Shown: positions 1 to 64,000 of the stretch, one piece after another
How the letters are laid out: every line of letters begins with the position of its first letter
Numbering within the stretch: the stretch's first letter is position 1
Assembly: GCA_964503755.1 (NCBI GenBank)
Contig: CAZDBO010000002.1
Coordinates: forward strand, 261 to 64,260
DNA: 64,000 nucleotides
Direction: 5' to 3'
DNA from: an uncultured Candidatus Saccharibacteria bacterium
GTDB taxonomy: Bacteria > Patescibacteriota > Dojkabacteria > JAOAGR01
The notes under the pieces: model-generated
The model's database searches: none
What the model was told of the DNA's origin: nothing
The model's input: the letters and a program-made list of their open reading frames with translations, nothing else
Made by a program: the position numbers and the translations under genes

Positions 1-29
1 GATTAAAATATTTATTATTAAATTTATAT

Positions 30-536
30 GTGAAGATAGAAAATTTTTTTGATTCTGTCTTATTCGAAATAAGATGTCTGGAAGTAGAGAGATTGACTGA
101 TTTGCATAAATTACTAAGGATTTTTGAAGAAAAATACGCGGAAGGACGCAGTATAAAAGAATACGTACGGATGATAGACCAAGAAAAAGATTTGTTGAAA
201 AAATCAGAGTTAGAGATGCAAGCATGTCAATATTTTTTTGATCTTTTGGGTAGTGAACGTTTTTTCTTTTATCAAAAAGGGATTTGTAATATGAGTGAGA
301 TTTATAGAAATCGTCGAATGAACTGCAGTGGGTTTTCTTTCATATTATATATTTTGCTTAATAGGTACCTAAAAGTAGAGCATTGGATAGTAGAAACATA
401 TTATCACTTTTCAAATGTTGTTAGGTTATCTAATGATTATCTGGCGTATTGCGATGGATTAGTTTCTCTTATCAAAGATTTGCGTAAAAATGAATATCTA
501 AGAAAAAGTAATCTAACTAAAAGTGTTATTTTGTAG
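30..536 (+). CDS. hypothetical protein (168 aa), no recognisable motif
   Basis: Intact ORF from the track at the window start, upstream of the decayed cas locus. No motif recognised. Confidence 0.3.
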   Translation: MKIENFFDSVLFEIRCLEVERLTDLHKLLRIFEEKYAEGRSIKEYVRMIDQEKDLLKKSELEMQACQYFFDLLGSERFFFYQKGICNMSEIYRNRRMNCSGFSFILYILLNRYLKVEHWIVETYYHFSNVVRLSNDYLAYCDGLVSLIKDLRKNEYLRKSNLTKSVIL

Positions 537-1201
537 ATCCCATACCAAATTCGACACTTGCATACTAGTTATCGATTGAAAGCAACAATTATCGAAACTA
601 TTTTTATGCATTTTTAAATGAATACAGATTGAAAAAACAATTAAATCTAAAAAAATTGATTTTTTTAACTAGAGAAACATTATGAGTTACACCGAATAGT
701 CCGTTGAGTATAATTAATTTGGTGATAACTAATCTAAAAAAGACTATTTTAGAAAAATATAAATTAAGTTTATCAAAAAAAGAAATAAAGATAATTGAAA
801 AATTTTATAAGTCTTGGATAAGAATTTCTATAAAAAGAAACTGGGGATATATGTTTATGTATAGATGTTGCGGGGTTTAGTCATTATTATCACTTAATTG
901 GTGATAAAGATAAAGCGTTTTATTATCCTAGTCTTGTGATGAATTATATAAATCTGGTATGACAAGCTGTACTGATGCATATTATCGTTACGAAGAAGAC
1001 AAAAAAGAAATGCTTGAATTTAGTATAAATTTTGTAAATAAACTAGTTAGAAAACCATTTTATAAAACTATTACATAGAAATGTGTGGATATTTTGAGAT
1101 AATTTAATCACCTTGCGTAAAAAACAAAAATACTCTAACATACATATTGGGACATGTGGTTATAAAAATAAGGTATTAGGTTTTGCCTGATACCGTGACT
1201 C

Positions 1202-1227
1202 GCTCCCAGCTTTGCTCGGAGCTTTTT
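1202..1227 (+). terminator. putative rho-independent terminator (imperfect GC-rich hairpin GCTCCCAGC/GCTCGGAGC followed by TTTTT)
   Basis: Seen in sequence at 1202-1227. It closes the 690-nt ORF-free stretch 540-1200 on the + strand and abuts the stop of the minus-strand ORF ending at 1227. Confidence 0.3.
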
Positions 1228-1895
1228 CATTTTATGAATTTTCTGGATAGTAGTCTTTTACTATGTTTAATAGAAGTTTGAACCATTACATCTGGTAAGA
1301 TTCGGTCCTTGTTTGTATATATAATCTTAAAAGCACTATCATAGAATCGAAGTTCTTCAAATTGTTCAGTACCTGAGTTTTGAGGTGTTAGTCCAAGTTT
1401 TTCGTCGATAATCTGTATGAGATATGAGATTTCGGGATAGCGTACTATCCTACCAACATCATATGCTCTCATGACCTCAAGTATGTCATAACGACTAAAA
1501 TTACATTTATATTCTGGAAAAGGGCATCTACTGGCCCATAATACATGTAAAATTATGGCAATATAGATACGTGCGATTCTTTTGACTAGAATTTCAGAAT
1601 AATTATATGATTTAGATTGCTTTTCTCTAAGTACCAAATCACAAAGTATATTATTACCAATTGTACTCTTTATATCATACAAAAACAGATTGTCAGGTAA
1701 TTATTTAGGTGTTGTTCCATGTAACATTGGGAAACCGTATTCTCTAATACTATTTTCAACACAAAATATACTTGATTCAAAAGATGGATCAACTATTTGT
1801 TTGAATATTAAAAACATTTCAGCCGCTGTACGTATGAAATGAAAATATTTTGGAGACTTTCGATGGCTGAGTATGGATTTTCTGGCATAATAAGT
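1227..1895 (-). pseudogene. disrupted gene of unknown function (frameshift near 1700, two in-frame stops upstream)
   Basis: The track ORF 1227..1682 begins at TTG with a stop 6 codons upstream. Another minus frame continues 1704-1895 as MPENPYSAIESLQNIFISYVQRLKCF*YSNK*LIHLL.... Confidence 0.3.
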
Positions 1896-1973
1896 GTGTA
1901 TAATTACAAGCTATAAACTTGTTTTTGTAAAAAATTTTAAAATCGTATTAAATTTTTTATATAATTGAATATT

Positions 1974-4900
1974 ATGAAATTCAAAAACGTAAACACAAAA
2001 AATTTTGACTATCTAATAGCCCTAGATTTGGCCATTACATCAGTGGGTTAGGCGGTGATAGAGATAGACTAAGAAAACGCTGACGATGAAAAATATGATG
2101 TAAAAGGATTGATAGATGTGGGAGTGAGAGTCTGGGATAGTATTGAAGATGAGAAAGGCAATTTACCATTACACAAAAGAAGAGAAGCCAGAAGTCTCAG
2201 ACGAATAATAGACAGAAGGCAAAAAAGACTTAGAAAAATCAAAAATATTTTTATCTAGAACTATCCTAATGTATTTAAAGATAATGAATATTTTGAATCG
2301 CAAGAATATCTATCTACAGATCCCTACGTTGCAACAGTGAAAGGATTGGATGAGGCCTTGACTTTATCAGAGTTAGCTAGGGCAATATTGCACCTTGCAA
2401 AACGAAGAGGATTTAAGTCCAATGCTAAAGACGCTAAAAAATCTGAAGAGAGTAAAAGTGAAACCGGTTATAAAAGTGGCATACAAAAAACAGAAGAAAA
2501 ACTTTTGAGCGGTAATTATCGTACTATCGGAGAGATGCTTCTAAAAGATGAAATGTTTTCTGAACGAAAAAGAAATGAAGGTGAAAACTATATCTTTGGT
2601 GCAAAAAGAGAGATGATTTTGCAAGAGCTAAAAATGATTTTAGATAAACAGGTTGAACTTGGTGTAATAAATCGTGAAGTTGCAGATTAGCTCCATGGTA
2701 CGGTTGAATATCAAAGACCGTTTGCTACTTCAGAAAACATCAAAAAATTAGTAGGATACTGTGAAATATTTAAGGACGAACTTAGAGCACCTAAGTATGC
2801 TCCTAGTGTAGAATTTAGGTCTTTATGGGAAAAAATAAATAATTTAACATGGTAAGACAAAAGAGGCGATAAGTGGGAAAGCGGATATTTGACAGATGAT
2901 TTGAGGTAGAAATTGTTTTAGCTTGCTTTAGAAAAAAAGGAAATTACTTATTATGACATTAGAACAAGGGTATTAGGATTAAGTGACGAATATGAAATTT
3001 TCTTTAAATCATGTACATATTTTGATAAGGTAAAAAGCTCTAAAAAGAGTAAAAGCAAGAAATCAGAAGGCGAGTCACAAGTTGAAGTCGGACAAGAAAC
3101 TATACAAAATGATAAAGCGAAAAAATCAGAAGAAGATCAAGAACGATTGATACGTATACCCACAAAAAAGCTGAAAGTAGAAAATTTTTGCTCTGAAAGG
3201 ATATCATTTGTTAAAAAGTGTGAATTGCCAGAGAATAAATTTAGTTCACTTTTTGCTGAGCTTGATAAATATGATACTGCAGACAAATTGGTGGAGATAA
3301 TGAATTATTCATATACTGATGATGAACTCAAGCAGAATCTTGCTAATGCGGGTTTGGATGAATATTTTGAATATCTCAAAGAAATATATGCTGATTTTTC
3401 GGGTACTTCAAATCTAAGTATCAAAGCATGTAGAGAAATGTTACCTCTACTTAGGGATCAGGCACTCAAGTATAGTGAGGCAGTAGCACACATTAGATTA
3501 AACAATCCCCAAGAGGCAGGATCAAGATATGATCAATTGCCAGAGGTGGCATATGATGATATTCGTAACCCAGTAGTCCATAGAGTCATTGCACAAACAA
3601 AAAAAGTCATCAACGCACTTATTCAGAGATATGGAAGACCGAGTTTGATTCATATCGAACTTGCTAGAGAGATGAAATTACCAAAAGATAAACGAAGAAA
3701 ATTATCTATCCAAAATCGTGATCGTGAAAGTAAGAATAAATAAATCCAAGCAGAACTGGAGAGATTGGGTATACAAGTCAACGGTACAAACATTACAAAA
3801 TTTAAACTCTGGAAAGAATAGGATCACAAATGTGCCTATTCAGGACGTGAGATCACAGTTGATGATTTCATTGCGAGTACTGAGATAGATGATATTCTGC
3901 CATTTAGTCGCAGTCTTGATGACAGTATAAACAACAAATTACTGGTTTTTGCCCAAGAGAATCAGAACAAACGTGATAGAATACCTTTTGAATATTTTGG
4001 TCATGATACTGAGAGATGGGAACGTATGAAATAGATCTGGATGAATGTAATGAAACTTCATCCATCAAAACTTGCTAGGTTATTGACTGAAAGCTACACA
4101 CAAAGAGATCTAAATTCATTTTTACAAAGAGATTCAAATGATACTAAATATGCCTCTAGATTTATCAAAAATTATTTAGAAAACAATCTGCTATTTAAAG
4201 AAAGTAAAAAACTCAAAAGACGTGTTTATACCTTCCAAGGTTTGCTTACAAGTCTTCTTAGAAAAAGTTATGGACTAACAAGGATAGAGAAGAAAGTCTC
4301 AGACATCACGCCTTGGATGCGGTAGTGGCGGGTGTAGCAAATCAAAAAATGCTGATGAAATTTTGTGAATGGTATAAAATCAAAGAAAATAGACAGAAAG
4401 TATTGGATAAAAGCGTTGATCCCGAATCTATCAAATTTGCTCCTGAGCCATGGACAGATTTTAGAGATGATGTAAATATACGAATATTTAGGGATAATCC
4501 CGTTGAAGAACTTAGAGAAAAAGGAATATTGGATAAACATACGGTAAAGAATATACTAGATTTATACGTCCGCTTTTTGTCTCTAGGATGGCCAAATACA
4601 AGATTACTGGTGCTATACATGCAGAGACAATCAAGTCTATCTGTGAGATTAATGGAAAAGAGTACTTTATAAAAACGATTAGTATTACAGATCTAAAAAA
4701 ATCTAATTTTGAAAAAGATCTCAATTCAAAAGATCTAGAAGGTATGATCATCGCTGATCCTGAGACTATTAGGGTGCTTAGGGAGAGGCTAGAGGAATGT
4801 AATTGGGATATCAAGAAAGCATTTGAAGAGCCTATATACAAACCATCACGAAATTCAGAACGTAAAAATAGAATAAAAAGAATAAAAGTCGTGGACGGTC

Positions 4901-5374
4901 CAGCGGTAACTTATGTAACACTCAAAAGAGGTAAAGGGAAAGGTTATGCTGATAATCGTAGTATGGTACGTGTAGATATATTTAGAAAAAATGGTAAATA
5001 TTACTCAGTACCAGTATACGCTAGTTGGATAGAACGCTATGATCTACCTATACAATATACACCACTGAAAAATAAAAAACACGTTGATGATACACTTGAA
5101 TTTTGTTTTAGTCTGTATCCAAGGGAGTTAGTATATTTGAGTGATGGAGAATATAGTGAATATGTTTACTATGTTAGTATGAACTCTTCAACTGCAGGTG
5201 ATTATGTTTTTGTAACCGATGATTTAGGTAGATATACAAAAAATAAATTTTTAAATAATGATATACGTAGGGTTGGATATATACTTAAAAGCATTACCAC
5301 ATTAAACTATTTAAAAAAGAAATATGTTGACGTTTTAGGCTTTATCCATGATATTAAAAAATCGAGCGTAAGCC
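1974..5374 (+). pseudogene. cas9: type II-C cas9 pseudogene (Nme/Cje-like Cas9, about 1130 codons)
   Basis: All hallmark Cas9 segments are present in order: RuvC-I (1974-2048, ending LDLAITSVG at the TAG), the Arg-rich bridge helix, REC segments matching Nme Cas9, the IRNPVVHRVIAQTKKVINALIQRYGRPSLIHIELARE motif, the HNH domain and the C-terminal PAM-interacting domain. Frame 0 is kept from 1974 to about 4280 despite in-frame stops at 2049 TAG, 2070 TAA, 2256 TAG, 2691 TAG, 2853 TAA, 2907 TAG, 2919 TAG, 3741 TAA, 3819 TAG and 4032 TAG. Frameshifts follow near 4280 (frame 0 to 2) and near 4575 (frame 2 to 1). The HNH catalytic His is replaced by Asp. Confidence 0.8.
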
Positions 5375-6199
5375 ATTATTTTAGTGATTATGGGAAATTA
5401 AATATCAAAGATAAAAGACTTGTTTATACAAAAGACGATAAAGAGATAATAGATATACCAATCGATGATATATCCGCTATAGTGATAGAAAGTAGACAGA
5501 TGATTTTGACGTCTTATCCAATATCTATTGTGCTAGTCATGATATTTTGATCATATTCTGCGATGAAAAACATCTATCAAATGCGATAGCTATACCATTT
5601 CAAAGTTTTGGTCGCCAAAGACTCAGAGTAGAGAAGCAGATTTCTTTATCTTTACCATTCAAACAACAGTTATGGGCACGTATAGTCAGACAAAAGATTA
5701 TTAATCAGGCAAAATTATTAGATAAACTAAATACCGAAACATCAAAACAACTTTATGCTCTGGCCGATGATATCAAGTCTGGTGACAGTGATAATAAAGA
5801 AGGATTAGCATCTAAAATATATTTTAGGTCTTTGTTTGGCAAAAATTTTCTAGAGAAGATGATTCGCATGCGGTCAATAGTCTTTTAAATTATGCGTATA
5901 GTATAGTCAGAGGTTCTATCAGTCGTACTTTGGTGGCTCATGGTTTTATACCATCTTTAGGTATTTTTCATAAGAATCAATATAACAATTTTAACCTTAG
6001 TGAGGATCTGATAGAGCCGTATAGACCTATTATTGATAGTTATGTGATAGATTTATTGAATAAAGGGATGAATAATATCCAAAGTAAAGAAGTAAAATTT
6101 GAATTATTGAAAATATTCGAATGCAGAGTATTATATAGTGATAAAAAAGTTAATATAAAACAAAGTATTGATATATTGTGGATACACTTGTTATGAGTA
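5375..6199 (+). pseudogene. cas1: cas1 pseudogene (type II Cas1, two frameshifts)
   Basis: The N-terminus is read in frame 1, fused to the cas9 frame with no intervening stop. The IIFCDEKHL...NKEGLASKIYFRSLFGKNF segment is in frame 0 (5547-5888). The LNYAYSIVRGSISRTLVAHGFIPSLGIFHKNQYNNFNLSEDLIEPYRPIID segment is in frame 2 (5885-6199). Shifts sit near 5545, next to a duplicated-looking atgatattttgatcatatt, and near 5882 at a TTTT run. Confidence 0.7.
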
Positions 6200-6285
6200 T
6201 CAATGGGCAAGATCCCAAAATACTTTTATTACTAGAGTTGATATTCCTATAAAGCTCTATATTATAATTTTTGTAGTTTTAATTT

Positions 6286-6606
6286 ATGAGTAAGTGTATG
6301 AGGATACTTGTTTTATTTGATTTGCCAGTTGTTACTAAAAAACAACGTAAGATATATGCTCGATTTAGAAAAGCACTTATCAAAGATGGTTATGATATGA
6401 TTCAGTTTTCGGTCTACCAGCGTATCTGTAATGGGCTAGATATGGCAGACAAATATATGCAACGACTCGAGGAGTATGCACCAAAAAGAGGTGCTATAAG
6501 AGCTATGATACTTACTGAAAGACAATTGAAGTATATGTGTGTTATTACTGGTAAGACAAAACCAAAAGAAAAATTGATCAGTGATAATCAATGTGCGTTA
6601 TTTTAA
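6286..6606 (+). CDS. cas2: CRISPR-associated endoribonuclease Cas2
   Basis: Intact 106-aa ORF. The MRILVLFDLPVVTKKQRKIYARFRKALIKDGYDMIQFSVYQRIC sequence matches the Cas2 N-terminal pattern; the true start may be the internal ATG giving MRIL at 6298. Confidence 0.8.
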   Translation: MSKCMRILVLFDLPVVTKKQRKIYARFRKALIKDGYDMIQFSVYQRICNGLDMADKYMQRLEEYAPKRGAIRAMILTERQLKYMCVITGKTKPKEKLISDNQCALF

Positions 6607-6659
6607 TCAAATTTTTGTTGAGTTTATAATGTGAATTTTCTTATTGGGACAAACAAAAA

Positions 6660-6682
6660 GTTGTGGTAGAGTTTACCACAAC
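6660..6682. other. perfect 9-bp inverted repeat GTTGTGGTA-gagtt-TACCACAAC, 54 nt downstream of cas2
   Basis: Seen in sequence. No U-tract follows, so it is not a canonical terminator. It is the only repeat-like element where a CRISPR array or tracrRNA would be expected. Confidence 0.3.
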
Positions 6683-6858
6683 TTGGGAGATATGGGAATA
6701 AAAATAGGATAGAGACCCATGGGTTAGCTTATGAGTCTGTAAAATTATATTATATAAATACAAATTTAACAGAAACCAGTAGACAAACACATTCTTTGAT
6801 TATATTTGTATTTATAGTACAATTATGGGTTAATAAAATTTTTGCATGTTGTATAAGA

Positions 6859-7440
6859 ATGTTTTATGCGAGATCAATTCAACCTTATAATACATTAAAA
6901 TCCGTGCATAGGTTCGAGGCGGCATATCGCTTGGATTCAAAAGATATAGATAGGGATTTGCTTAAAATAATAGAAAAAACTAATATCGAGTATTTAATCA
7001 AAAATGCCACAAAAAAGAAAATTCCAAAACCAGAATTTTTATATCACGGATCACCTGTCAGTGGAATAAAAGTTTTAAAGCCATCAAGTCGAACACGACC
7101 GGGTGTATTGAAAAATAAAGTTTTTCGAGCAGTGTATGCCACAGATATACTTAGCTATGCCTGTGCGTTTGGATTTCCATGGTCAAATGGTGAAGGGTTT
7201 GAACTTATTTTCACAAACGATAAAGTTGAGCTCGGCGTGCCAAAACAATACAAGGATAGGATACAAAAACCACTTTTCGTATATGTTGTCAAGGGAGAAT
7301 ATTTTGAATTATTACCAGAAGCTGCACCAAAAGGACATAATTATTTTTCAAAAACACCAGTACCTGTAGAAAGAGTAACAAAATACAAAAGTGTAAAAGA
7401 TGCCCTACTAAAATTCGAATGTAAAATTTATTTCATTTAG
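6859..7440 (+). CDS. hypothetical protein with LYHGS motif; possible ADP-ribosyltransferase-fold (Tpt1/PARP-like) protein
   Basis: Track ORF 6796..7440, with a likely start at ATG 6859 (MFYARS). An EFLYHGSPVSG motif is followed by aromatic and acidic residues, as in H-Y-E ADP-ribosyltransferases and Tpt1/KptA. This is a weak, memory-based assignment. Confidence 0.3.
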   Translation: MFYARSIQPYNTLKSVHRFEAAYRLDSKDIDRDLLKIIEKTNIEYLIKNATKKKIPKPEFLYHGSPVSGIKVLKPSSRTRPGVLKNKVFRAVYATDILSYACAFGFPWSNGEGFELIFTNDKVELGVPKQYKDRIQKPLFVYVVKGEYFELLPEAAPKGHNYFSKTPVPVERVTKYKSVKDALLKFECKIYFI

Positions 7441-7552
7441 TTGCCAAAAATAGGATGGAAGCGTTTCTTTAAGAAATGTTTGTGATTAAAAACGATGAAT
7501 TTATCCAAAGAGATATGGAAAAAATCTTCAAAAAGCATGGCATAGAATCTAA

Positions 7553-8116
7553 CTAAACTATGAAAATGTTTTTTTTATTTAAATATTTCTTAGGTATAAT
7601 CAATCTGCCATTCCCAACAATTATATCTATTTCGGGATTTAAATGATTAATTTTTGTAATATATTTTTCTTGTAATTCATTAGAAAAATAGTTTACTGGA
7701 TAAATATGTTTTATTTTACCAAAAACTATTTCTTCTTCAGTTGGAGGCTCGTCTATTGTAAATAAACATCCAAAATAGGTAGGTATAATTTCTAGAGCTG
7801 TTTTTATAACATCAATATACTGGATTATGTTCTTTTCACCAGATTTATAATCTGAACCCAAAATAAGATCAAGGCCAATACTCATTGACCATACTAGTAA
7901 ATTTTCTGAGTGTAAGGACAAATTTATCCAAAATTCAAAATGTGGTCGCCAAAAATTTAGTGTATTTCTTTTTTTTGCTAAGATCAGTGGACATATTTCT
8001 TTTTTTACAGGACCCAGTTTAGTAAAAATTATGAGTGCATATTGGGGATTTCCGATAGAAAATATTACTCTTGCTGGACCAGGTATTAGGATAGGTTTTT
8101 CTACTGAAAATGCACA
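7553..8116 (-). CDS. hypothetical protein (open frame of 188 codons; first canonical start is TTG at 7921)
   Basis: The track ORF is 7553..7921, but the frame stays open upstream to 8116 with no ATG/GTG/TTG. It overlaps the + ORF 8031..8288 on the opposite strand. It may be a 5'-truncated remnant. Confidence 0.25.
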   Translation of the reverse strand, partial: CAFSVEKPILIPGPARVIFSIGNPQYALIIFTKLGPVKKEICPLILAKKRNTLNFWRPHFEFWINLSLHSENLLVWSMSIGLDLILGSDYKSGEKNIIQYIDVIKTALEIIPTYFGCLFTIDEPPTEEEIVFGKIKHIYPVNYFSNELQEKYITKINHLNPEIDIIVGNGRLIIPKKYLNKKNIFIV

Positions 8117-8518
8117 TCATGCTTTTGGTGCGTTTTCTATTCCATCAGAAGGTGAGGATGGATCTTTAAGATTTGGCAATCCCATGGCAGGGGATAGACT
8201 TATCTTCTCTGCGACTTTCGAAAATCAAGAAAACTCAAAACGAAAAAAACAAAATTATATTATACGTAAATACCTAGAAAAATATTGATCATAGATTTTT
8301 AATAAATTTATCAAGGCTAAATTGAAGATTTTTCATAAATAGTAAAAAACAAAAACATATTATATTAATGATTTTGAATTAATAGTTTTTACATTAAAAT
8401 AAACTCGTATGAAAATGCTTATAAATTTATTCTTTGTTTCTTCAAGATTATCAATATTATAAGTCCAGATTATTTAGATTAAAACATAAAATATTTATAA
8501 CTGTGGTAAGATAATTTC

Positions 8519-9484
8519 ATGTCTTACAGACAAAATAATGTGACAATGTTGGTTGCAAAAAGTGATTTAGGAGGACGTATTTTTGGATCATCTCATGCTT
8601 TTGAAGCTCTTAAAAGATTGGCCGAAAAAAGAAATCGCAAAATTTTTGAAACGCTCAAATGTATTGAGATTGAACCAGAACATAATAATCCAACAGAAAA
8701 CGATCCATTTGCGAAGTATATAAGTCAGGTTTATGAGTTAAACATAAAACTAGCTTGTGAAATTCAAAAAGTTTTTTCTATTCAAAATAATTTAATTGTT
8801 TTATCAGGAAATCATAGTTCTGCTATAGGAACTATTGCTGGAATAAAATCAGCATTTTCTGATAAAAGATTGGGGGTAATATGGATAGACGCTCATGCAG
8901 ATATTCATTCACCATTTACGACTCCCAGTGGAAATATACATGGTATGCCTCTTGCTTGTTCTTTAGGTGAGGATAACTTTGATTGTTATAAAAACAAACC
9001 GGATTTAGACACTATCAAATATTGGGATAAACTTAAAAATATTAGTAGTATTTGTCCTAAAATTTTTTATGAAGATTTGGTATATATTGGACTTCGCAGT
9101 TATGAAGAGGAAGAAGCATATTTGATTAGAAAAAACAATATAAAAGTATTTACGGTATCGGATGTAAGAAAAAAATCAGTAAAAACTATTTCAACTGAGA
9201 CTCTAAACTATCTAGAAAATTGTGATTTGTTGTATGTTAGTTTTGATATTGATAGTTTAGATTCAAATATAATCACCGGTACAGGATGCCCTGAAACGAA
9301 CGGATTATATGAAAAAGAAGCAAAAGATATTGTTTATTATTTTTTACAAAGTCCAAAAGTAGCTGTTTTTGAGATAACAGAAGTCAATCCTATGCTTGAT
9401 AAAGATGAAAAAACTGTAAATATAGCGTTTGATATTCTAGAAAATGCTATAAATCATATTTACATTAAATCAACTGTAAAGTAA
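8519..9484 (+). CDS. rocF: arginase (ureohydrolase family)
   Basis: SGNHS matches the GGDHS-type motif. WIDAHADIHSPFTTPSGNIHGMP matches the arginase signature DAHxD...SGNLHGxP. The SFDIDSLDSNIITGTGCPETNGL motif is also present. Confidence 0.7.
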   Translation: MSYRQNNVTMLVAKSDLGGRIFGSSHAFEALKRLAEKRNRKIFETLKCIEIEPEHNNPTENDPFAKYISQVYELNIKLACEIQKVFSIQNNLIVLSGNHSSAIGTIAGIKSAFSDKRLGVIWIDAHADIHSPFTTPSGNIHGMPLACSLGEDNFDCYKNKPDLDTIKYWDKLKNISSICPKIFYEDLVYIGLRSYEEEEAYLIRKNNIKVFTVSDVRKKSVKTISTETLNYLENCDLLYVSFDIDSLDSNIITGTGCPETNGLYEKEAKDIVYYFLQSPKVAVFEITEVNPMLDKDEKTVNIAFDILENAINHIYIKSTVK

Positions 9485-9585
9485 ATTTGTTTATAAGATT
9501 TTAAATATATAGAAACGAAAGTTTGTTGATAAAAATCTCTTATTGTTGTAAATGATCTATTTTGTGTAAATAAAACTTTTGGATT

Positions 9586-10056
9586 TTATGGAAGTATGTT
9601 TCTCACCCACGGTTGAAATGGTTCAGGAAAAAGTCCAACAATAAAATCGATTGCAGAATGAGCTGATTCATCCGATATAATCCAATCGGGTATTGCATCA
9701 TGCATATAAACTTGTATGGCTAATTGGGCGATTACAACTGATGAGAGAGTAACTGGCCAAGAGAGGATATTGTTTGTCAATGTAGCAACTCGCCTTCCAA
9801 AATCTGCAGTATTTTCAGTATTTATATTAAGTCTTTGAGATACATAATTACATAAAAATTTAAGTACCAATGGTGCAAAAAAGCTGATTCCGATCCTAAA
9901 TAATGATTCGTATTCTGGATAATTTGTAGATAAATAATATGTGGATGCTACCTGTGGCGCGGCCAATATAATAGCACGAGAAGCAAGTGAGATTGTTTGT
10001 AATGTGGTGAGTAATACTTTTTTTAGGCATTGTTCTATAGGGTGCATCATATTCAA
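9586..10056 (-). CDS. hypothetical membrane protein
   Basis: 156-aa ORF with hydrophobic segments and no recognised motif. Confidence 0.3.
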   Translation of the reverse strand: MNMMHPIEQCLKKVLLTTLQTISLASRAIILAAPQVASTYYLSTNYPEYESLFRIGISFFAPLVLKFLCNYVSQRLNINTENTADFGRRVATLTNNILSWPVTLSSVVIAQLAIQVYMHDAIPDWIISDESAHSAIDFIVGLFPEPFQPWVRNILP

Positions 10057-10210
10057 ATATTATAATAAATATTTGGTTTTTTGTCAAGAATATTTTTGCA
10101 ATAATAATTAGTAGTACAAATGTTGTATATAAAACAGCGTAAATAGTTTTTTATAATATATAATAGAGTCTTGCGTTAGATATACATTATAATTTCTATA
10201 AAATTCAATT

Positions 10211-11683
10211 ATGAAAGTCCTAAATTATTTCAAACACAGTTATAAAATATGGGGAGATTATTTTCATGTTATTTTCTGGATTATTATTTTTGTACTTTTG
10301 TGTATTAAATTTTATTTAGTAACACCTTTAAACCAAGATTTATTTTTGTCAAATTATAAATTTTTTACTCCAGATAGTTATGACTGGATAGCCAATGGAG
10401 TACGTTTTCTTGATTCTAATGAGACATCGGTACGACAACCTGCACTGTCATTGATAATCCATGTTTTATATAATCTAGAAATTTTATATTTACTTCCTTT
10501 GTTAAATCAGATTGTTCTTGCAATATTTCTATTTTATATTTTTAAGATAACATTTCATTTGTTGAAAAATAAATTTATTTCTTACTTTATAGTGTTAGTT
10601 TTAATGTGGAATTATTTCATTCAAAGTTTCAGCCTTTTGATACTTGCTGATTTGTACGCAATGACATTGATTACAATGTCTTTTTATTATCTTATAAAAA
10701 ATAGAATAAGTCTGTCTTTCTTGTTAATTGGATTATCGTGGGCATTTCAAAATTTCTCGCCTTTTCTGGTACCTGCTTGGATTATGTATTTATTTCTTGT
10801 TGATAGACCAAGACTTGAAAAAGAATACATTTTTGAGACCTTTAAAAAATTAGTAGTAAATTTAGTAATATTTGCCTTACCCAATGGCATATATCTTGTT
10901 TATAAATGGATTAGATATGGTGATCCTCTATATACAGGTGTAATACAGTTCCAACTTATTGATCCTAACCTCAATTCTATGCTTTATTATTTTATTAACT
11001 CATTTAGTGTTTTCGGTCTGATTATTTTTATATTGCCTTTTTTCTATATTTTTCAAAAGCAAATCTCAATCGACAGAAAACATTTTCTATTTATGATGGT
11101 TAGCATTGTTATTACATTAGTCTTTTGGACGGTACTATATGAGTGGAATGATAGAAGATTTTTGATTTATCTATTTCCTTTTGTATTTCCTTTAGTTGCT
11201 CTCATGATAAAACAGATTGTGGATTTACAAAATAAAATAAATTTTTCGCATATTCTAAAACTAATCTTTGTCTTTATTTTATTTTTCTACCCTTCTTATT
11301 TTAGTACATCACATGCACTTTTTGGTAATTTAATACCTTTATCTAATTCGGAAAGAATTATTTTGAGTCTGGATAATACTAGCTCCATAGGTTCTTATCC
11401 TTTATCTGTAGTTATAGATCGTGGCAATGAAAAATTTCCTATATTTTTGCGAAATATAAATGCTTTGTATGCAGAGGTTTATGGGCTTAGGCACGCAAAT
11501 AGAAATACATCGAATGGATTTTATAATGAGTATAAGCAAGAAATATTAAACCAGAAAGAAAATATTTTAAATAAAAATAAATTTTGTAACAATAAAAATC
11601 TTTCTGTTTATGAACTTAATTCGATTTCTCTAATTGTAATAAACAAAAGTATCTATAAAGTAAATGTAATTACGGATTGCTAA
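10211..11683 (+). CDS. polytopic membrane protein, putative GT-C-fold glycosyltransferase (PMT/ArnT/YfhO-like)
   Basis: 490 aa with at least 10 predicted transmembrane helices. It sits next to a GT2 polyprenyl-phosphate sugar synthase; the fold assignment is inferred, not shown by motif. Confidence 0.4.
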   Translation: MKVLNYFKHSYKIWGDYFHVIFWIIIFVLLCIKFYLVTPLNQDLFLSNYKFFTPDSYDWIANGVRFLDSNETSVRQPALSLIIHVLYNLEILYLLPLLNQIVLAIFLFYIFKITFHLLKNKFISYFIVLVLMWNYFIQSFSLLILADLYAMTLITMSFYYLIKNRISLSFLLIGLSWAFQNFSPFLVPAWIMYLFLVDRPRLEKEYIFETFKKLVVNLVIFALPNGIYLVYKWIRYGDPLYTGVIQFQLIDPNLNSMLYYFINSFSVFGLIIFILPFFYIFQKQISIDRKHFLFMMVSIVITLVFWTVLYEWNDRRFLIYLFPFVFPLVALMIKQIVDLQNKINFSHILKLIFVFILFFYPSYFSTSHALFGNLIPLSNSERIILSLDNTSSIGSYPLSVVIDRGNEKFPIFLRNINALYAEVYGLRHANRNTSNGFYNEYKQEILNQKENILNKNKFCNNKNLSVYELNSISLIVINKSIYKVNVITDC

Positions 11684-11726
11684 AAATATACTAACTTTTG
11701 TATTTGTTCAGACTTATTTTGTTATT

Positions 11727-12467
11727 TTATTTTTCGATAATATTATAATAAATAATTTCTTTTAGAGCCTTTACTCCATCTTCTATGGCTTTCATTTTCT
11801 TACCCTCTGCTATAGATCTTGCGTAATAGTAAATTGGATATATGCCAAATTTAAGGTATCGTCCATTTATTTTATATTTGGACAACTTTGCTGTAACTTC
11901 TGGTTCAAATCCAAAATTACTTTTTGAAGTTATATTTTGAGCAATTTCACGCAATACATCTCCTCTTACCATTTTGTAACAAACTTCCATATCTGGGATG
12001 TATGTTTTTATACGTGGGAAAGTAAATAGATTTGATATGAAGGATAAAAATAAATTTCCAAAGTAATTTTGCCAATATATTACTTTGTTTGGTCTGCCAA
12101 ATCTATTGCCATATACAACGTCATATTCATTTTCTATCATTATTTTTAGCATTTCTGCAAAGTCGCTTGGTTCATATTCTAGATCCGCGTCTTGAATAAT
12201 CACTACATCGCCAGTAGATTTTAAGATACCATTGCGTACGGACTGGCTTTTACCCATGTTTTGGGGATTATTTATAACTATTATATTTTCATACTTATTA
12301 GAAAATTCTTCAGCTATAGATAGCGTATTGTCTTTTGAACAATCATTTACAATGATAATTTCTTTTGTAAACCATTCAGGCAAGTTTACTGTAATGACTT
12401 TTTCTAGTATAGCCTCCAAGGTTTTTTCCTCATTGTAAGCAGGTATAACTATTGACAATTTTTTCAT
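11727..12467 (-). CDS. family 2 glycosyltransferase (dolichyl/undecaprenyl-phosphate beta-glycosyltransferase-like, DPM1/GtrB type)
   Basis: LSIVIPAYNEE, IIVNDCSKDNT and VVIIQDADLEYEP form the DxD region typical of GT2 polyprenyl-phosphate sugar synthases. Confidence 0.75.
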   Translation of the reverse strand: MKKLSIVIPAYNEEKTLEAILEKVITVNLPEWFTKEIIIVNDCSKDNTLSIAEEFSNKYENIIVINNPQNMGKSQSVRNGILKSTGDVVIIQDADLEYEPSDFAEMLKIMIENEYDVVYGNRFGRPNKVIYWQNYFGNLFLSFISNLFTFPRIKTYIPDMEVCYKMVRGDVLREIAQNITSKSNFGFEPEVTAKLSKYKINGRYLKFGIYPIYYYARSIAEGKKMKAIEDGVKALKEIIYYNIIEK

Positions 12468-12543
12468 AATTAATTACTCAATTTTTAGCATTATACATAA
12501 GATCTTTTTTTTATTCAAAATTCGATATATAATACTTAATCAC

Positions 12544-13662
12544 ATGAAGCTCAGATTATTACATAAGTGGGCCAAAAGTCTATTAGTTAACAATTATTTT
12601 GCATTTTGTGTAGTTTTATTCATATTATTAATTAATACTGTATTATTGCTTCAAAACGGCTCATGGTTATTTGAATCTCAGGTCCTAGAAAACTATGGTG
12701 ATCAACGTTTATATTTTGAGTTGGCATACAATATTTTGTCGGTAAACAACACTAAATCTCTTTATACTCTAGGCTATCCAGTATTTTATATACCTTTTAT
12801 TATTTGGGAAAATTTCACCAATGATTGGCGAATGATTATGAATGAAGTTATTTTTATTCAAGCTTTTGTTATTATACCTTTGGTTTTCTTTTTGATTTTT
12901 CGAAAACTAGATTATAAAAAGTCATTAATTATTGCACTCATTATTGTGTTTTATTATTTTAATAATATACTGTTTGCACCAGATCCCTTACTAAAATATA
13001 ACTTTTTAGGATTAATTCCTCTATCAGAGCCTCTAGCGATTCTATTATTGTTACTAAGTTATTGTTTTTATTATAAGCTTAAGTCGGTTGAATTATTATC
13101 TAAAAAAGAAATGTTGAATTTTATATTACTAGGTTTTATTTTTGGGTTTACTATTCTTATAAGAACTACTACGGTGATATTGCTTGTTCCGATAGTTTTG
13201 GATATGATTTTTTCTAAAAATTTTAAGAAGTTTTTACTATTGGCATTAGGTGCATTTATCATTTATATTCCACAACTTATTTGGAATCAATGGGTTTCTG
13301 GTATGTTCTTTTTCAATGGATATATTTGGTGGGAGTATGTGAATATGTCAAACAACATGGTTTATAAACAGGCATTATATGGATTCGCAGAGCCTAATTC
13401 TTTCTCTTTATCATATTTTTTTGTAAATGTTTGGAAGTTGATACCCTCATATATTGTATTGATATATCTTTTATTATTTATTAGACCATGGAAGACTAAA
13501 TTTGAAGTATTTATTATGATTTGTACAATTTTGTTTATTGTGATTCATCTGGCATACTGGTGGTCTGCAGCGTCCAATCTTATAGATCGATTTTTACTGC
13601 CTAATTTTTTTCTATTGTTTTTTGTTTATGGTCAAAGATTACGAAAATCAAAAGAGATATAA
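12544..13662 (+). CDS. polytopic membrane protein, putative glycosyltransferase partner (GT-C-like)
   Basis: 372 aa, multi-transmembrane. It is divergently arranged with the GT2 gene and resembles the architecture of 10211..11683. Confidence 0.35.
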   Translation: MKLRLLHKWAKSLLVNNYFAFCVVLFILLINTVLLLQNGSWLFESQVLENYGDQRLYFELAYNILSVNNTKSLYTLGYPVFYIPFIIWENFTNDWRMIMNEVIFIQAFVIIPLVFFLIFRKLDYKKSLIIALIIVFYYFNNILFAPDPLLKYNFLGLIPLSEPLAILLLLLSYCFYYKLKSVELLSKKEMLNFILLGFIFGFTILIRTTTVILLVPIVLDMIFSKNFKKFLLLALGAFIIYIPQLIWNQWVSGMFFFNGYIWWEYVNMSNNMVYKQALYGFAEPNSFSLSYFFVNVWKLIPSYIVLIYLLLFIRPWKTKFEVFIMICTILFIVIHLAYWWSAASNLIDRFLLPNFFLLFFVYGQRLRKSKEI

Positions 13663-13960
13663 ATCTACAACAAACAAGATTATCATTGATAAATAGTGTG
13701 AGATTTGATTAGATGAAATGAGTATTTTATGCTTTTAAATTAATACTAGATTATGCCTAAGTTAGACTATGTAATTTACGAATTTGTTCTCAAAGAAAAA
13801 TAAAAGATCTATCTTAAATAGAATATGTTTTATTAGGAAATAAATGAAATTGTACAGAGATTAATAGTTGTAACAACCAATATAAGTCATATAATTAATT
13901 TATGTTTATTCATTGGATTTTGTTTTCGATGATTCTGCTATTTTTTCCTAATAATTCCTT

Positions 13961-14317
13961 TTACTCATATTGCAAAATTTCCCACCCTTTTATATTTTTT
14001 CTATTTTTGAATTCGTCAGGTACTTCTTCTTCAAACTCTATTTCAAATCTGGAACGTTTTTCTGTCCATTTAAATTCAAACCAGACTTTAGTATGACCGT
14101 CTAAGTAACATAAGGAAGAATATCTGTATATTATACCTTGTACAGGTGTTATATATTCTTTTTCTCTTATGCCATTTTCATCTGTACGAATACGTTTTAG
14201 ACCAGTGTATTCATCTTTTACGAAACTAATACTAACAATTCTTAATCTTGGCATTAGGGCATAGGCTTCCTCATTTGATAAAGATAACCTATATTCCGTA
14301 CTCAGTAAATTATACAA
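13961..14317 (-). CDS. hypothetical protein
   Basis: 118-aa ORF with no motif recognised. Confidence 0.3.
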   Translation of the reverse strand: MYNLLSTEYRLSLSNEEAYALMPRLRIVSISFVKDEYTGLKRIRTDENGIREKEYITPVQGIIYRYSSLCYLDGHTKVWFEFKWTEKRSRFEIEFEEEVPDEFKNRKNIKGWEILQYE

Positions 14318-14469
14318 GCTTGTTGTTCAAATAAAAAGTAAATTAGACATATATTTAATTTATTGTCTGTGTCTTTTTATAATATAAATACCCTAGCTCT
14401 GATATTACAGTCAAAATAATCACTATCAATATTCACCAGAAATTAAATTCACTGTTATTTTGGTTCGGT

Positions 14470-16775
14470 TATTATCATCTTCAGTTTGTACTGGGGTTGT
14501 GATTATTGTGTTGGTAGGTGTCATATCTCTATCTTCTGCATTTTCTGTAGGTGTGGATGTAGGTGTCTGAGTGATTTCTATATTTTACGTTGGTGTTGGA
14601 GTAAGAGTAACTGTTGGAGTAGGTGTGTTGGTACCTATACTATTTGCAATAATTTTAACCGAAGCTATTGCTACATCACCATCAGAATCTATTACTTTTC
14701 CAATACATATATATTCACCAGTATTTGGTATGTTTATATTGTTAGATGTAAATGTAGTAGATGTATTATTATTTGATGTTCCAGCACATGTTCCACTAAA
14801 TGCATAATTGTATGTGCATTACCAGATATTGTTTGAGAGATGACTATTCTGAATGCTGTATTAATATCTATATACACTATGCCATCCATATTCGATGCAG
14901 GAGATAAAGCATATAAAACAATTAGAGGATTAGTGTCATTTGTTGGTGTTGGAGTTGGTTTTGGAGTCGGAGTTAAGGCTGGACTTGGAGTTGGAGTTGA
15001 AGTTGGTGATGGCATAGTATTGATTACTATGTTTTTATTTCCGCCAAGCGAATTTGCACTACCAGAATTTGGTAATGTTAGTATCGCGTTATTTAGTACT
15101 GAATCTTTTATGCTACCACCAGCGAGAGATAAAACATGTACATTTGTATAATCTAAATCTGCAGTATTATCTCCTGATGCTATTGTATATGTAAATGTCA
15201 AAGTATTGCTACCAGAACCAGAAGAATATGTTGCACTACCTCCACTGTTTAAGGTTAGTGTAGGTGTATCTGTTACGTTTACATTTTCGTTAAATACAAC
15301 TTAAATTGATATTGTAGCTCCAACTTCGTATGTACCATTAGTAGCTGATGATGTGACATTTGTTATTATTGGAGTACAATCTAGAGTATCTCCGTTTATT
15401 GTCCAATTATTTGGTGCATTTATTAAAGTGTTTCTAGCTGCTACAGCATTACATGACATATCAGCGACATTACTTATATCCCAAGACCCTATATTTTGAT
15501 TAAAAGATGTGGCATCAGAAAACATTAAATACATATCGTTAACATTACTAGTGTCCCAAGAACTGGTTGGTTGATTAAAAGATATGGCTCCATCAAACAT
15601 AAAGCTCATATTCGTCACACTAGATGTATCCCATGATCCAATTGGCTGATTAAACGATGTAGCATCCTCAAACATACTATTCATATCTGTAACATTACTA
15701 GTATTCCAAGAACCGATTGGTTGGTTAAAAAAAGTTGCACCCGCAAACATACCTATCATGACAGTTACATTACTAGTATTCCAGGAACCAATATTCTGAT
15801 TAAATGACACTGCACTTTACTTTGAAACATCCATGCCATATTATTAACACTACTAGTGTTCCAAGACCCTATTGGCTGATTAAAAGATATGGCTCCCGCA
15901 AACATACCAGACATATTAGTAGCATTACTGGTATCCCAAGATACTAATGGCTGATTAAATGACAGTGCATTAATAAACATACCGGACATATGAGTTACAC
16001 TACTAGTGTCCCAAGATCCAATTGGTTGATTAAAGGATAGTGCACCAGAAAACATGTCAGACATATCAGTAACATTGCTAGTATCCCATCCACTAATATC
16101 TTGATTAAATGTTTGAGCATTTTTAAACATGTCAGCCATATCAGTTACTTACTAGTATCTCAATTGCCAATATCCTGATTGAAATTTGAAGCATTCATGT
16201 AAACCCCAGTCATATCATTGATATTTGTTGTGTCCCATGAATTCATTGCAGCATTAGTTGTCAAAGAAGTTGCTACATAAAACATTTGATACATATTTGT
16301 AACATTAGACAAGTTAGGTACATCTGTAGCATTCAACTCCACATTTTCGCATCCGGGAAAAGCTCTTGACATACTCTCCCAAGCTATAGATGATCCCCAT
16401 TGATCAATAGATAATAGTTTTAACCTGTCACCTGCATTGTTGAAGAATATTCTTGGAAACGTTCCAGTTATCCATATCTGATAAGTTCCAGGTGATGAAT
16501 AAGTGCATGTTACATTGCCGGTTTGATTTACATGTTCATTTGTACTATCACCATCAGTCTACATTGTAGCTGTATCCTCCACCTGCTGTGGTAGGTATAG
16601 TAAACTGGTTATTAGCACTGGCACCTGGATTATCTGTTCGAACCGTGATCTTGAATGCATTTGGATTTGCCTATGCTACATTTTCACCACTGTGAAAGTA
16701 AAATATGGCTGATAAACCGATGAATGATAAAATAAAAAGGATCAGCTTAAAATTAAAATTGATCTTAGATATATA
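14470..16775 (-). pseudogene. DUF285 (PARCEL / Mycoplasma-type repeat) surface protein, fragmented
   Basis: About 9 tandem ~26-aa repeats of the form [25 protein letters not shown] appear across ORFs 15301..15810, 15765..16139 and 16160..16372, which lie in three frames. ORF 14734..15201 (same gene, further downstream) carries a Thr/Pro linker TPTPSPALTPTPKPTPTPT. A signal-peptide-like N-terminus near 16770 lacks an ATG, and in-frame stops occur in the 16380-16700 part. Confidence 0.6.
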
Positions 16776-16858
16776 CTATAGTAGCACTATTTTGTTTAAA
16801 ATCAAGATGTGTAGTTCTTAAATTTGTAAATACGCTAAATATTCATATAATAAATTAT

Positions 16859-17866
16859 ATGCATACAAAAGTGATTAAGATTAATCCTAGCAACATAAGA
16901 AAAGATTTAATTCGATACGCAGCTAAAATAATACAAAGAGGTGGTTTAGTAGTTTTTCCTACAGAGACGGTTTATGGATTAGGTGCAAATGCATTGGATG
17001 CAAGTGCTGTGATGAAAATCTTCAAAGCAAAGAATAGGCCGTCTGATAATCCTTTGATCATTCATATTGCTGGTATCGAACAATTGTATAAATTAGCAAA
17101 AAATGTTCATAAAGATGTTGAGAATTTAGTTAATGTTTTCTGGCCAGGACCTTTGACTGTAGTTTTGAATAAAAAAGAAATAGTACCAGATGAAACTACC
17201 GGATTTACGGATACGGTAGCCATCAGGATGCCAAAACATCCAATTGCATTAGAATTAATCAAGCAATCTGGAGTTTGGGTTGCCGCACCATCTGCAAATT
17301 TATCTGGTCGTCCGTCTCCTACGAAAGCGTCACATGTTATTGAGGATTTGGATGCTAAGGTGGATATCATAATAGATGGTGGAGAGTGTGAGGTAGGTTT
17401 GGAATCAACAGTCATTGATATGAGATCAAAACCCTATACTATTTTGAGACCTGGAGGTATTAGTTTTGAACAGATAAATCGAGTATTATCAGATGTAAGA
17501 TTGTTTTCTTCTCATAAGATTGAATCTCAAGTCGTATCACCAGGTATGAAATATAGACACTATGCACCCGAGGCAGAGTTGATTTTGGCTGATAATGTGA
17601 TGCCTTTAATAGAAAAATATAAAATTTTAGATAAAAAAGTTGGGGTATTAGCCACAGATGAAACTAAAAGTCTTTATCAAGACAAAGCAGATGTACTAAT
17701 AAGCGTAGGAACTAGAAATGATTTAATTACAGTTGCAAGAAATATTTTTGATGCGTTGAGGGAATTTGATCATCAAGGTGTAGATGTAGTAATTTCTGAA
17801 ATCTTTCCAGAAGAGGGGATAGGTAGGGCTATTATGAATAGGCTAAGAAAAGCGGCAATGAAATGA
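16859..17866 (+). CDS. tsaC: L-threonylcarbamoyladenylate synthase (Sua5/YrdC/TsaC, long form with Sua5 C-domain)
   Basis: YrdC-domain motifs VVFPTETVYGLGANAL and KIFKAKNRPSDNPLIIH, with a roughly 120-aa C-terminal extension. Confidence 0.8.
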   Translation: MHTKVIKINPSNIRKDLIRYAAKIIQRGGLVVFPTETVYGLGANALDASAVMKIFKAKNRPSDNPLIIHIAGIEQLYKLAKNVHKDVENLVNVFWPGPLTVVLNKKEIVPDETTGFTDTVAIRMPKHPIALELIKQSGVWVAAPSANLSGRPSPTKASHVIEDLDAKVDIIIDGGECEVGLESTVIDMRSKPYTILRPGGISFEQINRVLSDVRLFSSHKIESQVVSPGMKYRHYAPEAELILADNVMPLIEKYKILDKKVGVLATDETKSLYQDKADVLISVGTRNDLITVARNIFDALREFDHQGVDVVISEIFPEEGIGRAIMNRLRKAAMK

Positions 17867-17951
17867 AATATTTTCTTAATAATCTTTTTTAAAGTTCTAA
17901 TGGAAAATATAGTAAAAAATCAGAAATTTCTACTAATCGGCGGCGTAGCAA

Positions 17952-18570
17952 GTGACTGTATTGATGTTTAATTTCTTTTCAAATAGAAATGAAAATCAGG
18001 CTTCGACACAAAATACGAATACAGAAAATCAAAGTTTTTCTAATCAAAATAGTAATCAGCAAATTGATACTGATGTAGATTATCCCACTGTTACTAGTCA
18101 AAACACAAACCAAAATAAAGTTTATTTAAAAGTAAAAATAAATGGTGAAGAATGGAATGGTATAGTACAGTATGGAGGCTCTCAGTACTATCCAAATGCA
18201 AATAAAATACTTGGAGTTGATTCACCTTATTTACAGTTAGCTTTTGCTGAAGCCAGTGGACTGGGATAAGTCTGAGAGTATATTGATATCAATAAAAGAT
18301 TTCAAGCCAGGAATAGGCAAATATTATGGTATTATGGAGCTTTTGTATTCAAGCAAGGATTTTACGAGAGGATATCAGGATGATTTGCCTGCACAGAAAA
18401 CGGATTTTACTCTCGAAATAACAAAATGGGAAGAAAAAATCTCAAATACTGTTATTGTGTCTGCTAAGTTTGGTGGTACTTTAAAGGGAATATTTGGCTC
18501 TAGTGATGTGAATGTAGAAAATGGAGAAATTGTTGATTTACCTCTCGAGATCGTTTATGAAAATCAATAG
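17952..18570 (+). pseudogene. N/Q-rich protein with conserved ~150-aa C-terminal domain (paralog A), interrupted by a +1 shift at about 18258
   Basis: ORFs 17952..18269 and 18244..18570 overlap in different frames. The joined product aligns with paralog B (19234..19940) across YLQLAF...DWDKSE...FTLEITKWEEK...SAKFGGTLKG. Confidence 0.4.
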
Positions 18571-18585
18571 ATTATTGCAATTTAT

Positions 18586-19128
18586 TTAATTTGCTTCTAG
18601 TATTATCCATTTGTTTGAAAATTTTTTACTTTCAGTATCTTCTTTGTACTTTTCAAACCACGTTTTAGTTCTTTCTTCTATTGTTTCTACTGGATCAATG
18701 TGACCTTCGTTTTTTGCTCTTTGTTTTTGACGTTTTATGGATTCTGAAATGTCAATATCGATCCATATGCCTAAAAATTCTATATCATATTCGCTACATA
18801 AATTTTCATAGTGCTTTCTATCAACATGTCTCCCAAGAGTTGCTGTAGCAATAGTAATATTGTTTTTATTTAAAGATTCGTTTATTTTGCTATGAAATAC
18901 CTTCCATTTATAGAATGGCCATTCTTCATCAGTTCCACCCATGCTCAGAAATAGTTCTTTTTCATTTTTATCATCTATATCAATGTGTATTATCTTCAAA
19001 TTTGTATTATGGACAAATTCAGTAATTTTTCGGGCTAATGTAGTCTTACCCGCACCGGGAGCACCACCGATTAGTATGAGAATATTTTTGGATGTTGTGT
19101 TTAATGTGTTGAAAACTTTTTCTAAGAC
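18586..19128 (-). CDS. P-loop NTPase (Walker A ILILIGGAPGAGKTTLARKI); kinase/AAA-like, family not resolved
   Basis: The open frame extends from 19128 to 18586. The Walker A motif is encoded at about 19040-19075. There is no ATG/GTG/TTG upstream of the Walker A (the first is TTG at 18999), so the start is unusual or the 5' end is damaged. Confidence 0.5.
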   Translation of the reverse strand, partial: VLEKVFNTLNTTSKNILILIGGAPGAGKTTLARKITEFVHNTNLKIIHIDIDDKNEKELFLSMGGTDEEWPFYKWKVFHSKINESLNKNNITIATATLGRHVDRKHYENLCSEYDIEFLGIWIDIDISESIKRQKQRAKNEGHIDPVETIEERTKTWFEKYKEDTESKKFSNKWIILEAN

Positions 19129-19233
19129 TTATTTTTCAGACACGGTATATATTCTAATATTACATCAAAATATAGCATATATTTGGGTAAATTAATTGAT
19201 TTTGACAGTTAATAAAATTTTTTGTATTAAATT

Positions 19234-19940
19234 TTGTGTGTGTCTAATTCTTTACCACCTATAAAGGAAACTACAATAGATTTAAAAATGTTGTTGATTA
19301 CAGCGACATTTTTCTTTATAGTAATTGTTGGAATCGGTTTGTTTTTCATCCTATTTAATAATATTTTCAAAAATAATGAAAATATTAGGGTTTCAACTAA
19401 TAATCAGAATAATAATCAGACTACCGATAATAATAGAAATAATGATGATAATAGATTGCCTATATTCGAAGAAGATTCAGCTGTTAATGATAATGAAGAT
19501 GAACCTCAATCTATTAATAACAACAATAACGATAAGAAAGATTTCTACTTAAGAGCGATAGTTAATTGTCAGGAGTGGAAAGCAACAGTAGGTATGAAAT
19601 CCGTTAAGTTTTATAAAAATGGTAGTGAATTTTTAAGGACTAATGAACCTTATTTGGAGATTGTATTTGGTGGAATTGATAAAAATGTAGGACCATCGGT
19701 AATGACTATGAAAATTAGTTCATTTAACCAGAATTGGGAACATATAAAGGCAATCTATATATTACAATTGTTGGAAATAATCAGACAAACATTTATGATT
19801 ATAAAACACATACTGGATTTAATTTAGAGATTACAAAGTGGAAAGAGCAAAATAACAACACAATCATTATGTCAGCTAAATTTTCTGGTACCGTAAAGGG
19901 CACAGTGGGAGCATTTACGGATATTACTTTTACGGATTGA
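19234..19940 (+). pseudogene. N/Q-rich membrane-anchored protein (paralog B of 17952..18570), interrupted by a -1 shift at about 19745
   Basis: An N-terminal transmembrane helix is followed by an N/D/Q-rich low-complexity region and then the conserved domain YLEIVFGG...NWEHIK | GNLYITIV...FNLEITKWKEQ...SAKFSGTVKG, split over ORFs 19234..19827 and 19734..19940. Confidence 0.4.
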
Positions 19941-20100
19941 GAGATTATTGAGTTGCCGGTGGAAGTGGCTGAGGAGTAAAGTAATCTTATTAGCTTGTTT
20001 TTAGTGTCTACAAGAAAATAATAGATAATTTGATTAGTTTTTGTCCTTCGAGTTTGTGATTACTTTGAAATTATTAGTTTTAATATTATCAAAATTCTTC

Positions 20101-20829
20101 TTATTTTTTGGATTTTCTAACAAATTCGCGAAACAAATCATAGACTAATACATCATCTTGCGCCTCAATATGCCCCTGAAACCCAATACAAAAATAATCT
20201 TTATCTTCATGTTCGATTATTTCAGTGATATTGTCTGGAGTGGTACCAACTATTCGCATATTTTTACCCGAATTTTTGATAGATTGATGATGAGCGGATG
20301 TTATTTCTATCTCTTCAGTTTTGATAATTTCAAATACTTTAGAATCTCTTTTTACAAATACTTTATGACTAAAATCTGGTTTAAATAAATCATCATAGTC
20401 ATCAGCTCCATGTTTTAGAGAGCTGATAGCCGGCACATGTTGATAAAGCTCTCCTCCGTTTGCGACAGCAAGCACTTGTGCACCTCTACATATCCCAAGT
20501 ATTGGGATTTTCTGAGCTATTGCTTGTTTTACCAGTTTAATCTCAAAATCATCTCGTCTGGACTCTTTTATTTCGGTTTTTTCGTGTTTTGCTTGATTAT
20601 AAAATTTTGGATCTATATCACTACCGCCGGTTAGTAGTATTCCATCAGCATAGTCAAGTACCATATTTATGATGTCTTCATTATCAATTGATGGAATTAT
20701 GATAGGTATTCCCCCAGCTTCGATAATTTTATTTATATAAGTTTCGCGTACCATATGTACAAATACCTGTGATTCGGGTTTGAGTTTAGTTTGAGCTGTT
20801 GGGATGTAGATTTTTGGATTTTTTGACAT
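20101..20829 (-). CDS. class I glutamine amidotransferase-like hydrolase (peptidase C26 / gamma-glutamyl hydrolase PuuD-like)
   Basis: The GICRGAQVLAVANGGEL nucleophile elbow with a downstream HH...E is typical of C26/GATase1 enzymes. Confidence 0.6.
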   Translation of the reverse strand: MSKNPKIYIPTAQTKLKPESQVFVHMVRETYINKIIEAGGIPIIIPSIDNEDIINMVLDYADGILLTGGSDIDPKFYNQAKHEKTEIKESRRDDFEIKLVKQAIAQKIPILGICRGAQVLAVANGGELYQHVPAISSLKHGADDYDDLFKPDFSHKVFVKRDSKVFEIIKTEEIEITSAHHQSIKNSGKNMRIVGTTPDNITEIIEHEDKDYFCIGFQGHIEAQDDVLVYDLFREFVRKSKK

Positions 20830-20909
20830 ATTGGATTATTTTATCAGATTAAAAATTTAGTTTCACAATTAAGATTTGTATGTTAAAAAATTAATTCATT
20901 ATAATAATC

Positions 20910-21716
20910 GTGATGAAAAATCTAAAAAATTTTAGAGTTAATAAACAATTCATATATTCTGTAATTCGCTTTTTTGCCAATGAACGTAATAGAAGATTCG
21001 TAATGTTAGCATGGCGTTTTAGATCAAGGATGGGGATATTGGCTGTTATTTTGCTACTTATTTTTTTATGTATTGTTTGTCTATGCTGTTTTACTTTTTT
21101 TTCACTGTTAGTTCAATCTGGTAGCGTAATTCAGAGAGAATTAGAAAATGTCAATAATACAATTAACACGACCCAGGAAAGTGTTTCCCAAGATAACAAT
21201 AGTAATGAAAATGACAACAAAAGTCAAAGTGAAAACAATAGTCAAGTCAATTCTAATGAATCAGAAAAAACAACAGATGCTTTAACAAATTCTAATCCAA
21301 CAGTTGCAGTAAATAGCCAAAATATTCAACTTTCAGATGCTTATGTCGTAAAAGTAGTAGATGGTGATACTATCGATGTAATAATAAACAACGAAACTAA
21401 AAGAGTCAGATATATTGGCGTAAATACACCTGAGAGAGAGAAATGTTTTTTTGAAGAGGCAAAGAATTTTAATTCAAATTTGGTATTAAACAAAAAGGTA
21501 AAACTAGAAAAAGATGTGAGTGAAACGGATAGATATGGACGGTTATTGCGGTATGTATATTTGGAAGATGGAACTATGGTAAATGAAAAACTTGTAGCCG
21601 AAGGTTATGCTCAGGTCAATACTTTTCCTCCTGATGTAAAGTATCAGGATAGGTTCTTAGAGGTTCAGAAAAAAGCAAGAGATGAGGATAGGGGATTATG
21701 GAGTAGATGTAGGTAA
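20910..21716 (+). CDS. membrane-anchored thermonuclease (SNase-like) family nuclease
   Basis: An N-terminal transmembrane helix and a N/S-rich linker precede YVVKVVDGDTIDV...RVRYIGVNTPE...DRYGRLLRYVY, which is staphylococcal-nuclease-like. Confidence 0.65.
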   Translation: MMKNLKNFRVNKQFIYSVIRFFANERNRRFVMLAWRFRSRMGILAVILLLIFLCIVCLCCFTFFSLLVQSGSVIQRELENVNNTINTTQESVSQDNNSNENDNKSQSENNSQVNSNESEKTTDALTNSNPTVAVNSQNIQLSDAYVVKVVDGDTIDVIINNETKRVRYIGVNTPEREKCFFEEAKNFNSNLVLNKKVKLEKDVSETDRYGRLLRYVYLEDGTMVNEKLVAEGYAQVNTFPPDVKYQDRFLEVQKKARDEDRGLWSRCR

Positions 21717-21718
21717 AT

Positions 21719-22480
21719 TTAAATATTACTAAAGCTTCTGCCGCTGTTTATGTTATATCTTTGTCCTGTGATTGATTTAGATTCTATAAATAATTCAACA
21801 ATTCGTGCAACCTCATAGCAACTAGTTAAACCAAACGGTATACGCGATATGACGTCTGGTCTTTCTTCTTTTGTTTTTACACCCATAGAAGTATCTAAAA
21901 GTCCAGGTCGAATTACATTAGCCCGAAATGCACATTTGTTTTCTATTCCAAATCTAGCAAAAGATTGGATCATATGTTCACTTGCTCGTTTTGCCATACC
22001 ATATGCCATTTCATTTGGTGCCGCCCCCTCACAACTAACACTGCTAATATACGTTATAGAACGATACGGATTTGGATTCTTAATCCATTCTTGAATTAGA
22101 TATCGAGATATGATAAACGAACTTAGGGTGTTTTGTTCAACAGATTCTAGTATTTCTTCTCTTGATAAATTACATAGATCCTTTGAGAACATAATACCGT
22201 GGCACAGAACTAGATGATCATAGTTTATTGGATTTCCTAGTTTTTCTTTTAAGATTTCTAAATCGACACTTGACAAATCTAAATTATGATGAGTATATGA
22301 ACTATTATGAACCTTAGACCATATAAAAAGATCTTTTATGTTTTTTTTAGTTCTTGATATACCAATAATTTTATATCTAGTAAGAAGGTGTTTTGTTATA
22401 ACTTTTCCAAGTCCTCCATTTGAACCCGTTATAATTATAGTACCTTTGGGGCTAATTGATTTTTTGTTCGAATCTTGCAT
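21719..22480 (-). CDS. short-chain dehydrogenase/reductase (SDR)
   Basis: IIITGSNGGLGKVI forms a TGxxxGxG Rossmann motif, with a downstream Y...K in YGMAKRA. Confidence 0.7.
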   Translation of the reverse strand: MQDSNKKSISPKGTIIITGSNGGLGKVITKHLLTRYKIIGISRTKKNIKDLFIWSKVHNSSYTHHNLDLSSVDLEILKEKLGNPINYDHLVLCHGIMFSKDLCNLSREEILESVEQNTLSSFIISRYLIQEWIKNPNPYRSITYISSVSCEGAAPNEMAYGMAKRASEHMIQSFARFGIENKCAFRANVIRPGLLDTSMGVKTKEERPDVISRIPFGLTSCYEVARIVELFIESKSITGQRYNINSGRSFSNI

Positions 22481-22565
22481 ATTTTTTATTTTGTTTTTTA
22501 ATATATAGTTTCTAACTCAAACTAGATTATTTTATTTTATCAAATATTTGATAATAATAATATAT

Positions 22566-23528
22566 ATGTTTAAAACAATACTTGTTACCGGATCCGCAGG
22601 ATTTATAGGTACAAATCTTGTTGGACTTTTGTTAAAACAAGGTCATGTGGTAATAGGTGTAGATAATTTTTCATCATCGGAAAGATGGAAATCAGAGATA
22701 TACAAAGATAATCCAAATTATCATTTTTTTGAAGTTGATATAACTGATAAGGATGCATTGGATAGTGCGTTGGCACAATTTCAAAAGATAGATGAAATTT
22801 ATAATCTCGCCTGTCCTGCATCACCCCCTAGATACATGAACCTTTCTTTGGAAACTATCAAGGTAAATACTGGAGGAATGATAAATATTCTTGAAGTTGC
22901 AAAAAGATATGGAGCAAAAATATTGCACACATCTACATCAGAGATTTATGGTGATCCTTTAGTACATCCTCAACACGAAGATTATCGTGGAAATGTAAAC
23001 ACAATTGGACCGCGTAGTTGTTATGACGAGGGAAAAAGAATCTCTGAAACTATTTGCTATGAATATCATAGGATTTTTAATCTTGATATCAAAATAGTGC
23101 GGATATTCAATACTTATGGACCTTTTATGGATCCACAGGATGGTAGAGTAATAACAAATTTTATTCTCCAAGCATTAAAAAATGAAGATATCACTATTTA
23201 TGGTGATGGTAAGCAAACAAGATCTTTTCAATACATTGATGATTTACTAGACGGAACGATTAGATACATGGAACGAGATATACCTTTTCAGGCGATAAAT
23301 ATTGGTAATCCAGAAGAGTTTACGATATTAGAGCTTGCTGAAATGGTGATAAAAATGACTAATTCTAAATCAAAAATAATATTTTGTGATTTGCCAAAAG
23401 ATGACCCAAAACAGAGAAAGCCAGATATATCAAAAGCTATGAGACTTTTAGATTGGAGACCGAGTGTGAGGTTGGAGGAGGGACTGGAAAAGACTATAAA
23501 ATACTATAAAGCTTATATTCTAATTTAG
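22566..23528 (+). CDS. NAD-dependent epimerase/dehydratase, UDP-glucuronate decarboxylase (UXS)-like
   Basis: ILVTGSAGFIGTNLV, a YDEGKR catalytic region and ITIYGDGKQTRSF match the UXS/dTDP-glucose-dehydratase pattern. The track ORF begins at 22548. Confidence 0.75.
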   Translation: MFKTILVTGSAGFIGTNLVGLLLKQGHVVIGVDNFSSSERWKSEIYKDNPNYHFFEVDITDKDALDSALAQFQKIDEIYNLACPASPPRYMNLSLETIKVNTGGMINILEVAKRYGAKILHTSTSEIYGDPLVHPQHEDYRGNVNTIGPRSCYDEGKRISETICYEYHRIFNLDIKIVRIFNTYGPFMDPQDGRVITNFILQALKNEDITIYGDGKQTRSFQYIDDLLDGTIRYMERDIPFQAINIGNPEEFTILELAEMVIKMTNSKSKIIFCDLPKDDPKQRKPDISKAMRLLDWRPSVRLEEGLEKTIKYYKAYILI

Positions 23529-24151
23529 GAATTACATTGACTTTTGTTAGAAATTATAATTGTTTTTTTCGTAAAATAAATATATTGAAGATCCAATACA
23601 GCAAATTTATTATCTAGTAAACGGATCTATTTCATACATCAAAAATTTTCTCAGTGCTTTTCGGTTCCATTATATTATTTTTTCCTATATCTACTATAAT
23701 ATTTCCTTTTTTGCCTGATTCGCAGATAACTTATCAAGGTTTAACTTAAATTGTTTTTATTTGTTTTTCAGCGACCTTGGGCACACTTTTATCAAACCCC
23801 AATAAAAAATAAGTATTTTTCTATATATAAATAAACTTTAAAATTTGATTTTTTAAAAAATAAAACTCATTATCGGAAAAATCATAATTATATTCGAGAT
23901 CTTCAGTGCCTACATCCAGGCCAGCAGCAGGGTTCATTTTTTCCAGATTTGAGAAAATTTAACATCTTTAGACCTCTTTTTCTTTTGTTTCATGTTTTTT
24001 GGCACTTGTTATAAAACATATCCATTCATCTCTTTGTCTAGGAGTGATTTTGTTCGATTTATCTATTATTTGTTGATCTGATAATACATACTTTGATACA
24101 AATTCATCTAAATTGTTATATTGCCCATTTAATAAATTTTTATTCATAATC

Positions 24152-25083
24152 TTAATAAAATAAAGGTTGTTGCACGCACCATACATGACTAAAATCTCCT
24201 CTTTCTAGATCTTGTCTGCGAATACAGTAAAATATTCTGCCACTGTTATCGGACCAGTTTATATTTAATCTCCGATCTGAATCAACTTGTAATAAGAGAA
24301 GTCAATTTTTAGCTTCATTTTCAATACTACCAACTAATTCCTGATCATATTTGTCACGGTAATTAAATGAACGCCATAGAATATCATTATAATAATCGTA
24401 TCCTCTATAAATAGCTTCACATACTTTTTCTATATTGGATTGTAATACACTTGGATGACCAAACAATTTGTGAAACATATTTCCTCCTCTTGGTACCATC
24501 AGTTCATAACGGTTGTGATTATTATGTTTTTCTGCAAAGACATTAAATATAAAGTCAACTGATGATGATGGAAGTCCATATTTCATTTGAAAATTGACCG
24601 AATATTCATTAAGTATCTGAAAATGTCTTTCTTGATTAAAATTAGGATAAAATGGAAATATATTTTTTAGATCACTTGTATAAATCACACGAAATTTTTT
24701 CGAATGTGACTTTTTATCTTCAAAATCTTCATTTCCATACTCTGCAAAAAAATACAAAATACCATATCTTGGGAAATTTATATCTATCCGTATATCTTTT
24801 AATTCTTCCAAATTAATATGTGCAATAAAAGATAAAGGGCGATTCCAATCTCCTCTTGGCCAGTCGATACCCATAGGTAAGTCTGGATATCCACCAAGTC
24901 TAGATGCCCCTATCCTACCTCTGCCTTATTTGTCTAATTTTATAACTATTTCCGGCTTTACTTGTCCTAATAAAACATCTAAGTAATTATCTAAATCGTA
25001 TTGTTTTATTAATTCTTTTATTTCATCGACAGTTGTCACATCGTTTATTGCTGGTAAGCTTTTTTATCTGGCGAAATTGTCAT
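24152..25083 (-). pseudogene. DUF1963 (YwqG-like) family protein, disrupted
   Basis: N-terminal MTISPDKKAYQQ* is followed by a frameshift, then ...IKLDK*GRGRIGASRLGGYPDLPMGIDWPRGDW...FIAHINLEEL with an in-frame TAA, then the C-terminal LLLLQVDSDRRLNINWSDNSGRIFYCIRRQDLERGDF (DUF1963 C-motif) in another frame. Confidence 0.5.
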
Positions 25084-25344
25084 CAGAATTGTTATTATTT
25101 CATTGTTGAGGGATAAGTGATTGGGAGTTGGATTGAAATAGTTTGCTTAGAAAGTCGAACATTATCTATTATACAAAAATTTAAAAAAACAATTATGTTT
25201 CAAGTTTTTTTATCAAAAATTACAATAACGTGGTTTAGGACATTAATTATTAGCTGTAAATACTGACACAGTGGTACCATTTTGTTAAATATATTTTAAG
25301 TTATATACGGTTGAAATATATGTATTTTATTGTAAAATATTAAC

Positions 25345-25629
25345 ATGGAGGGTATAGTAAATCAATATGATGTACTTCCTTTTGTTTTAGGCGTTTTTCT
25401 TGGTGTTGTTTCAAGTTTTGTTTGTAAAATGCTAGAACCACAACAAGCAAAATATTATGCTTTAGTTACACCTTTGGTTCCTTTTGTTGTTTCTGGTATA
25501 GCTTATTTCTGGGTGAATTCTATTTTTGATGTGCAAAATCCTGGAATTTCGTTTGTTTTCACTGTTTCGGCAGCATGGACTCTTACTTCTGGCATTTTTC
25601 AAGTTCTTACGCAAAACCAGAAAAAATAA
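25345..25629 (+). CDS. small hypothetical membrane protein
   Basis: 94 aa with three hydrophobic segments. Confidence 0.3.
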   Translation: MEGIVNQYDVLPFVLGVFLGVVSSFVCKMLEPQQAKYYALVTPLVPFVVSGIAYFWVNSIFDVQNPGISFVFTVSAAWTLTSGIFQVLTQNQKK

Positions 25630-25675
25630 ATCATAATATATATTTAGGATAAATTTTAAACTGTTATTTATTATC

Positions 25676-27121
25676 TTATTGTGATTCTGTTTTGATTATC
25701 TGCTGAATAAAATATATCAACGTATCGGTATTTTGTTTAGTCTTACTCTCCGCATAAAGCCTAATCAGAGGCTCAGTACCACTAAATCTAATTAATGCCC
25801 ATGATCCATCTTCAGCAATCAATTTTATTCCATCTAATTTATTTACCTTTACTACTTTTTGTCCCTTTAATTCTTTTATTTTGTCATTTTCTAATATATC
25901 AATAAGTCTTGCTTTTTGTTCCTCTGTTAACTTTATACTAGCTTTGATAGGTACAAAACTACCGTATTCTGCCATTAGATTTTTAATATATTCACTAAAT
26001 GTCATCTTTGTTCTTGTAAAAATCTCTACAAACAAAAGACAAGCCAATATACCATCCTTTTCTGGAATATGACCGTGTACAGAAAGACCGTTTGATTCTT
26101 CACCGCCGACGATGATGTCTTCTTTTAGCATAATATCACCGATATATTTGAATCCAACTGGTACTTCGTGTACGGTAATGTTATATCTCTCTGCAATTTT
26201 GTCTATGAGGTGAGTTGTACCAACAGATCTTACAACTGATCCTTTCCATTTAGGTTTGTATTTTAGTGCATAATCAAAAAGTATTGCTAAAAGATAATTT
26301 GCATCTACGTAACTACCATCAGAATCGACTACCGCATATCTATCAGCATCGCCATCATTTGCTACACCAATGACTAAACTGCCCTTTTGAGACTCTAAAA
26401 TGACTTTTTCAGATAACTCTTTTAGATTTTTTGCTGAAGGTTCGGGTGCATGCCCACCAAATAAAGTCTCACGATAATTGTTTATACTTATTACATTTAC
26501 ACCTAACTCTTTTAATATTTTGTCTGTATAATCACGACCTGTACCGTACATTGCGTCATATACTACAGTTATATTTGCATTTCTAATCAAATCAAGATCG
26601 ACATATTTTTTTATTGTATTAATATAATCTTCACTCGGATCTATTATCTCGATCTTTTGAGATTCTAATAATGATTCAAATGTGATATTTGTTTCAGCGA
26701 TCTGATGACGATCTAGGTATATCTCTTCGATGTATGATTCGATACGAGATGTAATTTCTTTTAACGGACTTGCACCATTTGACGCTATAAATTTGAGACC
26801 TTGATAGATAGGAGGATTATGTGATGCAGTAAAATGTATACCACTGTCAAGTTTTTGACGTATTATCTGATGGCTTATTACAGGTGTTGGTATATCTCTA
26901 TCACAAAAATAAACTTTTATTTCACTCGATGCGAGGTATATTGCAGCGTATTTTGCGAATTCTTCTGCCAAAAATCTTGTATCATAGCCGATAATTACAG
27001 ATGAGAATTTATTTTCTTTGAAATACCTAACTATTGCATGTAAGCAAAGTTTTAGGTTTTCAAAGGTAAAATCTTTAGCGATGATACCTCGCCAACCGGA
27101 GGTACCAAATTTGATTTTCAT
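25676..27121 (-). CDS. phosphoglucomutase/phosphomannomutase family protein (archaeal-type PMM/PGM; could serve as GlmM)
   Basis: The TASHNPP active-site Ser loop and a GDGDAD metal-binding loop are present. Confidence 0.8.
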   Translation of the reverse strand: MKIKFGTSGWRGIIAKDFTFENLKLCLHAIVRYFKENKFSSVIIGYDTRFLAEEFAKYAAIYLASSEIKVYFCDRDIPTPVISHQIIRQKLDSGIHFTASHNPPIYQGLKFIASNGASPLKEITSRIESYIEEIYLDRHQIAETNITFESLLESQKIEIIDPSEDYINTIKKYVDLDLIRNANITVVYDAMYGTGRDYTDKILKELGVNVISINNYRETLFGGHAPEPSAKNLKELSEKVILESQKGSLVIGVANDGDADRYAVVDSDGSYVDANYLLAILFDYALKYKPKWKGSVVRSVGTTHLIDKIAERYNITVHEVPVGFKYIGDIMLKEDIIVGGEESNGLSVHGHIPEKDGILACLLFVEIFTRTKMTFSEYIKNLMAEYGSFVPIKASIKLTEEQKARLIDILENDKIKELKGQKVVKVNKLDGIKLIAEDGSWALIRFSGTEPLIRLYAESKTKQNTDTLIYFIQQIIKTESQ

Positions 27122-27730
27122 TGACTGAGTATACCAAAATTTAAAATTTCTACAAAATTAAGTACTTAAAACAAATTAAAAAGTAAATTCTTTGAGTTAT
27201 GTCAAATATATTGTTTATTGTATTTATGACAATCTTTGGTTTTGTAACATTTCGCATAAGACATTCGGGAAAAAAATAATTTTTTATTTTTTAAGAAAAA
27301 CGAAAAAATAAAGATTGCAAATAAAGAAATTCGAGTCGATGAAATTGTGGAAGGACTTAGACCAATGATTTACATAGATAAATATTATTTTAACTTAATT
27401 TGAAGCCTAGTTATTTACAAATGATAGGCGTGTCAGTTGTTGATTATATATCATTTATTTTGAAATGAAGAATTTCATCCTATCAGAATTTGAATGATGT
27501 CAGTCATTATCAATCTAGAAACCAGCTGATTCAGGTAAGTTTCCGGAGGTTCTGGAAAATAAATTGGAAATACAAGTATCAAAACCTGTAGGTTATGATG
27601 AGATCAAGGACAAAGAAGAAAACTACACTCTAGTGAATCAAAATTATAATTCATTTGTTAAATTCTTAATTGATTGAATGAGGATTACAATTATGATTCT
27701 ATTTATTTTTATCAAACTAAATTTAATTTC

Positions 27731-27807
27731 TGGTCGGGGAGAGAGGACTCGAACCTCCGACTTCATGAACCCGAATCATGCGTTCTAGCCAACTGAACTA
27801 CTCCCCG
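27731..27807 (-). tRNA. tRNA-Pro (anticodon CGG)
   Basis: The reverse complement is CGGGGAGTAGTTCAGTTGGCTAGAACGCATGATTCGGGTTCATGAAGTCGGAGGTTCGAGTCCTCTCTCCCCGACCA. It has a C1:G72 pair, a TTCGGGT anticodon loop, a GTTCGAGTC T-loop and an encoded CCA. Confidence 0.85.
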
Positions 27808-28090
27808 TATTTATAAAATTTTAACATAAAATTTTGTAAATGATTCATAAAAGAATTATTATTTAATAGTTATAAAACGAATGCTAAAACTAAATAAATA
27901 GATAAAATTAGAATACTTCATTCTAGTGTAATTATCCTGGCAAATTAAGCAAAAACGTAAATTAACACCTGAGACATTATTTTAGCTTATAAAAGGTTAA
28001 AACATCTTAACTATTGACTAATAACAAAAATTAGATAGTATTATTGAATATGGAACTAATATTTTTTGTTTATTAATTTTCTTTGTTATA

Positions 28091-28795
28091 TTGGTAGTTT
28101 TATTTTTTAAAGGATTTTTAATAATAAATCAGTACGAATGTGGACTTTTATTTACATTTGGTAAATATTCAGGCCAAAAAGGACCGGGTCTAAATTGGCT
28201 AATCACATATGTACAAACAGTGATAAAGGTAGACATGCGTACTATCACATCTGACGTACCACGTCAGGAGGTAATTACTTCTGATAATGTATCTGTACGT
28301 ATCAATGAAGTTTTGTATTATCGTGTTATATCTCCAGAAAAAGCTTATTTGCAAGTGCAAAATATCGGATTGGCTGTAAATAATTATGCGCAGGCTACAC
28401 TTCGAGATATTATCGGAAACATTACATTAGATGTATTACTAAGCCAAAGGGATAGTATTGCTGATAGGATAAAACAAATTGTGGAACAAATTACAGATCC
28501 GTGGGGAGTAAGGATCGAAGAATTAAGGCTTCAAGATATCGAAATAGACGCAGCTATCAAGACCGCAATGGCCCGTGAAGCAGAAGCAGCAAGGGAGAGT
28601 AAGGCTATCGTTGTGAAGTCTGAGGGAGAACTTGTGGCAGCGCAGCGTATTGCGGAAGCCGCTAGAATAATCAACTCGGTACCCGGAGGTATCACTATAC
28701 GTACACTGAACGCATTAGAACAAACAAGTTCTGATCCAGCGAAAACGATTATTTTTACTTTGCCGATAGAATTGGTGGAAAGTCTAAGAAGATAA
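28091..28795 (+). CDS. SPFH/band-7 (stomatin/prohibitin-like) domain protein
   Basis: IINQYECGLLFTFGKYSGQKGPGLNW...KVDMRT...QEVITSDNVSVRINEVLYYRV matches the stomatin core. A transmembrane segment lies in frame upstream without an ATG, and an ATG in another frame at 28050 suggests an indel in the T6 run near 28062. Confidence 0.75.
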   Translation: MVVLFFKGFLIINQYECGLLFTFGKYSGQKGPGLNWLITYVQTVIKVDMRTITSDVPRQEVITSDNVSVRINEVLYYRVISPEKAYLQVQNIGLAVNNYAQATLRDIIGNITLDVLLSQRDSIADRIKQIVEQITDPWGVRIEELRLQDIEIDAAIKTAMAREAEAARESKAIVVKSEGELVAAQRIAEAARIINSVPGGITIRTLNALEQTSSDPAKTIIFTLPIELVESLRR

Positions 28796-28900
28796 AATCC
28801 GTTTTTTTATTCATTAATTAAAAAATTCTCATAAATTTTTGCGGTTACTAATAGATAATCAATTTACTTTTTGTTATATTGGTTAGACTAAATTAGATAT

Positions 28901-30478
28901 ATGTCACCAAAAATCAAAAAACGACCTAAGCCTGTTGTTTTAGTTATTCTTGATGGATTTGGTATCGCACCACCATATCCAGGTAATGCTGTCACTGCTG
29001 CTAATATGCCTGCATTTAGTAGATTAATAAAATCATTTCCGCATACACTTTTGCATGCTTCTGGATCTGCTGTAGGACTTCCTCATGGAGTTGTGGGAAA
29101 TAGTGAAGTTGGACATACTAATATTGGCGCTGGAAAAATAGTTTATCAAACTTTACCTCGTATCAACTCTGCCATAAATAATGGTAGTTTTTTTGATAAT
29201 CAAACTTTGATTAATGGTATAAAACACTGTAATACATATAATTCTAATTTTCACATAATGGGCTGTGTATCGACAGGAAATGTACATGCGGCATTAGAAC
29301 ATTATTTTGCTACTTTACATACGTTAAAAAAACATGGTTTTGATGGCAGACGAGTATTTATCCATGCATTTACGGATGGTCGAGATACTCCTCCCGATTC
29401 ATCACTAAACTTTTTATCAATGCTTGAATCTGAATGTAGGAAATTAGGCATAGGTAGGATTTCTTCTATCATAGGTCGATATTTTTCGATGGATAGAAAT
29501 AATAAATGGGATAGGACTAAAAAGGCTTATGATTTGATAGTAGAGGGTATTGGAGAAAAATTTAAGAGTATTGAGGAAGTAGTAAAAACTTCATATTCAC
29601 GTGGTATAACAGATGAATTTATAGAACCTTCATTGATAATCAATCAACAAGGTGGTGTGGATACAATAAAAGATAATGATGTTGTTTTTTTTGTAAATTA
29701 TCGTGCGGATCGTGCTCAGCAGTTAACAAAAATGTTTATTGAACCAGATTTTAATAAGATAGATTGTAATCGACGCAATAATATTTTCTTTATTGGAATG
29801 ACACAGTACGACAAGAATCTTACTCCACGCATGCATCTTGTTTTTGATCCTGAGAATGTTACGGTACCTATAGGAAGAGTTATTTCAGAAAGTGGACTGA
29901 GACAGCTGCGTATAGCCGAAACAGAAAAGTTCGCTCATGTTACATTTTTCTTCAATGGGGGTAGAGAAGTCGTATTTGAACGAGAAGATAGAGTTCTTGT
30001 ACCTTCGCCCAAAGTTGCTACTTATGATTTGAAGCCTCAGATGAGTACTTATGAGCTTACGGAGGTATTGGTACAAAAGATTAGGCTTAATATTTATGAT
30101 TTTATTGTTGTAAATATTGCTGCTACAGATATGGTAGCTCATACTGGGGTGTTTAATGCGGCGGTAAAAGCAGCAGAGGCTGCTGATTATAATCTTGATA
30201 GGATAGTAGTAAATACACTTGCGGTTGGCGGTGCGGTCTTTATCACTGCAGATCATGGAAATATTGAGGTTATGATAGATCCTGCCACAGGCAAGCCTCA
30301 CACAGAACACACGACTAATCCAGTACCTTTTATCTATGTTGGTCCTGGTGCTAAACCAATAGAGTTACCTATGGGAGCACTCTGTGATGTTGCACCAACT
30401 ATTCTTAATGTAATGGGAATTCCTATACCTACTCCCATGCAAAATAGTCGTAATTTATTACATTCAGTTATTGACTAG
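28901..30478 (+). CDS. gpmI: 2,3-bisphosphoglycerate-independent phosphoglycerate mutase
   Basis: VVLVILDGFGIAP at the N-terminus, SEVGHTNIGAG, and metal-binding TADHGN near the C-terminus. Confidence 0.9.
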   Translation: MSPKIKKRPKPVVLVILDGFGIAPPYPGNAVTAANMPAFSRLIKSFPHTLLHASGSAVGLPHGVVGNSEVGHTNIGAGKIVYQTLPRINSAINNGSFFDNQTLINGIKHCNTYNSNFHIMGCVSTGNVHAALEHYFATLHTLKKHGFDGRRVFIHAFTDGRDTPPDSSLNFLSMLESECRKLGIGRISSIIGRYFSMDRNNKWDRTKKAYDLIVEGIGEKFKSIEEVVKTSYSRGITDEFIEPSLIINQQGGVDTIKDNDVVFFVNYRADRAQQLTKMFIEPDFNKIDCNRRNNIFFIGMTQYDKNLTPRMHLVFDPENVTVPIGRVISESGLRQLRIAETEKFAHVTFFFNGGREVVFEREDRVLVPSPKVATYDLKPQMSTYELTEVLVQKIRLNIYDFIVVNIAATDMVAHTGVFNAAVKAAEAADYNLDRIVVNTLAVGGAVFITADHGNIEVMIDPATGKPHTEHTTNPVPFIYVGPGAKPIELPMGALCDVAPTILNVMGIPIPTPMQNSRNLLHSVID

Positions 30479-30480
30479 AA

Positions 30481-31809
30481 ATGTTTTTATGGTGGTCAAA
30501 AATAAAGAAATCTATCAAAAATAACAAAAATAATTTTACTTTTAATCTTGGACAAAAATTTAAGTTAAATAATAAAAAGAACAATAAGACTATCCTAAAA
30601 AATAAATCTGATGGTAAAAGTGGATTAAATAATATCAAATCAATATTTAATTTTAACTTATCAGGTGATGTCGTACTTTTTGCTTCTTTTGTATTTATTA
30701 TTTTGATGGGAATATTGATAATTTTTAGCGCATCAGTAGTGTCAGCTTCTTTTTATACTTCGGATAGATTTTGGTTTTTTTTCAATCATATCCAGAAAAT
30801 TATTGTAGGTATTATTTTCTTTTGTTTTTTTTATTTTATTCGTGCCGATTTATTAATAAAATTTAGTATTTTTGGCTTTTTAGCTATTTTGGGGATACTT
30901 GTTTTTCTTTCTATATTAGGATTATTTGGTGTTGTAGAGTCGGTAGATGGTGCTGCAAGGTGGATAGAAATATTCGGCATCCAATTCCAACCCTCTGATT
31001 TTCTTAAACTATTTTTAATATTATTAGGAGCTAAAGCATTAAGCAAAATTGAAAAATATTATTCATTAAAAGATTATTTAAGATCTAAAGAATTTAAAAT
31101 TTTGGTACTAATAGTTCTATCTATCATACTCGTTTTAGTTGGTAATACAAATCTTGGGACATCAATAGTGTTATTTTCAATTCTTATTGCTATATATTTT
31201 GTTTCACCTTTAAATAGATGGAAAATTTTCGTTATTATTTTCTTTTTGGTTTTAGGTATTTTGGGAAGCATTTTGTTTATAAATTTATTCGCCTATCGTA
31301 TGGATCGTATCGCAGTATGGTACGAATATATCACTACAGGAAATAGTCGGCTTTTAGATTGTCCCAATAATCCTGATTGTTCATATCATTTTCATAATGC
31401 CTTGATTACATGTGGAAGTGGAGGACTCTTCGGTGTAGGTGCTGGGAAATCCATTGGAAAATACTTTCTGCCCAAAACATCATCTAGTGATGATAGTGTA
31501 TTTTGTATCATGGCAGAAGAACATGGATTTATAGTGGTTATATTTATTTTGCTTCTTTTATTTTTTATCGCTTTTAGAATGTTAACTATTGCTAATCAAA
31601 TAGACAATATTAAATACAAAATTATCTTGGTGGGAGTTTCTATTTGGATTATTGTACAAGCTTTTTTACACATTGGATCTAACATTGGACTTACGCCAAT
31701 GACTGGTCAGACATTACCTTTTATCTCATTAGGAGGTAGCTCTATAGTGTCTCTTATGTCGGCTATGGGGATCTGTATAGGCATATCTGGCTATAGAAAT
31801 GATAAATAA
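30481..31809 (+). CDS. ftsW: FtsW/RodA/SpoVE family peptidoglycan glycosyltransferase
   Basis: About 10 transmembrane helices, a large periplasmic loop, and C-terminal GQTLPFISLGGSSIV. Confidence 0.8.
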   Translation: MFLWWSKIKKSIKNNKNNFTFNLGQKFKLNNKKNNKTILKNKSDGKSGLNNIKSIFNFNLSGDVVLFASFVFIILMGILIIFSASVVSASFYTSDRFWFFFNHIQKIIVGIIFFCFFYFIRADLLIKFSIFGFLAILGILVFLSILGLFGVVESVDGAARWIEIFGIQFQPSDFLKLFLILLGAKALSKIEKYYSLKDYLRSKEFKILVLIVLSIILVLVGNTNLGTSIVLFSILIAIYFVSPLNRWKIFVIIFFLVLGILGSILFINLFAYRMDRIAVWYEYITTGNSRLLDCPNNPDCSYHFHNALITCGSGGLFGVGAGKSIGKYFLPKTSSSDDSVFCIMAEEHGFIVVIFILLLLFFIAFRMLTIANQIDNIKYKIILVGVSIWIIVQAFLHIGSNIGLTPMTGQTLPFISLGGSSIVSLMSAMGICIGISGYRNDK

Positions 31810-31815
31810 AAATTT

Positions 31816-33582
31816 TTACATTTTGTCTATAGTATCAATCCCTAACAAAAACAATCCTTTTTCTACGATCTTCACGTATATTTTAACAATATTAAGGCGT
31901 GTGATGTTTACTTTCTCCTCATCTATAACGCGATTATTTTTATAGAATTCGTTAAACAAAACTGCTATATCATAAAGATATCTTGCGATTCGATGCGGTT
32001 CTAAGTTTTTTGTAGATTCAAATACGACATCAGTAAACTGGTAAAGTTTTTTTAAAAGATCAGATTCACTTTCTGTGAATTCTAAATTTTCTATTTTATC
32101 AGAAAAATTCTGAGCATTTGATATTATATTTTTTGCCCTAACAAAGCTATAAAGTATATAAGGACCAGAAAATCCATCAAGAGCCAAGAAAATTTTGGGA
32201 TTAAATACAAGATTATTTTGTAGCTCGTGTGATAAGAAAAAGAATTTAAGTCCTCCAACACCAACAATATAGCTTATTTTTTCAATTTCTTCTGCTGTAT
32301 ATGTTTTTGACTCAGCCATTTTCTTTTTAGCTTCTTCTATAGCTTCATAAATTAGATCATAGGCACCTTTGGCGTTTCCTAGTCTTGTACTTGTTTTTTT
32401 ACCATCTGGGCCTAGTACCCAACCATATCCTATGTGATGGTATTTACCATTCAATTCTTTAAAAGCTTTGTTTATAGCTTCTATGAGATTTTTGAAGTAG
32501 TCGTTTTGCTCAACTGATGTCAAAACTATTGAAAATTCGGGTACACCAAATTCGTTAACTTTCATTCGTGCAAGACTAAAATCCTTAGCACCATAAGTAG
32601 GTATACCACGTGAATTTATGTAAACTTGCGTTATTCCATTCGAATCTCGATAAATGATTGAACCTTGATCATCTATAAAAATATGGCCAATAAACTGAGA
32701 AATAAGCTCATACGCATCTTTTGCCGCCTTTGATTCACTATAGTGTTTATCAAATTCATCAATATTCAAAAATTTAAGAAAATTAACAATATGATCAAGA
32801 CTCCAAGATAATAAAATATCAAAAATTTTATTTATTTCTGGATCTATTTTTTTGTATATTATATAGTTTAATTCATCAATTTCTTTTTTTATATTTTCAT
32901 CTTTACCATAAGCATCGTTACCTTTTACGTACAATTGTAAAATAAGTTTCATTTTGTCTTTTTCATTCAAGCGTGCGATTTCTTCTGATTCTACGTCTAT
33001 ACTTTCTTGTTTTAAAGCCCATATAGTTTTTGCAATATGTAAACCCATATCAGAATAATAATTCATCCTAACCACATTAAAACCAAGATTTTCTATCATA
33101 CGTGCTAGCGCATGACCTGTTATAGTATTTCTGAGATGTCCTACTGTTAGGGACTTGAATGCATTAGGTGAACAAAACTCGACAAATACTTTTTTATTCT
33201 TTCCAATATCAAACATTGGCTTTGCGGAAAAAAGATTGTTTTGAAGATTTATTAGCTCATCATAAACATTATTAATATCCAAGCTTATATTTACATATCC
33301 ATTTTCTGCTGATGCATTGAAACCATGATTTTGCAAAAATGATTCGATTTCTTGTGCTATTAATATTGGTGATTTTTTAAAAATCTTTGTAAGTTTGAAG
33401 GATATGGTAGTACTAATGTCTGTTTTTTTATTTTTGTCTTGATTGAAATAGACATTTATTTCATTTTCATCATAATTTTGATTTGTACCTGCATTTACTT
33501 TGATATAATCTACTAGAAGATTTTTAATTCTAAATGTAATATTATCTTTTAATTCTAAATCAATTAGTTGTTTTATTATCAT
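31816..33582 (-). CDS. argS: arginine--tRNA ligase
   Basis: A class-I HIGH-like SPNAFKSLTVGHLRN motif, GPDGKKTSTRLGN in place of KMSKS, and a C-terminal DALR-type anticodon-binding region. The track ORF runs to 33627; the start was chosen at MIIKQLIDLE. Confidence 0.85.
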   Translation of the reverse strand: MIIKQLIDLELKDNITFRIKNLLVDYIKVNAGTNQNYDENEINVYFNQDKNKKTDISTTISFKLTKIFKKSPILIAQEIESFLQNHGFNASAENGYVNISLDINNVYDELINLQNNLFSAKPMFDIGKNKKVFVEFCSPNAFKSLTVGHLRNTITGHALARMIENLGFNVVRMNYYSDMGLHIAKTIWALKQESIDVESEEIARLNEKDKMKLILQLYVKGNDAYGKDENIKKEIDELNYIIYKKIDPEINKIFDILLSWSLDHIVNFLKFLNIDEFDKHYSESKAAKDAYELISQFIGHIFIDDQGSIIYRDSNGITQVYINSRGIPTYGAKDFSLARMKVNEFGVPEFSIVLTSVEQNDYFKNLIEAINKAFKELNGKYHHIGYGWVLGPDGKKTSTRLGNAKGAYDLIYEAIEEAKKKMAESKTYTAEEIEKISYIVGVGGLKFFFLSHELQNNLVFNPKIFLALDGFSGPYILYSFVRAKNIISNAQNFSDKIENLEFTESESDLLKKLYQFTDVVFESTKNLEPHRIARYLYDIAVLFNEFYKNNRVIDEEKVNITRLNIVKIYVKIVEKGLFLLGIDTIDKM

Positions 33583-33684
33583 AAAATGTATTTTACTATG
33601 TAATAAATATCTTACAAAACTTGGCAAATAATAAATTTATCTGCTAGCACTTTTTATAAATTCGTACTAAAATATCCATGGTCC

Positions 33685-34368
33685 ATGGTTATGAAAAAGA
33701 AAAATGTAAAAAAAGATATAAATTTGGGTTATTTAGTTCCTACAGTAATAGAAAACACAAATCGTGGTGAGCGTGCTTATGATATTTATTCAAGACTTTT
33801 AAAGGATCGTATAGTAATCATCAATGGTCCAATTCATTCTGGTCTTGGTGGATTGATTGTGGCACAGATTTTGTTTTTAGAAAAAGAAGATCCTAAAAAA
33901 GATATTTATCTTTACATAAATAGTCCTGGTGGAAGTGTAACAGAAGGCTTAGCTATATTTGATGCTATGCAATCGGTCTCATGTGATGTCGTAACTGTTG
34001 GTATCGGTATGTGTGCGTCTATGGGGGCTTTTTTGCTTGCAGCAGGTACCAAAGGTAAAAGGTTTGCAACACCAAACGTAGAAGTTATGATTCATCAACC
34101 ACTTACTGGAGTTCAAGGACAGATTTCTGATATTGAAATTACTGCTTTACAAGGGTTGAGAACAAAAGAACTAATGATTAAATACTTACAACAGTTTACT
34201 GGACAAAAAGAAGAGCTGATACGTAAGCATATAGAGAGAGATTATTGGTTAAATGCAAAGGAAGCACTAGAATATGGGATAGTGGATGAAATCGTAGAAT
34301 CAAAGAAAAAGAAAGCTTGGAAACCAGTTTATGTGCCAAGAATTGATCCTTCTTTTTTAAGGGAATAA
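33685..34368 (+). CDS. clpP: ATP-dependent Clp protease proteolytic subunit
   Basis: [11 protein letters not shown] carries the catalytic Ser, VMIHQPL the His, and the IEITA region is consistent with ClpP. Confidence 0.9.
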
Positions 34369-34370
34369 AG

Positions 34371-35474
34371 ATGAATATATTTTCTTGGAATAATTTAGAC
34401 TATCCATTGGTGTTGTGTCCACCAATGGATGGCATTACAGACAGGGCATTTAGAGAAATCATAGCAGAAGAAGGTGGAGTGCCATTGACATATACTGAGT
34501 TTGTCAATGTAAAAAGCATTATTTATCAAAATCCAAAAGCATTGAAAGATTTAGAATTTACATCAAATTGCCAAACCATAGTTCAATTATTTGGTAGTGA
34601 ACCGGATGATTTTTATGAAGCAACTCGTATGGTTGTGCGAATGGGTTACCTAGCTATAGATATAAACATGGGATGTCCAGCTCATAATGTATTAGATAAA
34701 GGAAGTGGTTGTGCACTGATGAATGCTACAGATAAAGCTTATAAAATCGTGCAAAGTATTATCAAAGGTGCAAATGACGAATTAAGACAGATTGATCCAA
34801 ATATTGATCAGGAAATCGAAATTAGTTGTAAAATGAGGCTTGGTGTCTTAAATGATACAGACATATTTACTCATGGGATAAAGATGATAGAAGCAGGAGC
34901 AAAAGCTATAGCAATTCATGGTCGTACATTAAAACAGATGTACACAGGTCAGGCTAATTGGGACAGGATTAGTGAATTTGTCAATTTAGTAAGAGAATCA
35001 TATAAATACTCATTTGATAGAGTAAAAATATTTGGTTCTGGTGATGTAAAAACTCTTTATCAAGCATTTGAAAAATTTATAAAATACAAAGTTGATGGAG
35101 TTATGATAGGGCGTGGTAGTTTTGGTAATCCGAAAGTATTTAGTAAAAAATTTATCGATAAATTAAAAGATTTTGTACAAAAATATATTGATGTACCTTA
35201 CGAATCAATACCTTGGATGGAAGTAGAAAAAGAACTAAGCGAATACAAATATAGTTTTAAAGAATTAAAAAATTATGCAATTAGACATGCGGATCTTTGT
35301 TTTAGATATAAAGGAGAACATGGTATTATACAGATGAGAAAGCATCTTGGATGGTATTTTTCTGGATTACCCCACGCAAAAGAACTTAGAAACTTACTCG
35401 TACGTGTAAATACGCTAGATGAAATAAAACAAATACTAAATGATTATGAAAGAAAATATGAACTACAAGGATAG
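34371..35474 (+). CDS. dus: tRNA-dihydrouridine synthase
   Basis: LCPPMDGITDRAFREI and IDINMGCP form the Dus TIM-barrel FMN site. Confidence 0.8.
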   Translation: MNIFSWNNLDYPLVLCPPMDGITDRAFREIIAEEGGVPLTYTEFVNVKSIIYQNPKALKDLEFTSNCQTIVQLFGSEPDDFYEATRMVVRMGYLAIDINMGCPAHNVLDKGSGCALMNATDKAYKIVQSIIKGANDELRQIDPNIDQEIEISCKMRLGVLNDTDIFTHGIKMIEAGAKAIAIHGRTLKQMYTGQANWDRISEFVNLVRESYKYSFDRVKIFGSGDVKTLYQAFEKFIKYKVDGVMIGRGSFGNPKVFSKKFIDKLKDFVQKYIDVPYESIPWMEVEKELSEYKYSFKELKNYAIRHADLCFRYKGEHGIIQMRKHLGWYFSGLPHAKELRNLLVRVNTLDEIKQILNDYERKYELQG

Positions 35475-35495
35475 AAAGAAAAAAAATTTTATTAG

Positions 35496-36158
35496 TGCCA
35501 TGGTTTTGGGATGGACCTACTTTTTAGTATTTTGGAAGCTTTGAAAATGTATGATAAGTTGGAAAAAAGGAAATTTGATATTGGTTTTCCTGCATTTGAA
35601 GAATTAATCTAAGAAGGATGGGCAAAATTTTTTGTTTGGTACGCTAACGTAAAGGATATATTAACAGAAAAAGAAAGTATATTTGACATCAAGTCAGCTT
35701 TAAAAATTTATAGATATGAAAAAGAAAAGGCTATCAGTATTCAAGTATTAGAAAAATTACATGATATGATAATAGACTTTCAGCCTGAGGTTTTAGTTGG
35801 ACATTCGATGGGAGCTTTTATGATATTTAATTATTTAAAGAGATTTTATTTGTCAGATTCGGTTAGAAATGTTTATTTTGTACAAGGAGATTTTCCTAAT
35901 GATTGGAAAATTGAAAATGGAAATATTACATCAAGGATTGATAATGATAAATTAAGGATTATAAATATATATTGTAACTGGGATCCGATACTGGATGTTT
36001 CTCAATTTGTAAATAAAACATACACTCCTGCTGGTATATCAAAATGTACTGATCCTTATATTTTAAATCTGTTTTTTCCATTGAAGAAAGATGTAAATCT
36101 ACACAATAGCACCTTAAGCGATGAAGACTTTCTTAATCTTGTATTAAAATATTAGTAA
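35496..36158 (+). pseudogene. alpha/beta-hydrolase (esterase/lipase-like) remnant
   Basis: An HGFG oxyanion-hole motif and a GHSMG nucleophile elbow are read in one frame. A TAG sits immediately upstream at 35493, so the N-terminus is missing against the end of dus, and an in-frame TAA follows at 35610. Confidence 0.45.
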
Positions 36159-36174
36159 TTGTACACTAAATAGC

Positions 36175-38118
36175 ATGGCAACTTATGGTGTTAGACCTGT
36201 CCCACAAAATATAATGCAAGTAGAGTTAAAATTATTTGATTTATTCACAGTAAGACAGTTCATTACTGCTGCTATAGTGGGTTTTATATGTATTGGATTA
36301 TTTTTATTACTACCATCACCATATAACATATATATTCCTCTTGTTATCGGAATTATGGCTGTTATTGTTATATTTGTACCGTTTAATGGTGAACCTTTTG
36401 AAGTATTTTTATCACATTACTTAGAGGCTATGGTTTCTCCTCAAAGACGTGTATGGCATAAAAAAGGATTTTATCTTAAATCAGCTGCAGAAAAGGCTCG
36501 TATTTATCAATACGGTTATGATCCACTAGAGGGAAAAGACGAAGAGTTTCTTCTACAACAAAATAGTGCAAATTCTCAACCAACAAATTTAGATTTAGCT
36601 GAACAAGAGCTTTTACAAACTCAAGTAAATATTAACAATATGACCGTACAAAATTCATCCAATATTAATTCAGGATCAATTTTTAATAATGTCAATTTAA
36701 ACAATTTAACGGGACAACCATTACAAAGTCTAGTACAAAAACCAAAGGTTAAATATATTACTAAAGAAAATAAGCAAAATGAGGAAAAAGTAGAGTTCAA
36801 AAGTTATATATTTGGTACTGTCGAAGATAATGAAGCTAAACCAGTAAAAGACGCAGTGGTATTATTAATTAAAGACAACGTTGAATTGGAAGAAATGAAT
36901 ACTGGCAGTAGCGGCGATTTTCAAACGAAATTAGAATATCCAAAAGGAAGATATCATATAGAGGTATATCAAGGTAGTAAACTTTTTAATCAGATTGAAC
37001 TTAATTATGATCCGGTTGATCCCGTACCCGTAAATATTTTTCCTGCAGATCACGGAGAATATCTAGAAAGAAAAAGAAAAGAAGCGGAAGAAAAAGCTCA
37101 AAAACAAAATACAAATTCTGATGTATTTGATGGTGAATACGATCCATCTTTATTTAAGATAGAATCTGATTCTAATTCAATCAAACCTAATTTAAATTTT
37201 AATGCCCAAGAACCTACTAGAAGCAAAAACAATATACTTTCTCAAACTGATTCAATGATTGATAAGTTGGTTGATATATCTATGAATAATACCAACGCTA
37301 CAGTATTGAGCGCTCAACACAAATTTAATGCTATGAAATCAAAAACTAGTGATGATACTTTAGTTGATATAGTTATTTCTCAAAATCAAAAATTGAATCA
37401 ATCAAATCAGATAGATCAACAAACGAGTACATCTCAAAATATTCAGGAAACACATTCAAATAAATTTTCAAATCAATTACAACAACCAGAATATCTAAGA
37501 ACAGAAAGTTCATATAAAACAGATGAAACTAATATCAATTTTGTGAATACTACAACACATTCTAATTCTTCTGATCAATATATAACCCAAGATATAAGCC
37601 AGAATCCTCAGACACAATCTCATTTTGATAACAATAATGTATATGTGCAGGTACAAACAAATTCATATACAAATCAGAGCAATACCTCATCAAATGCAAT
37701 TGGTTCGACAAGTAGCCCGAATGTAAACAACGCTACAAATCAATGCTATCAGATAACCCCAGCACTTCGTAATCAATATATAAGAGATTTGCAAGTGTAT
37801 GATTTTGAAACCTTGCCAGTAGTTATCAATATACCTATGGAAAATAATTTGATAAATGTTCCAAATACAGTAAATGGAGTTTTATGTCTTTTGGATGGTA
37901 CACCTATAGCTGGTGCAGATATAGTGATTCGTAATCAAAACAATGAAGTAATAAATCGAACAAAGTCTGATCAGAAAGGCATATTTTATTCTTATTCTTC
38001 TTTGAATCCAGGTATTTATTTTATAAACATATATTACATGAACAGAAATATTGCGAATTTTGGCGTGAATGTTAAAAACAGAGTAATTTCACCAAAATTG
38101 TTAATATTTAATGTTTAA
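36175..38118 (+). CDS. PrgI/VirB3-like N-terminal membrane domain protein with ~540-aa N/S/Q/T-rich extension
   Basis: The N-terminus KLFDLFTVRQFITAAIVGFICIGLFLLLP...IPLVIGIMAVIVIFVPFNGEPFEVFLSHYLEAMVSPQRR matches the PrgI-family pattern of an xRQF motif with two transmembrane helices. This is memory-based. Confidence 0.4.
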   Translation: MATYGVRPVPQNIMQVELKLFDLFTVRQFITAAIVGFICIGLFLLLPSPYNIYIPLVIGIMAVIVIFVPFNGEPFEVFLSHYLEAMVSPQRRVWHKKGFYLKSAAEKARIYQYGYDPLEGKDEEFLLQQNSANSQPTNLDLAEQELLQTQVNINNMTVQNSSNINSGSIFNNVNLNNLTGQPLQSLVQKPKVKYITKENKQNEEKVEFKSYIFGTVEDNEAKPVKDAVVLLIKDNVELEEMNTGSSGDFQTKLEYPKGRYHIEVYQGSKLFNQIELNYDPVDPVPVNIFPADHGEYLERKRKEAEEKAQKQNTNSDVFDGEYDPSLFKIESDSNSIKPNLNFNAQEPTRSKNNILSQTDSMIDKLVDISMNNTNATVLSAQHKFNAMKSKTSDDTLVDIVISQNQKLNQSNQIDQQTSTSQNIQETHSNKFSNQLQQPEYLRTESSYKTDETNINFVNTTTHSNSSDQYITQDISQNPQTQSHFDNNNVYVQVQTNSYTNQSNTSSNAIGSTSSPNVNNATNQCYQITPALRNQYIRDLQVYDFETLPVVINIPMENNLINVPNTVNGVLCLLDGTPIAGADIVIRNQNNEVINRTKSDQKGIFYSYSSLNPGIYFINIYYMNRNIANFGVNVKNRVISPKLLIFNV

Positions 38119-38124
38119 TCTAGC

Positions 38125-38871
38125 ATGGCGAATTTATCACCTGAAAATATTAAAAAAGATGTAGTATCAAATTTTTTTAGACCTCTTTATGATTTCTTTT
38201 TTAGTGATCCTGATAAACAAAAAGTAACAGCAGCCACACAAGATCATCTAGATATATATGATATTTTTGACGATATAGTGTTATTAAAAAATGGCGATGT
38301 TGCGATGGTGATCGAAACTACCGCAGTTAATTTTCAATTAATGTCTTCATACGAACAGCAAGCAAAAATTGCGGCTTTTGCTGATTTGATAAATGCACTT
38401 AATTTTGAATTACAAATAGTTGTGCATACAGAACCTATCAATATGCGAAGATATCTCAAATATCTTGAAGAAAACTATAAAAGGCTACAATCGCAAGAAT
38501 TAAGAAAGCAAATGAGATATTATATCGAATTTGTAAAAACTCTTGTTGTTCAAAATAATATTTTACAAAAAAGATTTTTTGTGGTTTTATTACATCGTTC
38601 AGGTGTGCTTACTGCCGATCAACTAAATCCATTTCAAAAGTTTGTCGATCTGATTTTGGGGAGGAAAAGAATAGTTGAGATACCAAATGCGCAAGAGCTG
38701 GTAGATAAAGCTTACATGAGTCTCATACCCAAACGTGATTCTATCATGAGACTTTTATCCAGGATAGGATTGGGTTCAAAGCAACTCAATACAAAAGAAT
38801 TAATCGAACTTTTCTATAGCTATTATAATCCTGTAACCAGTTTTGATGATGAAGATTTAGAACAAAAGTAA
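38125..38871 (+). CDS. hypothetical protein (248 aa) in operon with PrgI-like and ATP-grasp genes
   Basis: The start lies 7 nt after the upstream stop. No motif recognised. Confidence 0.35.
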   Translation: MANLSPENIKKDVVSNFFRPLYDFFFSDPDKQKVTAATQDHLDIYDIFDDIVLLKNGDVAMVIETTAVNFQLMSSYEQQAKIAAFADLINALNFELQIVVHTEPINMRRYLKYLEENYKRLQSQELRKQMRYYIEFVKTLVVQNNILQKRFFVVLLHRSGVLTADQLNPFQKFVDLILGRKRIVEIPNAQELVDKAYMSLIPKRDSIMRLLSRIGLGSKQLNTKELIELFYSYYNPVTSFDDEDLEQK

Positions 38872-38883
38872 TAAAATACATAC

Positions 38884-40374
38884 ATGAAACAAATTTTTTA
38901 TATTACCTCGGATCCTGAAAGAGCGTGCGGTATAGAAGATCTCTTGCCTAGTTTTCACATTATTTATTCTGATAATAGTCAGATCGCGTTTTCTATAGCC
39001 AATGAAGGTGTAAATATTAAAAATTTTATTACTCCATATTCAAATAGCACGGAAAAATTACTAGCATTATCAGATGTCAAGGATTATATTAAATTTTTAG
39101 ATAACACTGAATCAAACGTAATTGTTTTTAAAAATTCTTCGGAAATTGAATCTAGTGCACAATCTTTTAATTATAATTTGCTAAATGTTCCATATAAACT
39201 ACAAAAAGAAATAGAAAATAAAATCAATATTGTTAATCTGTTTTCAAATACTAAAGGAATATTATTTCCAAAATATTTAATCTACGATAGATTAGAAGAC
39301 TCTGACTATAATATTGTGGTCTCTCAACTTGGTACTAATATTGTTATTCAGTTTATGTTTGGTCACACAGGAAATTCAACATTTTTTGTTGATAATAAAG
39401 ATGAATTTGATTTGATAAAAGCTAAGTATCCAAAACGCACCGTTAAAATATCTCAAAGAATCATCGGACCATCATATACAACAAATGCAGTTGTAACACC
39501 ATACGGAGTAGTAGTAGGTGGAATCTCAGAACAGATAACTGGAGTTGCTGGATTTACAGCATCACGTGGTGGCACTGTAGGAAATGACTTTAGTTGTAGA
39601 CATCTAGATGATAAAACTAAAAAAGAACTTATATATCAAACTATGATTATAGGTGAAAAAATTAGAGATTTAGGATTTTTTGGAGGATTTGGAGTGGATT
39701 TTGTAATAGATCAAGGCACAAATGAAATATTCACAATAGAAATAAACGCTCGTCAAACTGCGTCAATGTCTTATACAAGCTATCTACAAAGAAGGTATAA
39801 GATTGTCCCAATATTGATGTGGCATATACTGGTATTATTAAAACACAATTTTGAAGATGATATAGTACTTATGAAACCCGAAGAACAAGAATGGATAAAT
39901 GATGGAATTTGTCAATTTATTAGAACTAATGATAAATTAGAATATAATTTTCACAACAATCCAAATATAAATGCAAGTCAGATTATTTTTCGAAATCTTT
40001 ATAACTACGACCAACAGGTTATAGAACAATTTCCCAGTGGTCTGTATCGCATACGTGGTCGTACGCCAAATGAGTCAGCCATGTTAGAAGTAGATGAAGA
40101 AGAATATCCGGCAGTATTTAAATTAAATGAAAACGGTTGGACAAACCTTTGTTTTGTCAAAAGATCCCATTCTATTCTTGATATCCACAATGATGAAGAT
40201 TTTTTGATTTATTTTTCTGGTGAAAAATCAGTGATAAGTCCATTTGGTGAGATAGGTAGGATACAGATGCTCGCTCCAGCTTTTGAAAATAAAGAAAGTA
40301 CTTATCTAAAAGGATTTATATATGACGTTGTAAATTGTATAAAAGAAAATTCTAGATTAGTAAGGTACGAATGA
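38884..40374 (+). CDS. ATP-grasp family ligase (substrate unknown)
   Basis: The C-terminal GFFGGFGVDFVIDQGTNEIFTIEINAR matches the ATP-grasp E/N Mg-binding loop, and the central ISQRIIGPSYTTNAVV...GGTV region is the B/central domain. No P-loop is present. Confidence 0.55.
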   Translation: MKQIFYITSDPERACGIEDLLPSFHIIYSDNSQIAFSIANEGVNIKNFITPYSNSTEKLLALSDVKDYIKFLDNTESNVIVFKNSSEIESSAQSFNYNLLNVPYKLQKEIENKINIVNLFSNTKGILFPKYLIYDRLEDSDYNIVVSQLGTNIVIQFMFGHTGNSTFFVDNKDEFDLIKAKYPKRTVKISQRIIGPSYTTNAVVTPYGVVVGGISEQITGVAGFTASRGGTVGNDFSCRHLDDKTKKELIYQTMIIGEKIRDLGFFGGFGVDFVIDQGTNEIFTIEINARQTASMSYTSYLQRRYKIVPILMWHILVLLKHNFEDDIVLMKPEEQEWINDGICQFIRTNDKLEYNFHNNPNINASQIIFRNLYNYDQQVIEQFPSGLYRIRGRTPNESAMLEVDEEEYPAVFKLNENGWTNLCFVKRSHSILDIHNDEDFLIYFSGEKSVISPFGEIGRIQMLAPAFENKESTYLKGFIYDVVNCIKENSRLVRYE

Positions 40375-41936
40375 AGCTTTATTATTACAATGAAAAGAAG
40401 AAAAACAGATTAATATATTTCGTTATTCCACTTATAATTATTTCGTTAATCAGTACGATAATCTACTTTTTTTATTACTCAGAGAATAAAAATAAAAGTT
40501 CAGAATCTGGCTCGTCAATAAATGTGCAAAATTATATCATAGAAAAAGAAACTAAATATGAGTATAAATTTACTCATTATTTCGTACCTATTACAAATCT
40601 AAAAAACTATAGAAATAATATAAATATTGAAGAATTAAAAAATCTAAAAGAATTGTACGCTTTGCAAAAAGACAAGCAAGTACTTACACAAATATTAGAA
40701 AAACTTAACATTTCATTAAATCTAACATATTTCGACAACATTGATGATTTTTATAATGCTATACGAAAAAATAATGATGTTATGGGAATATTAAATATTG
40801 ATGATTTGGATATTCGAGTTAAAGCATTATCTTTCGAAAATCATTTTCTTTTTGATAAAGAGAAAACAGAGAGTGAATATCTACTTTCACATACAGAGAT
40901 AAAAATATCACCTGAAAAAACTGATGATCAGACAAACTATTCACATAGTGGCTTAAATATTCTTATTCATACTGGTTCTGTGATACCAGGACGTGGGGTT
41001 GAAACTTTCACAAGAAGATTACACAATGGCGATTATACTAAACTTTTTGAAGGCACAAAAAGTATTTTATCTAAAGCTTATATTTTAACAGGGACTTTTG
41101 AAGCACCAGTCTTAGGTGAAGGAAATGGAGCTACTTGCGGAAGCTGTGTACAATTTGTCGGCAATGAAAAATTTATCGATGCAGTAGTTTATGCTGGTTA
41201 TGATTATTTTTCTCTTGCGGCAAATCATATCATGGACGGAGGAGTAGATGGATTAAAACGCACTCAAGAATTGTTAAGTCAGAACAACATCTTATACAAT
41301 GGTGCATCATTGCTCGGACGTGAAGATGCCGCAAAACCAGTTTTAATAGAGAAAAATGGTCTAAGACTTGCTTTTATAGCATTCAATGACACTCCTGGAC
41401 GTAATCAATGGGCAGATGAAAATACTGCAGGCACAGCGAATATCTCTGATTGGATAATAGATTCTCAAGGGCGTACTATCAAATATGAACCGAATGTAGA
41501 TAGAATAAAAAAATATATTAATGACGCTAAGGCTTTAAATCCAGATTTTGTAATCGCAGTCATGCACTGGGGTGGACGTGAGTATGTAGCGGATGCTTTA
41601 CCTTATCAAAAGACTTTAGCTAAGTTACTAATTGAAAATGGTGTAGATATTATTCTGGGTGATCATGTTCACTGGGTACAAGAGATCGAATTTATTGGTG
41701 ATAAGCCAGTTTTTTATGGTGTAGGAAATTATATTTTTGATCAGATGTGGAGTATAGAGACGAGGCAAGGAATTTTTCTTGAACTGATTTTTTATAAAAA
41801 CAAACTTAAAACTTTCAGATTACATCCTCATCAACTGTACCTGTATGACAAAGGTTATCCTGAATTGTTAGATGAAAATTCGAAAGAATATAGACAAACC
41901 TTAGATCGTATTTTTTCTGTAAGCGAAAATATATAG
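40371..41936 (+). CDS. CapA/PgsA-family (PGA_cap, metallophosphatase-like) membrane-anchored protein
   Basis: An N-terminal transmembrane helix is followed by GVDGLKRTQELL, IAVMHWGGREY and ILGDHVHWVQEIE, which are CapA metallophosphoesterase-like motifs. The gene overlaps the ATP-grasp stop by 4 nt. Confidence 0.65.
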   Translation: MKLYYYNEKKKNRLIYFVIPLIIISLISTIIYFFYYSENKNKSSESGSSINVQNYIIEKETKYEYKFTHYFVPITNLKNYRNNINIEELKNLKELYALQKDKQVLTQILEKLNISLNLTYFDNIDDFYNAIRKNNDVMGILNIDDLDIRVKALSFENHFLFDKEKTESEYLLSHTEIKISPEKTDDQTNYSHSGLNILIHTGSVIPGRGVETFTRRLHNGDYTKLFEGTKSILSKAYILTGTFEAPVLGEGNGATCGSCVQFVGNEKFIDAVVYAGYDYFSLAANHIMDGGVDGLKRTQELLSQNNILYNGASLLGREDAAKPVLIEKNGLRLAFIAFNDTPGRNQWADENTAGTANISDWIIDSQGRTIKYEPNVDRIKKYINDAKALNPDFVIAVMHWGGREYVADALPYQKTLAKLLIENGVDIILGDHVHWVQEIEFIGDKPVFYGVGNYIFDQMWSIETRQGIFLELIFYKNKLKTFRLHPHQLYLYDKGYPELLDENSKEYRQTLDRIFSVSENI

Positions 41937-41970
41937 ACAAAACAATCATTGTGTTATTATCATACAGATT

Positions 41971-43068
41971 ATGGCATCAAAATTATCTGTAGGAATCGTA
42001 GGTTTACCCAATGTCGGCAAATCAACTTTATTTAATACAATAACAAGATTAAATGCTCTAGCTGCAAACTATCCATTTGCGACAATTGAACCAAATATCG
42101 GTGTTGTACCGATCAAAGATCCTAGATTAAAAACATTATCAGAACTTTCAAATTCTACAGAGACTATACCGACTGCAATAGAATTTTGGGATATTGCCGG
42201 TCTTGTCAAAGGTGCTTCTGAGGGCGAAGGACTAGGAAATCAGTTTTTAAGTCATATCAGAGAAGTAGATATGATAATTCATCTAGTAAGACTTTTTGAA
42301 GATCCAAATATAATTCATGTCGAAAATAGAATACATCCAGCAGAAGATATAAAAATCATTAATCAAGAATTAATTTTGAAAGATATTGAAACATTGTCAA
42401 AACGAATAACAGACATAAAAGCAAAACTAAAATCAAATAAAGATAACAAACTAAGTGAATATTTAGATTATTTAGAGAAATTATATCAGCATCTAAACAA
42501 TGGATATCTCGCGAATATTTTTACAAAAGCGCACAACGAATTTGATATCTCTGATTTACATTTACTTACTAATAAAACTATTTTATATGTAGCTAATGTA
42601 GATGAAAAAGATCTAACTATTACAGAGCAGGAATTAAGAAATAAGTTAGATTTATCTGCTGATGATCATGTTGTTGCTATAAGTGTCAAATTAGAATCAG
42701 AGATAGTTTCTTTATCCGAAGATGAACAATATGATTATCTCAATACTTTTGGTATTACAGAATCAGGAATAGATAAGATTGCACGTATGTGTTATCAGAT
42801 GCTTGGTTTGATAACATTTTTTACAACTGGAGAGAAAGAAACCCGTGCTTGGACTATAAAAAAGGGCACAAAAGCACCACAAGCCGCAGGAGTCATACAT
42901 ACAGATTTTGAAAAGAATTTTATATGTTTAGAATGTGTATCTTATGATGATTTTGTAACTGCTGGATCATGGAATAAAGCACGAGAAATGGGCAAAGTAA
43001 GACAAGAAGGAAAAGACTATGAAGTAAAAGATGGTGATGTAATAATAGTAAAACATAACGCAAAATAA
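41971..43068 (+). CDS. ychF: ribosome-binding ATPase YchF
   Basis: The GIVGLPNVGKSTLFN G1 motif, a DIAGLVKGAS G3 motif, and a C-terminal TGS-like domain. Confidence 0.9.
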   Translation: MASKLSVGIVGLPNVGKSTLFNTITRLNALAANYPFATIEPNIGVVPIKDPRLKTLSELSNSTETIPTAIEFWDIAGLVKGASEGEGLGNQFLSHIREVDMIIHLVRLFEDPNIIHVENRIHPAEDIKIINQELILKDIETLSKRITDIKAKLKSNKDNKLSEYLDYLEKLYQHLNNGYLANIFTKAHNEFDISDLHLLTNKTILYVANVDEKDLTITEQELRNKLDLSADDHVVAISVKLESEIVSLSEDEQYDYLNTFGITESGIDKIARMCYQMLGLITFFTTGEKETRAWTIKKGTKAPQAAGVIHTDFEKNFICLECVSYDDFVTAGSWNKAREMGKVRQEGKDYEVKDGDVIIVKHNAK

Positions 43069-43115
43069 TGAAGGATTTTACAAATTACAATTTATAGGTA
43101 TAATACACAAAAATT

Positions 43116-43454
43116 ATGAAAGCAAATATACACCCAAAAACATATACTATAAATATTACTTGTTCATCATGTGGTAGTACTTATACAGTAGAATCTACTC
43201 TCGAACATGATTATACAGTTGGTACTTGCGCCAATTGTCATCCTGTTTATCGAGGTGAAAAAGTAGATCAAGGAACACAAAAAGATGCACGAGTATCTGC
43301 ATTTACCGAGAAAATGACAAAGGCCAAAGAGCTACAAGAAAAAATTAAGCAAATCCAAGAAGCAAAGCAGCAGAGATTAGCAAACAAAGTTGGTGTCATT
43401 GCACGTGAAAAGCCATCACTTAGTGATATTGTTGCTAAAAAATCGAAAAAATAG
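43116..43454 (+). CDS. rpmE: 50S ribosomal protein L31 (Zn-ribbon type) with K/Q-rich C-terminal extension
   Basis: MKANIHPK followed by CSSCGS...CANCHP, with four Cys residues. Confidence 0.8.
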   Translation: MKANIHPKTYTINITCSSCGSTYTVESTLEHDYTVGTCANCHPVYRGEKVDQGTQKDARVSAFTEKMTKAKELQEKIKQIQEAKQQRLANKVGVIAREKPSLSDIVAKKSKK

Positions 43455-43469
43455 AATTATAAAAAATAT

Positions 43470-44558
43470 ATGAATTTTGAAGATATTGATATATCTTCTT
43501 TGCGTAGTAAGTTTGATGAATTAAATTCTAAAATATTAGATATTACAGATTTTAATTCTCAAGAGTCAAAATCTATTATCTCAGAATACAATAGATTAAA
43601 AGAAACTATTGAAACTTACGAAGAAATTTTGAACATACAGAGGCAAATTGAACAAAATGAAGAACTAAAAGACGATCCTGAACTAGCAGATCTTGCTTCT
43701 ACTGAAAATAAAAATTTATATCCTAAACTAGAAAAATTAAAACAAAATGTACAACTTTTACTTCTACCACCAGATCCAAATGATGAAAAAAATGTTATTT
43801 TAGAGATACGAGCAGGTACAGGTGGTGAAGAGGCTGCGCTTTTTGCTGCTGATCTTTTTCGTATGTACAATAGATATGCTAATTCGAAGGGTTGGACTGT
43901 ACAGGTACTTAGCATATCAGAATCCGACACTGGTGGAATAAAAGAAATAATAGCAAAAATAATTGGCAAAGGCGCTTATAAAATGCTCAAAGGTGAATCA
44001 GGGGTACACAGAGTACAAAGAATACCTGTCACTGAGAGTAATGGACGAATTCACACTTCTGCTGCTAGTGTAGTAGTAATGCCAGAAATTGATGATATCG
44101 AGATTGTCATAAAACCAGAGGACATACGTATTGATGTGTTTAGGTCTGCAGGACATGGCGGACAGAGCGTTAATACTACTGATTCAGCAGTACGCATCAC
44201 ACACCTACCCACTGGTCTTATAGTTACATGTCAGGACACCAAAGATCAGCATAAAAACAAAGAATCAGCAATGTCAGTGCTTAGAGCCAGACTATATCAA
44301 ATGGAACTTGAAAAACAACAAGGCGAAATATCAAATATCAGAAAATCAGCAATAAAAACAGGGGATAGATCTGATAAAATAAAAACTTATAATTTTCCAC
44401 AAAATAGACTAACAGATCACCGAATAAATAAAACTTGGTATGACTTGGATAATATAATGGAAGGTAATTTAGATAATGTAATCAGAGAATACTTTGTTCG
44501 AAAAACAAAAATTAATAATGAAAAAATTGCAATCAACTGTAATAATTATATTAAATAA
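43470..44558 (+). CDS. prfA: peptide chain release factor 1
   Basis: The GGQ motif is present ([22 protein letters not shown]). A PVT tripeptide in [14 protein letters not shown] is a PxT-type RF1 decoding motif. Confidence 0.9.
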
Positions 44559-44947
44559 AATTCCGACACTAAATGAAATAGAATATTATAATGTAATGAT
44601 CATTTAATGTCAAGAATTTTATTCACCACTATTTTGATGTTTTTTGTAGTTTGTTTTCTAGTTCTAAAAATTTCATCAATTTACCAACAGCCTCTAAGAA
44701 TCTGTCAGTATTTGAAAGCGTCTTATTCCCAAATTCTTCTAATATTTCAGTTAATTTTCCAATGTCTCTCTGAATGACCCGTTGAGAGTCTGGTTATTCA
44801 GCTTTCATAAGTATTATTACATGAAATTATTAAAAACACAACTCAATATTTTTTAATAAGTATATTTTTAGAATATTTCTTTGATCTTTCATACTCTTAA
44901 GTATTTGCAATGTTATAACGATAAAAATATAAATTACTATAAAAAAT

Positions 44948-46213
44948 TCAAAAACGCCTACCTGTTTGACGATAACGCCAATATGTGTTTAGGGTTTCTA
45001 GAACCCAATCGGACTCTGGAACTTTTCCTACGTGTACGGACAAAATTAATTTATAATATTCATTGATACCAATATTTCTCAATTTTTCATGCCCAATATT
45101 TCTTTCAGCAATTGCAAGAAAATTTATGAAAAAAGCTAGAAATCCACCTGGCCATGCTCTAAATGCAGCATATTTATGTTCCCATACTTCATCAGATACA
45201 ACATCACTTTGACAATAAACACCTTCTAATAAATTACCAGGATTATTTGGTGATCCACCACGCTTATTATTTGGTGGTTCATTAGGATTTCCTATCCAGT
45301 TCGAGTCATTACCCATATTGCTTTCATGTTGAAATACGACTATAGCCAAAAGAGGATAAGTAATGAGACAATATATACATATAAAGGAAATACTAGATAG
45401 CTAGCACTACCGATTACATTTTTTAGTCATAAACTTAATGTAATGCATATACAAGTTTAATTAAAACGTCCCTTGTTCTATTGCATCCCAATTTTTTTGT
45501 CTTACTGCCTCAACAAATCTTTCTTTATACTTTAAAAAATCTTCTATTGCTTTCTTTTCTTCCGAAGTCAAATCACGATGTCGTCTACCGTAAAAATGTA
45601 CTGCAAGTATATTTCTATATACATCCGCCTGCGGAGTTTCAGCAAGAATAAGTCCTTCTTTTATCAAGACATGTGCTATTGCAATATGATTTGCTAAACC
45701 GCTTGCCATTCCTGCCGTCCAAGTTTCAAATGCTGAATATTTTCTTCAATTTGGTGGGGTGGTAGTTTCGTTAGTACAATAAGCTCCCTCCATAATGTTA
45801 AAAGGATTTTTCTTGATTCCTTGCCAATTTGGATCTCGCTTAATCCCTTGCTGTCCTGTTTCATGTTTAAATAGCACTGCAGCCATCAAAGGATCAGCAA
45901 TACGATTATCGTACATTTCCATTATTAGTTGAACAACATTTTCGGTTTCTCCATCATCACCAATTGCACTGTTAATAAAAAAACGAAGGAGAGCTTTCTC
46001 GATAACACCACGATCTATATCATATGTTTTTGTTAATCTAAATACTTCCTTGACATGTCCTCCTCCAAATTCGGGTTGAGCTCCAGCTGCCGCACATATA
46101 TTGTTTATAGGGACTATTAAAGTATTATCTGCGCCTTGTGTAATATTTGTTGTTCTATCATCACTTACACAAGCAGATAATAGAAACTGAACACCAGCAA
46201 ACGCGAACCGCAA
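44948..46213 (-). pseudogene. lipoprotein of unknown function with two in-frame stops
   Basis: The N-terminus MRFAFAGVQFLLSAC contains a lipobox. Three track ORFs (45746..46213, 45461..45709, 44948..45349) lie in the same frame, separated by TGA at 45746-45748 and TAA at 45461-45463. The region is visibly less AT-rich than its flanks. Confidence 0.45.
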
Positions 46214-46293
46214 AAAACGACGCCTACTTATTTTTTTTGATTATATATGCTTTAATAATTTATATTATAAATATTATAAAATAATAAATTATT

Positions 46294-47502
46294 TTGCTAT
46301 ACTATCTTACCATGTCTTCACAAGCGATCATCCTCTGCGGAGGAAAATCTACGCGTACTTATCCACTGACTATTACAAAACCAAAGCCACTTTTGAAAAT
46401 AGCAAATAAACCCATGCTTGGTCACCTTTTAGATAACATAAAAGATTATTTTAATGAAATTATTTTGATAATTAATTATCATGGTGATCAAATCAAAAAT
46501 TTTATCAATATAAATTATTCAAATTACAATATCAAATTTGTAGAACAAGATGAACCTAAGGGTACGGGTGATGCAATATTTAGATGTAAAGATTTGATTA
46601 AAGATAAATTTGTAGTAATCAATGGGGATGATTTTTATGGACCAGATTTGATAAATAATATAGACAAATATAGATATTCAATATTAGTACACGAAGTAGA
46701 AAATATATCACAGTATGGAAAAATAATTTATGATGATAGTGGCAAAATTATAAAAATATATGAAAAACCACCCGAATACGACCCAGGCCTCGCTAATACA
46801 GGTGTGTACATATTAGACAAGAAAATTTTTGAATTTGATCTTGAATTATCAGAAAGGGGAGAATACGAAATTATTAGTCTTATTAATAAACTAATAAAAC
46901 ACGATGAAGTATATTATCAAAAGATTGAGACTTGGTTTCCTGTGACTTATCCATGGAATCTGCTTAGAATAAATGAATTTTTAATTTCAAATATAGAAAA
47001 CGATATCCAAGGTCAAATAGAACCTGGTGCCACAATCAAAGGCAAGATAGTTTTAGGTCAAAACAGCATTATCAAATCGGGTGCATATATTGAAGGAAAC
47101 GTAGTAATAGGCGACAACTGTATTATAGGTCCAAACTGCTATATCAGAGGATATACAAGCATTGGTAACAATTGCAAGATAGGTAACGCGGTAGAAATCA
47201 AAAACTCAATAATCGGTGATAATACAAATGTTGCTCATCTTTCATATGTAGGTGATAGTATACTTGGTGATTTTGTCAATTTGGGCGCAGGGACGGTCAC
47301 GGCAAATCTTAGACATGATGAGAAAAATATTTTTTCAGAAGTAAAAGATCAACTCATAGATACAAATCGTAAAAAACTAGGTACAATAATAGCAGATGGA
47401 GTCCACACTGGTATTAATACCTCGATTTATCCAGGCAGAAAAATGTGGCCAAATACTACCACACGTCCGGGTGAGATTGTTATAAAAGATATTATTAAAT
47501 AA
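46294..47502 (+). CDS. bifunctional sugar-1-phosphate nucleotidyltransferase / acyltransferase (archaeal-type GlmU-like)
   Basis: An N-terminal AIILCGGKSTRTYPLT...KPLLKI nucleotidyltransferase is joined to C-terminal left-handed beta-helix hexapeptide repeats (IGDNCIIGPNCYIRGYTSIGNNCKIGNAVEIKNSIIGDN). It lies directly upstream of glmS. Confidence 0.7.
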   Translation: MLYYLTMSSQAIILCGGKSTRTYPLTITKPKPLLKIANKPMLGHLLDNIKDYFNEIILIINYHGDQIKNFININYSNYNIKFVEQDEPKGTGDAIFRCKDLIKDKFVVINGDDFYGPDLINNIDKYRYSILVHEVENISQYGKIIYDDSGKIIKIYEKPPEYDPGLANTGVYILDKKIFEFDLELSERGEYEIISLINKLIKHDEVYYQKIETWFPVTYPWNLLRINEFLISNIENDIQGQIEPGATIKGKIVLGQNSIIKSGAYIEGNVVIGDNCIIGPNCYIRGYTSIGNNCKIGNAVEIKNSIIGDNTNVAHLSYVGDSILGDFVNLGAGTVTANLRHDEKNIFSEVKDQLIDTNRKKLGTIIADGVHTGINTSIYPGRKMWPNTTTRPGEIVIKDIIK

Positions 47503-47510
47503 AAATAATT

Positions 47511-49241
47511 ATGTGTGGAATAGTAGGAATAATATCAAAAAATAAATTTAGTGTTAAAAACTCTTTACAAAGATTGAAAAAACTAGAATACAGAGGATAT
47601 GACTCATTTGGATATTATTATGATGGAGATTTGGAGAGACATGTTGGTGAGGTAATAATACCAAATAAAGAACATTTTACAAATAAAATAATTTGTCACA
47701 CACGTTGGGCCACGCATGGTGGTGTAACTGAGAAAAACGCACATCCTCATTTATCTTGTGATAAAAAAATAGCAATAGTCCACAATGGAATAATAGAAAA
47801 TTATCAAGAACTAAAGTTTGACTTGCAAAAAAAAGGTCATATATTCACAAGTGAAACTGACTCGGAAGTGATAGCCCATTATTTTGAAGAAAAACTAAAA
47901 AATATGGATGTGTGTTCAGCGATTGTCGAATTTTTTAAAGATGTGCATGGAGAATTTGCTATTGTAATGATGATTCACGGCGACAATAATATCTATGCTA
48001 TCAAAAGAGATTCGCCTTTGGTATTAGGAACTGGCGATGGAACATATTATTTAGCCTCTGATATTTATGCTTTTTCTGACACTACAAATAATTGTATCTT
48101 TTTTGAAAACGATGAATTTGCGATAGTATCGGACTCTGATTATCAATTTTATGACAAAAATGGTAATAAAATAACAAAAAAAATACAGCAACTTGGATGG
48201 ACACAAAGCACAGAAGACAAACAAGAATATGATCATTTCATGATAAAAGAAATAATGGAAGAACCTACGGTGATAAATAGACTTATTTTCAGTTTGCAAA
48301 ATGAACAAAAAGAAAATCTAGATAAATTTATCAAAATTATTAAATCACACAAAAAGGTAACATTTGTTGCTGCAGGCTCTAGTTATCATGCATCTTTATT
48401 TGGTGTGTATTTATTTCATAAAGTAGGTATAAATGCTCAAACTCTGATTGCATCCGAGTTTGATAATTATGTAGGGCTGGATGATCAAAGTGTCGTGATA
48501 GCGATCTCCCAATCTGGAGAAACAATGGATGTAATAGAAGCGTTGAAATATGCTAAAAACAAAGGAGCAAAAATTCTTTCTATCGTAAACGTACCTTATT
48601 CTACTATTCAACGCATGTCAGAAGTATCACTAAATATCTATGCAGGACAAGAAGTATGCGTCGCTGCAACAAAAACATTTATTAATCAAGTAATTTTACT
48701 TTTGTATACTACACATACCCTTGGACTAGACATAGATATAAACACTATATCTAATCAAGTACAAAATTTATTTATAAATAAAGATAAAATAATTCAAATT
48801 GCGGAAAAAATATACAATGTAAAAGATCTTTACATACTAGGTCGTGGTATAGGATATCCAATAGCTAGGGAAATAGCATTAAAAATCAAAGAAATTTGTT
48901 ATATCCATGCCGAAGGTATGATGGGTGGAGAATTAAAACATGGTACTATTGCTCTTATAGAAAACGGAACTGTTGTTTTATCAATAATGCCAACATCCAA
49001 TCCTGCAATTTTTTCTAATACCAAAGAAGTAGAAGCAAGAGGAGCAATTGTTATTAAAATAACAAATAATAAAGATTGGCAAGGTCAAGATAACACAATA
49101 TTTATAGATACAGATGATGAAGTAATATTTTCTATATTATCAACTATTATTGGTCAAATATTGACTTATTATATCGCGCTAAAACGAGGTAATCCAATTG
49201 ATAAACCTAGAAATCTGGCAAAAAGTGTGACGGTGAAATAG
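47511..49241 (+). CDS. glmS: glutamine--fructose-6-phosphate aminotransferase
   Basis: MCGIVGI provides the N-terminal Cys nucleophile, followed by two SIS domains ending in KSVTVK. Confidence 0.9.
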   Translation: MCGIVGIISKNKFSVKNSLQRLKKLEYRGYDSFGYYYDGDLERHVGEVIIPNKEHFTNKIICHTRWATHGGVTEKNAHPHLSCDKKIAIVHNGIIENYQELKFDLQKKGHIFTSETDSEVIAHYFEEKLKNMDVCSAIVEFFKDVHGEFAIVMMIHGDNNIYAIKRDSPLVLGTGDGTYYLASDIYAFSDTTNNCIFFENDEFAIVSDSDYQFYDKNGNKITKKIQQLGWTQSTEDKQEYDHFMIKEIMEEPTVINRLIFSLQNEQKENLDKFIKIIKSHKKVTFVAAGSSYHASLFGVYLFHKVGINAQTLIASEFDNYVGLDDQSVVIAISQSGETMDVIEALKYAKNKGAKILSIVNVPYSTIQRMSEVSLNIYAGQEVCVAATKTFINQVILLLYTTHTLGLDIDINTISNQVQNLFINKDKIIQIAEKIYNVKDLYILGRGIGYPIAREIALKIKEICYIHAEGMMGGELKHGTIALIENGTVVLSIMPTSNPAIFSNTKEVEARGAIVIKITNNKDWQGQDNTIFIDTDDEVIFSILSTIIGQILTYYIALKRGNPIDKPRNLAKSVTVK

Positions 49242-49594
49242 TTGCAAAAAATTAAAAATTACTCAAACTAAGATCTGTATAATATATATAATATAAAATA
49301 CTCCTAAGATGTCTCAAACAGCTATAAAATCAGTAAAAATATTTTAATATTGTACTGATTAATTTTGAATTTACATTTATTTGATTAATGTTTTGCAACG
49401 TTTTCATGCATATCAGATCTATGTGATTGGATAATTTCTAATTTATTTCTATTAATCAAAAAGTTTATCATTTTATAAGATATCTCTAACCAAAACCTAA
49501 TTTTTATTGACTAAATATTTGTTTTCTTATAACTAAAGACAAATTTTATCAGTTCTTAATTTAGATTTTGTTTTTCTGCAAAGAATCATATATA

Positions 49595-50092
49595 TTACGA
49601 ACTTATTTTAAACCCCAATATATCCTCCATAAGTGACAGATGAGCTACATTTATAAACCATTCTTGCAATAACTTTATTAATGTACCAACAAAAAACATA
49701 AGATTTAAATCCAAATTTGAAAACATTTGATGCCAAAACAAACAGATTAAAATATTTTCAAAATAGTTTCCAAAAATTAAAAGAAACTCACGCTTTTTAT
49801 AAATAGAAAAAAGAATTGTACCAACCGTACGCCATAAAAATAGAAATGTTAGTAAGATACTATAATCTGGAAACAAAAAATATCCAATTATAAATTCAAA
49901 TGCAAAACACCAATTATCTAACCACTTATCAATAAACTGATATTGTGCCTTGCTTACTACACGATGGGCGAGTTCTACATCTATAGCATCAAGAAAAAAT
50001 CGATAAAAGTATTATAATAAAAGGAAAAATAATATAAATGGATCTTGTAAAATACGAACTATTACAATCAAATAATAACTATATTCAAATAT
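49595..50092 (-). pseudogene. CDP-alcohol phosphatidyltransferase-like remnant
   Basis: LDAIDVELAHRVVSKAQ is a degenerate DxxDGxxAR motif with G replaced by V and R by H. An in-frame TAA lies between LFFLLL and YFYRFFL. Confidence 0.4.
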
Positions 50093-50149
50093 CTGCTTTT
50101 TATGTAAACCAACCATTACATCTTTTTAAAATATATATTTCCAAAATAA

Positions 50150-50817
50150 TGTATAATCTTAAACATGAAATTTCAAACTAAAAATATACTCTTTTACATA
50201 TAATTTGTGACTACAAAATCAGTGGTCTAGAATATGGAGAAATTCTAAATCAATTCTATAACCATTTGAAAAATCCAAATGATGTAATATTTCATTTTAC
50301 CGAAGGCCGCCATTAGATACTATCGCCATAGGTTTTGTAACGGCACAATATGCGTGTGCTTATAAAAGTGGTCGCATGATAATATATGGCAATGCCGCAC
50401 CAAGAAGAGATGCAGAAAAAGCTAAAAAAGATAATAGAGATAATGGAATTTTTTATGCCAAACTAAAAAATGGAGTATAGATAATCAATGTTTATAGTGA
50501 ATATGCATTTGGATTTGTAAAATCAGATATTATTGAATTTAAAGAAGTTTATCTGTCCTGACAGTGGTTCACAATTTCGCTCACGCGATTTCTTTGCAGA
50601 GAAAATTGCACATATAATAGAACAAGACTACTCAGTATTAGGTAAAAATATCGACATTAATTCGATCCCAGAGATACCCAATAATCTGGTAGCTTGGACT
50701 GATGGATTTGGAAATATCAAAACCACAATGAGAAAATCTGACTTAGAAAAAATGGGATTAAAAGACGGTGACAGAGTAATTGTTAAATTAAATGAAATAA
50801 GTATGGAAGGATCATAG
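50150..50817 (+). pseudogene. SAM hydroxide adenosyltransferase (DUF62, SalL/FlA-like) remnant
   Basis: The C-terminal WTDGFGNIKTTM matches the iDxFGNlitn motif. Upstream, GIFYAKLKNGV*IINVYSEYAFGFVK and RPPLDTIAIGFVTAQYA are in shifted frames with several stops. Confidence 0.45.
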
Positions 50818-51044
50818 CTACAGGTGGATTTCCTGTAGATAGGGGAAAACTTGCTATAAACATAGTTCATCAGGATTTGATAATCCTTTTGTTGAACTAT
50901 TTCTTCGTGTTCACAGTATGAAAGAAAAAACTGCAGCTGAAGTATTCAATTATTCGCTAGGTGGTACACCCTTTGAAATCAGAACAATTTGAGATATTCA
51001 AATCTTTATTCTCAACAAATTACATGATATTATATATCTGTCTT

Positions 51045-51130
51045 GGAGAGGTGGCCGAGTGGTTGATGGCACCGGTCTTGAAAACCGGCATACGAAAGTA
51101 TCGTGGGTTCGAATCCCACCCTCTCCGCCA
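51045..51130 (+). tRNA. tRNA-Ser (anticodon TGA)
   Basis: GGAGAGGTGGCCGAGTGG..., anticodon loop CTTGAAA, long variable arm CATACGAAAGTATCG, GTTCGAATC T-loop, CCA encoded. Confidence 0.85.
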
Positions 51131-51229
51131 GTTAAATAACATAATTACTAAATTAAATCTCACTCTAAATAAAGAAAAAACAGTATAAACACAGATGAAA
51201 TTTATTAAAAGTAGGCTTTGCATTTATAC

Positions 51230-51487
51230 TCAAAAAATAATATTAATCAAAACAAATATACCAATCACCATCCATATAAAATTTATTCCAGCATTTGCCC
51301 AAGCTTTTTTATAAAAACTATATCCAAGCAAGAGTAGAGAACCAATTATATTTAAACATTGATAAACAACATTATCTGAATATAAATAATTAATAGATAA
51401 TAAAAAATATGCACCTAATATCATTAGAGCACCTAAAATGCCAACAAATTCTACAAAGAAAAATTTATTAAATAAAAACTTAAGCAT
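51230..51487 (-). CDS. small hypothetical membrane protein
   Basis: 85 aa with three hydrophobic helices. Confidence 0.3.
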   Translation of the reverse strand: MLKFLFNKFFFVEFVGILGALMILGAYFLLSINYLYSDNVVYQCLNIIGSLLLLGYSFYKKAWANAGINFIWMVIGIFVLINIIF

Positions 51488-51497
51488 AATTTATATG

Positions 51498-53531
51498 TTA
51501 CACTTTTATATTTGATATGGCTCTTGATGATATTATTTGTTTTTCTTTGTATTCTTCCAGATCATGTTCTAATATCCTTTCAGTCTCATGCTCTAAAATG
51601 AGATTATCAACATCAGCGGCACAAGCTGGATTATTCTTTTCGAATTTCTTGATCGTCTCTGTATTTCTTTCAAGTAAAAATAAATAAAACTCAATTACTC
51701 GATTAACTACTTCAACCGGATAAATATGCATATCTTTAATTCGATTTAATTCTTCTAAAACATATATATCACCCAGTATCCTCGCTTTATGATATGCATA
51801 AATACACATCTGCTTCATCTTTTCGTATCCTTTCAAAAATCCCATTACGAACAAAAACCTATCCCAAAATGATAATTCTAAATTATTAGAACCAATTGAT
51901 GCTAGAAATTCATCTTTTTTGCGGACTTTTTCTACTATATTTTCGCCGTAATCTAATTTATTAATTTGTCTATTTATCGAACCAATAAGAGTATTGTGTA
52001 CAACTTCATTTATTTTCTGATTTTCAAACATTTCGGTATAAACTGCTTTTTCTACATTCAAACAATATCTCTGCAATACTGCATATAACTTCTGTTCTCT
52101 TTCATCATTATCTTGAAATGCTTCAGTTAGCAAATTTTGCATATCATGAGAAATAGATTGTATTCTCTCTTTTATTTTTTTATCAAAGTTTTGAATGTGC
52201 TTATCTTCAACAAGCCCAATTTTTCCAAATTCTTTTATCTTCTCATAAACATCAGAAAGCATCTTTGATTGTGCAAGACAAATCTCTAATTTATTATGTA
52301 TATCTAAAGCGTTGATCTTAAAATATCTAATAAATGACTCTATAGTTAAAGAATTGATAAGCAATGTAAACAAAATAGCAGCAAGAGTTAATTCTAAAAA
52401 CAATGACCTATATTCATAATCAACTGGCAGAGATAGTATCACAATAAGAGGTAATGCTCCTCTAAGCCCTCCCCAATTTGCTATATGAAGCCACGAAAAA
52501 GGTATTTTAGAATTAATTTGAACGAAGATATTATAAATGCCACCCACAATATATACTGAAAGCGATCTAGCAATCAACATAATAATGATGAAAATCCCAA
52601 CAAACTGCCAATCACTGATAAGTTTTATCAAATCAATTTCATAACCAATTAAGGTGAATACTAAAGATATAGTAATAAATGTTACAAGATTCCAAGTGTC
52701 ATGCATGCTTTTTGTTACTTGTGGCGATATTTTTCTGCGTCCATAATTACCTAAAACTAATCCTGTAAGCAAAACAGATATAATCCCCGAGGCACCAAAT
52801 ATATCTTCTGCCACGATAAACGAAAGATGAGCCACAATAAGAGTCAATACTATTTCCACAGCTGCCACATTTTTTATTGGGGCTATAAGCCATGAAAAAA
52901 CATATCCAAAAATAGTTCCAATCATAACACCACCAATTGCAAGTTGTACAAAACTAATAGCACTATCAAATTCTGAAAATGATGCGCTCGTTGCCAAAAT
53001 AACTGAGGACAAAATTTTAAATGCAATTACTGAAGTTGCGTCATTTAAAAAACTTTCGGCGTCAACCAATAACTGTAATTTTTTTGGTACACCAAGATTT
53101 TTAAATATAGTCAAAACAGCAATAGGATCGGTGGATGATATGACAAATCCAAAAAGCAATGCAGCTGTAATATCAATATTGAAAATAAACTGTAACGGCA
53201 ACGCAATAACTATCCCAGACAATAAAAGACCAAATGTAGCAAGGAGAGTCGCCGGTGCAATAATTTTTTTAAACTCAGTAAAGTCAAAGTTAAAAGCAGA
53301 CTCAAAAAGCAAGATAGGTAAATAAATATACATTACTGCACCCGGCGTTAATTTGATGGTATCTAATATCTCTATTTCAAAAAGTGACAATATCAGTCCG
53401 AAAATTAAAAGAAGTACTGTGTATGGTATCTTGTCAAATTTTTTTGAAAATACATACAAGGTGCTTGCAAAAAACAGCACTAAACAAACACCAAGTACAA
53501 CATTTAAAAATAAATGATTTTGTTCTTCCAT
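51498..53531 (-). CDS. Na+/H+ antiporter, CPA1 (NhaP-type) with ~270-aa cytoplasmic C-terminal domain
   Basis: About 12 transmembrane helices, with the VISSTDPIAVLTIFKNLGVP motif matching the CPA1 TDPVAV signature. Confidence 0.8.
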   Translation of the reverse strand: MEEQNHLFLNVVLGVCLVLFFASTLYVFSKKFDKIPYTVLLLIFGLILSLFEIEILDTIKLTPGAVMYIYLPILLFESAFNFDFTEFKKIIAPATLLATFGLLLSGIVIALPLQFIFNIDITAALLFGFVISSTDPIAVLTIFKNLGVPKKLQLLVDAESFLNDATSVIAFKILSSVILATSASFSEFDSAISFVQLAIGGVMIGTIFGYVFSWLIAPIKNVAAVEIVLTLIVAHLSFIVAEDIFGASGIISVLLTGLVLGNYGRRKISPQVTKSMHDTWNLVTFITISLVFTLIGYEIDLIKLISDWQFVGIFIIIMLIARSLSVYIVGGIYNIFVQINSKIPFSWLHIANWGGLRGALPLIVILSLPVDYEYRSLFLELTLAAILFTLLINSLTIESFIRYFKINALDIHNKLEICLAQSKMLSDVYEKIKEFGKIGLVEDKHIQNFDKKIKERIQSISHDMQNLLTEAFQDNDEREQKLYAVLQRYCLNVEKAVYTEMFENQKINEVVHNTLIGSINRQINKLDYGENIVEKVRKKDEFLASIGSNNLELSFWDRFLFVMGFLKGYEKMKQMCIYAYHKARILGDIYVLEELNRIKDMHIYPVEVVNRVIEFYLFLLERNTETIKKFEKNNPACAADVDNLILEHETERILEHDLEEYKEKQIISSRAISNIKV

Positions 53532-53579
53532 AATAAAGCATTGCTATGTTATACCTTATATATCTGCTTGTCAATTACT

Positions 53580-54020
53580 TCAAGCATTTTTTATATTTTT
53601 TTGAGCATTACTTCTTGATTTTTTTGATAGTTTTCCAAATAGTTTAATCTGTTTTATCTTCTTAGAATTTTGATTTAAACTTGTTTTCATTTTATTTTTT
53701 AAAAACCACATAAAAACAGCAAATTTTGATTTTGCCTCAGGGTAATCTTTAACATACGAAAGTGCTCGCATGATAATCATATGATCAATCGAAACAGTAA
53801 TACGATTTAATAAGCCTATATTTTCTTTGGCATCAAGTTCTTTAGCAAGAAAACTAGCTAAAATTTGATTTTTGTTGAGCTTTACTTTTTTTTTATTTTT
53901 TTTGCATTCTAATTTTTCTAATTTGTTATGCAAAAATTTAGAAACAGATGAATCTGGCTTTGTATCAATATCAGATGTCTTTTTTAAGTTGTTCGAAAAT
54001 AGTGATAAGTTCTTCATCAT
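53580..54020 (-). CDS. hypothetical Lys-rich protein
   Basis: 146 aa. It overlaps the parB stop by about 50 nt. Confidence 0.3.
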   Translation of the reverse strand: MMKNLSLFSNNLKKTSDIDTKPDSSVSKFLHNKLEKLECKKNKKKVKLNKNQILASFLAKELDAKENIGLLNRITVSIDHMIIMRALSYVKDYPEAKSKFAVFMWFLKNKMKTSLNQNSKKIKQIKLFGKLSKKSRSNAQKNIKNA

Positions 54021-54870
54021 TTGAAAAATTTATTATTAAAGATCCTCCATCATTTGAACTCTTTTTGAGTTTAACTTTCCAACCAAATATTTTTTCTAAA
54101 TCTTCTTTTATAAAGCTATATTTTTGTTCCCAAAGTATACGACTAGAGGCCCGTAAAGGATTCTTTGACTTTTGGGATTCTAACCTAATTTGGTGTACCA
54201 ACTCTTCAGTTTTTTTTGCACTCAAATTATTGCGTAAAACAATTTTTAGTGCAGCAATCATTGCTTGCTCATCATTTAATGATAAAAGTGCCCTTCCATG
54301 CATCTCCGTAATCTCACCAGTTGTAATAGCATTTTGTATTAATTTAGGTAATTTCGTAAGTCGTATTTTATTTTCTACATAAGAAACAGTCTTATTTACT
54401 TTTTGCGCTATTAGCTCATAAGTATAATTAAACTCAACATTTAACCGCAGAAAGGCATAACCTTCTTCAATAGGATTTAGATCTTTTCGATGAACATTTT
54501 CTACAATTGCAATTTCAGCTAATTGTTCGTTTGTATATTCTCTTATGATTGCAGGTATTGTTTTTAATCCTGCTAATTTAGATGCTGATACCCTTCTTTC
54601 GCCAGCTGCAACAATATATTTTCCTGGTTCTACAAGGTCTCTTATAACTTGAATCGGCTGTAAAACTCCATGTTCTTTTATGCTATCAGCCAGTTCAACT
54701 AGCGAAGAAACTGGTATAGATTGCCTGGGCTGATAAGGATTTGGTTTTATATCATCAAGATCTATCTCTATAAACTCAACTGATCCTCTAGTTTCAGAAT
54801 CAAGCAAAGAATTACCTATCAACGATGATAGGCCACGTCCTAGTCCTGTTTTCTTTTTATCTACGGACAT
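53971..54870 (-). CDS. parB: ParB/Spo0J-family partition protein
   Basis: N-terminal GLGRGLSSLI, the ParB-box region PIQVIRDLVEPGKYIVAAGERRVSASKLAGL, and an HTH. No parA is adjacent. Confidence 0.8.
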   Translation of the reverse strand: MSVDKKKTGLGRGLSSLIGNSLLDSETRGSVEFIEIDLDDIKPNPYQPRQSIPVSSLVELADSIKEHGVLQPIQVIRDLVEPGKYIVAAGERRVSASKLAGLKTIPAIIREYTNEQLAEIAIVENVHRKDLNPIEEGYAFLRLNVEFNYTYELIAQKVNKTVSYVENKIRLTKLPKLIQNAITTGEITEMHGRALLSLNDEQAMIAALKIVLRNNLSAKKTEELVHQIRLESQKSKNPLRASSRILWEQKYSFIKEDLEKIFGWKVKLKKSSNDGGSLIINFSNDEELITIFEQLKKDI

Positions 54871-55060
54871 TCTTTCTCTTATAAAAATAGTATGATATTC
54901 CTATTAATATAGCAACCATATAAAAAAATGCAAATATATATTTATTTTGATCGATAAAGCTTGGTTTATAGTATAAATTAGGATTATAAAAAAAAGCAGA
55001 TACCAACACCGGTAAAAATATAAGGATAAACAATAAATACAAATATTCAATTATTCTCAT
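54857..55060 (-). CDS. small hypothetical membrane protein
   Basis: 67 aa with two hydrophobic helices. Confidence 0.25.
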   Translation of the reverse strand: MRIIEYLYLLFILIFLPVLVSAFFYNPNLYYKPSFIDQNKYIFAFFYMVAILIGISYYFYKRKNVRR

Positions 55061-55064
55061 ATTT

Positions 55065-56210
55065 CTATTGTTTAATTACTATAACAAGATTAGATGAAAC
55101 ATATCCTTCAATATCATCATATTTAATTTTATAAAAATTTCCAACTTTTTCGAAAAATTCTAGATAAGTGTTTTCAGGTATTTCTCGAATAACTTTTGAT
55201 GTGGTGCTTGGTTCTTCATACATAAATGTTTTTATTAATCCTGGTTTTACTTGTAAAATCTTTCGTCCTAAATCTTTTACTATATATCTAAATTTTAACT
55301 CATCCACAACAATATTGTTATATAAAAGATTAATATTTTCTTCGTATTCACCTGGTAACAACGGCGCTTTCACAGAAAAATATATTTTCTGTGTATTTTG
55401 AGAATTAATAAAAAGTTCATCGATCTTTTTTGGTGTACGAGTATTCAGCCAAACGTTATTAATAAAAAGATTTGAATTTTTTTCAAACGAGAGTAACAAA
55501 TTTTCTGAATTTGGTAACAATAAAAAATATTTATCCGTGTTATTTTTGATTTCTATTTCAATCTCAGAAATTTCTCCTTGATTCAGCTCCAATACAAAAT
55601 TATCTTTATAAAAAGTTAAATAATTTTTTCTATCTTCTTTAGAAAAATCCCAATTTTCGATCAGTCCATATCTTCCTTGTTTCTCTACAGTAAACCCAAG
55701 CTGTCCGTTTATCTGAGCAATCTTGAAGGTACACAAATACAAATCTTGAGAATTATCAATAGCAGTATTTTTTAGATAGTTATTTAGAAAGTTTTTGTAA
55801 AAATTATTTATACCCAAATCAAAATTTTGATTTTTATCGTATGAGATTAAAAATACGAATAATTTTCCAATATCATCATTGATATTTACAGGATATATTT
55901 GTGGATCCGGAGACGTGATGTAATAGTTACCAGAATCAAAAATTATGCTAAGAACAGGTGAGTATTCAAACTTTAATTTTTTAAAGAAATATAAAATTTC
56001 TTGAACTATTTTAGTTTCACTTTTTTCCAAATTGGTATTTGTTTTTAAATTAATAAAACATAATTCTTCTACAATCCTAGGCTTTATTTGATCTGTATAA
56101 TTAAATAAATAAGAAGATATAAAGTTCAAATTCAATGCATTTATATACGAACCTAAATTGAGGAGAACTATAAAAAATAAACTTAAAACAACAAAAAATA
56201 TTTTAGACAT
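55065..56210 (-). CDS. secreted protein with C-terminal SH3b-like domain
   Basis: A signal-peptide-like N-terminus, and the C-terminal YKIKYDDIEGYVSSNLV is bacterial SH3-like. Confidence 0.4.
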   Translation of the reverse strand: MSKIFFVVLSLFFIVLLNLGSYINALNLNFISSYLFNYTDQIKPRIVEELCFINLKTNTNLEKSETKIVQEILYFFKKLKFEYSPVLSIIFDSGNYYITSPDPQIYPVNINDDIGKLFVFLISYDKNQNFDLGINNFYKNFLNNYLKNTAIDNSQDLYLCTFKIAQINGQLGFTVEKQGRYGLIENWDFSKEDRKNYLTFYKDNFVLELNQGEISEIEIEIKNNTDKYFLLLPNSENLLLSFEKNSNLFINNVWLNTRTPKKIDELFINSQNTQKIYFSVKAPLLPGEYEENINLLYNNIVVDELKFRYIVKDLGRKILQVKPGLIKTFMYEEPSTTSKVIREIPENTYLEFFEKVGNFYKIKYDDIEGYVSSNLVIVIKQ

Positions 56211-56267
56211 TCGCCTTATATAATATACTAAATTTACAATCTCTGTAATATGTGATATAATTTTTTT

Positions 56268-56882
56268 ATGTATCCAAATAGTACAACAAGTTACGGTTAT
56301 TCATCATATTCATCCACTTCACCTACAAATTATACCAATTCAAAAGATAGTAATTTACAAAGTAATAATACAAACAATTATGGCACATCAACCACAAATA
56401 CTGGCGGGGAAAGCCGCGAAGAAATGATAAAAAGATTGTATCGTACAATCCTAGGACGTGATCCTGATGCTAATGGACTCAATTATTTCCTTACAAATAC
56501 TTATTTGACGGAGAGTCAGATAGCTAAGATGATATATGAATCTACCGAACATGTCGAGATATTAAAAAGAGCAAAAGATGTTAATGCAATGATAATAAAA
56601 CTTGATTCTGCAATAAGAGATCTTACTATTGCCCAGAATAAAGTACAACAACTTGAAGCTTTGCTAGAAAAATACAAAAAATTTTTCAATAACCAATACG
56701 GTAAAGATAATACCACTTATGATCCTTTATCAGATAATTATAGTTATTCAAATGATGACGCTAACTCTCAAGATACAACAGAAAACCAACAGCATGTTTA
56801 TATAACTGATCCTTTTGTCGAAGAAGAAAAACCTCAAAAGGGTATAAGAGGTATATTTCAGAAGCTTTTTGGATTTGATTAA
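56268..56882 (+). CDS. DUF4214-domain protein with N-terminal S/T/N-rich region
   Basis: LYRTILGRDPDANGLNYFL matches the DUF4214 core. Confidence 0.45.
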   Translation: MYPNSTTSYGYSSYSSTSPTNYTNSKDSNLQSNNTNNYGTSTTNTGGESREEMIKRLYRTILGRDPDANGLNYFLTNTYLTESQIAKMIYESTEHVEILKRAKDVNAMIIKLDSAIRDLTIAQNKVQQLEALLEKYKKFFNNQYGKDNTTYDPLSDNYSYSNDDANSQDTTENQQHVYITDPFVEEEKPQKGIRGIFQKLFGFD

Positions 56883-57039
56883 TTATAATTATTTTTATCG
56901 TTAATATAGTATCCAAAATGAAAAAGTTTATTTTAGCGTTGATAATTCTTATAATAAAAAAACAAAAACAATATTCTGTCATGCCTTTAAATTTTCTAGT
57001 GATTCTTGAACTTCTCAGATTTAGAAATTGTTTATACAA

Positions 57040-58725
57040 TCATTTTTTTATAATTTCGATAAGTTGAACCGACGAATTAATATATTCTAAGTTTTGAGTA
57101 AGTCGCATTTTTTTATTCAAAACCAGTCTTATATAACCATAATCTACACCAATTGCTGGCATCTCTTCAAAATATCTAGTCAAAAATTTTTTATAATAAT
57201 CTTTTTGAATATTGAGATCTTCCGAAAATCTGCTTTCTACAATTAATAAATCTGTGGTACTCGTTCCAAAAGCTGCAATATTTAAGCCAGGATAATTGAT
57301 AAAATTAGTATGCCAATGAGTGTATAAATCATCACTTACCTTATAGGGAAAGATAATAGCTTCAAAATTACGATTTCTAATTAGATTATCATAATCTTGC
57401 GATGTTTTTACATCTGGTATGACCTTAATACCTAGTTTTAAACTATTTTTTTCTATTATTTCAAATATAGATTTGTATCTTGGATCATCAAGTAATACCA
57501 ATCGGTAAGAAAGTTCTATAGCATCTTTTTCATATATACCACTATTATTTTTTATAAATTTAAGTTTAGCTAAATCATCTTCTAATGTTTTTAAATCATA
57601 ATCAATTATATTATTTTTATACAATTCATCATAAAATGTAGATTCTTTTGAAATTGGGAGTATTTCTATATTTTCTTTCTGTTCGAATATTTGCTTTGCA
57701 AGTAATGATAAATAACTTCTCCTAATAACGACATTCTCACTAAAAAAACTATCAGAATTTCTTAAATTAAAATAGATTCCAAATAAATTTGACGTCAAAT
57801 AAATATCTTTAGTATATAACTCACTAAATTTCTCGCTATATGAAATATTAATATCTCTAAAAACATCAATATTGGCTAGTCGTAAATCTAATGTTAGTTT
57901 TTCACTATCACGATAGATTTTTATCCAGTATTCATTTGGCAAGTCATTATTATGCCAATATCTCGGATTTTTTCTTAGTCTTATTTCATCATTTGTTTTC
58001 TGTTCAATAAAGTATTTTCCTGCTGTAACGGGAAAAAATCCAAAATCAGAAGTACTAAGCTGTACAAGGTTATTAAATAAATAATTTTCTAATTTATGTG
58101 CTGGCAAAATAGGAAATACAAGTTTTTCAATCAAAAATGGATTAGGCTTGCTAGTATTATTCTCAGCAACTAAATCTATCGTAAATGTGTATTTATCATT
58201 TTCAGTAATCGTGATAGCTCCATTATTTATATTTTCAATAAATGGAGTACGACTTGATAACTGTTTAATAGCACTTATGGTAGAAGCAATATCACGCGAA
58301 GTTATCTCTTTACCATCACTCCATTTCAAATTACTTTTTATTTTGATTTGATAAGTCTGATTTGACAATTTTTGATAACTTTGTGCTATATCTTCCTTCA
58401 AATTTCCGTTTAAATCAAAATAAAATAAAGTAGGAAATAATAAATAATTTAAGTTTTGTCGCATATTCAAAACCTCGTCTGGATAATCATCTGTAAGTAA
58501 AGGATCAACACTAAAAAGAACTTCATTCTCGACAAAAAGAGTCGGTATCAATACCCCTTCTATAACTCTATCTACTTTTGGTAATAGAAAATAATCCCTT
58601 GCAGCAAAAAATAAAACTGTTCCTATCGATAAAATTAACAGATTTATTAAAAAAACATATAAAAAAGAGTAGACAAAATTAAATTTCTTTTTGAATACAG
58701 AAAAACATCTATTTACAAGATCCAT
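57040..58725 (-). CDS. ABC transporter substrate-binding protein, family 5 (peptide/nickel type), membrane-anchored
   Basis: N-terminal transmembrane helix, and FPVTAGKYFIEQKTNDEIRLRKNPRYWHNN resembles the SBP_bac_5 GPY...NPxYW region. Confidence 0.55.
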   Translation of the reverse strand: MDLVNRCFSVFKKKFNFVYSFLYVFLINLLILSIGTVLFFAARDYFLLPKVDRVIEGVLIPTLFVENEVLFSVDPLLTDDYPDEVLNMRQNLNYLLFPTLFYFDLNGNLKEDIAQSYQKLSNQTYQIKIKSNLKWSDGKEITSRDIASTISAIKQLSSRTPFIENINNGAITITENDKYTFTIDLVAENNTSKPNPFLIEKLVFPILPAHKLENYLFNNLVQLSTSDFGFFPVTAGKYFIEQKTNDEIRLRKNPRYWHNNDLPNEYWIKIYRDSEKLTLDLRLANIDVFRDINISYSEKFSELYTKDIYLTSNLFGIYFNLRNSDSFFSENVVIRRSYLSLLAKQIFEQKENIEILPISKESTFYDELYKNNIIDYDLKTLEDDLAKLKFIKNNSGIYEKDAIELSYRLVLLDDPRYKSIFEIIEKNSLKLGIKVIPDVKTSQDYDNLIRNRNFEAIIFPYKVSDDLYTHWHTNFINYPGLNIAAFGTSTTDLLIVESRFSEDLNIQKDYYKKFLTRYFEEMPAIGVDYGYIRLVLNKKMRLTQNLEYINSSVQLIEIIKK

Positions 58726-58746
58726 TCTTTAATTAGATAAATTGTT

Positions 58747-58983
58747 TTATATATAATAATATGCAATGCTCCCAGCAACTAAAAGAATAGCTAATACTAT
58801 AGTAAAATAAAATAAAAATTTCTCAAATCCTCTACGTGCTCTATAATATTCACCTCCTGAGCTGGCCATACCACCACCAAAAATACTACTAATACCAGAT
58901 CCTCTTTGTTGAGCCAGTACTGAAATAACCATCAGAATACTCACTATAATCAAAAAAATTGATAATATATCTTGTCTTGTCAT
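58747..58983 (-). CDS. secG: preprotein translocase subunit SecG
   Basis: 78 aa with two transmembrane helices and VLAQQRGSGISSIFGG. Confidence 0.7.
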   Translation of the reverse strand: MTRQDILSIFLIIVSILMVISVLAQQRGSGISSIFGGGMASSGGEYYRARRGFEKFLFYFTIVLAILLVAGSIAYYYI

Positions 58984-58987
58984 AATG

Positions 58988-60046
58988 TTAAATTTCTATC
59001 CCTAATTTGGCAAAAACATCTTTTTCTACGATCTGATTTATCTTGGTATATTTTAACACGCTAATGGCCGTATTCAAATTGCCATAATAGTTGACTAATT
59101 CTTGGCCATATTTTTTCATATCTTCTATCAAATCTTCATCTGTTAGTGAAATATTGTTCTTTTCAGCATATGTTTGTAGGAAAAGTTCATATTTAACATC
59201 TTTTTCGACATTAGGACGCCACTCAGATCGTAACTGATCTAAACTGATTCCATTCTGTTCAAAATATTTTTCAGGATCTATACCCGCGCTTTTATAACGT
59301 GCAAGGTAATTTTCTATCCTAGATTGCAACTCCAGATTTATTAACCCTTCAACCTTGGTGTAATTTGCCGATTCAACGATTTTTTCTTTTACTTTTTTTA
59401 CAGTTTCTATCTGTGCTAGTTTTTCATAACTTTTTCTGATTTCTTCAGAAATCTTGTTTTTTAGTTCTTCTAAATTATTAACATCTGGATATAATCTTTT
59501 AAATTCTTCATTTTTAAAAAATTCCTCATTAAGCAAACTTTCAGAAAATTCATCCTTTTTTATTTCCTTGTTAGTTTTAGAAACAATGGAATACCAAATA
59601 TTTTTTATTGTATTTAAAATCTCATCTTCTGTGACACTTTGTGGTTCTACTTTTTCAACTTGGAAATTTTCAATAACACCTATTTCAACATAAGGCCTAG
59701 GAATATATTCCATCTTAACCAAAATATTTCCTTCTAAATCCAAATTAACTTCCTTTATAGCTAATTGATTTAATGGTACGGGATCTAGCTGTACATCTTT
59801 TAATGTATTATTAGTGGCATTAGTAATAGCCATCTCAAATATTTCATTTTGCTTATTTGCCAAAACAACATTGTCTGGAGCCTGACCTTTTCTAAAACCT
59901 TTTGCAGCAAAATCTTTTTTAACTACCTTTAATGCTTTTTTAAAATATTTATCAAACTCTGATTTTGGAATAGTAAGAGTTATTTCTTCTAAATAAGTCT
60001 GTTCATTATAAACTTGATCTATTTTATATTTTTGACTTTGTGACAT
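58988..60046 (-). CDS. tig: trigger factor (short form, about 350 aa)
   Basis: The N-terminal ribosome-binding signature GFRKGQAP is present, followed by a C-terminal chaperone-domain-like charged helical region. The start was chosen at MSQSQK; the track ORF extends to 60112. Confidence 0.65.
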   Translation of the reverse strand: MSQSQKYKIDQVYNEQTYLEEITLTIPKSEFDKYFKKALKVVKKDFAAKGFRKGQAPDNVVLANKQNEIFEMAITNATNNTLKDVQLDPVPLNQLAIKEVNLDLEGNILVKMEYIPRPYVEIGVIENFQVEKVEPQSVTEDEILNTIKNIWYSIVSKTNKEIKKDEFSESLLNEEFFKNEEFKRLYPDVNNLEELKNKISEEIRKSYEKLAQIETVKKVKEKIVESANYTKVEGLINLELQSRIENYLARYKSAGIDPEKYFEQNGISLDQLRSEWRPNVEKDVKYELFLQTYAEKNNISLTDEDLIEDMKKYGQELVNYYGNLNTAISVLKYTKINQIVEKDVFAKLGIEI

Positions 60047-60077
60047 GATCTGGATTATACAGTAAACAATATATACA

Positions 60078-60452
60078 TCAAAATGGTAATGAGACGATAT
60101 TAAAATAAACAAGTACTAAAAATACTTCTACCAAAACTAAAACAATAACTATACCAATACCGATATTGATTAACATTGAAATATTATCGTTTGAAGGTGT
60201 CTTTTTAACATCAGTTGGATTATTTTCGTTAATATATCGAGGTTTATCAGGCGTAGTCACTTCTATTGCCAATCTCTCATCTGGAAGAGCTGGCAATCCA
60301 TCATCTATAATATGTCTTTGGGGTATATCACTAGGTGGAGTAAATGTCTGTAAAGACTGTATACTCGGTATACCACTAGTAATTTTTAATTCTGGTGGAA
60401 GTTTTAGATCATTTTTTGGATCCAAATCTATCGTATTATTTTGATTTTGCAT
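60078..60452 (-). CDS. hypothetical membrane-anchored protein
   Basis: 124 aa with a C-terminal transmembrane helix. Confidence 0.3.
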   Translation of the reverse strand: MQNQNNTIDLDPKNDLKLPPELKITSGIPSIQSLQTFTPPSDIPQRHIIDDGLPALPDERLAIEVTTPDKPRYINENNPTDVKKTPSNDNISMLINIGIGIVIVLVLVEVFLVLVYFNIVSLPF

Positions 60453-60510
60453 AATATAATTTATTAATGTTTTACAAATAAGTCAAATGGTGTAAAATTG
60501 TCTTGTAATA

Positions 60511-60587
60511 GGGCCCTTAGTTCAGTTTGGTAGAACGCTTCTATGGCATAGAAGAAGTCAGCGGTTCGAGTCCGCTAGGGTCCACCA
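60511..60587 (+). tRNA. tRNA-Ala (anticodon GGC)
   Basis: GGGCCCTTAGTTCAGTTTGGTAGAACG..., G3:U70 identity pair, anticodon loop ATGGCAT, GTTCGAGTC T-loop, CCA encoded. Confidence 0.85.
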
Positions 60588-60911
60588 AAAGTTGCTAACT
60601 TACTTTTTCAAAGAAATTCAGCATTATTAGGAAAAGATAGAAATATTGATTATTTAAACCGAAAAAATTCACGCTTTTTACAAAGCAAATACGATAATTT
60701 AAATTCACATAACTCAGTTTATGGCTCGTAAAAAATAGCACTATATTATTTTATAACATTTGAAATTTACAGAAAATTAACATTGAAATAACAAATGAAT
60801 AATCGGCAAGCAATAACAGAAATAGATGACTTTATATTTTATTCTAAAAAGAATGAAAAGAGTCAACAACCAAAAGCAAATCAACCAAATAGGCAATATG
60901 ATAAAAACTTC

Positions 60912-61115
60912 TTATTCCTTTACCCTATGTATCCAACAATATACAACTTCATTTCCATCTATCCAATATGTCTCTGTACCTGCATCTAGCTCTATAACCT
61001 CAACTTCATCATGAAATTTTACATTATGCAGATGTAGCTCAAATGTTTGTCCGTCACTGACTTTTATCATCAATTCACCACATGTATGTAGTTTGTCTTT
61101 TACTAAGTTGTACAT
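60912..61115 (-). CDS. small hypothetical protein
   Basis: 67-aa ORF with no motif recognised. Confidence 0.25.
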   Translation of the reverse strand: MYNLVKDKLHTCGELMIKVSDGQTFELHLHNVKFHDEVEVIELDAGTETYWIDGNEVVYCWIHRVKE

Positions 61116-61368
61116 ATCAATAATATCTTATACAAATCGATAGAATATTCAAGCACCTAATCGAAGTAGTTTTGAAATTTGTAAATCGCAGAATGATAGT
61201 ATTTGATTCCTTCTTTTTTTAAATAAAAGTTAAATCATACTATGTCCACCAATCTATACTGAAACACATAAATTATCTCAGTATTACTATATTTTGTCAC
61301 TAAATTTTCTGATTTTGGATAAGTATGCCCATGCAAAAGATATTTTGGTTGACATTTTTGAACATATT

Positions 61369-61806
61369 CTAATAATCCCATAAACCTTGATTTGCCAATG
61401 AATCAGGCTCATCATTTATACCGTAAGGTGGACAATGCACAAACATTACATCAACTCTAGGAAAATTCTTTAACATCTCCGAAACCTCTTCTTGTGTATA
61501 CATTTTTGCATAGCGATTGTGCTTGTACCTAACACTGCCCTCAAAACCTCCAAAAGTAAACCCATTAATTTCAAATACCTTAAGATGCATATTCATAATT
61601 CCAAGATTTTCCAAATAGCCAACAGTACAATGATTACCATATACGCCAAGTTTTGGTATATCATTTATCGATGCCAATTCGGCAATATCATACTCTTCTA
61701 AATCTCCCAATGTACATATCAAATCAACCTTATTTTTAGACAAAATGGATTTGATACTTTCTCTTGGAGGTCGATCAGAGATGGCTAGGACTTTCATTGT
61801 TAACAT
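61369..61806 (-). CDS. metallophosphoesterase (YfcE/MJ0936-like)
   Basis: KVLAISD, LICTLGDLEE, GNHC and VHCPPYG match calcineurin-like phosphoesterase motifs. Confidence 0.6.
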   Translation of the reverse strand: MLTMKVLAISDRPPRESIKSILSKNKVDLICTLGDLEEYDIAELASINDIPKLGVYGNHCTVGYLENLGIMNMHLKVFEINGFTFGGFEGSVRYKHNRYAKMYTQEEVSEMLKNFPRVDVMFVHCPPYGINDEPDSLANQGLWDY

Positions 61807-62344
61807 AATAGTAAAAATTTATTTTCTCGAAAATACTCAATACAGATAATCATACACAATTCAGTAAACTAGACAAATCTATAATATTGAAAATTTTAAA
61901 TAATCGTGTCACTCGATTTTGAAAATAAGGAATGATTTAATAATTTGTTTAATAAATAATAATAAAATCTCTAAAATTTAACAAATATTGGTTTCATCTT
62001 TATTTCAATTATTATTTTTTATTATCTTATTCTGCTTAACATATTTCTTTCTTCCAACTAACTATGTTGTTGTTTTGTTTTATATTGCACAGATATATAT
62101 CATTTAACTCAACAATATATATAATAATATATTTAACTTTAACTTTAATTTATAATAAAATGTATTCGTTCAATGTATCTAAATCATTTAGACATAAGTT
62201 TAATTTAAAAATTTTATGTCCTTTAGAATTGATAATATTACTATCGAAACTCCATATACACCAAATATCAGTAAAATTACTATTGACCGATTAAGTTTGA
62301 ATGCATTATTATATTATTGTTGAAAGCACCAATTAAAAATTTTA

Positions 62345-63630
62345 TTAGGTGATCAATCATCAAATACTGCAGGGCTATTACGTAAGAGAGTACTTGAAGC
62401 TATCGGAACATTGCTACATTTATTAACAACTGCTGACTACCGTGACCTTTCGCTTTTAGATATAACAACAAAAATTGGTGCTAAAATGGACTTAAATGGA
62501 AATTATATTATATATGATGCTGAAAATCCAATGTTATGGATGGATGAAGAAATAGGAATATAAAATTCGAAAGATATGATACTTTATATGCATCATGATG
62601 CTGATAGACCTCATATTATTCAAAATTATGATGGCCATCCTGTTTTGTGGGAACAAAATGGTATATTAAGCAAGATCGATGAATGGCATCTTGGAAAAGG
62701 TCCTTTAGATTATTTTTCTACTGCTGGTAGATATCCTTTTTCAACATATGGTTTTATTGAAATTAATAATACAGAATAAATTTCGTATATTAGTGCATTT
62801 GGTGAATTCATAAATGCACCTCCAGGAATAATAGCTCTGGTCGGTCCGAAGGATCAGAATGAGAATGAACAACCCACATTTATTACACTAAGAAACGATC
62901 AAACCAATTACAAAGCAGCCACCGAATTAACACAACAAATAGTATTAGCAGAAATAAACTCGGCCTCAACTGTAGCTGATCTAATAGGTAACACAAATGA
63001 TATAGCAGCTCACGCTATAAGAAGAGCAATTACAGATTCGTTACAATATCGACATATCGGCGATTATTCTCAAGTTATAGACCTTTTAACAGGAGGAGTG
63101 CTACCATTCAGTACTGTTAGTTCACTATTCGCTGAAAGAATACCTGTAATCCTAGAAAAAATTCATACTCAAGGTAAACAGATTAATAATACATCAAAAT
63201 ATTTCTGACGTATAAATCTCACATCAGACAAACGTACTAAATTACATGATAAAGACAGTTTAAACGATCAGGAGAGATACATGATCGTACCAGCTGGTAA
63301 AACTTTAATATCAGATTTTCAGCACGTGGACAAGTTGTGGCATTTTCACGAATGCCGTATGCAGAAAATGTTGTAAAAATACTTAATAAATTACTTGGTA
63401 GAATACCTATGCCAGTAATTCAGATAACATTCAATATGGAATTTCCAGAAAACTTAAATCGCGCACTCAGAGAAAAGTGGAGAGAATTTGCAAGTTCAGT
63501 AGCAATACCAAGTAGTTTAGAATATGAATACGTTGAAAGAATAATAAGGGCATGGAATACAAAACCTACACCTATATTTGCTAGTATAACTCGATTTCCA
63601 ATAAATGTAATAATTCGTTTTGTGATTTAG
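62345..63630 (+). pseudogene. unknown ~430-codon gene with three in-frame stops and one frameshift
   Basis: A single frame is readable from 62345 through TAA at 62560, TAA at 62777 and TGA at 63206 to 63376. It then shifts to the frame of ORF 63337..63630. The region is less AT-rich than its surroundings. Confidence 0.35.
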
Positions 63631-63708
63631 CAGATTATGCAAAAACACTCTAAAAATGACATAAAATCATTTTCAATTATCACCAAATCATGATAAAATA
63701 CGTTTTAA

Positions 63709-64000
63709 TTTATTAATAAAGATTATGGGTCAAAACTAATAAAAATAGACATATTAGCAATTGGCGCTCATCCCGACGATGTAGAGTCGGGTTGCGGAGG
63801 TACCCTAGCCAAGCTTGCTAAACTTGGTAAAAAGATTGCTATAGTTGATCTAATCAAATCAGAACTAGCAACCAATGGTACAGTGGAAGAGAGATTAATT
63901 GAAGCTTAAAATGCACGAAAGATTTTGGGTGCGCCTTGTAGAGAAGTACTTGATATACAAAACAACTTCTTTTTCAATACAAAAGAAAATCAAGATTTAA
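63709..64000 (+). pseudogene. LmbE/PIG-L-family deacetylase (BshB-like), partial, disrupted
   Basis: KIDILAIGAHPDDVESGCGGTLAK...ELATNGTVEERLIEA*NARKILGAP. An in-frame TAA at 63907 sits where Lys or Gln is expected, the ATG at 63725 is out of frame (a 1-nt indel at the start), and the gene continues beyond the window. Confidence 0.5.

Follow-up and report, generated by a model that had tools for sequence, protein, structure and literature searches.

Decay of accessory genes through nonsense and frameshift lesions in a Candidatus Dojkabacteria chromosome

Interrupted reading frames are found in many genes of a 64,000-nucleotide stretch of DNA (here the window) from the chromosome of Candidatus Dojkabacteria (CPR), a tiny-celled bacterium. 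This raises the question whether the interruptions are true lesions and, if they are, whether the genes decay mainly through in-frame stop codons, as proposed in the initial annotation together with AT-biased substitution and rather few indels. The window is collinear with the MAG SKW36 (GCA_026415655.1) at approximately 83% nucleotide identity. The SKW36 loci L002 and L067 carry, at syntenic positions, intact counterparts of several broken genes (an alpha/beta hydrolase, a DUF1963 gene, a membrane protein and the gene at 17900-18570). In addition, Pfam and PDB matches span the lesions, and conserved domains are hit in DUF1963, PIG-L, HNH/RuvC and Cas1. Three genes (an ORFan, a paralogue at 19231-19940 and a DUF285 gene) lacked a full orthologue, and their lesions were identified by continuity of the reading frame.

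Extent of the decay

At least 16 of the approximately 55 genes are broken or truncated, comprising 24% of the window, and the pseudogene share of the genes is about 29%. The broken set includes cas9, cas1, DUF1963, a DUF285 surface protein, the alpha/beta hydrolase, a SAM hydroxide adenosyltransferase (SAM-HAT)-like gene, LmbE and the ORFan. The 39 lesion-free genes make up 61% of the window, and their dN/dS values against orthologues range from 0.02 to 0.26 with one exception, a fast-evolving ORF of unknown function (9586-10056) with a value near 0.9. ArgS, RF1, YchF, trigger factor, FtsW, ParB, GpmI, PGM, GlmS and ClpP display no lesions relative to their orthologues (dN/dS 0.02-0.19), in line with the earlier statement that damage affects accessory genes and leaves those for translation, division and glycolysis untouched. 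The 49 counted lesions are restricted to 28% of the genic sequence (15.2 kb), and the 38.8 kb of intact genes are free of them (P ~1e-27); this confinement to a minority of the sequence upholds the view of ongoing accessory gene decay that spares housekeeping genes. The density of nonsense and frameshift lesions in the pseudogenes is approximately 3.4 per kb.

The broken genes

In the CRISPR-Cas locus, the plus-strand cas9 pseudogene (1974-5400) is type II-C-like and matches GeoCas9 (PDB 8uzb, E=5e-100) across the RuvC, REC and HNH regions; an HNH_4 Pfam match was also obtained, and the tblastn alignment of a full-length Cas9 homologue (P0242, 46% identity) passes through frames +3, +2 and +1. 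Ten in-frame stops (TAG 2049, TAA 2070, TAG 2256, TAG 2688, TAA 2853, TAG 2907, TAG 2919, TAA 3741, TAG 3819 and TAG 4032) are accompanied by five frameshifts (-1 at 3163, -1 at 3184, +2 at 3222, and one each near 4278 and 4559). The series at 3163-3222 is concealed in an apparently open stretch and was found by DNA alignment to the cas9 remnant of a relative (L076), which itself carries different lesions. The plus-strand cas1 pseudogene (5377-6196) consists of three pieces in three frames, separated by two frameshifts and corresponding to positions 2-45, 52-136 and 181-256 of the Cas_Cas1 profile (joined E=2.8e-28). Its N-terminus is in the same frame as the cas9 tail. Downstream, cas2 (6283-6606, plus strand) is an intact ORF with a CRISPR_Cas2 Pfam match on the corresponding Logan gene call, and repeat scans detected no CRISPR array within 9 kb of it. 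The order of cas9, cas1 and cas2 and the alignment over RuvC, REC and HNH thus resemble the type II-C system of GeoCas9; in contrast to that system, the Cas9 locus is non-functional, with ten stops and five frameshifts in cas9 and cas1 frameshifted twice.

The DUF1963 pseudogene (24152-25162, minus strand; Pfam E=1.5e-35) was aligned to its intact 337-aa orthologue in L067. Only one TAA had been claimed for it, and four in-frame stops are present: TGA 25100-25102, TAA 25064-25066, TAA 24926-24928 and TGA 24302-24304, derived from TCA, TAC, GAA and TGG (S, Y, E and W codons), respectively. It has one 3-nt deletion and no frameshift. Next to it, a small OmdA-like gene (23921-24147, minus strand), aligned to L067 13013-13240, has its C-terminal end out of frame owing to a 1-nt deletion after 23972. 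A deletion scar lies at 27200-27506, where positions 27448/27506 of the window are contiguous and nothing corresponds to L067 7428-9678. In SKW36 the segment of approximately 2.2 kb that is absent here contains thrC, shikimate kinase and the greater part of a 254-aa gene.

Several genes for surface and secreted proteins are also broken. The minus-strand DUF285 (BspA-like) surface-protein pseudogene (13961-16760) has about three in-frame stops and about four frameshifts, as judged by a frame walk and comparison to L072, and its joined frames match the DUF285 profile with E=5e-114. A gene for an unknown secreted protein (17900-18570, plus strand) has, relative to its intact 232-aa L067 orthologue, lost 29 nt after 17949 and acquired a +1 insertion at 18257. 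Its tandem paralogue (19231-19940, plus strand), for which no orthologue was found in L067, has one frameshift near 19730-19827, with paralogous sequence on either side of the switch from frame +0 to +2. The minus-strand region 44948-46213 had been described as a single lipoprotein gene containing a TGA and a TAA. This was rejected in favour of two tandem paralogues: copy 1 (45461-46213) with an in-frame TGA at 45746-45748, where its paralogue and L002 have Glu, and copy 2 (44948-45349), a 5'-truncated remnant without signal peptide that is paralogous to the C-terminal half of copy 1. Of the two stops, the TGA stands as a lesion; the natural terminator of copy 1 is most likely the TAA at 45461. 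Neither a homologue nor a Pfam match was found for the minus-strand ORF at 44600-44823.

Among the small enzymes, the alpha/beta hydrolase pseudogene (35440-36155, plus strand; weak Abhydrolase_1 match) was compared to the intact 237-aa orthologue at L002 1970-2683. Of the TAG and TAA earlier assigned to it only the latter is a nonsense mutation (AAA>TAA at 35610-35612); the apparent TAG is an out-of-frame reading downstream of two +1 insertions (A7>A8 at 35479, and 35497). In the minus-strand membrane-protein pseudogene (49595-50212; aligned to L002 15177-15761), which had been credited with a TAA, what is firm is a pair of frameshifts, -1 and +1, that lie 30 nt from each other and enclose a stop; a plausible start follows the TAA codons, and the nonsense codons upstream possibly number 0-2. 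The label CDP-alcohol phosphatidyltransferase was abandoned, as no Pfam family was obtained for the remnant or for the intact 194-aa orthologue of the relative, and neither a PF01066 match nor the DGxxAR...GxxxDxxxD motif was found in the 49595-50011 remnant, apart from a loose resemblance in 'DAIDVEFAHR'. The SAM-HAT-like pseudogene (50038-50992, plus strand; L002 15747-16511; SAM_HAT_C E=1e-4) has four single-base frameshifts (after 50305, at 50548, after 50808 and after 50864) and two stops (TAA 50179 and TAG 50478). A minus-strand metallophosphoesterase pseudogene (61235-61818) has one frameshift near 61390, and its Metallophos match runs across the junction of the two frames.

The plus-strand ORFan ex-gene (62213-63376) has no homologue among 5.8 billion proteins. 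It was recognised from frame continuity over 388 codons: its frame contains five stops, including the terminal TAA 63374, vs 21-39 in the other five frames, and shuffled sequences always gave at least 13. The earlier proposal of a gene at 62345-63376 with stops in one frame is thereby confirmed and extended, the in-frame stops being TGA 62321, TAA 62561, TAA 62777 and TGA 63206. Likewise, the TAA claimed for the LmbE/PIG-L gene (63709-64000, plus strand), which is cut by the window end, is found at 63907 inside the PIG-L match (E=8e-11).

Nonsense and frameshift mutations

Compared to intact orthologues, the window contains 24-28 nonsense substitutions and 22-25 frameshifts (approximately 1.1:1). 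The proposed dominance of in-frame stops with few indels is not borne out by this tally. Several frameshifts had escaped frame-reading and became visible only when called against orthologues, including the three in the open cas9 stretch, and two of the claimed stops were the frameshift by-product and the natural terminator described above. Lesions of both types often occur within a single gene (nonsense/frameshift: cas9 10/5, hydrolase 1/2).

It could still be argued that strong AT-biased substitution and an unusually low indel rate make stops dominant, and certain genes point that way. DUF1963 and the ORFan each have four stops and no frameshift, the first 1,190 nt of cas9 have seven stops and no frameshift, and a pseudogene in L072, orthologous to window 12544-13662, has eight nonsense codons and four frameshifts. 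The share of 28/52 also exceeds (P=0.02) the 38% of premature stops in Salmonella pseudogenes (PMC2916853). The AT bias foreseen earlier does find modest support, on a small sample: GC>AT accounts for eight of the ten single-step nonsense changes that were polarised, vs 37% expected (P=0.007). Other genes, however, are dominated by frameshifts (SAM-HAT 2/4, cas1 0/2, gene 17900 0/2), and the tally for the whole window is nearly even. Moreover, about 50% nonsense is what one would anticipate at 30% GC, since the probability of a stop arising from any random substitution is 0.059-0.069 for these genes vs 0.042 under uniform codon usage. After this correction the observed 28/52 does not differ from the expected share of 47% (binomial P=0.33), the expectation resting on rough figures, namely 8-14 SNPs for every indel between strains of the sister species and scaling from Salmonella. 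The implied frameshift-to-substitution ratio, approximately 1:17, is typical of bacteria. A truly nonsense-biased spectrum is thus improbable, and such decay seems unexceptional in a genome rich in AT.

Origin of the lesions

Very probably, these are genuine and fairly recent pseudogenes, resulting from relaxed selection on dispensable genes followed by ordinary neutral mutation. Selection would have been relaxed on defence genes, surface proteins, small enzymes and lineage-specific genes, which then would accumulate neutral changes, while housekeeping genes would remain under strong purifying selection. With 30% GC and GC>AT bias, approximately 6-7% of random substitutions would create a stop, and nonsense mutations and frameshifting indels would for this reason accrue at similar rates. 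Since the dN/dS of the pseudogenes (0.07-0.18) is not clearly above that of intact genes (0.02-0.19 for nearly all with an orthologue), relaxed selection is deduced from the lesions rather than measured. Given a dS of about 1 to SKW36, such low values are compatible with recent inactivation, and the ten cas9 nonsense codons imply only about 0.05 neutral substitutions per site; inactivation therefore looks recent. Parallel decay is seen in sister lineages, which have independently broken cas9, DUF1963 (differently in L068/L070 and in L073) and a membrane gene.

Sequencing, assembly or binning artefacts are a very unlikely source of the lesions. The genome was assembled from a metagenome, some of the 1-nt indels are in A/T runs (A7>A8 at 35479; runs at 3163 and 3184), and many annotated bacterial pseudogenes are artefactual, with spurious stops and frameshifts depending on assembler choice and read coverage (Cooley and Wright 2024, PMC11017572). 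Those cases resemble ours in having internal stops and frameshifts. Here, however, the lesions are clustered, several per gene and in accessory genes only, so that random error cannot account for them (P ~1e-27), and in other samples and lineages the same genes are broken at other positions. A second assembler recovers the lesions as well: the Logan contigs L001, L074 and L075 (SRR11582145; the same SRA run, and thus an independent assembly rather than independent sequencing) equal the window over 45892-49270, 22343-25071 (L074) and 4137-7078, the sole difference in these 9 kb being one intergenic 4-nt indel. Every lesion covered is present, including three DUF1963 stops (in L074) and, in L075, the two frameshifts of cas1 and those of cas9 near 4278 and 4559, contrary to the earlier suggestion of homopolymer sequencing errors. 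Intact alleles could coexist in the population.

Recoded UGA is known in the CPR lineages Gracilibacteria and Absconditabacteria (code 25, UGA=Gly). That reassignment, suppression or programmed readthrough similarly keeps the present genes functional is extremely unlikely: the low dN/dS of the pseudogenes and the predominance of TAG in cas9 (7/10, P=0.004) would fit, but TAA, TAG and TGA all occur in frame, often in one gene, and are restricted to a subset of the genes, one that is also frameshifted. In cas9 the TAG codons align with varying residues (W, Q, H, E, R or D), the DUF1963 stops likewise go back to codons for four different amino acids, and the 38.8 kb of housekeeping genes are free of in-frame stops. 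Reassignment was rejected on these 39 intact genes and on the terminators of long ORFs, which comprise all three stops (TAA:TAG:TGA = 21:7:6). Furthermore, release factor 1 (43470-44558, plus strand) is intact with its PVT and GGQ motifs (91% identical to the SKW36 protein, dN/dS 0.07), and the three tRNAs of the window are ordinary (Pro-CGG, Ser-TGA and Ala-GGC) and none is a suppressor; RF2 and the remaining tRNA set lie outside the window. The TAG excess in cas9 is not predicted by relaxed selection with neutral mutation.

Genuine decay of this kind has well-known parallels. Nonsense and frameshift mutations are the two commonest lesion types in bacterial gene decay (PMC2916853), and in Salmonella Typhi/Paratyphi, Mycobacterium leprae, Sodalis and Rickettsia accessory genes are similarly lost to stops and short indels with the core under purifying selection. 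Here, in contrast, decay takes place in a CPR bacterium whose genome is tiny already, and the window shows no sign of insertion-sequence expansion. Salmonella pseudogenes were mostly single-event products (346/378 analysed as such; PMC2916853), whereas most of ours have several lesions. In Parcubacteria, Pseudofinder pseudogenes comprise 5-10% of genes and were likewise taken as ongoing streamlining (PMC11188291), and the median coding density of CPR is approximately 89% (PMC9166423). The present figures, from one window, are about 29% pseudogenes and 61% intact coding density, with lesions verified base by base against orthologues.

Lesions in accessory genes

Pseudogenisation in the window (GC content 30%) is real and selective for accessory genes, and the mechanism behind it is the ordinary neutral decay of an AT-rich genome. 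All 49 counted lesions fall within 15.2 kb, with none in the 39 intact genes (38.8 kb), a distribution with a probability of about 1e-27 if errors were uniform. The proposal of the initial annotation that accessory genes are hit and housekeeping genes are spared holds. Intact genes for which an orthologue is available have dN/dS values of 0.02-0.26. The exception is ORF 9586-10056 (minus strand, function unknown), which is intact both in the window and in a related lineage (locus L072), has a dN/dS of ~0.9 and could be evolving rapidly, have recently come under relaxed selection, or not be a genuine gene.

Lesions were called by aligning each suspected pseudogene to an intact orthologue. From 17.4 to 55.4 kb the window is collinear with loci L002 and L067 of the Candidatus Dojkabacteria metagenome-assembled genome SKW36 (GCA_026415655.1), with approximately 80-84% nucleotide identity. 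Further loci were obtained by homology searches followed by contig look-ups: L068, L069 and L070 are strains of the SKW36 species, the L073 lineage is closer to the window (~86-88% identity in PGM), L076 probably belongs to the same lineage as L073, and L072 represents a third one. One automatic alignment, between thrC of a relative and non-homologous window sequence (49% identity), was spurious and was discarded. A frame scan based on codon usage was too noisy for lesion calls.

A sequencing or assembly artefact is very unlikely and was rejected, since the lesions are clustered and the Logan contigs, a separate assembly of the same sequencing run (SRR11582145), agree with the window. These contigs are identical to the window at 45892-49270 and 22343-25071, the sole mismatch of contig L075 to window 4137-7078 is a 4-nt intergenic indel, and all lesions in the stretches covered were recovered. 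The indel, ACAT (four bases more in L075 at window ~6252, in the cas1-cas2 spacer), is the sole difference in the 9 kb re-assembled. A change of genetic code is excluded and stop-codon suppression was rejected, as single genes combine all three stop types with frameshifts, housekeeping genes are clean, normal ORFs terminate with TAA:TAG:TGA at 21:7:6, RF1 is intact (91% identity to that of SKW36, JAOAGR010000010.1) and the three tRNAs, the only hits in an Rfam scan of the window (no tracrRNA or other RNA), are ordinary.

Nonsense and frameshift lesions

The decay had initially been described as biased toward in-frame stop codons. This is not supported by the tally, in which 24-28 nonsense substitutions stand beside 22-25 frameshifting indels (ratio ~1.1:1), leaving out a 2.2-kb deletion and a truncated paralogue as additional events. 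In these genes a random substitution creates a stop with a chance of 0.059-0.069, compared to 23/549 (0.042) under uniform codon usage. Premature stops account for 131 of 346 inactivating events (38%) in Salmonella (PMC2916853), and when these odds are scaled up by the higher stop probability, the expected nonsense share is ~47%, from which the observed 28/52 does not differ (P = 0.33). These numbers point to approximately one frameshift for every 17 neutral substitutions, a rate that falls within what the SNP-to-indel ratio of 8-14:1 in strains of the sister species would suggest. AT-biased mutation, which had been proposed as well, is modestly supported: eight out of ten polarised single-step nonsense changes are GC>AT, compared to 37% expected (P = 0.007).

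The DUF1963 gene (24152-25162, minus strand), in which a single TAA had been noted, is indeed broken, but by four nonsense substitutions (TCA>TGA, TAC>TAA, GAA>TAA and TGG>TGA) together with one 3-nt deletion and no frameshifts. In the alpha/beta hydrolase remnant (35440-36155), two +1 insertions accompany a single AAA>TAA change; the TAA reported earlier is real, whereas the TAG is an artefact of reading in a shifted frame. What was taken for one lipoprotein gene with a TGA and a TAA consists of two tandem paralogues. Copy 1 contains a single in-frame TGA at 45746, the TAA at 45461 most probably serves as the natural terminator of this copy, and copy 2 is without its 5' half. In SKW36 the lipoprotein homologue (L002 11036-11780) is itself split by a frameshift and has a second MSRRRFLRAASG signal-like sequence at its end, which suggests that this locus is a decayed tandem array too. 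The remnant assigned to CDP-alcohol phosphatidyltransferases is broken, its firm lesions being a -1/+1 frameshift pair, but the family label found no support in Pfam, either for the remnant or for the intact protein of the relative. Four single-base frameshifts and two stops were found in the SAM-HAT-like gene, and the TAA at 63907 of the LmbE-like gene does fall within the PIG-L match.

The in-frame stops of the unknown gene were also recovered. This ORFan (62213-63376) has four of them in one frame, or five stops in 388 codons when the terminal TAA at 63374 is included, compared to 21-39 stops in the other five frames and a minimum of 13 in shuffled sequence. No homologue of it was detected among 5.8 billion proteins at E<=0.001, and PADLOC and Pfam were likewise negative for this gene and for ORFs 3-536, 1227-1700, 6670-7440 and 7553-8116. 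For the small ORF 44600-44823, in which a TAA had been proposed as a lesion, neither a homologue nor a Pfam match was found.

Relative to SKW36, the 2.2-kb deletion removed thrC and the shikimate kinase gene. At its junction (27448/27506) ~2.2 kb of L067 7428-9678 is missing, comprising the genes for threonine synthase and shikimate kinase and the greater part of a 254-aa gene, of which only the first ~250 nt are left in the window.

The cas locus

The remnant of cas9 has a GeoCas9 match (E = 5e-100), and the alignment of a full-length homologue (P0242; 1,129 aa) to it crosses frames +3, +2 and +1. Ten in-frame stops span 2049-4032, and frameshifts are located near 4278 and 4559. Comparison with the cas9 remnant of L076 revealed three more indels (-1 at 3163, -1 at 3184 and +2 at 3222) within an apparently open stretch of 274 codons. 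Reading a single frame thus conceals frameshifts, and the practical lesson is that stop counting of this kind under-counts them; comparison with orthologues is the appropriate basis for lesion calls.

The cas1 gene is split over three frames, with the pieces consecutive on the Cas1 profile, and cas2 is intact; in the genome annotation cas9 and cas1 are to be flagged as non-functional. At 5362-5550 the cas9 frame overruns the end of its homologues into the cas1 N-terminus (Cas1 profile positions 2-45); it appears that either the terminator of cas9 or the start of cas1 is gone. A CRISPR array and a tracrRNA were looked for and not found. A metagenome scan yielded no close cas9 relatives, and a search of a representative set of 1.84 billion proteins retrieved only a 173-aa fragment (65% identity) and a full-length protein (43%).

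TAG accounts for seven of the ten stops in cas9, whereas codon content predicts ~25% (P = 0.004) and the other pseudogenes have TAG at ~1/18 stops (Fisher P = 7e-4). The residues aligned to these TAG codons vary (W, Q, H, E and others), hence the pattern is not recoding, and no sequence context accounting for them is apparent. The excess may be due to chance; as a smaller side possibility, the TAG-rich stops could reflect a history missed by the neutral model.

Timing of decay and its extent in the clade

Pseudogene dN/dS values are 0.07-0.18 at a dS of ~1 to SKW36, which fits inactivation in roughly the last tenth of the lineage history. The ten cas9 nonsense codons correspond to ~0.05 neutral substitutions per site. 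At 3.4 per kb, lesions are spread over 13 pseudogenes with statistically even density (chi-square P = 0.85), which puts each gene at ~0.03-0.07 neutral substitutions per site. A recent and roughly synchronous relaxation of selection in this CPR lineage, e.g., through a change of host or niche or a population bottleneck, is conceivable though rather unlikely; if true, the window would capture a Patescibacterium in early active genome decay, which is rarely seen, and not in ancient streamlining.

Sister lineages lost cas9 and DUF1963 independently. In L076 cas9 is also broken, by other lesions, with CAG, TCA, CAT and GAA at stop positions of the window. DUF1963 carries CAG>TAG in L068 and L070, and a 7-nt deletion, a +1 insertion and GAG>TAG in L073. 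In addition, window gene 12544-13662 is intact, but its L072 orthologue has eight nonsense codons and four frameshifts.

CPR bacteria are usually regarded as having been streamlined long ago, their genomes being dense and poor in pseudogenes. Intact coding sequence makes up 61% of the window, and pseudogenes 24% of its bases and ~29% of its genes. Compared to the reported median CPR coding density of ~89% (PMC9166423) and a Pseudofinder estimate of 5-10% of genes in Parcubacteria (PMC11188291), the window is unusually pseudogene-rich, although it may be a variable region unrepresentative of the genome. Like-for-like, the coverage by ORFs of 100 aa or longer is 0.81 for window 17.4-55.4 kb vs. 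0.84-0.89 for SKW36. The low intact coding fraction and the parallel losses in sister lineages show that at least one clade of Dojkabacteria is still losing genes, and the window gives a base-level picture of the death of such genes.

Decay of defence genes extends to the sister species. In L069 (11770-13395) a type I restriction-modification system is present as fragments only, including an 81-aa HsdM_N piece; HsdS of SKW36 (L067 19978-21204; 408 aa) is intact. The N-terminal part of DUF1963 has a dS of 0.18 between L073 2065-2526 and L067 11995-12455, compared to 0.80 in the adjacent PGM, which suggests inter-lineage recombination at DUF1963. A short-chain dehydrogenase gene (window 21719-22480) is polymorphic for presence in the clade: the window and L068 have it, whereas L067, L069 and L070 lack it. 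The arginase-family gene 8519-9484 is a candidate for horizontal acquisition: no SKW36 match is among the matches listed, and the best ones outside the clade are Bacteroidota arginases with 50-55% identity.

Follow-up and report, generated by a model that had tools for sequence, protein, structure and literature searches.

The window, as we call the whole stretch of 64,000 nucleotides that was analysed, very probably carries a vertically inherited type II-C CRISPR-Cas locus of Candidatus Dojkabacteria (CPR) that lost its function very recently and is eroding in place. The decay is ordinary gene decay, and the locus is at present inert, with neither interference nor spacer acquisition possible. 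The cas9, cas1 and cas2 genes lie on the plus strand in canonical order (1974-6606). They were compared with those of a sister, SKW36, a Candidatus Dojkabacteria MAG (JAOAGR010000007.1; Cas9 MCX8035125.1; contigs L001/L004). The features of the locus are as follows.

1-1066, plus strand: pseudogene of a 585-aa hypothetical protein, found by tblastn against the product of L001 990-2747 and cut by the window start.
1119-1228, plus strand: candidate tracrRNA gene remnant (conservation, folding, anti-repeat duplex), with the anti-repeat at ~1134-1169, the nexus hairpin at ~1172-1194 and the terminator hairpin and T-run at ~1203-1228, all on the plus strand.
1232-1973, no strand: segment between tracrRNA and cas9, dissimilar to its counterpart in the relative.
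1974-5377, plus strand: type II-C cas9 pseudogene (TIGR01865 match, orthology to SKW36).
5378-6252, plus strand: cas1 pseudogene (TIGR03639 match after frame correction).
6286-6606, plus strand: cas2, intact ORF (TIGR01573 and PF09827 matches).
6658-6684, minus strand: terminator-like hairpin and T-run, an 11-bp stem followed by TTTGTTTGTC.
6670-6705, minus strand: putative solo CRISPR repeat of 36 nt, crRNA sense ATTTTTATTCCCATATCTCCCAAGTTGTGGTAAACT (complementarity to the anti-repeat, position, L001 contig break).

Profile searches matched all three families, as a sequence-only reading of this DNA had proposed. The frame-corrected Cas9 matched TIGR01865 with 583.6 bits (E 1e-174) over profile positions 1-1069 of 1070, which bears out the claimed homology along the whole length. 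Pfam HNH_4, RuvC_III and Cas9_RuvC were also matched; these effector domains are seen only once the frame of the remnant is corrected, since the ORF as it stands is broken. The frame-corrected Cas1 matched TIGR03639, the type II Cas1 model (269.2 bits, profile 6-273 of 278), and Cas2 matched TIGR01573 (78.8 bits). The PDB sequences nearest to the Cas9 were Cas9s of 1055-1095 aa (9ar4, 8jtj, 8uza, 8hnt, 6kc8, 6jdq; E 1e-129 to 1e-158), which we take to be the II-C enzymes GeoCas9 and NmeCas9, and the SpCas9 type matched at ~1e-21 only. On this ranking, and with those entries assigned to II-C, the Cas9 groups with II-C and not with II-A or II-B. The cas1 and cas2 genes are accompanied by neither csn2 (II-A) nor cas4 (II-B); the ORFs 1227-1682, 6796-7440 and 7553-7921 and the 585-aa gene gave no Pfam, PADLOC, NCBIfam or PHROG match, and the cas genes of the intact SKW36 locus are these three only.

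The locus resembles characterised II-C systems (Neisseria meningitidis, Geobacillus stearothermophilus and Campylobacter jejuni type) in its minimal cas9-cas1-cas2 content without csn2 or cas4, in a Cas9 of the ~1150-aa size class, in its type II Cas1, in a putative repeat of 36 nt with an extended -10-like motif at its end, and in a candidate tracrRNA with an anti-repeat, an AAGG-type nexus hairpin and a terminator. In contrast to these systems, it is non-functional: cas9 has 10 stops, at least five frameshifts and Asp in place of the HNH His, cas1 is truncated and frameshifted, and the array is down to one repeat. The Cas9 is only ~30-33% identical in amino acids to the characterised II-C enzymes.

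SKW36 shares the gene order, the upstream 585-aa gene and the tracrRNA block with the window. All its ORFs are intact (1150, 298 and 102 aa), whereas cas9 and cas1 of the window are broken, as a base-by-base alignment to L001 shows; the intact ortholog is P0001/P0175. The window Cas9 is 78% identical to the 1150-aa SKW36 Cas9 in amino acids and 80.6% in nucleotides; cas9, cas1 and cas2 together are 80.6% identical in nucleotides, and Cas2 is 91.5% identical in amino acids. Because the arginyl-tRNA synthetase (ArgRS) is 84% identical to that of SKW36, the cas genes have diverged to an extent that matches the rest of the genome.

Exactly 10 in-frame stops were counted in cas9, where about 10 had been reported: seven TAG (2049, 2256, 2688, 2907, 2919, 3819, 4032), three TAA (2070, 2853, 3741) and no TGA. 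SKW36 has a sense codon at all ten sites (in order W, E, Q, Q, V, Q, E, E, Q, Q); seven of these codons are one base from a stop, and those at 2256, 2853 and 2907 differ by two bases. The earlier count of two frameshifts in cas9 was too low: alignment to L001 showed five 1-nt deletions (3164, 3185, 3213, 4277, 4540), of which the first three lie in A7, T6 and A6 runs and cancel one another, and the last two are uncompensated. There is a further in-frame loss of net 30 nt at 5254-5287. A deletion of ~35 nt at ~5355-5378, aligned as a 34-nt gap at 5378 that spans the cas9 stop and the cas1 ATG of L001, has removed both together with the first ~6 cas1 codons and has fused the two remnants in frame. 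At the HNH motif the remnant has EIDDILPF, against EIDHI in both relatives; the His of this motif is the catalytic residue. The cas1 remnant likewise carries not two frameshifts but three 1-nt deletions (5526, 5841, 6178), in addition to its lost start; with frames corrected it has no in-frame stops and ends in a TAA at 6250-6252. The cas2 ORF (321 nt, 6286-6606) is unbroken, as stated before, and encodes 106 aa (102 aa if the second ATG is taken as the start). At a lesion density of ~4.4 per kb over cas9 and cas1, a 321-nt gene is calculated to escape with P ~0.24, so the intact cas2 is unremarkable.

It is extremely unlikely that the locus is truly intact and that its stops and frameshifts arose as errors of sequencing or assembly. 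Logan contig L063, from a separate assembly of run SRR11582145, corresponds to window 4137-7078 without a single mismatch and differs by one intergenic indel of 4 nt. All the frameshifts in that interval recur in it (the deletions at 4277, 4540, 5355-5378, 5526, 5841 and 6178), and the same cas2 ORF was called there. A second contig, L003, agrees at 100% with another 3775 nt (28311-32085). Four 1-nt deletions do lie in homopolymer runs (A7, T6, A6, A3), typical sites of long-read error, and the second assembly covers the locus at 4137-7078, with the stop-bearing 5' half (all 10 stops, in 1974-4136) outside it. However, more than two 1-nt deletions per kb would break most of the 17 contiguous intact ORFs at 28-49 kb, and random base errors would give ~10 missense changes per stop, an excess that is absent.

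We consider it just as improbable that a full-length Cas9 is still made through stop reassignment or read-through combined with programmed frameshifting. Such an account would fit the lack of acceleration in missense changes, as if the protein were under selection, the replacement of Gln at five of the seven TAG codons, as in TAG-to-Gln recoding, and the mutual compensation of three frameshifts. The standard code is nevertheless in use: the 41 intact ORFs of the window end in TAA (22), TAG (12) and TGA (7). An alternative code in which TAG and TAA are sense was rejected, since these two end 34 of the 41, and codes 4 and 25 are irrelevant because no cas9 stop is TGA. The only tRNAs in the window are those for Pro, Ser and Ala, with no suppressor among them. 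Furthermore, the deletions at 4277 and 4540 lack compensation, the cas9 stop and cas1 start are deleted, the HNH His is now Asp, and guides would have no source with the array absent.

The lesions are best read as real mutations, on the evidence of the second assembly for 4137-7078 and on strong indirect arguments for the 5' half. The decay that they record is very recent, because dN/dS is still 0.082 for cas9, 0.058 for cas1 and 0.054 for cas2, and the lineage-specific amino-acid changes show no excess, being symmetric at 48 to 42 for Cas9, 9 to 8 for Cas1 and 1 to 0 for Cas2. The intact ArgRS gave 14-17 to 11-13 as a control. Purely neutral decay does not seem to account for the pattern of lesions. 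Given how little missense change there is, ten stops are more than expected (likelihood-ratio p = 0.0003-0.05): at the 535 codons where the lineage of a change could be assigned, 42-95 extra missense changes should accompany them, and ~6 were seen. All the stops fall within the first 687 codons of the operon's 1551 (p = 0.0004, or p = 0.007 when cas9 is taken by itself), and the choice of stop favours TAG (p ~0.013).

This pattern could mean that selection, and not drift alone, drove the loss, with disabling mutations repeatedly favoured. Each stop further upstream might spare a very small cell part of a 1150-aa product that has no use, or alleles with many lesions might be placed beyond repair by recombination with intact relatives. 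The surplus of stops relative to missense change, their confinement to the 5' part of the operon, the stop-free cas1 and the ArgRS control, by which the lineage is not slow, all point in this direction. We nonetheless think selection of this kind unlikely. A single lesion inactivates the gene, so repeated selection requires an extra assumption. If mutation in this lineage is concentrated in CpA-to-TpA and GpA-to-TpA changes, for which 21-31% of opportunities are nonsense, the discrepancy falls to ~2 SD. The locus was also chosen for follow-up on account of its many stops, which is an ascertainment bias, and these stops all lie 5' of the part covered by the second assembly.

The candidate tracrRNA is the best-conserved block of the locus, with ~9 differences over ~109 nt relative to L001 (~92% identity) between flanks of 73-80%. 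Predicted folding of the L001 version gives two hairpins and then UUUUU (-40.5 kcal/mol, z = -6.4); for the window version the fold is weaker (-27.3 kcal/mol, z = -3.3), and its terminator stem has a C-C mismatch. The duplex of anti-repeat and repeat is predicted at -27.1 kcal/mol, compared with -13.4 +/- 2.7 for shuffled repeats (z ~-5). Judged by its sequence, this is a candidate for the tracrRNA with repeat-complementary anti-repeat that a II-C system has. No Rfam family matched it at the gathering threshold. It lies within 540-1970, a region previously described as empty of repeats. A promoter-like site with a TG extension is present at 1076-1103, before the tracrRNA; such sites arise at chance frequency.

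No repeat array is present anywhere in the 64 kb, and thus no pair of repeats with spacers; to that extent the earlier statement that CRISPR repeats are missing holds, but one putative 36-nt repeat survives past cas2. Because a single repeat remains, the array appears to have collapsed to one and not to have vanished. By eye, 20 of its first 24 nt pair with the anti-repeat, and its 3' end is TGGTAAACT, an extended -10-like motif. The repeat begins ~60 nt past cas2 in both SKW36 and the window. L001 holds 32 nt of it, 31 matching, and those 32 are the final bases of that contig, which breaks within its first repeat as a multi-copy array would cause, whereas the window has a single repeat. When compared with a 36-nt consensus, for which the window itself supplied the first four bases, the window repeat scores 35/36. 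Apart from the anti-repeat and one chance-level match, no further copies of at least 24/36 were found across the 64 kb. Multi-copy arrays of this repeat were not recovered anywhere (L001 ends inside the repeat, and a JGI metagenome scan gave a chance match only), so the call depends on its complementarity, its position and the break in the contig. From these lines of evidence we infer the identities of both the repeat and the tracrRNA; if they are correct, the repeat expected of the SKW36 array would be ATTTTTATTCCCATATGTCCCAAGTTGTGGTAAACT. The hairpin at 6658-6684 is built from the repeat 3' end and the cas2-side flank, has a stem identical in L001, and was the sole terminator-like site found in 900-7000.

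The survival of cas2, and the conservation of the tracrRNA block (~92%) and the repeat (35/36) beyond that of their surroundings, might suggest that parts were retained for a new job, for instance cas2 acting by itself as a nuclease or toxin, or the tracrRNA and solo repeat forming a regulatory RNA pair. We hold this to be very unlikely: the chance of escape calculated for a gene of this length accommodates the intact cas2, and past constraint predicts high conservation after so short a neutral period. Moreover, we know of no partner for a tracrRNA without Cas9.

The decay is not limited to the cas genes: the upstream 585-aa gene is also a pseudogene. By tblastn its remnant is 65% identical over 3-521 (frame 3) and 49% over 527-1051 (frame 2), with an in-frame TAG and TGA and frameshifts near 521, 870 and 945; in the intact relative this gene lies directly upstream of the tracrRNA and cas9. 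The 742 nt before cas9 are unrelated to the 492 nt between tracrRNA and cas9 in SKW36 (L001 2917-3408), sensitive blastn giving chance matches only, and homology returns at the cas9 ATG. This segment contains an orphan ORF on the minus strand (1227-1682), which had no relative among 1.84 billion representatives except a protein of 136 aa, 99% identical, which seems to be this ORF with a later start codon chosen.

A second Candidatus Dojkabacteria locus, KatS3mg085 (AP024679.1; L031), likewise has cas9-cas1-cas2 followed directly by an array of 36-nt repeats, likewise of II-C type. Its minus-strand repeat ends in the -10-like TGTATAAT, and TTTATTCCC is common to its repeat and that of the window; its Cas9 is only 34% identical to the window Cas9. 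It has one in-frame TAA in cas9 (codon 204), intact cas1 and cas2, and three repeats left. This could reflect a similar loss at an earlier stage, or else an error in sequencing. CRISPR-Cas decay has likewise been described for a III-A locus in a small-genome CPR lineage, as cited from work of 2016. The present case differs in being type II-C, in coming from a different phylum-level group, and in having an intact sister ortholog by which every lesion can be mapped and the decay dated as very recent. The decayed locus fits the picture in which CRISPR-Cas is seldom retained in CPR bacteria, the share quoted for Parcubacteria and Microgenomates being 2.4%.

The ancestral layout would have been that of SKW36, with the 585-aa gene, the tracrRNA and cas9-cas1-cas2 on the plus strand and an array ~60 nt past cas2. 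This array was probably read from the minus strand towards cas2, from promoters within the repeats; according to the literature, every II-C repeat has its own promoter (PMC12080349). In the window, 10 nonsense codons, five single-base deletions and the loss of the HNH His to Asp now shut cas9, cas1 has lost its start and gained three frameshifts, and the array has shrunk to one putative repeat, probably by inter-repeat recombination. The candidate tracrRNA gene and cas2 are still nearly intact because little time has passed. The earlier reading, in which a complete but inactivated II-C locus captures a moment in the loss of immunity in a lineage with a reduced genome, is supported and withstood all the tests applied, except that the long decay it implied is in fact very young. 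The loss of immunity has been caught under way in tiny-genome Dojkabacteria, of which a sister lineage retains the intact locus.

The GC content of the window was approximately 30%, and only short open reading frames (ORFs) were present on the + strand at 1974-6606. When the three frames were read together, a Cas9-like translation began at 1974 and switched frames along its length, with breaks that were always TAG or TAA and never TGA. Stitching of the frames gave a conceptual Cas9 of 1131 amino acids with exactly 10 stops, which matched TIGR01865 over profile positions 1-1069 of 1070 (583.6 bits, E 1e-174). The stitched Cas1 matched the type II Cas1 model TIGR03639 (269.2 bits, positions 6-273 of 278), and Cas2, encoded by a 106-amino-acid ORF at 6286-6606, matched TIGR01573 (78.8 bits). 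The Pfam results were in agreement (HNH_4, RuvC_III, Cas9_RuvC, Cas_Cas1, CRISPR_Cas2). Matches of this strength for all three families show that the observed cas locus is real, far beyond chance, and the profile searches bear out the cas9-cas1-cas2 content first noted from the sequence alone. The nearest solved structures by sequence were Cas9s of 1055-1095 residues (9ar4, 8jtj/8uza, 8hnt, 6kc8/6jdq; E 1e-129 to 1e-158), whereas the SpCas9 type scored only ~1e-21 in the same comparison. The best-matching entries are II-C enzymes (GeoCas9, NmeCas9). The neighbouring ORFs, including a 585-amino-acid hypothetical neighbour, had no match in Pfam, PADLOC, NCBIfam or PHROG and received no defence or mobile-element assignment. 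The assignment to type II-C stands, given these structures, a gene content of only cas9, cas1 and cas2, and the lack of family matches in the neighbouring ORFs.

The closest protein to the window Cas9 was an intact Cas9 of 1150 amino acids (P0001; 78% identity), encoded on the Logan contig L001 (run SRR27730018) together with intact cas1 (298 amino acids) and cas2 (102 amino acids). The next-closest Cas9 was 45% identical, and all others were approximately 30-35% identical. L001 was 99.6% identical to JAOAGR010000007.1, annotated as 'Candidatus Dojkabacteria bacterium isolate SKW36'. Window positions 1974-6701 aligned with L001 3409-8207 at 80.6% nucleotide identity, and positions 6-1227 aligned with the upstream gene in L001 at 73%; the neighbourhood is thus syntenic. 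The arginyl-tRNA synthetase (ArgRS) of the window and a Dojkabacteria ArgRS (MCX8035271.1) shared 84% identity. The accession of the latter lies near that of the SKW36 Cas9 (MCX8035125.1), and these two proteins were therefore taken to come from one MAG. An ArgRS with 100% identity to that of the window was present on a 252,730-nt NCBI contig. The intact syntenic ortholog and the ArgRS match indicate that the host belongs to the CPR, class Dojkabacteria, and that its locus was vertically inherited rather than imported dead. A homolog search with the N-terminal 589 amino acids returned distant Cas9s only; as even P0001 was missing from the output, this search was uninformative.

The lesions were mapped by global alignment to L001, and were as follows.

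Lesions in the cas genes, from the alignment to L001
2049, 2256, 2688, 2907, 2919, 3819 and 4032, + strand: TAG stops in cas9
2070, 2853 and 3741, + strand: TAA stops in cas9
3164 (A7 run), 3185 (T6) and 3213 (A6), + strand: 1-nt deletions in cas9
4277 and 4540, + strand: uncompensated 1-nt deletions in cas9
5254-5287, + strand: in-frame loss in cas9, net 30 nt
5355-5378, + strand: deletion of ~35 nt at the cas9/cas1 junction
5526, 5841 and 6178, + strand: 1-nt deletions in cas1

The ten stops in cas9 replace W, E, Q, Q, V, Q, E, E, Q and Q residues of the intact protein. The deletions at 3164, 3185 and 3213 jointly restore the frame, with approximately 16 scrambled codons between them. The junction deletion takes roughly the last eight codons of cas9 and its stop, together with the cas1 ATG and roughly the first six codons of that gene, and fuses the two remnants in frame. 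The HNH motif reads EIDDILPF in the window and EIDHI in both relatives; the histidine lost from this motif is the catalytic one. After frame correction, cas1 contained no in-frame stop, and cas2 carried no lesions. The sequence-only reading had estimated about 10 in-frame stops in cas9, which the count matches exactly, and an intact cas2, which is indeed unbroken over its whole ORF. Its two frameshifts each for cas9 and cas1 were too low, as five 1-nt deletions and the junction deletion were mapped in the former and three 1-nt deletions in the latter. With approximately 19 lesions in the 4.3 kb of cas9 and cas1, we calculated that a 321-nt gene would escape with a probability of ~0.24; the intact cas2 thus needs no special explanation.

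Assembly error was considered as a source of these lesions. A Logan contig from a separate assembly of run SRR11582145 (L063, 2946 nt) matched window positions 4137-7078 with no mismatches, and its ORFs were broken as in the window. The single difference was a 4-nt indel (ACAT; 6252/6253 in the window, 2116-2119 in L063) directly after the cas1 stop, over 2.9 kb of this separate assembly of the same population. The locus is still changing. A second Logan contig was identical to window positions 28311-32085 (100%), and 17 contiguous intact ORFs were present at 28-49 kb. The frameshifts of the 3' half thus cannot be put down to errors. The 10 stops lie in the 5' half (1974-4136), outside L063, where base errors are an implausible source. 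Exact-protein look-ups of the ORF fragments 3147-3743 and 2337-2690, the 136-amino-acid form of 1227-1682, the ArgRS and the arginase-family ORF 8519-9484 found nothing on record. The genetic code is standard, with the 41 intact ORFs of the window ending in TAA (22), TAG (12) and TGA (7). Codes 4 and 25, in which TGA is a sense codon, were rejected since no TGA occurs among the in-frame stops, and reassignment of TAG or TAA was rejected since both are ordinary terminators in the window.

Approximately 500 nt 5' of cas9, L001 carries a block consisting of ATTGGGACATATGGTTATAAAAATAAGG followed by two hairpins and TTTTT, with a predicted fold of -40.5 kcal/mol (z = -6.4). The window retains this block at approximately 1119-1228 with ~9 differences in ~109 nt, making it the best-conserved part of the locus; one of the differences creates a C-C mismatch within the terminator stem. 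Approximately 60 nt 3' of cas2, the window and L001 have GTTGTGGTAGAGTTTACCACAACTTGGGA(C/G)ATATGGGAATAA in common, and the L001 contig terminates exactly there. On the - strand, window 6705-6670 reads ATTTTTATTCCCATATCTCCCAAGTTGTGGTAAACT (36 nt); the repeat proposed for this locus was ATTTTTATTCCCATATGTCCCAAGTTGTGGTAAACT. By our reading, 20 of the first 24 nt of this element pair with the upstream block, and the duplex was predicted at -27.1 kcal/mol, where shuffled repeats gave -13.4 ± 2.7. The 3' end of the element, TGGTAAACT, is similar to an extended -10 box. This end also pairs with the cas2-side flank, and the resulting hairpin, with a T-run after it, was the sole terminator-like structure in the region. 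In the second, distantly related II-C locus from Dojkabacteria (L031), an array of 36-nt repeats lies directly 3' of cas9-cas1-cas2; in - strand form its repeat ends in TGTATAAT, and it has TTTATTCCC in common with the window repeat. Each II-C repeat is reported to bear a promoter (PMC12080349). From the duplex, the -10-like end, the terminator, the likeness to L031 and the promoters of II-C repeats, we conclude that 1119-1228 is a putative tracrRNA gene and that 6670-6705 is probably a single CRISPR repeat left over from an array whose transcription ran towards cas2.

No second copy of the repeat was found in the 64 kb, and neither TRF nor a repeat finder identified an array there. The absence of an array had been read correctly from the sequence; the further claim that no CRISPR repeats were left fails on the 36-nt element at 6670-6705 (- strand). 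At the gathering threshold, Rfam identified three tRNAs in the window and no tracrRNA family. A scan of JGI metagenomes with the repeat core for a full array gave one unrelated chance match (L062). A multi-copy array would produce just such a break of the L001 contig within the repeat.

Over the whole divergence from L001, dN/dS was 0.082 for cas9 (dS 1.18), 0.058 for cas1 and 0.054 for cas2. With the 45% relative as outgroup and the scrambled stretch left out, Cas9 showed 48 lineage-unique amino-acid changes in the window and 42 in the intact protein (N-terminal part 23 vs 22, C-terminal part 25 vs 20). With L031 as outgroup, the counts were 9 vs 8 for Cas1 and 1 vs 0 for Cas2, and the intact control ArgRS gave 14-17 vs 11-13. 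Such symmetry indicates that the dead genes have gained essentially no extra missense changes. On these counts, the inactivation is very recent compared with the age of the split from SKW36.

The stops themselves were more numerous, and placed further 5', than expected. Across widely differing context-free mutation spectra, 10 nonsense changes should be accompanied by 90-200 missense changes, with 42-95 of these at the 535 lineage-assignable codons, where ~6 were seen (likelihood-ratio test for the shortfall, p = 0.0003-0.05 depending on the spectrum). All 10 stops fell within the first 687 codons (p = 0.007 for cas9, p = 0.0004 for the whole operon). TAG accounted for 7 of the 10, compared to ~31% expected (p ~0.013), and all five Gln-to-stop changes produced TAG, though CAA and CAG codons stand at 28:12. 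The Gln-to-TAG sites had no common context beyond CAG/CAA, and 5-methylcytosine or a fixed motif at these sites was rejected on that ground. Mutation concentrated at CpA-to-TpA and GpA-to-TpA would cut the discrepancy to ~2 SD, and the locus was picked for follow-up for its many stops; for these reasons, the pattern, whether due to mutation bias or to repeated selection for earlier truncation, is treated as suggestive only. We think it unlikely that the decay was non-neutral, through repeated positive selection of nonsense changes or through stacked lesions that block recombinational repair from intact relatives. Under such selection, the first stop would shift ever nearer to the 5' end of a dead, still expressed gene of 1150 amino acids. 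This would explain why 10 stops came with almost no added missense, why none of them lies beyond codon 687 and why cas1 and cas2 are stop-free; if true, a pseudogene in a very small cell is being silenced actively rather than left to drift. The statistical excess and 5' clustering of stops are the sole unusual feature of what is otherwise an ordinary pseudogenised locus.

Further features of the window are listed below.

Features outside the cas genes
1-1066, + strand: pseudogene of the 585-amino-acid hypothetical gene; TAG, TGA and at least three frameshifts; no known family
1232-1973, no strand: DNA between the putative tracrRNA and the cas9 ATG, unrelated to the 492 nt at the same place in L001
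1227-1682, - strand: orphan 151-amino-acid ORF within the tracrRNA-cas9 segment
14734-16372, - strand: gene for a PARCEL-repeat (Mbov_0838-type) surface protein, broken up into four or more ORFs; contains tandem repeats of 75 nt
36175-38118, + strand: 647-amino-acid protein; PrgI-family domain at the N terminus, carboxypeptidase-regulatory-like repeats
~62.4-63.3 kb (62400-63300), + strand: long frame with two in-frame stops, no family match
63730-64000 and past the window end, + strand: PIG-L family deacetylase homolog with an in-frame TAA at 63907

Decay extends beyond the cas genes to the 585-amino-acid neighbour, the PIG-L homolog and the PARCEL-repeat gene, which is probably another frameshifted pseudogene. 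In the intact relative, the 585-amino-acid gene adjoins the tracrRNA and cas9. Its decay beside the cas genes could point to a link in function, or simply to a block in decay. The segment at 1232-1973 may have arisen by replacement or insertion, with loss of the cas9 promoter in the same event; a search of 1.84 billion representatives gave no family for its ORF at 1227-1682. ORFs of at least 100 amino acids and tRNAs cover only 67% of the window, a low share for a CPR genome, which points to more widespread gene decay in recent times. In total, 16.4 kb falls in nine stretches of 500 nt or more that are poor in ORFs (for example, 49242-51044 and 61807-64000). The gene at 36175-38118 lies within a long same-strand run that includes poly-gamma-glutamate capsule (PGA_cap) and ATP-grasp proteins.

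L031 (KatS3mg085, AP024679.1, a complete genome; locus 9998-14710) is a second Dojkabacteria II-C system, with a single in-frame TAA in cas9 (codon 204, 10607-10609), intact cas1 and cas2, and three repeats and two spacers left. Either a similar loss at an earlier stage or a sequencing error may lie behind this. CRISPR-Cas is described as rare in CPR bacteria in a passage of PMC6509639 that cites Burstein et al. 2016.

The II-C locus of the window is genuine and was pseudogenised very recently; events of this kind are already known, and this is a new example. The sequence-only reading of an inactivated II-C locus and a snapshot of immunity loss holds as an interpretation, with its lesion counts corrected and the tracrRNA remnant and solo repeat, which it had missed, added. 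The disappearance of CRISPR-Cas systems is seldom seen directly, and this Dojkabacteria window shows the loss under way, with the tracrRNA, cas9, cas1, cas2, one repeat and the terminator still recognisable. With an intact ortholog available in a sister genome, every lesion can be placed and the loss dated as very recent. The candidate repeat and tracrRNA also provide a pair for an uncharacterised Cas9 clade (78% identity to the intact 1150-amino-acid enzyme), which could serve in the building of guide RNAs.

Follow-up and report, generated by a model that had tools for sequence, protein, structure and literature searches.

Stop codons are reassigned in several known cases: TAG is read as Gln in some phages, and TGA as Gly in the CPR-related Gracilibacteria and Absconditabacteria. 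Ordinary decay is described for prokaryotic pseudogenes, which carry 10-28 disablements per 1000 residues (PMC522871), while a pseudogene survey found few deletions in homopolymers (PMC6054270). We have analysed a cas9 gene with many in-frame TAG and TAA codons, located in the window (the whole stretch of 64,000 nucleotides that was studied). With a probability of about 85%, we regard positions 1974-5377 as what is left of a type II-C cas9 that no longer functions, within a CRISPR-Cas locus undergoing decay in the small, AT-rich genome of a Dojkabacteria-like CPR bacterium. The first-pass annotation had already called the gene a pseudogene, and homology, domains and ten stops bear this out. 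The locus is composed as follows.

1119-1227, + strand: tracrRNA-like element (anti-repeat-like stretch at 1142-1175, followed by a hairpin and T-run at 1202-1227)
1974-5377, + strand: cas9 pseudogene, type II-C, about 1135 ancestral codons (78% amino acid and 80.6% nucleotide identity to intact P0001/L001)
5378-6250, + strand: cas1 pseudogene (Pfam Cas_Cas1 match on the stitched translation)
6298-6606, + strand: cas2, an intact ORF of 102 codons (Pfam CRISPR_Cas2)
6659-6711, + strand: CRISPR repeat region, one orphan copy not followed by an array (matches the last bases of L001)

The stitched cas9 translation aligns over 100% of its length with an intact protein of 1150 amino acids (P0001) at 78% identity. 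The gene of this ortholog lies on Logan contig L001, and an identical copy is present on contig JAOAGR010000007.1 of a Candidatus Dojkabacteria MAG. Synteny with L001, at 80.6% nucleotide identity, extends over the upstream gene, the tracrRNA-like element, cas9, cas1, cas2 and the start of the repeat, where L001 ends. Pfam profiles HNH_4, RuvC_III and Cas9_RuvC match the stitched protein, and its best solved structures are Cas9 chains of approximately 1080-1095 amino acids (E about 1e-158), which we take to be of the GeoCas9 / Nme1Cas9 type, both type II-C. RuvC and HNH domains in Cas9 order and full-length Cas9 homology thus place the gene in type II-C. The layout agrees, as cas1 and cas2 adjoin cas9 downstream and neither csn2 nor cas4 is present, cas1 being itself a pseudogene. 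The unbroken ORF and the retained catalytic residues of a functional Cas9 are not found here, due to stops, frameshifts and an HNH His>Asp replacement. Pfam and PHROG searches with the ORFs around the cas locus returned zero matches.

Protein searches yielded nothing nearer to the window cas9 than 78% identity. A scan of genome contigs for closer relatives returned only the ortholog's MAG, a Dojkabacteria cas9 of 53% identity and one unrelated match, and a scan of metagenomes only one fragment of 38 residues. Short N-terminal Cas9 fragments are present on contigs L008 and L009; they come from organisms of 43% and 58% GC and are uninformative.

Only one copy of the CRISPR repeat exists in the 64 kb at up to three mismatches, and no repeat family was found. 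Positions 1142-1175 show 76% identity to the repeat region at 6678-6711, and the surrounding stretch is nearly identical to the corresponding intergenic stretch of L001, including a terminator stem with one compensated pair. The element is called tracrRNA-like by its position and similarity only; a search of it against Rfam gave no match. From the orientation of the putative anti-repeat, the array would be transcribed from the minus strand. With the array reduced to one repeat and the cas genes broken, the CRISPR-Cas system cannot function.

Frame 0 contains exactly ten internal stops in 784 codons between the ATG at 1974 and the stop at 4323-4325 (eleven with the terminal one), while each of the other five frames over 1974-4325 contains 29-106. 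It is therefore clearly a decayed coding frame. The lost residues below come from codon alignment to the ortholog.

2049-4034, + strand: span of the ten in-frame stops (seven of the ten in Logan contig L007)
2049, + strand: TAG, ortholog Trp (TGG>TAG, SxGWA)
2070, + strand: TAA, ortholog Glu (GAA>TAA)
2256, + strand: TAG, ortholog Gln
2688, + strand: TAG, ortholog Gln
2853, + strand: TAA, ortholog Val (GTA>TAA, two changes)
2907, + strand: TAG, ortholog Gln
2919, + strand: TAG, ortholog Glu (GAG>TAG)
3741, + strand: TAA, ortholog Glu (GAA>TAA)
3819, + strand: TAG, ortholog Gln (CAG>TAG, HNH-proximal LWKEQ)
4032, + strand: TAG, ortholog Gln

The stops have replaced five Gln, three Glu, one Trp and one Val; seven are TAG, three TAA and none TGA. 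All ten reported by the first-pass annotation are real and nine were placed correctly, the one given at 2691 being located at 2688. The replacements of Trp in SxGWA and of Gln near the HNH domain, also reported there, are seen in the codon alignment. Further, both replacements had been explained as transitions under AT-biased mutation pressure. The bias stands, since every stop arises by G/C-to-A/T change, but transitions account for only six stops; three are G>T transversions in Glu codons, and GTA>TAA needs two changes.

The stops are accompanied by other lesions.

3164-3213, + strand: 1-nt deletions in three A/T homopolymers that together restore the frame; some 16 REC-lobe residues replaced
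3891-3893, + strand: HNH catalytic His>Asp (CAT>GAT; EIDHILPF > EIDDILPF), in a column conserved to at least 95% in 120 Cas9 homologs
4277-4278, + strand: 1-nt deletion (CTAAAC>CTAAC) directly ahead of HHALDA, a RuvC-III motif; first frameshift without compensation; also in L005
4540-4541, + strand: 1-nt deletion by codon alignment, the second uncompensated frameshift; also in L005
5355-5378, + strand: 1-nt deletion at about 5355 and 34-bp deletion at 5378, by codon alignment to the ortholog

It had been claimed that the frame is kept for 2.3 kb with no indels. When codons are aligned with those of the intact ortholog, however, 1-nt deletions emerge at 3164 (A7>A6), 3185 (T6>T5) and 3213 (A6>A5), which contradicts the claim. 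With gaps at these three positions the stretch reads KKAESRK-FALKGYHL-KKC, compared to KKAENRKFFALKGYHLLKNC in the ortholog, whereas frame 0 across it reads KKLKVENFCSERISFVKKC, which is unrelated to the ortholog peptide. Because the outgroup protein P0002 also has RFFSLKGYHMLK in this region, the ortholog frame is ancestral and the window deletions are derived. Since the three losses add up to -3, a single frame appears preserved. Other differences are a +3 insertion at 3055-3063, a Gly to Ala change in RuvC-I and possibly a -1/+1 pair at 2503/2513. The 34-bp deletion at 5378 removed the cas9 stop together with the cas1 start, so that cas9 is fused to cas1, and cas1 carries 1-nt deletions at 5526, 5841 and 6178 with zero nonsense substitutions. 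Decay almost purely by nonsense codons, as first proposed, is thus not what we find: cas9 alone has at least six one-base deletions, mostly in A/T runs, in addition to the 34-bp deletion and the three further deletions in cas1.

Compared with its ortholog, cas9 has an overall dN/dS of 0.07 and a saturated dS of about 1.2, which means that nearly all divergence is older than the inactivation. Missense changes were polarised with either P0002 or the Dojkabacteria Cas9 of 53% identity on contig L003 as outgroup. The first 687 codons (N part) then carry 23-29 of them on the pseudogene branch and 18-26 on the intact branch, the C part 14-20 and 17-19, respectively. Since the pseudogene branch barely exceeds the intact one in missense changes, the inactivation is recent relative to the divergence. 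Recent inactivation had been suggested already at the start, and the 78-81% identity that the protein keeps to the intact ortholog outside the lesions speaks for it as well. At family-conserved columns (at least 80%), five missense changes, two nonsense changes and one frameshift site are exclusive to the window in the N part, whereas P0001 has two changes; the corresponding C-part numbers are two and three.

We suggest that cas9 decayed after the CRISPR-Cas system had lost its usefulness. AT-biased point mutation and homopolymer slippage would then have disabled the gene, recently enough for its remaining codons to look conserved, and the appearance of one frame over 2.3 kb would be an accident of three nearby -1 deletions that sum to -3. 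Gene erosion seems to be general in this genome, as the upstream gene (1-1100) is a pseudogene with many small indels and in-frame stops or frameshifts break other genes in the window: 1230-1910 (-), 14737-16139 (-) (DUF285), 45464-46240 (-), 61235-61806 (-) and 62324-63205 (+). A homolog search for the last of these, which has an in-frame TAA, found none. GC content of the window is 30.2%, against 32-33% in the ortholog's genome. Modest excess of stops aside, the cas9 is an ordinary, recently inactivated pseudogene.

The excess itself deserves attention. From the ortholog codons, a nonsense-to-missense ratio of 0.08-0.155 is expected, depending on mutation spectrum, so ten stops would normally accompany about 65-120 neutral missense changes. 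In a likelihood-ratio test the excess of nonsense has P from 1e-4 (P0002 as outgroup, mild bias) to 0.04-0.07 (L003, G/C>A/T changes only). All ten stops fall within the first 687 codons (first 2.06 kb) and zero in the next approximately 450 codons of cas9 or in cas1; about 40% of the targets belong to the C part and cas1, and the clustering has P of 0.02-0.03 within cas9, or 0.002-0.007 when cas1 is counted too. TAG represents seven of the ten stops, against about 29% expected (P about 0.01). In the N part, codon positions 1-2 show 70 G/C>A/T differences and 56 in the opposite direction, a surplus made up largely of the ten stop-creating changes (60 to 56 without them). All these tests of excess, clustering and TAG bias are post hoc, on a locus picked for its oddness, and are therefore suggestive only. 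Uniform neutral decay is an imperfect fit to the window cas9, and the nonsense excess, 5´ clustering and TAG bias are modest oddities, suggestive only, in otherwise ordinary decay.

Three candidate causes were considered and rejected. Firstly, an m5C deamination hotspot at CWG, which might turn CAG into TAG, is not apparent, with C>T at 13 of 120 CAG/CTG sites and 80 of 929 sites elsewhere (positions 1-2). Secondly, the substitution table has no clear asymmetry between C>T and G>A, as coding-strand-specific (transcription-associated) mutation would predict. Thirdly, recombinant origin of the 3´ part is contradicted by third-position divergence, which is alike in the N part, the C part and cas1 (33-37%).

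An unlikely explanation, although the one that survives best beside ordinary decay, is that stops were enriched beyond the neutral level by selection. Possibly, a costly or toxic Cas9 remnant was truncated successively, with ever more 5´ truncations favoured. Another possible route is staged, with the N-terminal two thirds dead first and the C-terminal RuvC-III/PAM-interacting part together with Cas1-Cas2 under selection a while longer. Besides the excess of nonsense over missense, no stop lies beyond 4035, the C part and cas1 being free of them, an ATG is located at 4041 directly past the last stop, and polarised changes at positions 1-2 on the window branch are biased to A/T in the N part (17 versus 6, stops included) and not in the C part (7 versus 8). 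However, P for the excess is just 0.04-0.07 when the nearest outgroup is used and only G/C-to-A/T changes are allowed, and the spacing of the stops misfits a strict order in which each arises upstream of the last (P about 0.01, estimated by hand). No convincing ribosome-binding site precedes 4041 by eye, both the C part and cas1 carry frameshifts of their own, the TAG bias is left unaccounted for, and the locus was chosen for its unusual look. If selection nevertheless took part, then the locus represents a staged, selected dismantling of CRISPR-Cas9 in a CPR bacterium. Should stop excess and clustering hold in more genomes, it would follow that selection, besides mutation, shapes the dismantling of defence genes; a single cas9 locus cannot establish this.

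It is far less probable that TAG (perhaps also TAA) is or formerly was a sense codon, and that the stops were tolerated while cas9 still worked. A supE-like tRNA-Gln(CUA) or a recoded mobile element could in principle provide such reading. The idea draws on the alignment of five of the seven TAGs with Gln and of eight of the ten stops with Gln or Glu, on TAG enrichment among stops, on the few missense changes beside them and on the frame restored by three clustered deletions; further, on contig L007 automatic gene calling ran past TAG 2688. Nevertheless, 30 long ORFs in the window, including those of ArgRS, GlmS, GlmM, iPGM, RF1, L31 and ParB, are uninterrupted under code 11. They end with TAA (20), TAG (6) or TGA (4), so that 26 of 30 use the very codons in question as terminators and none has them inside. 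The gene for RF1 (prfA, 43470-44558) is intact; it matches its NCBIfam equivalog with 478 bits (cutoff 400) and retains the PVT and GGQ motifs. A suppressor tRNA with anticodon CUA or UUA is not among the three tRNAs of the window (Pro-CGG, Ser-UGA, Ala-GGC), and a weak suppressor could not read ten stops at useful yield. Other lesions also speak against it: a TAG stands at the near-invariant Trp of RuvC-I and a TAA at a conserved Val, the HNH catalytic His is lost, frameshifts at 4277, 4540 and 5355 are uncompensated, cas1 has lost its start by deletion and the array has disappeared. Genome-wide recoding is ruled out by normal termination of the intact genes together with intact RF1. TAG and TAA are thus ordinary stop codons here, and cas9 is decayed, not recoded; the check proposed with the first-pass annotation, whether these codons occur as sense in intact genes of the window, came out on the side of decay. 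This is the chief value of the locus: a clean negative, with many in-frame TAG and TAA codons in a CPR genome, yet no new genetic code.

The last explanation concerns the data themselves. Contig L007 (run SRR11582145) is 100% identical to window positions 2376-4135, and L005 is likewise 100% identical to 4137-7078, apart from one 4-bp indel (ACAT) at 6252, which represents a strain-level polymorphism. The second assembly thereby reproduces seven of the ten stops, the three clustered deletions and every frameshift after them. It follows that the lesions are no artefact of one assembler; the agreement denotes independence of assembly, not of data, as the window may share the SRR11582145 reads. 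Least probable of all is that errors in sequencing or assembly, or a chimeric strain consensus, gave rise to the stops and frameshifts: several deletions do sit in homopolymers, and the Logan contigs break at 2375/2376 and 4136/4137 while the 4-bp difference at 6252 hints at strain heterogeneity, but another assembler reproduced 2376-7078 exactly save for that indel, stops by substitution are an atypical error mode and dozens of nearby genes are intact. The cas9 thus has the marks of a true pseudogene, namely lesions that disable it, seen by comparison with an intact syntenic ortholog and reproduced in a second assembly.

Taken together, the locus records that a Dojkabacteria-like lineage has lost a rare CRISPR-Cas9 system, and the intact ortholog allows comparison. 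It resembles type II-C loci in keeping the order RuvC-I, REC, RuvC-II, HNH, RuvC-III, PI and the arrangement cas9-cas1-cas2; csn2 and cas4 are absent, a tracrRNA-like element precedes the genes and a repeat follows them. Unlike functional type II-C systems, it has ten stops, at least six frameshifting deletions and the HNH His>Asp change in cas9, a broken cas1 fused to cas9, and an array down to one repeat. Like cases of stop-codon reassignment or suppression, its in-frame TAGs fall mostly at Gln positions of the ortholog; unlike them, the window has RF1, TAG and TAA act as terminators of its intact genes, its essential genes are free of internal stops, and the cas9 is also frameshifted. Compared to usual pseudogene erosion, the density of disablements is high for a remnant about 80% identical to its ortholog, the stops are rich in TAG and confined to the 5´ 60% of the gene, and at least four of nine deletions lie in A/T runs, unlike in the published survey (PMC6054270). 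On the other hand, the figure of approximately 15 disablements per 1000 residues agrees with the range known for prokaryotic pseudogenes (PMC522871), the mixture of premature stops and small deletions resembles erosion in reduced and symbiotic genomes (PMC522871, PMC6054270), and, as in AT-biased pseudogene erosion, changes run from G/C to A/T and deletions outnumber insertions.

Among 4.7 kb compared between the window and the contigs L007 and L005 from the Logan data set (SRR11582145), the sole difference is a 4-bp ACAT indel, found at window 6252 against L005 2116-2119, where the end of cas1 meets the cas1-cas2 spacer. This indel is evidence for ongoing indel polymorphism.

The surroundings of the cas9 pseudogene contain the following elements (window coordinates):

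1-1100, plus strand: pseudogene upstream of the CRISPR-Cas locus, ortholog of a 585-aa protein of L001, the contig with the intact syntenic locus
1119-1227, plus strand: conserved tracrRNA-like element upstream of cas9
1230-1910, minus strand: reading frame of 69 and 157 codons, split by one in-frame TAA at 1701-1703
6659-6711: single orphan CRISPR repeat after cas2

The upstream pseudogene is heavily frameshifted, with several indels of 1-2 nt and a TAG at 566. In the tracrRNA-like element, positions 1142-1175 are anti-repeat-like (76% identity to the repeat region of the window), and its terminator hairpin differs from that of L001 by one compensated pair (G-C to A-T) and one mismatch. The approximately 740 nt that separate this element from cas9 are without counterpart in L001, and the minus-strand frame located there found no match in Pfam or PHROG. 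At the other end of the locus, no CRISPR array lies beside the single repeat. L001 terminates within the equivalent repeat, presumably where the ortholog's array lies.

Further frames elsewhere in the window are the following:

14737-16139, minus strand: gene of a DUF285 repeat protein, broken near 15790 by a frameshift and at 15301-15303 by an in-frame TAA
43116-44558, plus strand: rpmE (L31, ending in TAG) and prfA (RF1), in the same frame with 15 nt between them
45464-46240, minus strand: possible pseudogene, a frame of 164 and 94 codons split by an in-frame TGA
61235-61806, minus strand: possible pseudogene, two overlapping ORFs resembling one frameshift-split gene
62324-63205, plus strand: three successive coding-looking segments of one frame (79, 71 and 142 codons) with two in-frame TAA between them

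For the last of these, homologs were absent from a search of 5.8 billion proteins, from Pfam and from PHROGs. The rpmE-prfA pair resembles a case of read-through, but these are simply two neighbouring genes.

Apparent read-through is also met in one stored gene call. The call on L007 1-480 (window 2376-2855) passes through the TAG at 2688 and stops at the TAA at 2853; apparently, the automatic gene caller chose for L007 a model in which TAG is sense. This call is a gene-calling artefact and could misdirect code-prediction pipelines.

Short ORFs resembling the Cas9 N-terminus also stand alone on two unrelated metagenome contigs:

L008 (43% GC), 1094-1936
L009 (58% GC), 2392-3171

These ORFs, 259-280 aa long, share homology with roughly the first 280 residues of Cas9 only, and they may represent further truncated cas9 remnants.

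Follow-up and report, generated by a model that had tools for sequence, protein, structure and literature searches.

A three-gene accessory cluster with probable recent pseudogenisation in a Dojkabacteria-like genome

Results

Organization of the locus

The region between positions 17900 and 19979 of the window, i.e., the whole stretch of 64,000 nt analysed here (approximately 30% G+C, standard bacterial code), contains the sequences of two paralogous genes on the plus strand, designated A and B, and between them a minus-strand gene for a P-loop NTPase. Each of the plus-strand genes is distributed over more than one reading frame. The features of the region are as follows.

17900-17950, plus strand: first piece of A (frame 2), with the ATG start, followed by the short cytoplasmic tail MENIVKNQK and by FLLIGGVA, the first half of the membrane anchor
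17950-17951, plus strand: position at which 29 nt are missing from A, as shown by a three-way DNA alignment with contigs L014 and L003 and a pairwise alignment with contig L001
17951-18260, plus strand: second piece of A (frame 0), comprising a linker rich in N, Q and T and the N-terminal half of the beta domain, as far as ...YLQLAFAEASG
18241-18266, plus strand: interval in which one nucleotide has been inserted into A, with a change from frame 0 to frame 1; both orthologs are one base shorter here
18262-18570, plus strand: third piece of A (frame 1), with the second half of the beta domain, ending at the TAG 18568-18570
18586-19143, minus strand: gene of an AAA_33-type P-loop kinase-like NTPase, a putative pseudogene, with a GTG start at 19141-19143 and an in-frame TAA at 19129-19131 (codon 5)
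19288-19737, plus strand: first piece of B (frame 1), with the ATG start, the anchor MLLITATFFFIVIVGIGLFFILF, a linker rich in N and D and the N-terminal half of the beta domain, as far as ...SSFNQNW
19573, plus strand: polymorphic site in B, GAG (Glu) in the window and TAG (stop) in contig L015
19586, plus strand: polymorphic site in B, ACA in the window and AAA in contig L015 (Thr to Lys)
19735-19739, plus strand: site at which B has lost one nucleotide and changes from frame 1 to frame 0
19737-19979, plus strand: second piece of B (frame 0), which covers the remainder of the beta domain, is interrupted by an in-frame TGA (19938-19940) and terminates at the TAA 19977-19979

The locus in related genomes

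Intact A orthologs of 219-237 amino acids, each encoded in a single frame, are present in three contigs that are syntenic with the window, namely L001, L003 (from the MAG Ca. Dojkabacteria SKW36) and L014. The order of the genes in these relatives is Sua5, A ortholog, AAA_33 NTPase, Peptidase_C26, SNase and epimerase, and the proteins flanking the locus share 70-91% identity between the window and the related contigs. On the basis of this synteny and of the identity values of the flanking proteins, the window therefore comes from a related Dojkabacteria-like organism of the CPR (Patescibacteria). The closest homologs of A are the proteins P0001 and P0006 (57-62% identity), which are again encoded in contigs syntenic with the window; the A orthologs are 58% identical to each other. 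A calculation of dN/dS was left out, as synonymous sites are saturated at approximately 60% amino acid identity. A search for other strains with the same flanking genes yielded one Logan sample only, and the papers listed by a literature search contained none of the three SRA run accessions concerned.

Pieces and lesions of A

As judged from a six-frame translation of positions 17880-20010, A is open in frame 0 from 17952 to 18269 and then in frame 1 from 18244 to 18570. The initial annotation had assigned positions 17952-18570 to this gene. The TAG at 18568-18570 is indeed its end, but its start lies further upstream in the third frame, at the ATG 17900, where the translation MENIVKNQKFLLIGGVA matches the N-termini of the orthologs; the corresponding sequences of the intact proteins are MENIIKNQKVLLIVG in L003 and MENIIKNQKILLIGG in P0006. 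The 29-nt deletion behind this first piece removes approximately ten codons of the membrane helix and changes the frame from 2 to 0, thus adding a second frameshift to the gene. A restart of translation at the GTG 17952 would produce a protein without a hydrophobic anchor, with a mean Kyte-Doolittle value of -0.4 versus 2.3 for the frame-corrected sequence. The second piece was recovered by tblastn with 100% identity over positions 17952-18260. The previously recognized shift of A from frame 0 to frame 1 is confirmed and confined to positions 18241-18266 by a frame-1 stop at 18238-18240 and a frame-0 stop at 18267-18269. Most simply, the sequence would be explained by an expansion of GG to GGG in CTGGGAT (18261-18267) or by an extra C at 18261. 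A further deviation of A is an Ala where at least 90% of the family members have a Gly (YPNAN versus YPNGN).

Pieces, lesions and polymorphism of B

B is open in frame 1 up to position 19827 and in frame 0 from 19728 to 19940; a TTG at 19234 is a possible alternative start. Homology to the family ends in frame 1 with FNQNW and resumes in frame 0 with GTYKG. The Gly of this G-K/T-Y motif is conserved, and four residues separate it from a conserved Phe in the other members, so the TGGGA of B probably derives from TGG GGA (Trp-Gly) by the shortening of a G4 run to G3. The frameshift claimed before for B is therefore present, yet it coincides with the Trp codon and the G-run itself instead of following the Trp by four codons. 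The end of the gene, formerly set at 19940, has to be moved, since the homology to A continues past the TGA for 12 more codons (GEIVDLPLEIV in A, versus EIIELPVEVA directly behind the stop in B) and leads to the TAA at 19977-19979. The TGA itself occupies the position of a Gly that is invariant in the family (11 of the 11 aligned members).

No ortholog or closer relative of B was retrieved from 5.8 billion proteins (with a query that included words from B itself), from the genome contigs or from the metagenome contigs. In L014, the place of B is taken by approximately 900 nt without an ORF, which retain a weak syntenic remnant of the 5' part of B (70% identity over 123 nt, E = 6e-5), located in low-complexity AT-rich sequence; in L001 and L003, only a gap of approximately 370 nt is left. 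As judged from these contigs, B seems to be dispensable in the relatives.

Relatedness of A and B

After correction of the frames, A and B are recognized as paralogs by BLASTP (34% identity over 149 amino acids, E = 2e-25), and the alignment runs continuously across both shift points. Three features that had been proposed for the pair are thereby substantiated: the paralogy, the N/Q-rich character, which corresponds to an N/Q/D-rich low-complexity linker in both proteins, and a shared C-terminal domain of about 150 amino acids without a match in Pfam or NCBIfam. A search of the window by tblastn revealed no further copies of the family.

The assumption that both genes are frameshifted at the same conserved Trp has to be abandoned. 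The Trp of A (in DWD), next to which the placement of a base is ambiguous, lies in a variable loop where the orthologs read RGKEKPES, and other members carry Lys or Pro in this column of the pairwise and family alignments. The Trp of B (in NQNW) is found approximately 20 columns after that of A, at a position occupied by Leu, Ile, Thr or Lys in other members. The two residues thus neither align with each other nor are they conserved, and those Trp residues that the family does conserve lie elsewhere, in the motifs EEW and ITKW. The two shifts are separated by about 20 alignment columns, and the chance of two random lesions falling this close together in a protein of approximately 220 columns is estimated at roughly 0.2, which removes the apparently unusual coincidence.

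The NTPase gene

The NTPase is characterized by the Walker A motif GGAPGAGKTT and a match to Pfam AAA_33 (PF13671) with 40.3 bits (cutoff 27). Its open frame on the minus strand (18586-19128) indeed contains no ATG, GTG or TTG between the upstream stop and Walker A, as had been stated in the initial annotation, but the GTG used by the orthologs is still present at 19141-19143. The apparent lack of a start is explained by the TAA in codon 5, which reads GAA in L014 and GAT in L003. The orthologs in these two contigs are intact, comprise 188 (L014) and 187 (L003) amino acids and share 65% identity with the NTPase of the window. Genes for the NTPase next to an A homolog were only found in Dojkabacteria contigs, and the loci from Verrucomicrobiae and Lacihabitans have unrelated neighbours. 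The Walker A motif, the AAA_33 match and the expected length of the orthologs (approximately 187 amino acids) are shared with the AAA_33, Zeta-toxin-like and APS-kinase-like small P-loop kinases, from which the NTPase of the window differs by its putative inactivation through the stop at codon 5.

The beta-domain family

A profile search of 5.8 billion proteins recovered seven homologs, all of them single ORFs of 201-298 amino acids with an N-terminal helix or lipobox, including two with lipoprotein-like LxGAGC N-termini. When 1.84 billion representatives were searched exhaustively with an HMM, the family was extended to 104 clusters (E up to 0.001), which show two architectures of about 200 and 300 amino acids with the domain always at the C-terminus. 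Members occur in genomes of Dojkabacteria, Verrucomicrobiae and Cytophagales-type Bacteroidota. The AlphaFold model of full-length P0001 consists of a helix (residues 2-27), a disordered linker (residues 28-66) and the beta domain; the domain modelled alone, with an alignment of 75 sequences, is all-beta with nine long antiparallel strands (pLDDT 93, pTM 0.88). Apart from Pfam and NCBIfam, the sequence profiles of the PDB did not contain a match to the domain of about 150 amino acids either, and a comparison of the model with the PDB by Foldseek returned GFP-like and nitrobindin barrels as top matches, the best with E = 0.07 and a TM-score of 0.16.

A and B would accordingly once have encoded single-pass signal-anchored membrane proteins, in which an N-terminal helix is followed by a disordered linker rich in N, Q and D and by an all-beta domain of some 150 amino acids; this domain would have been displayed outside the cell by means of a signal or lipid anchor. 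A function of this domain as binding or adhesion module is the best guess, made with low confidence. Small size, an N-terminal anchor or lipobox and a C-terminal all-beta domain are features shared with uncharacterised secreted proteins or lipoproteins of the DUF type, whose beta-domain families occur in Bacteroidota and other bacteria. One form, of about 300 amino acids, is extended by an additional N-terminal region, and ORFs of such families are present in the genomes of Lacihabitans and Leadbetterella. The domain of A and B differs in having no match in Pfam, NCBIfam or PDB sequences.

Reproduction of the lesions in a further assembly

The exact Sua5 protein of the window was found on the Logan contig L015 (SRR11582145), which corresponds to positions 15863-22349 of the window (6487 nt) without any gap and with two mismatches. 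L015 reproduces every indel and both stop codons of A, B and the NTPase. Both mismatches fall into B, for which a chance of about 0.013 was estimated, and the one at 19573 adds another nonsense codon to this gene. Note that a common origin of L015 and the window assembly in one sequencing run is conceivable, in which case both might share a systematic artefact of the reads at the two single-base indels.

Altogether, five disabling lesions of four kinds are distributed over the three adjacent genes, each of them recognized by comparison with two independent orthologs or with the family alignment. These five lesions fall within 2.1 kb, compared to none in the 30.4 kb of ORFs of at least 300 amino acids in the window, for which the rate of the cluster would predict approximately 73. 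The same ORFs contain 150 runs of at least three G or C, none of which is broken.

Other loci of the window

Elsewhere in the window, a type II-C-like Cas9 gene is present in at least seven pieces and a Cas1 gene in two frames, next to an intact Cas2 gene; no CRISPR array was found in the window. A second Logan contig reproduces the split of Cas1 and the 3' break of Cas9 and differs by a single intergenic indel of 4 nt. A gene for a surface protein with DUF285 repeats is divided into four pieces. The housekeeping genes in the window are intact.

A reading of TGA as Gly was rejected for this window: TGA terminates 10 of the 47 long ORFs, and the long ORFs are not merged when it is treated as a sense codon.

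Discussion

The region 17900-19979 is very probably a three-gene accessory cluster (A, NTPase and B) which has recently become pseudogenised in a Dojkabacteria-like genome of the CPR. The mutations required for this would be ordinary ones, i.e., point substitutions, one deletion and indels caused by strand slippage at short runs. In A, 29 nt of the membrane helix would have been deleted and a single base added at a short G-run; in B, a TGGGGA run would have been shortened by one G and an invariant Gly codon replaced by TGA; in the NTPase gene, the Glu/Asp codon at position 5 would have turned into TAA. The lesions may have become fixed because selection on the three genes was relaxed, of which several signs are apparent in the sequences: both differences between the assemblies, one of them a nonsense mutation, fall into B, B seems to be lost or degraded in the relatives, and A carries an Ala at a conserved Gly. 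The ancestral frames are otherwise free of stops, with about one in 12 random codons estimated to be a stop at this base composition. Since these frames are still open and A has not diverged further from its orthologs than these have from each other, the inactivation should be recent. Open ancestral frames would also be expected of genes that are in some way still used. A loss of function of A, B and the NTPase is what the combined lesions suggest, and low-level synthesis of protein pieces or re-initiation within A and B may still occur.

A different explanation, sequencing or assembly errors that produce miscalls at GGG runs in intact genes, had been raised from the outset. Both single-base indels can in fact be placed in a TGGGA pentamer (18262-18266 and 19735-19739), and the source of the window is probably a metagenome-assembled genome. 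Nevertheless, this explanation is very unlikely, because the 29-nt deletion and the substitutions to TAA and TGA are not homopolymer errors, the independent Logan assembly is free of gaps relative to the window over 6.5 kb, the 150 G/C runs of the long ORFs are unbroken, and the second Logan contig also reproduces the split of Cas1. As judged from these comparisons, the lesions appear to be real and not assembly noise. It is even harder to assume that the TGA of B is a sense codon according to code 25 (TGA = Gly), which is used in Gracilibacteria and Absconditabacteria. The idea has some appeal in an AT-rich CPR genome with a TGA exactly on a family-invariant Gly, but its probability is almost negligible: Sua5 ends at a TGA with the same length of 335 amino acids as its orthologs, and neither the frameshifts nor the TAA would be repaired by a change of the code.

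Programmed frameshifting (+1 in A and -1 in B), together with read-through of the TGA, might still produce and regulate full-length surface proteins. The ancestral frames are open on either side of the shifts, and a zero-frame TAA directly after the shift region of A is loosely reminiscent of +1 sites ending on a stop. Like prfB (+1), dnaX (-1) and the transposases of the IS3 family, A and B are split between two overlapping frames, but they differ from these systems by the lack of a slippery motif, of a stimulatory structure and of a conserved shift, and by their additional nonsense and deletion lesions. No slippery X XXY YYZ heptamer was detected in AGTGGACTGGGATAAG (18254-18269) or CAGAATTGGGAACAT (19729-19743), and the 80 nt downstream of each shift show no sign of a stimulatory RNA structure, their folding being no more stable than that of shuffled sequences (z = 0.19 and -0.03 against 200 shuffles). 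Moreover, the orthologs and all other retrieved family members are encoded in a single frame, two +1 events would be required in A and a -1 event combined with read-through in B, the neighbouring NTPase gene contains a plain nonsense codon, and B has an additional TAG in the sister assembly, all of which renders this form of recoding highly improbable. Phase variation, with the short G-runs acting as on/off contingency switches for a family of surface proteins, is an equally improbable cause. It would agree with the probable surface location of the products, with the position of both single-base indels at G-runs and with the presence of another broken surface-protein gene (DUF285) in the window, and the former two features are also typical of the phase-variable homopolymer genes for surface proteins in Neisseria, Haemophilus and Mycoplasma. 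Known contingency tracts are approximately 7 bases or longer. The tracts in A and B differ from those of the phase-variable genes in consisting of only 3 bases and having identical lengths in the window and in the sister assembly L015, and they are accompanied by a 29-nt deletion and nonsense codons which slippage cannot revert; tandem repeats are also missing from 17900-19980. Among the options formulated at the beginning, which included G-run errors and programmed frameshifting, parallel decay is thus the one favoured by the five lesions in three adjacent genes, by their recovery in an independent assembly and by the search for homologs in related genomes that had been suggested as a check, which found the A and NTPase orthologs intact and in one frame.

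Pseudogenisation of the cluster would correspond to the usual picture of bacterial pseudogenes, which includes several independent lesions of different kinds, intact orthologs, absence or degradation of the genes in sister lineages, neutral-looking polymorphism and damage of accessory genes next to intact housekeeping genes. Nothing essential differs from that picture, and only the host is unusual, with at least four decaying loci in a 64-kb window. A much more far-reaching proposal, which we regard as speculative and rather unlikely, is that the domain of A and B represents an undescribed extracytoplasmic beta fold for host attachment or ligand binding in CPR episymbionts, that A, B and the kinase formed one unit, and that their joint loss with Cas9/Cas1 and the DUF285 protein marks a recent change of host or lifestyle.

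For the annotation of this genome, positions 17900-19979 should very probably be recorded as three pseudogenes, rather than as five or six small hypothetical ORFs or as a recoding site. There are two by-products, neither of which should surprise a specialist. One is a small uncharacterised family of approximately 100 clusters that lacks a described relative and has an all-beta domain predicted with confidence. The other concerns the genomes of the CPR, which are generally described as streamlined: several accessory loci that appear to have been inactivated recently, coding for surface proteins, a kinase and a type II CRISPR-Cas system, are assembled within 64 kb and bear on the question of how CPR genomes shrink.

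Decayed and variable loci in the window

Over the 6.5 kb compared, the sequence of the window agreed almost completely with that of an independently assembled Logan contig (L015, from SRR11582145): only two differences were found, both of them located inside paralog B and only 13 nt apart (window 19573 and 19586, corresponding to L015 3711 and 3724). One of these two differences creates a TAG stop codon. A second Logan contig (L017) reproduces window 4137-7078 with a 4-nt intergenic indel around position 6251 as the sole difference. The following features of the window are considered here.

Features of the window (coordinates, strand, description)
2259-6606, +, decayed type II CRISPR-Cas locus
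3822-4034, +, HNH domain of Cas9
4035-4325, +, RuvC_III of Cas9
5496-5888 and 5828-6196, +, Cas1, split in two
6298-6606, +, Cas2, intact
14734-16558, -, repeat-rich surface-protein gene with DUF285 (PF03382)
21719-22480, -, short-chain dehydrogenase gene between SNase and epimerase
56761-58728, -, 562-codon ORF ending at TGA
62040-63630, +, row of short same-strand ORFs with in-frame stops and a single change of frame between them

The II-C-like Cas9 of the CRISPR-Cas locus is distributed over at least seven stop-free pieces (frames 0/0/1/0/0/2/1) and contains an in-frame TAG at 4032-4034; no CRISPR array was found within the window. The DUF285 gene consists of four pieces in frames 0, 0, 2, and 1, carries 75/150-nt tandem repeats at 15455-16195, and looks like a further accessory surface gene that has been pseudogenised. 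The short ORFs at 62040-63630, none of which had a Pfam match, may represent another decayed gene. The TGA of the 562-codon ORF is followed by 92 further stop-free codons in frame, but this continuation is probably due to chance, because the downstream piece appears to be of low complexity.

Comparison with related contigs

The short-chain dehydrogenase gene is missing at the SNase/epimerase position in all three syntenic relatives (L001, L003, and L014). One of these, L003 (MAG Ca. Dojkabacteria SKW36), contains a type I restriction-modification system between Sua5 and the ortholog of paralog A (L003 4129-5417, minus strand), an insert which the window lacks at the same place. The putative methylase-like (HsdM-type) gene of this system appears to be split into two overlapping ORFs.

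A Bacteroidota form of the family, i.e., of the proteins sharing the C-terminal all-beta domain of paralogs A and B, is encoded in Lacihabitans sp. CS3-21 (L006) and comprises about 300 aa, including an extra N-terminal region. Its position after two further ORFs on the same strand (756 and 300 aa) suggests that this region (L006 2435-6522) represents a surface-protein cluster.
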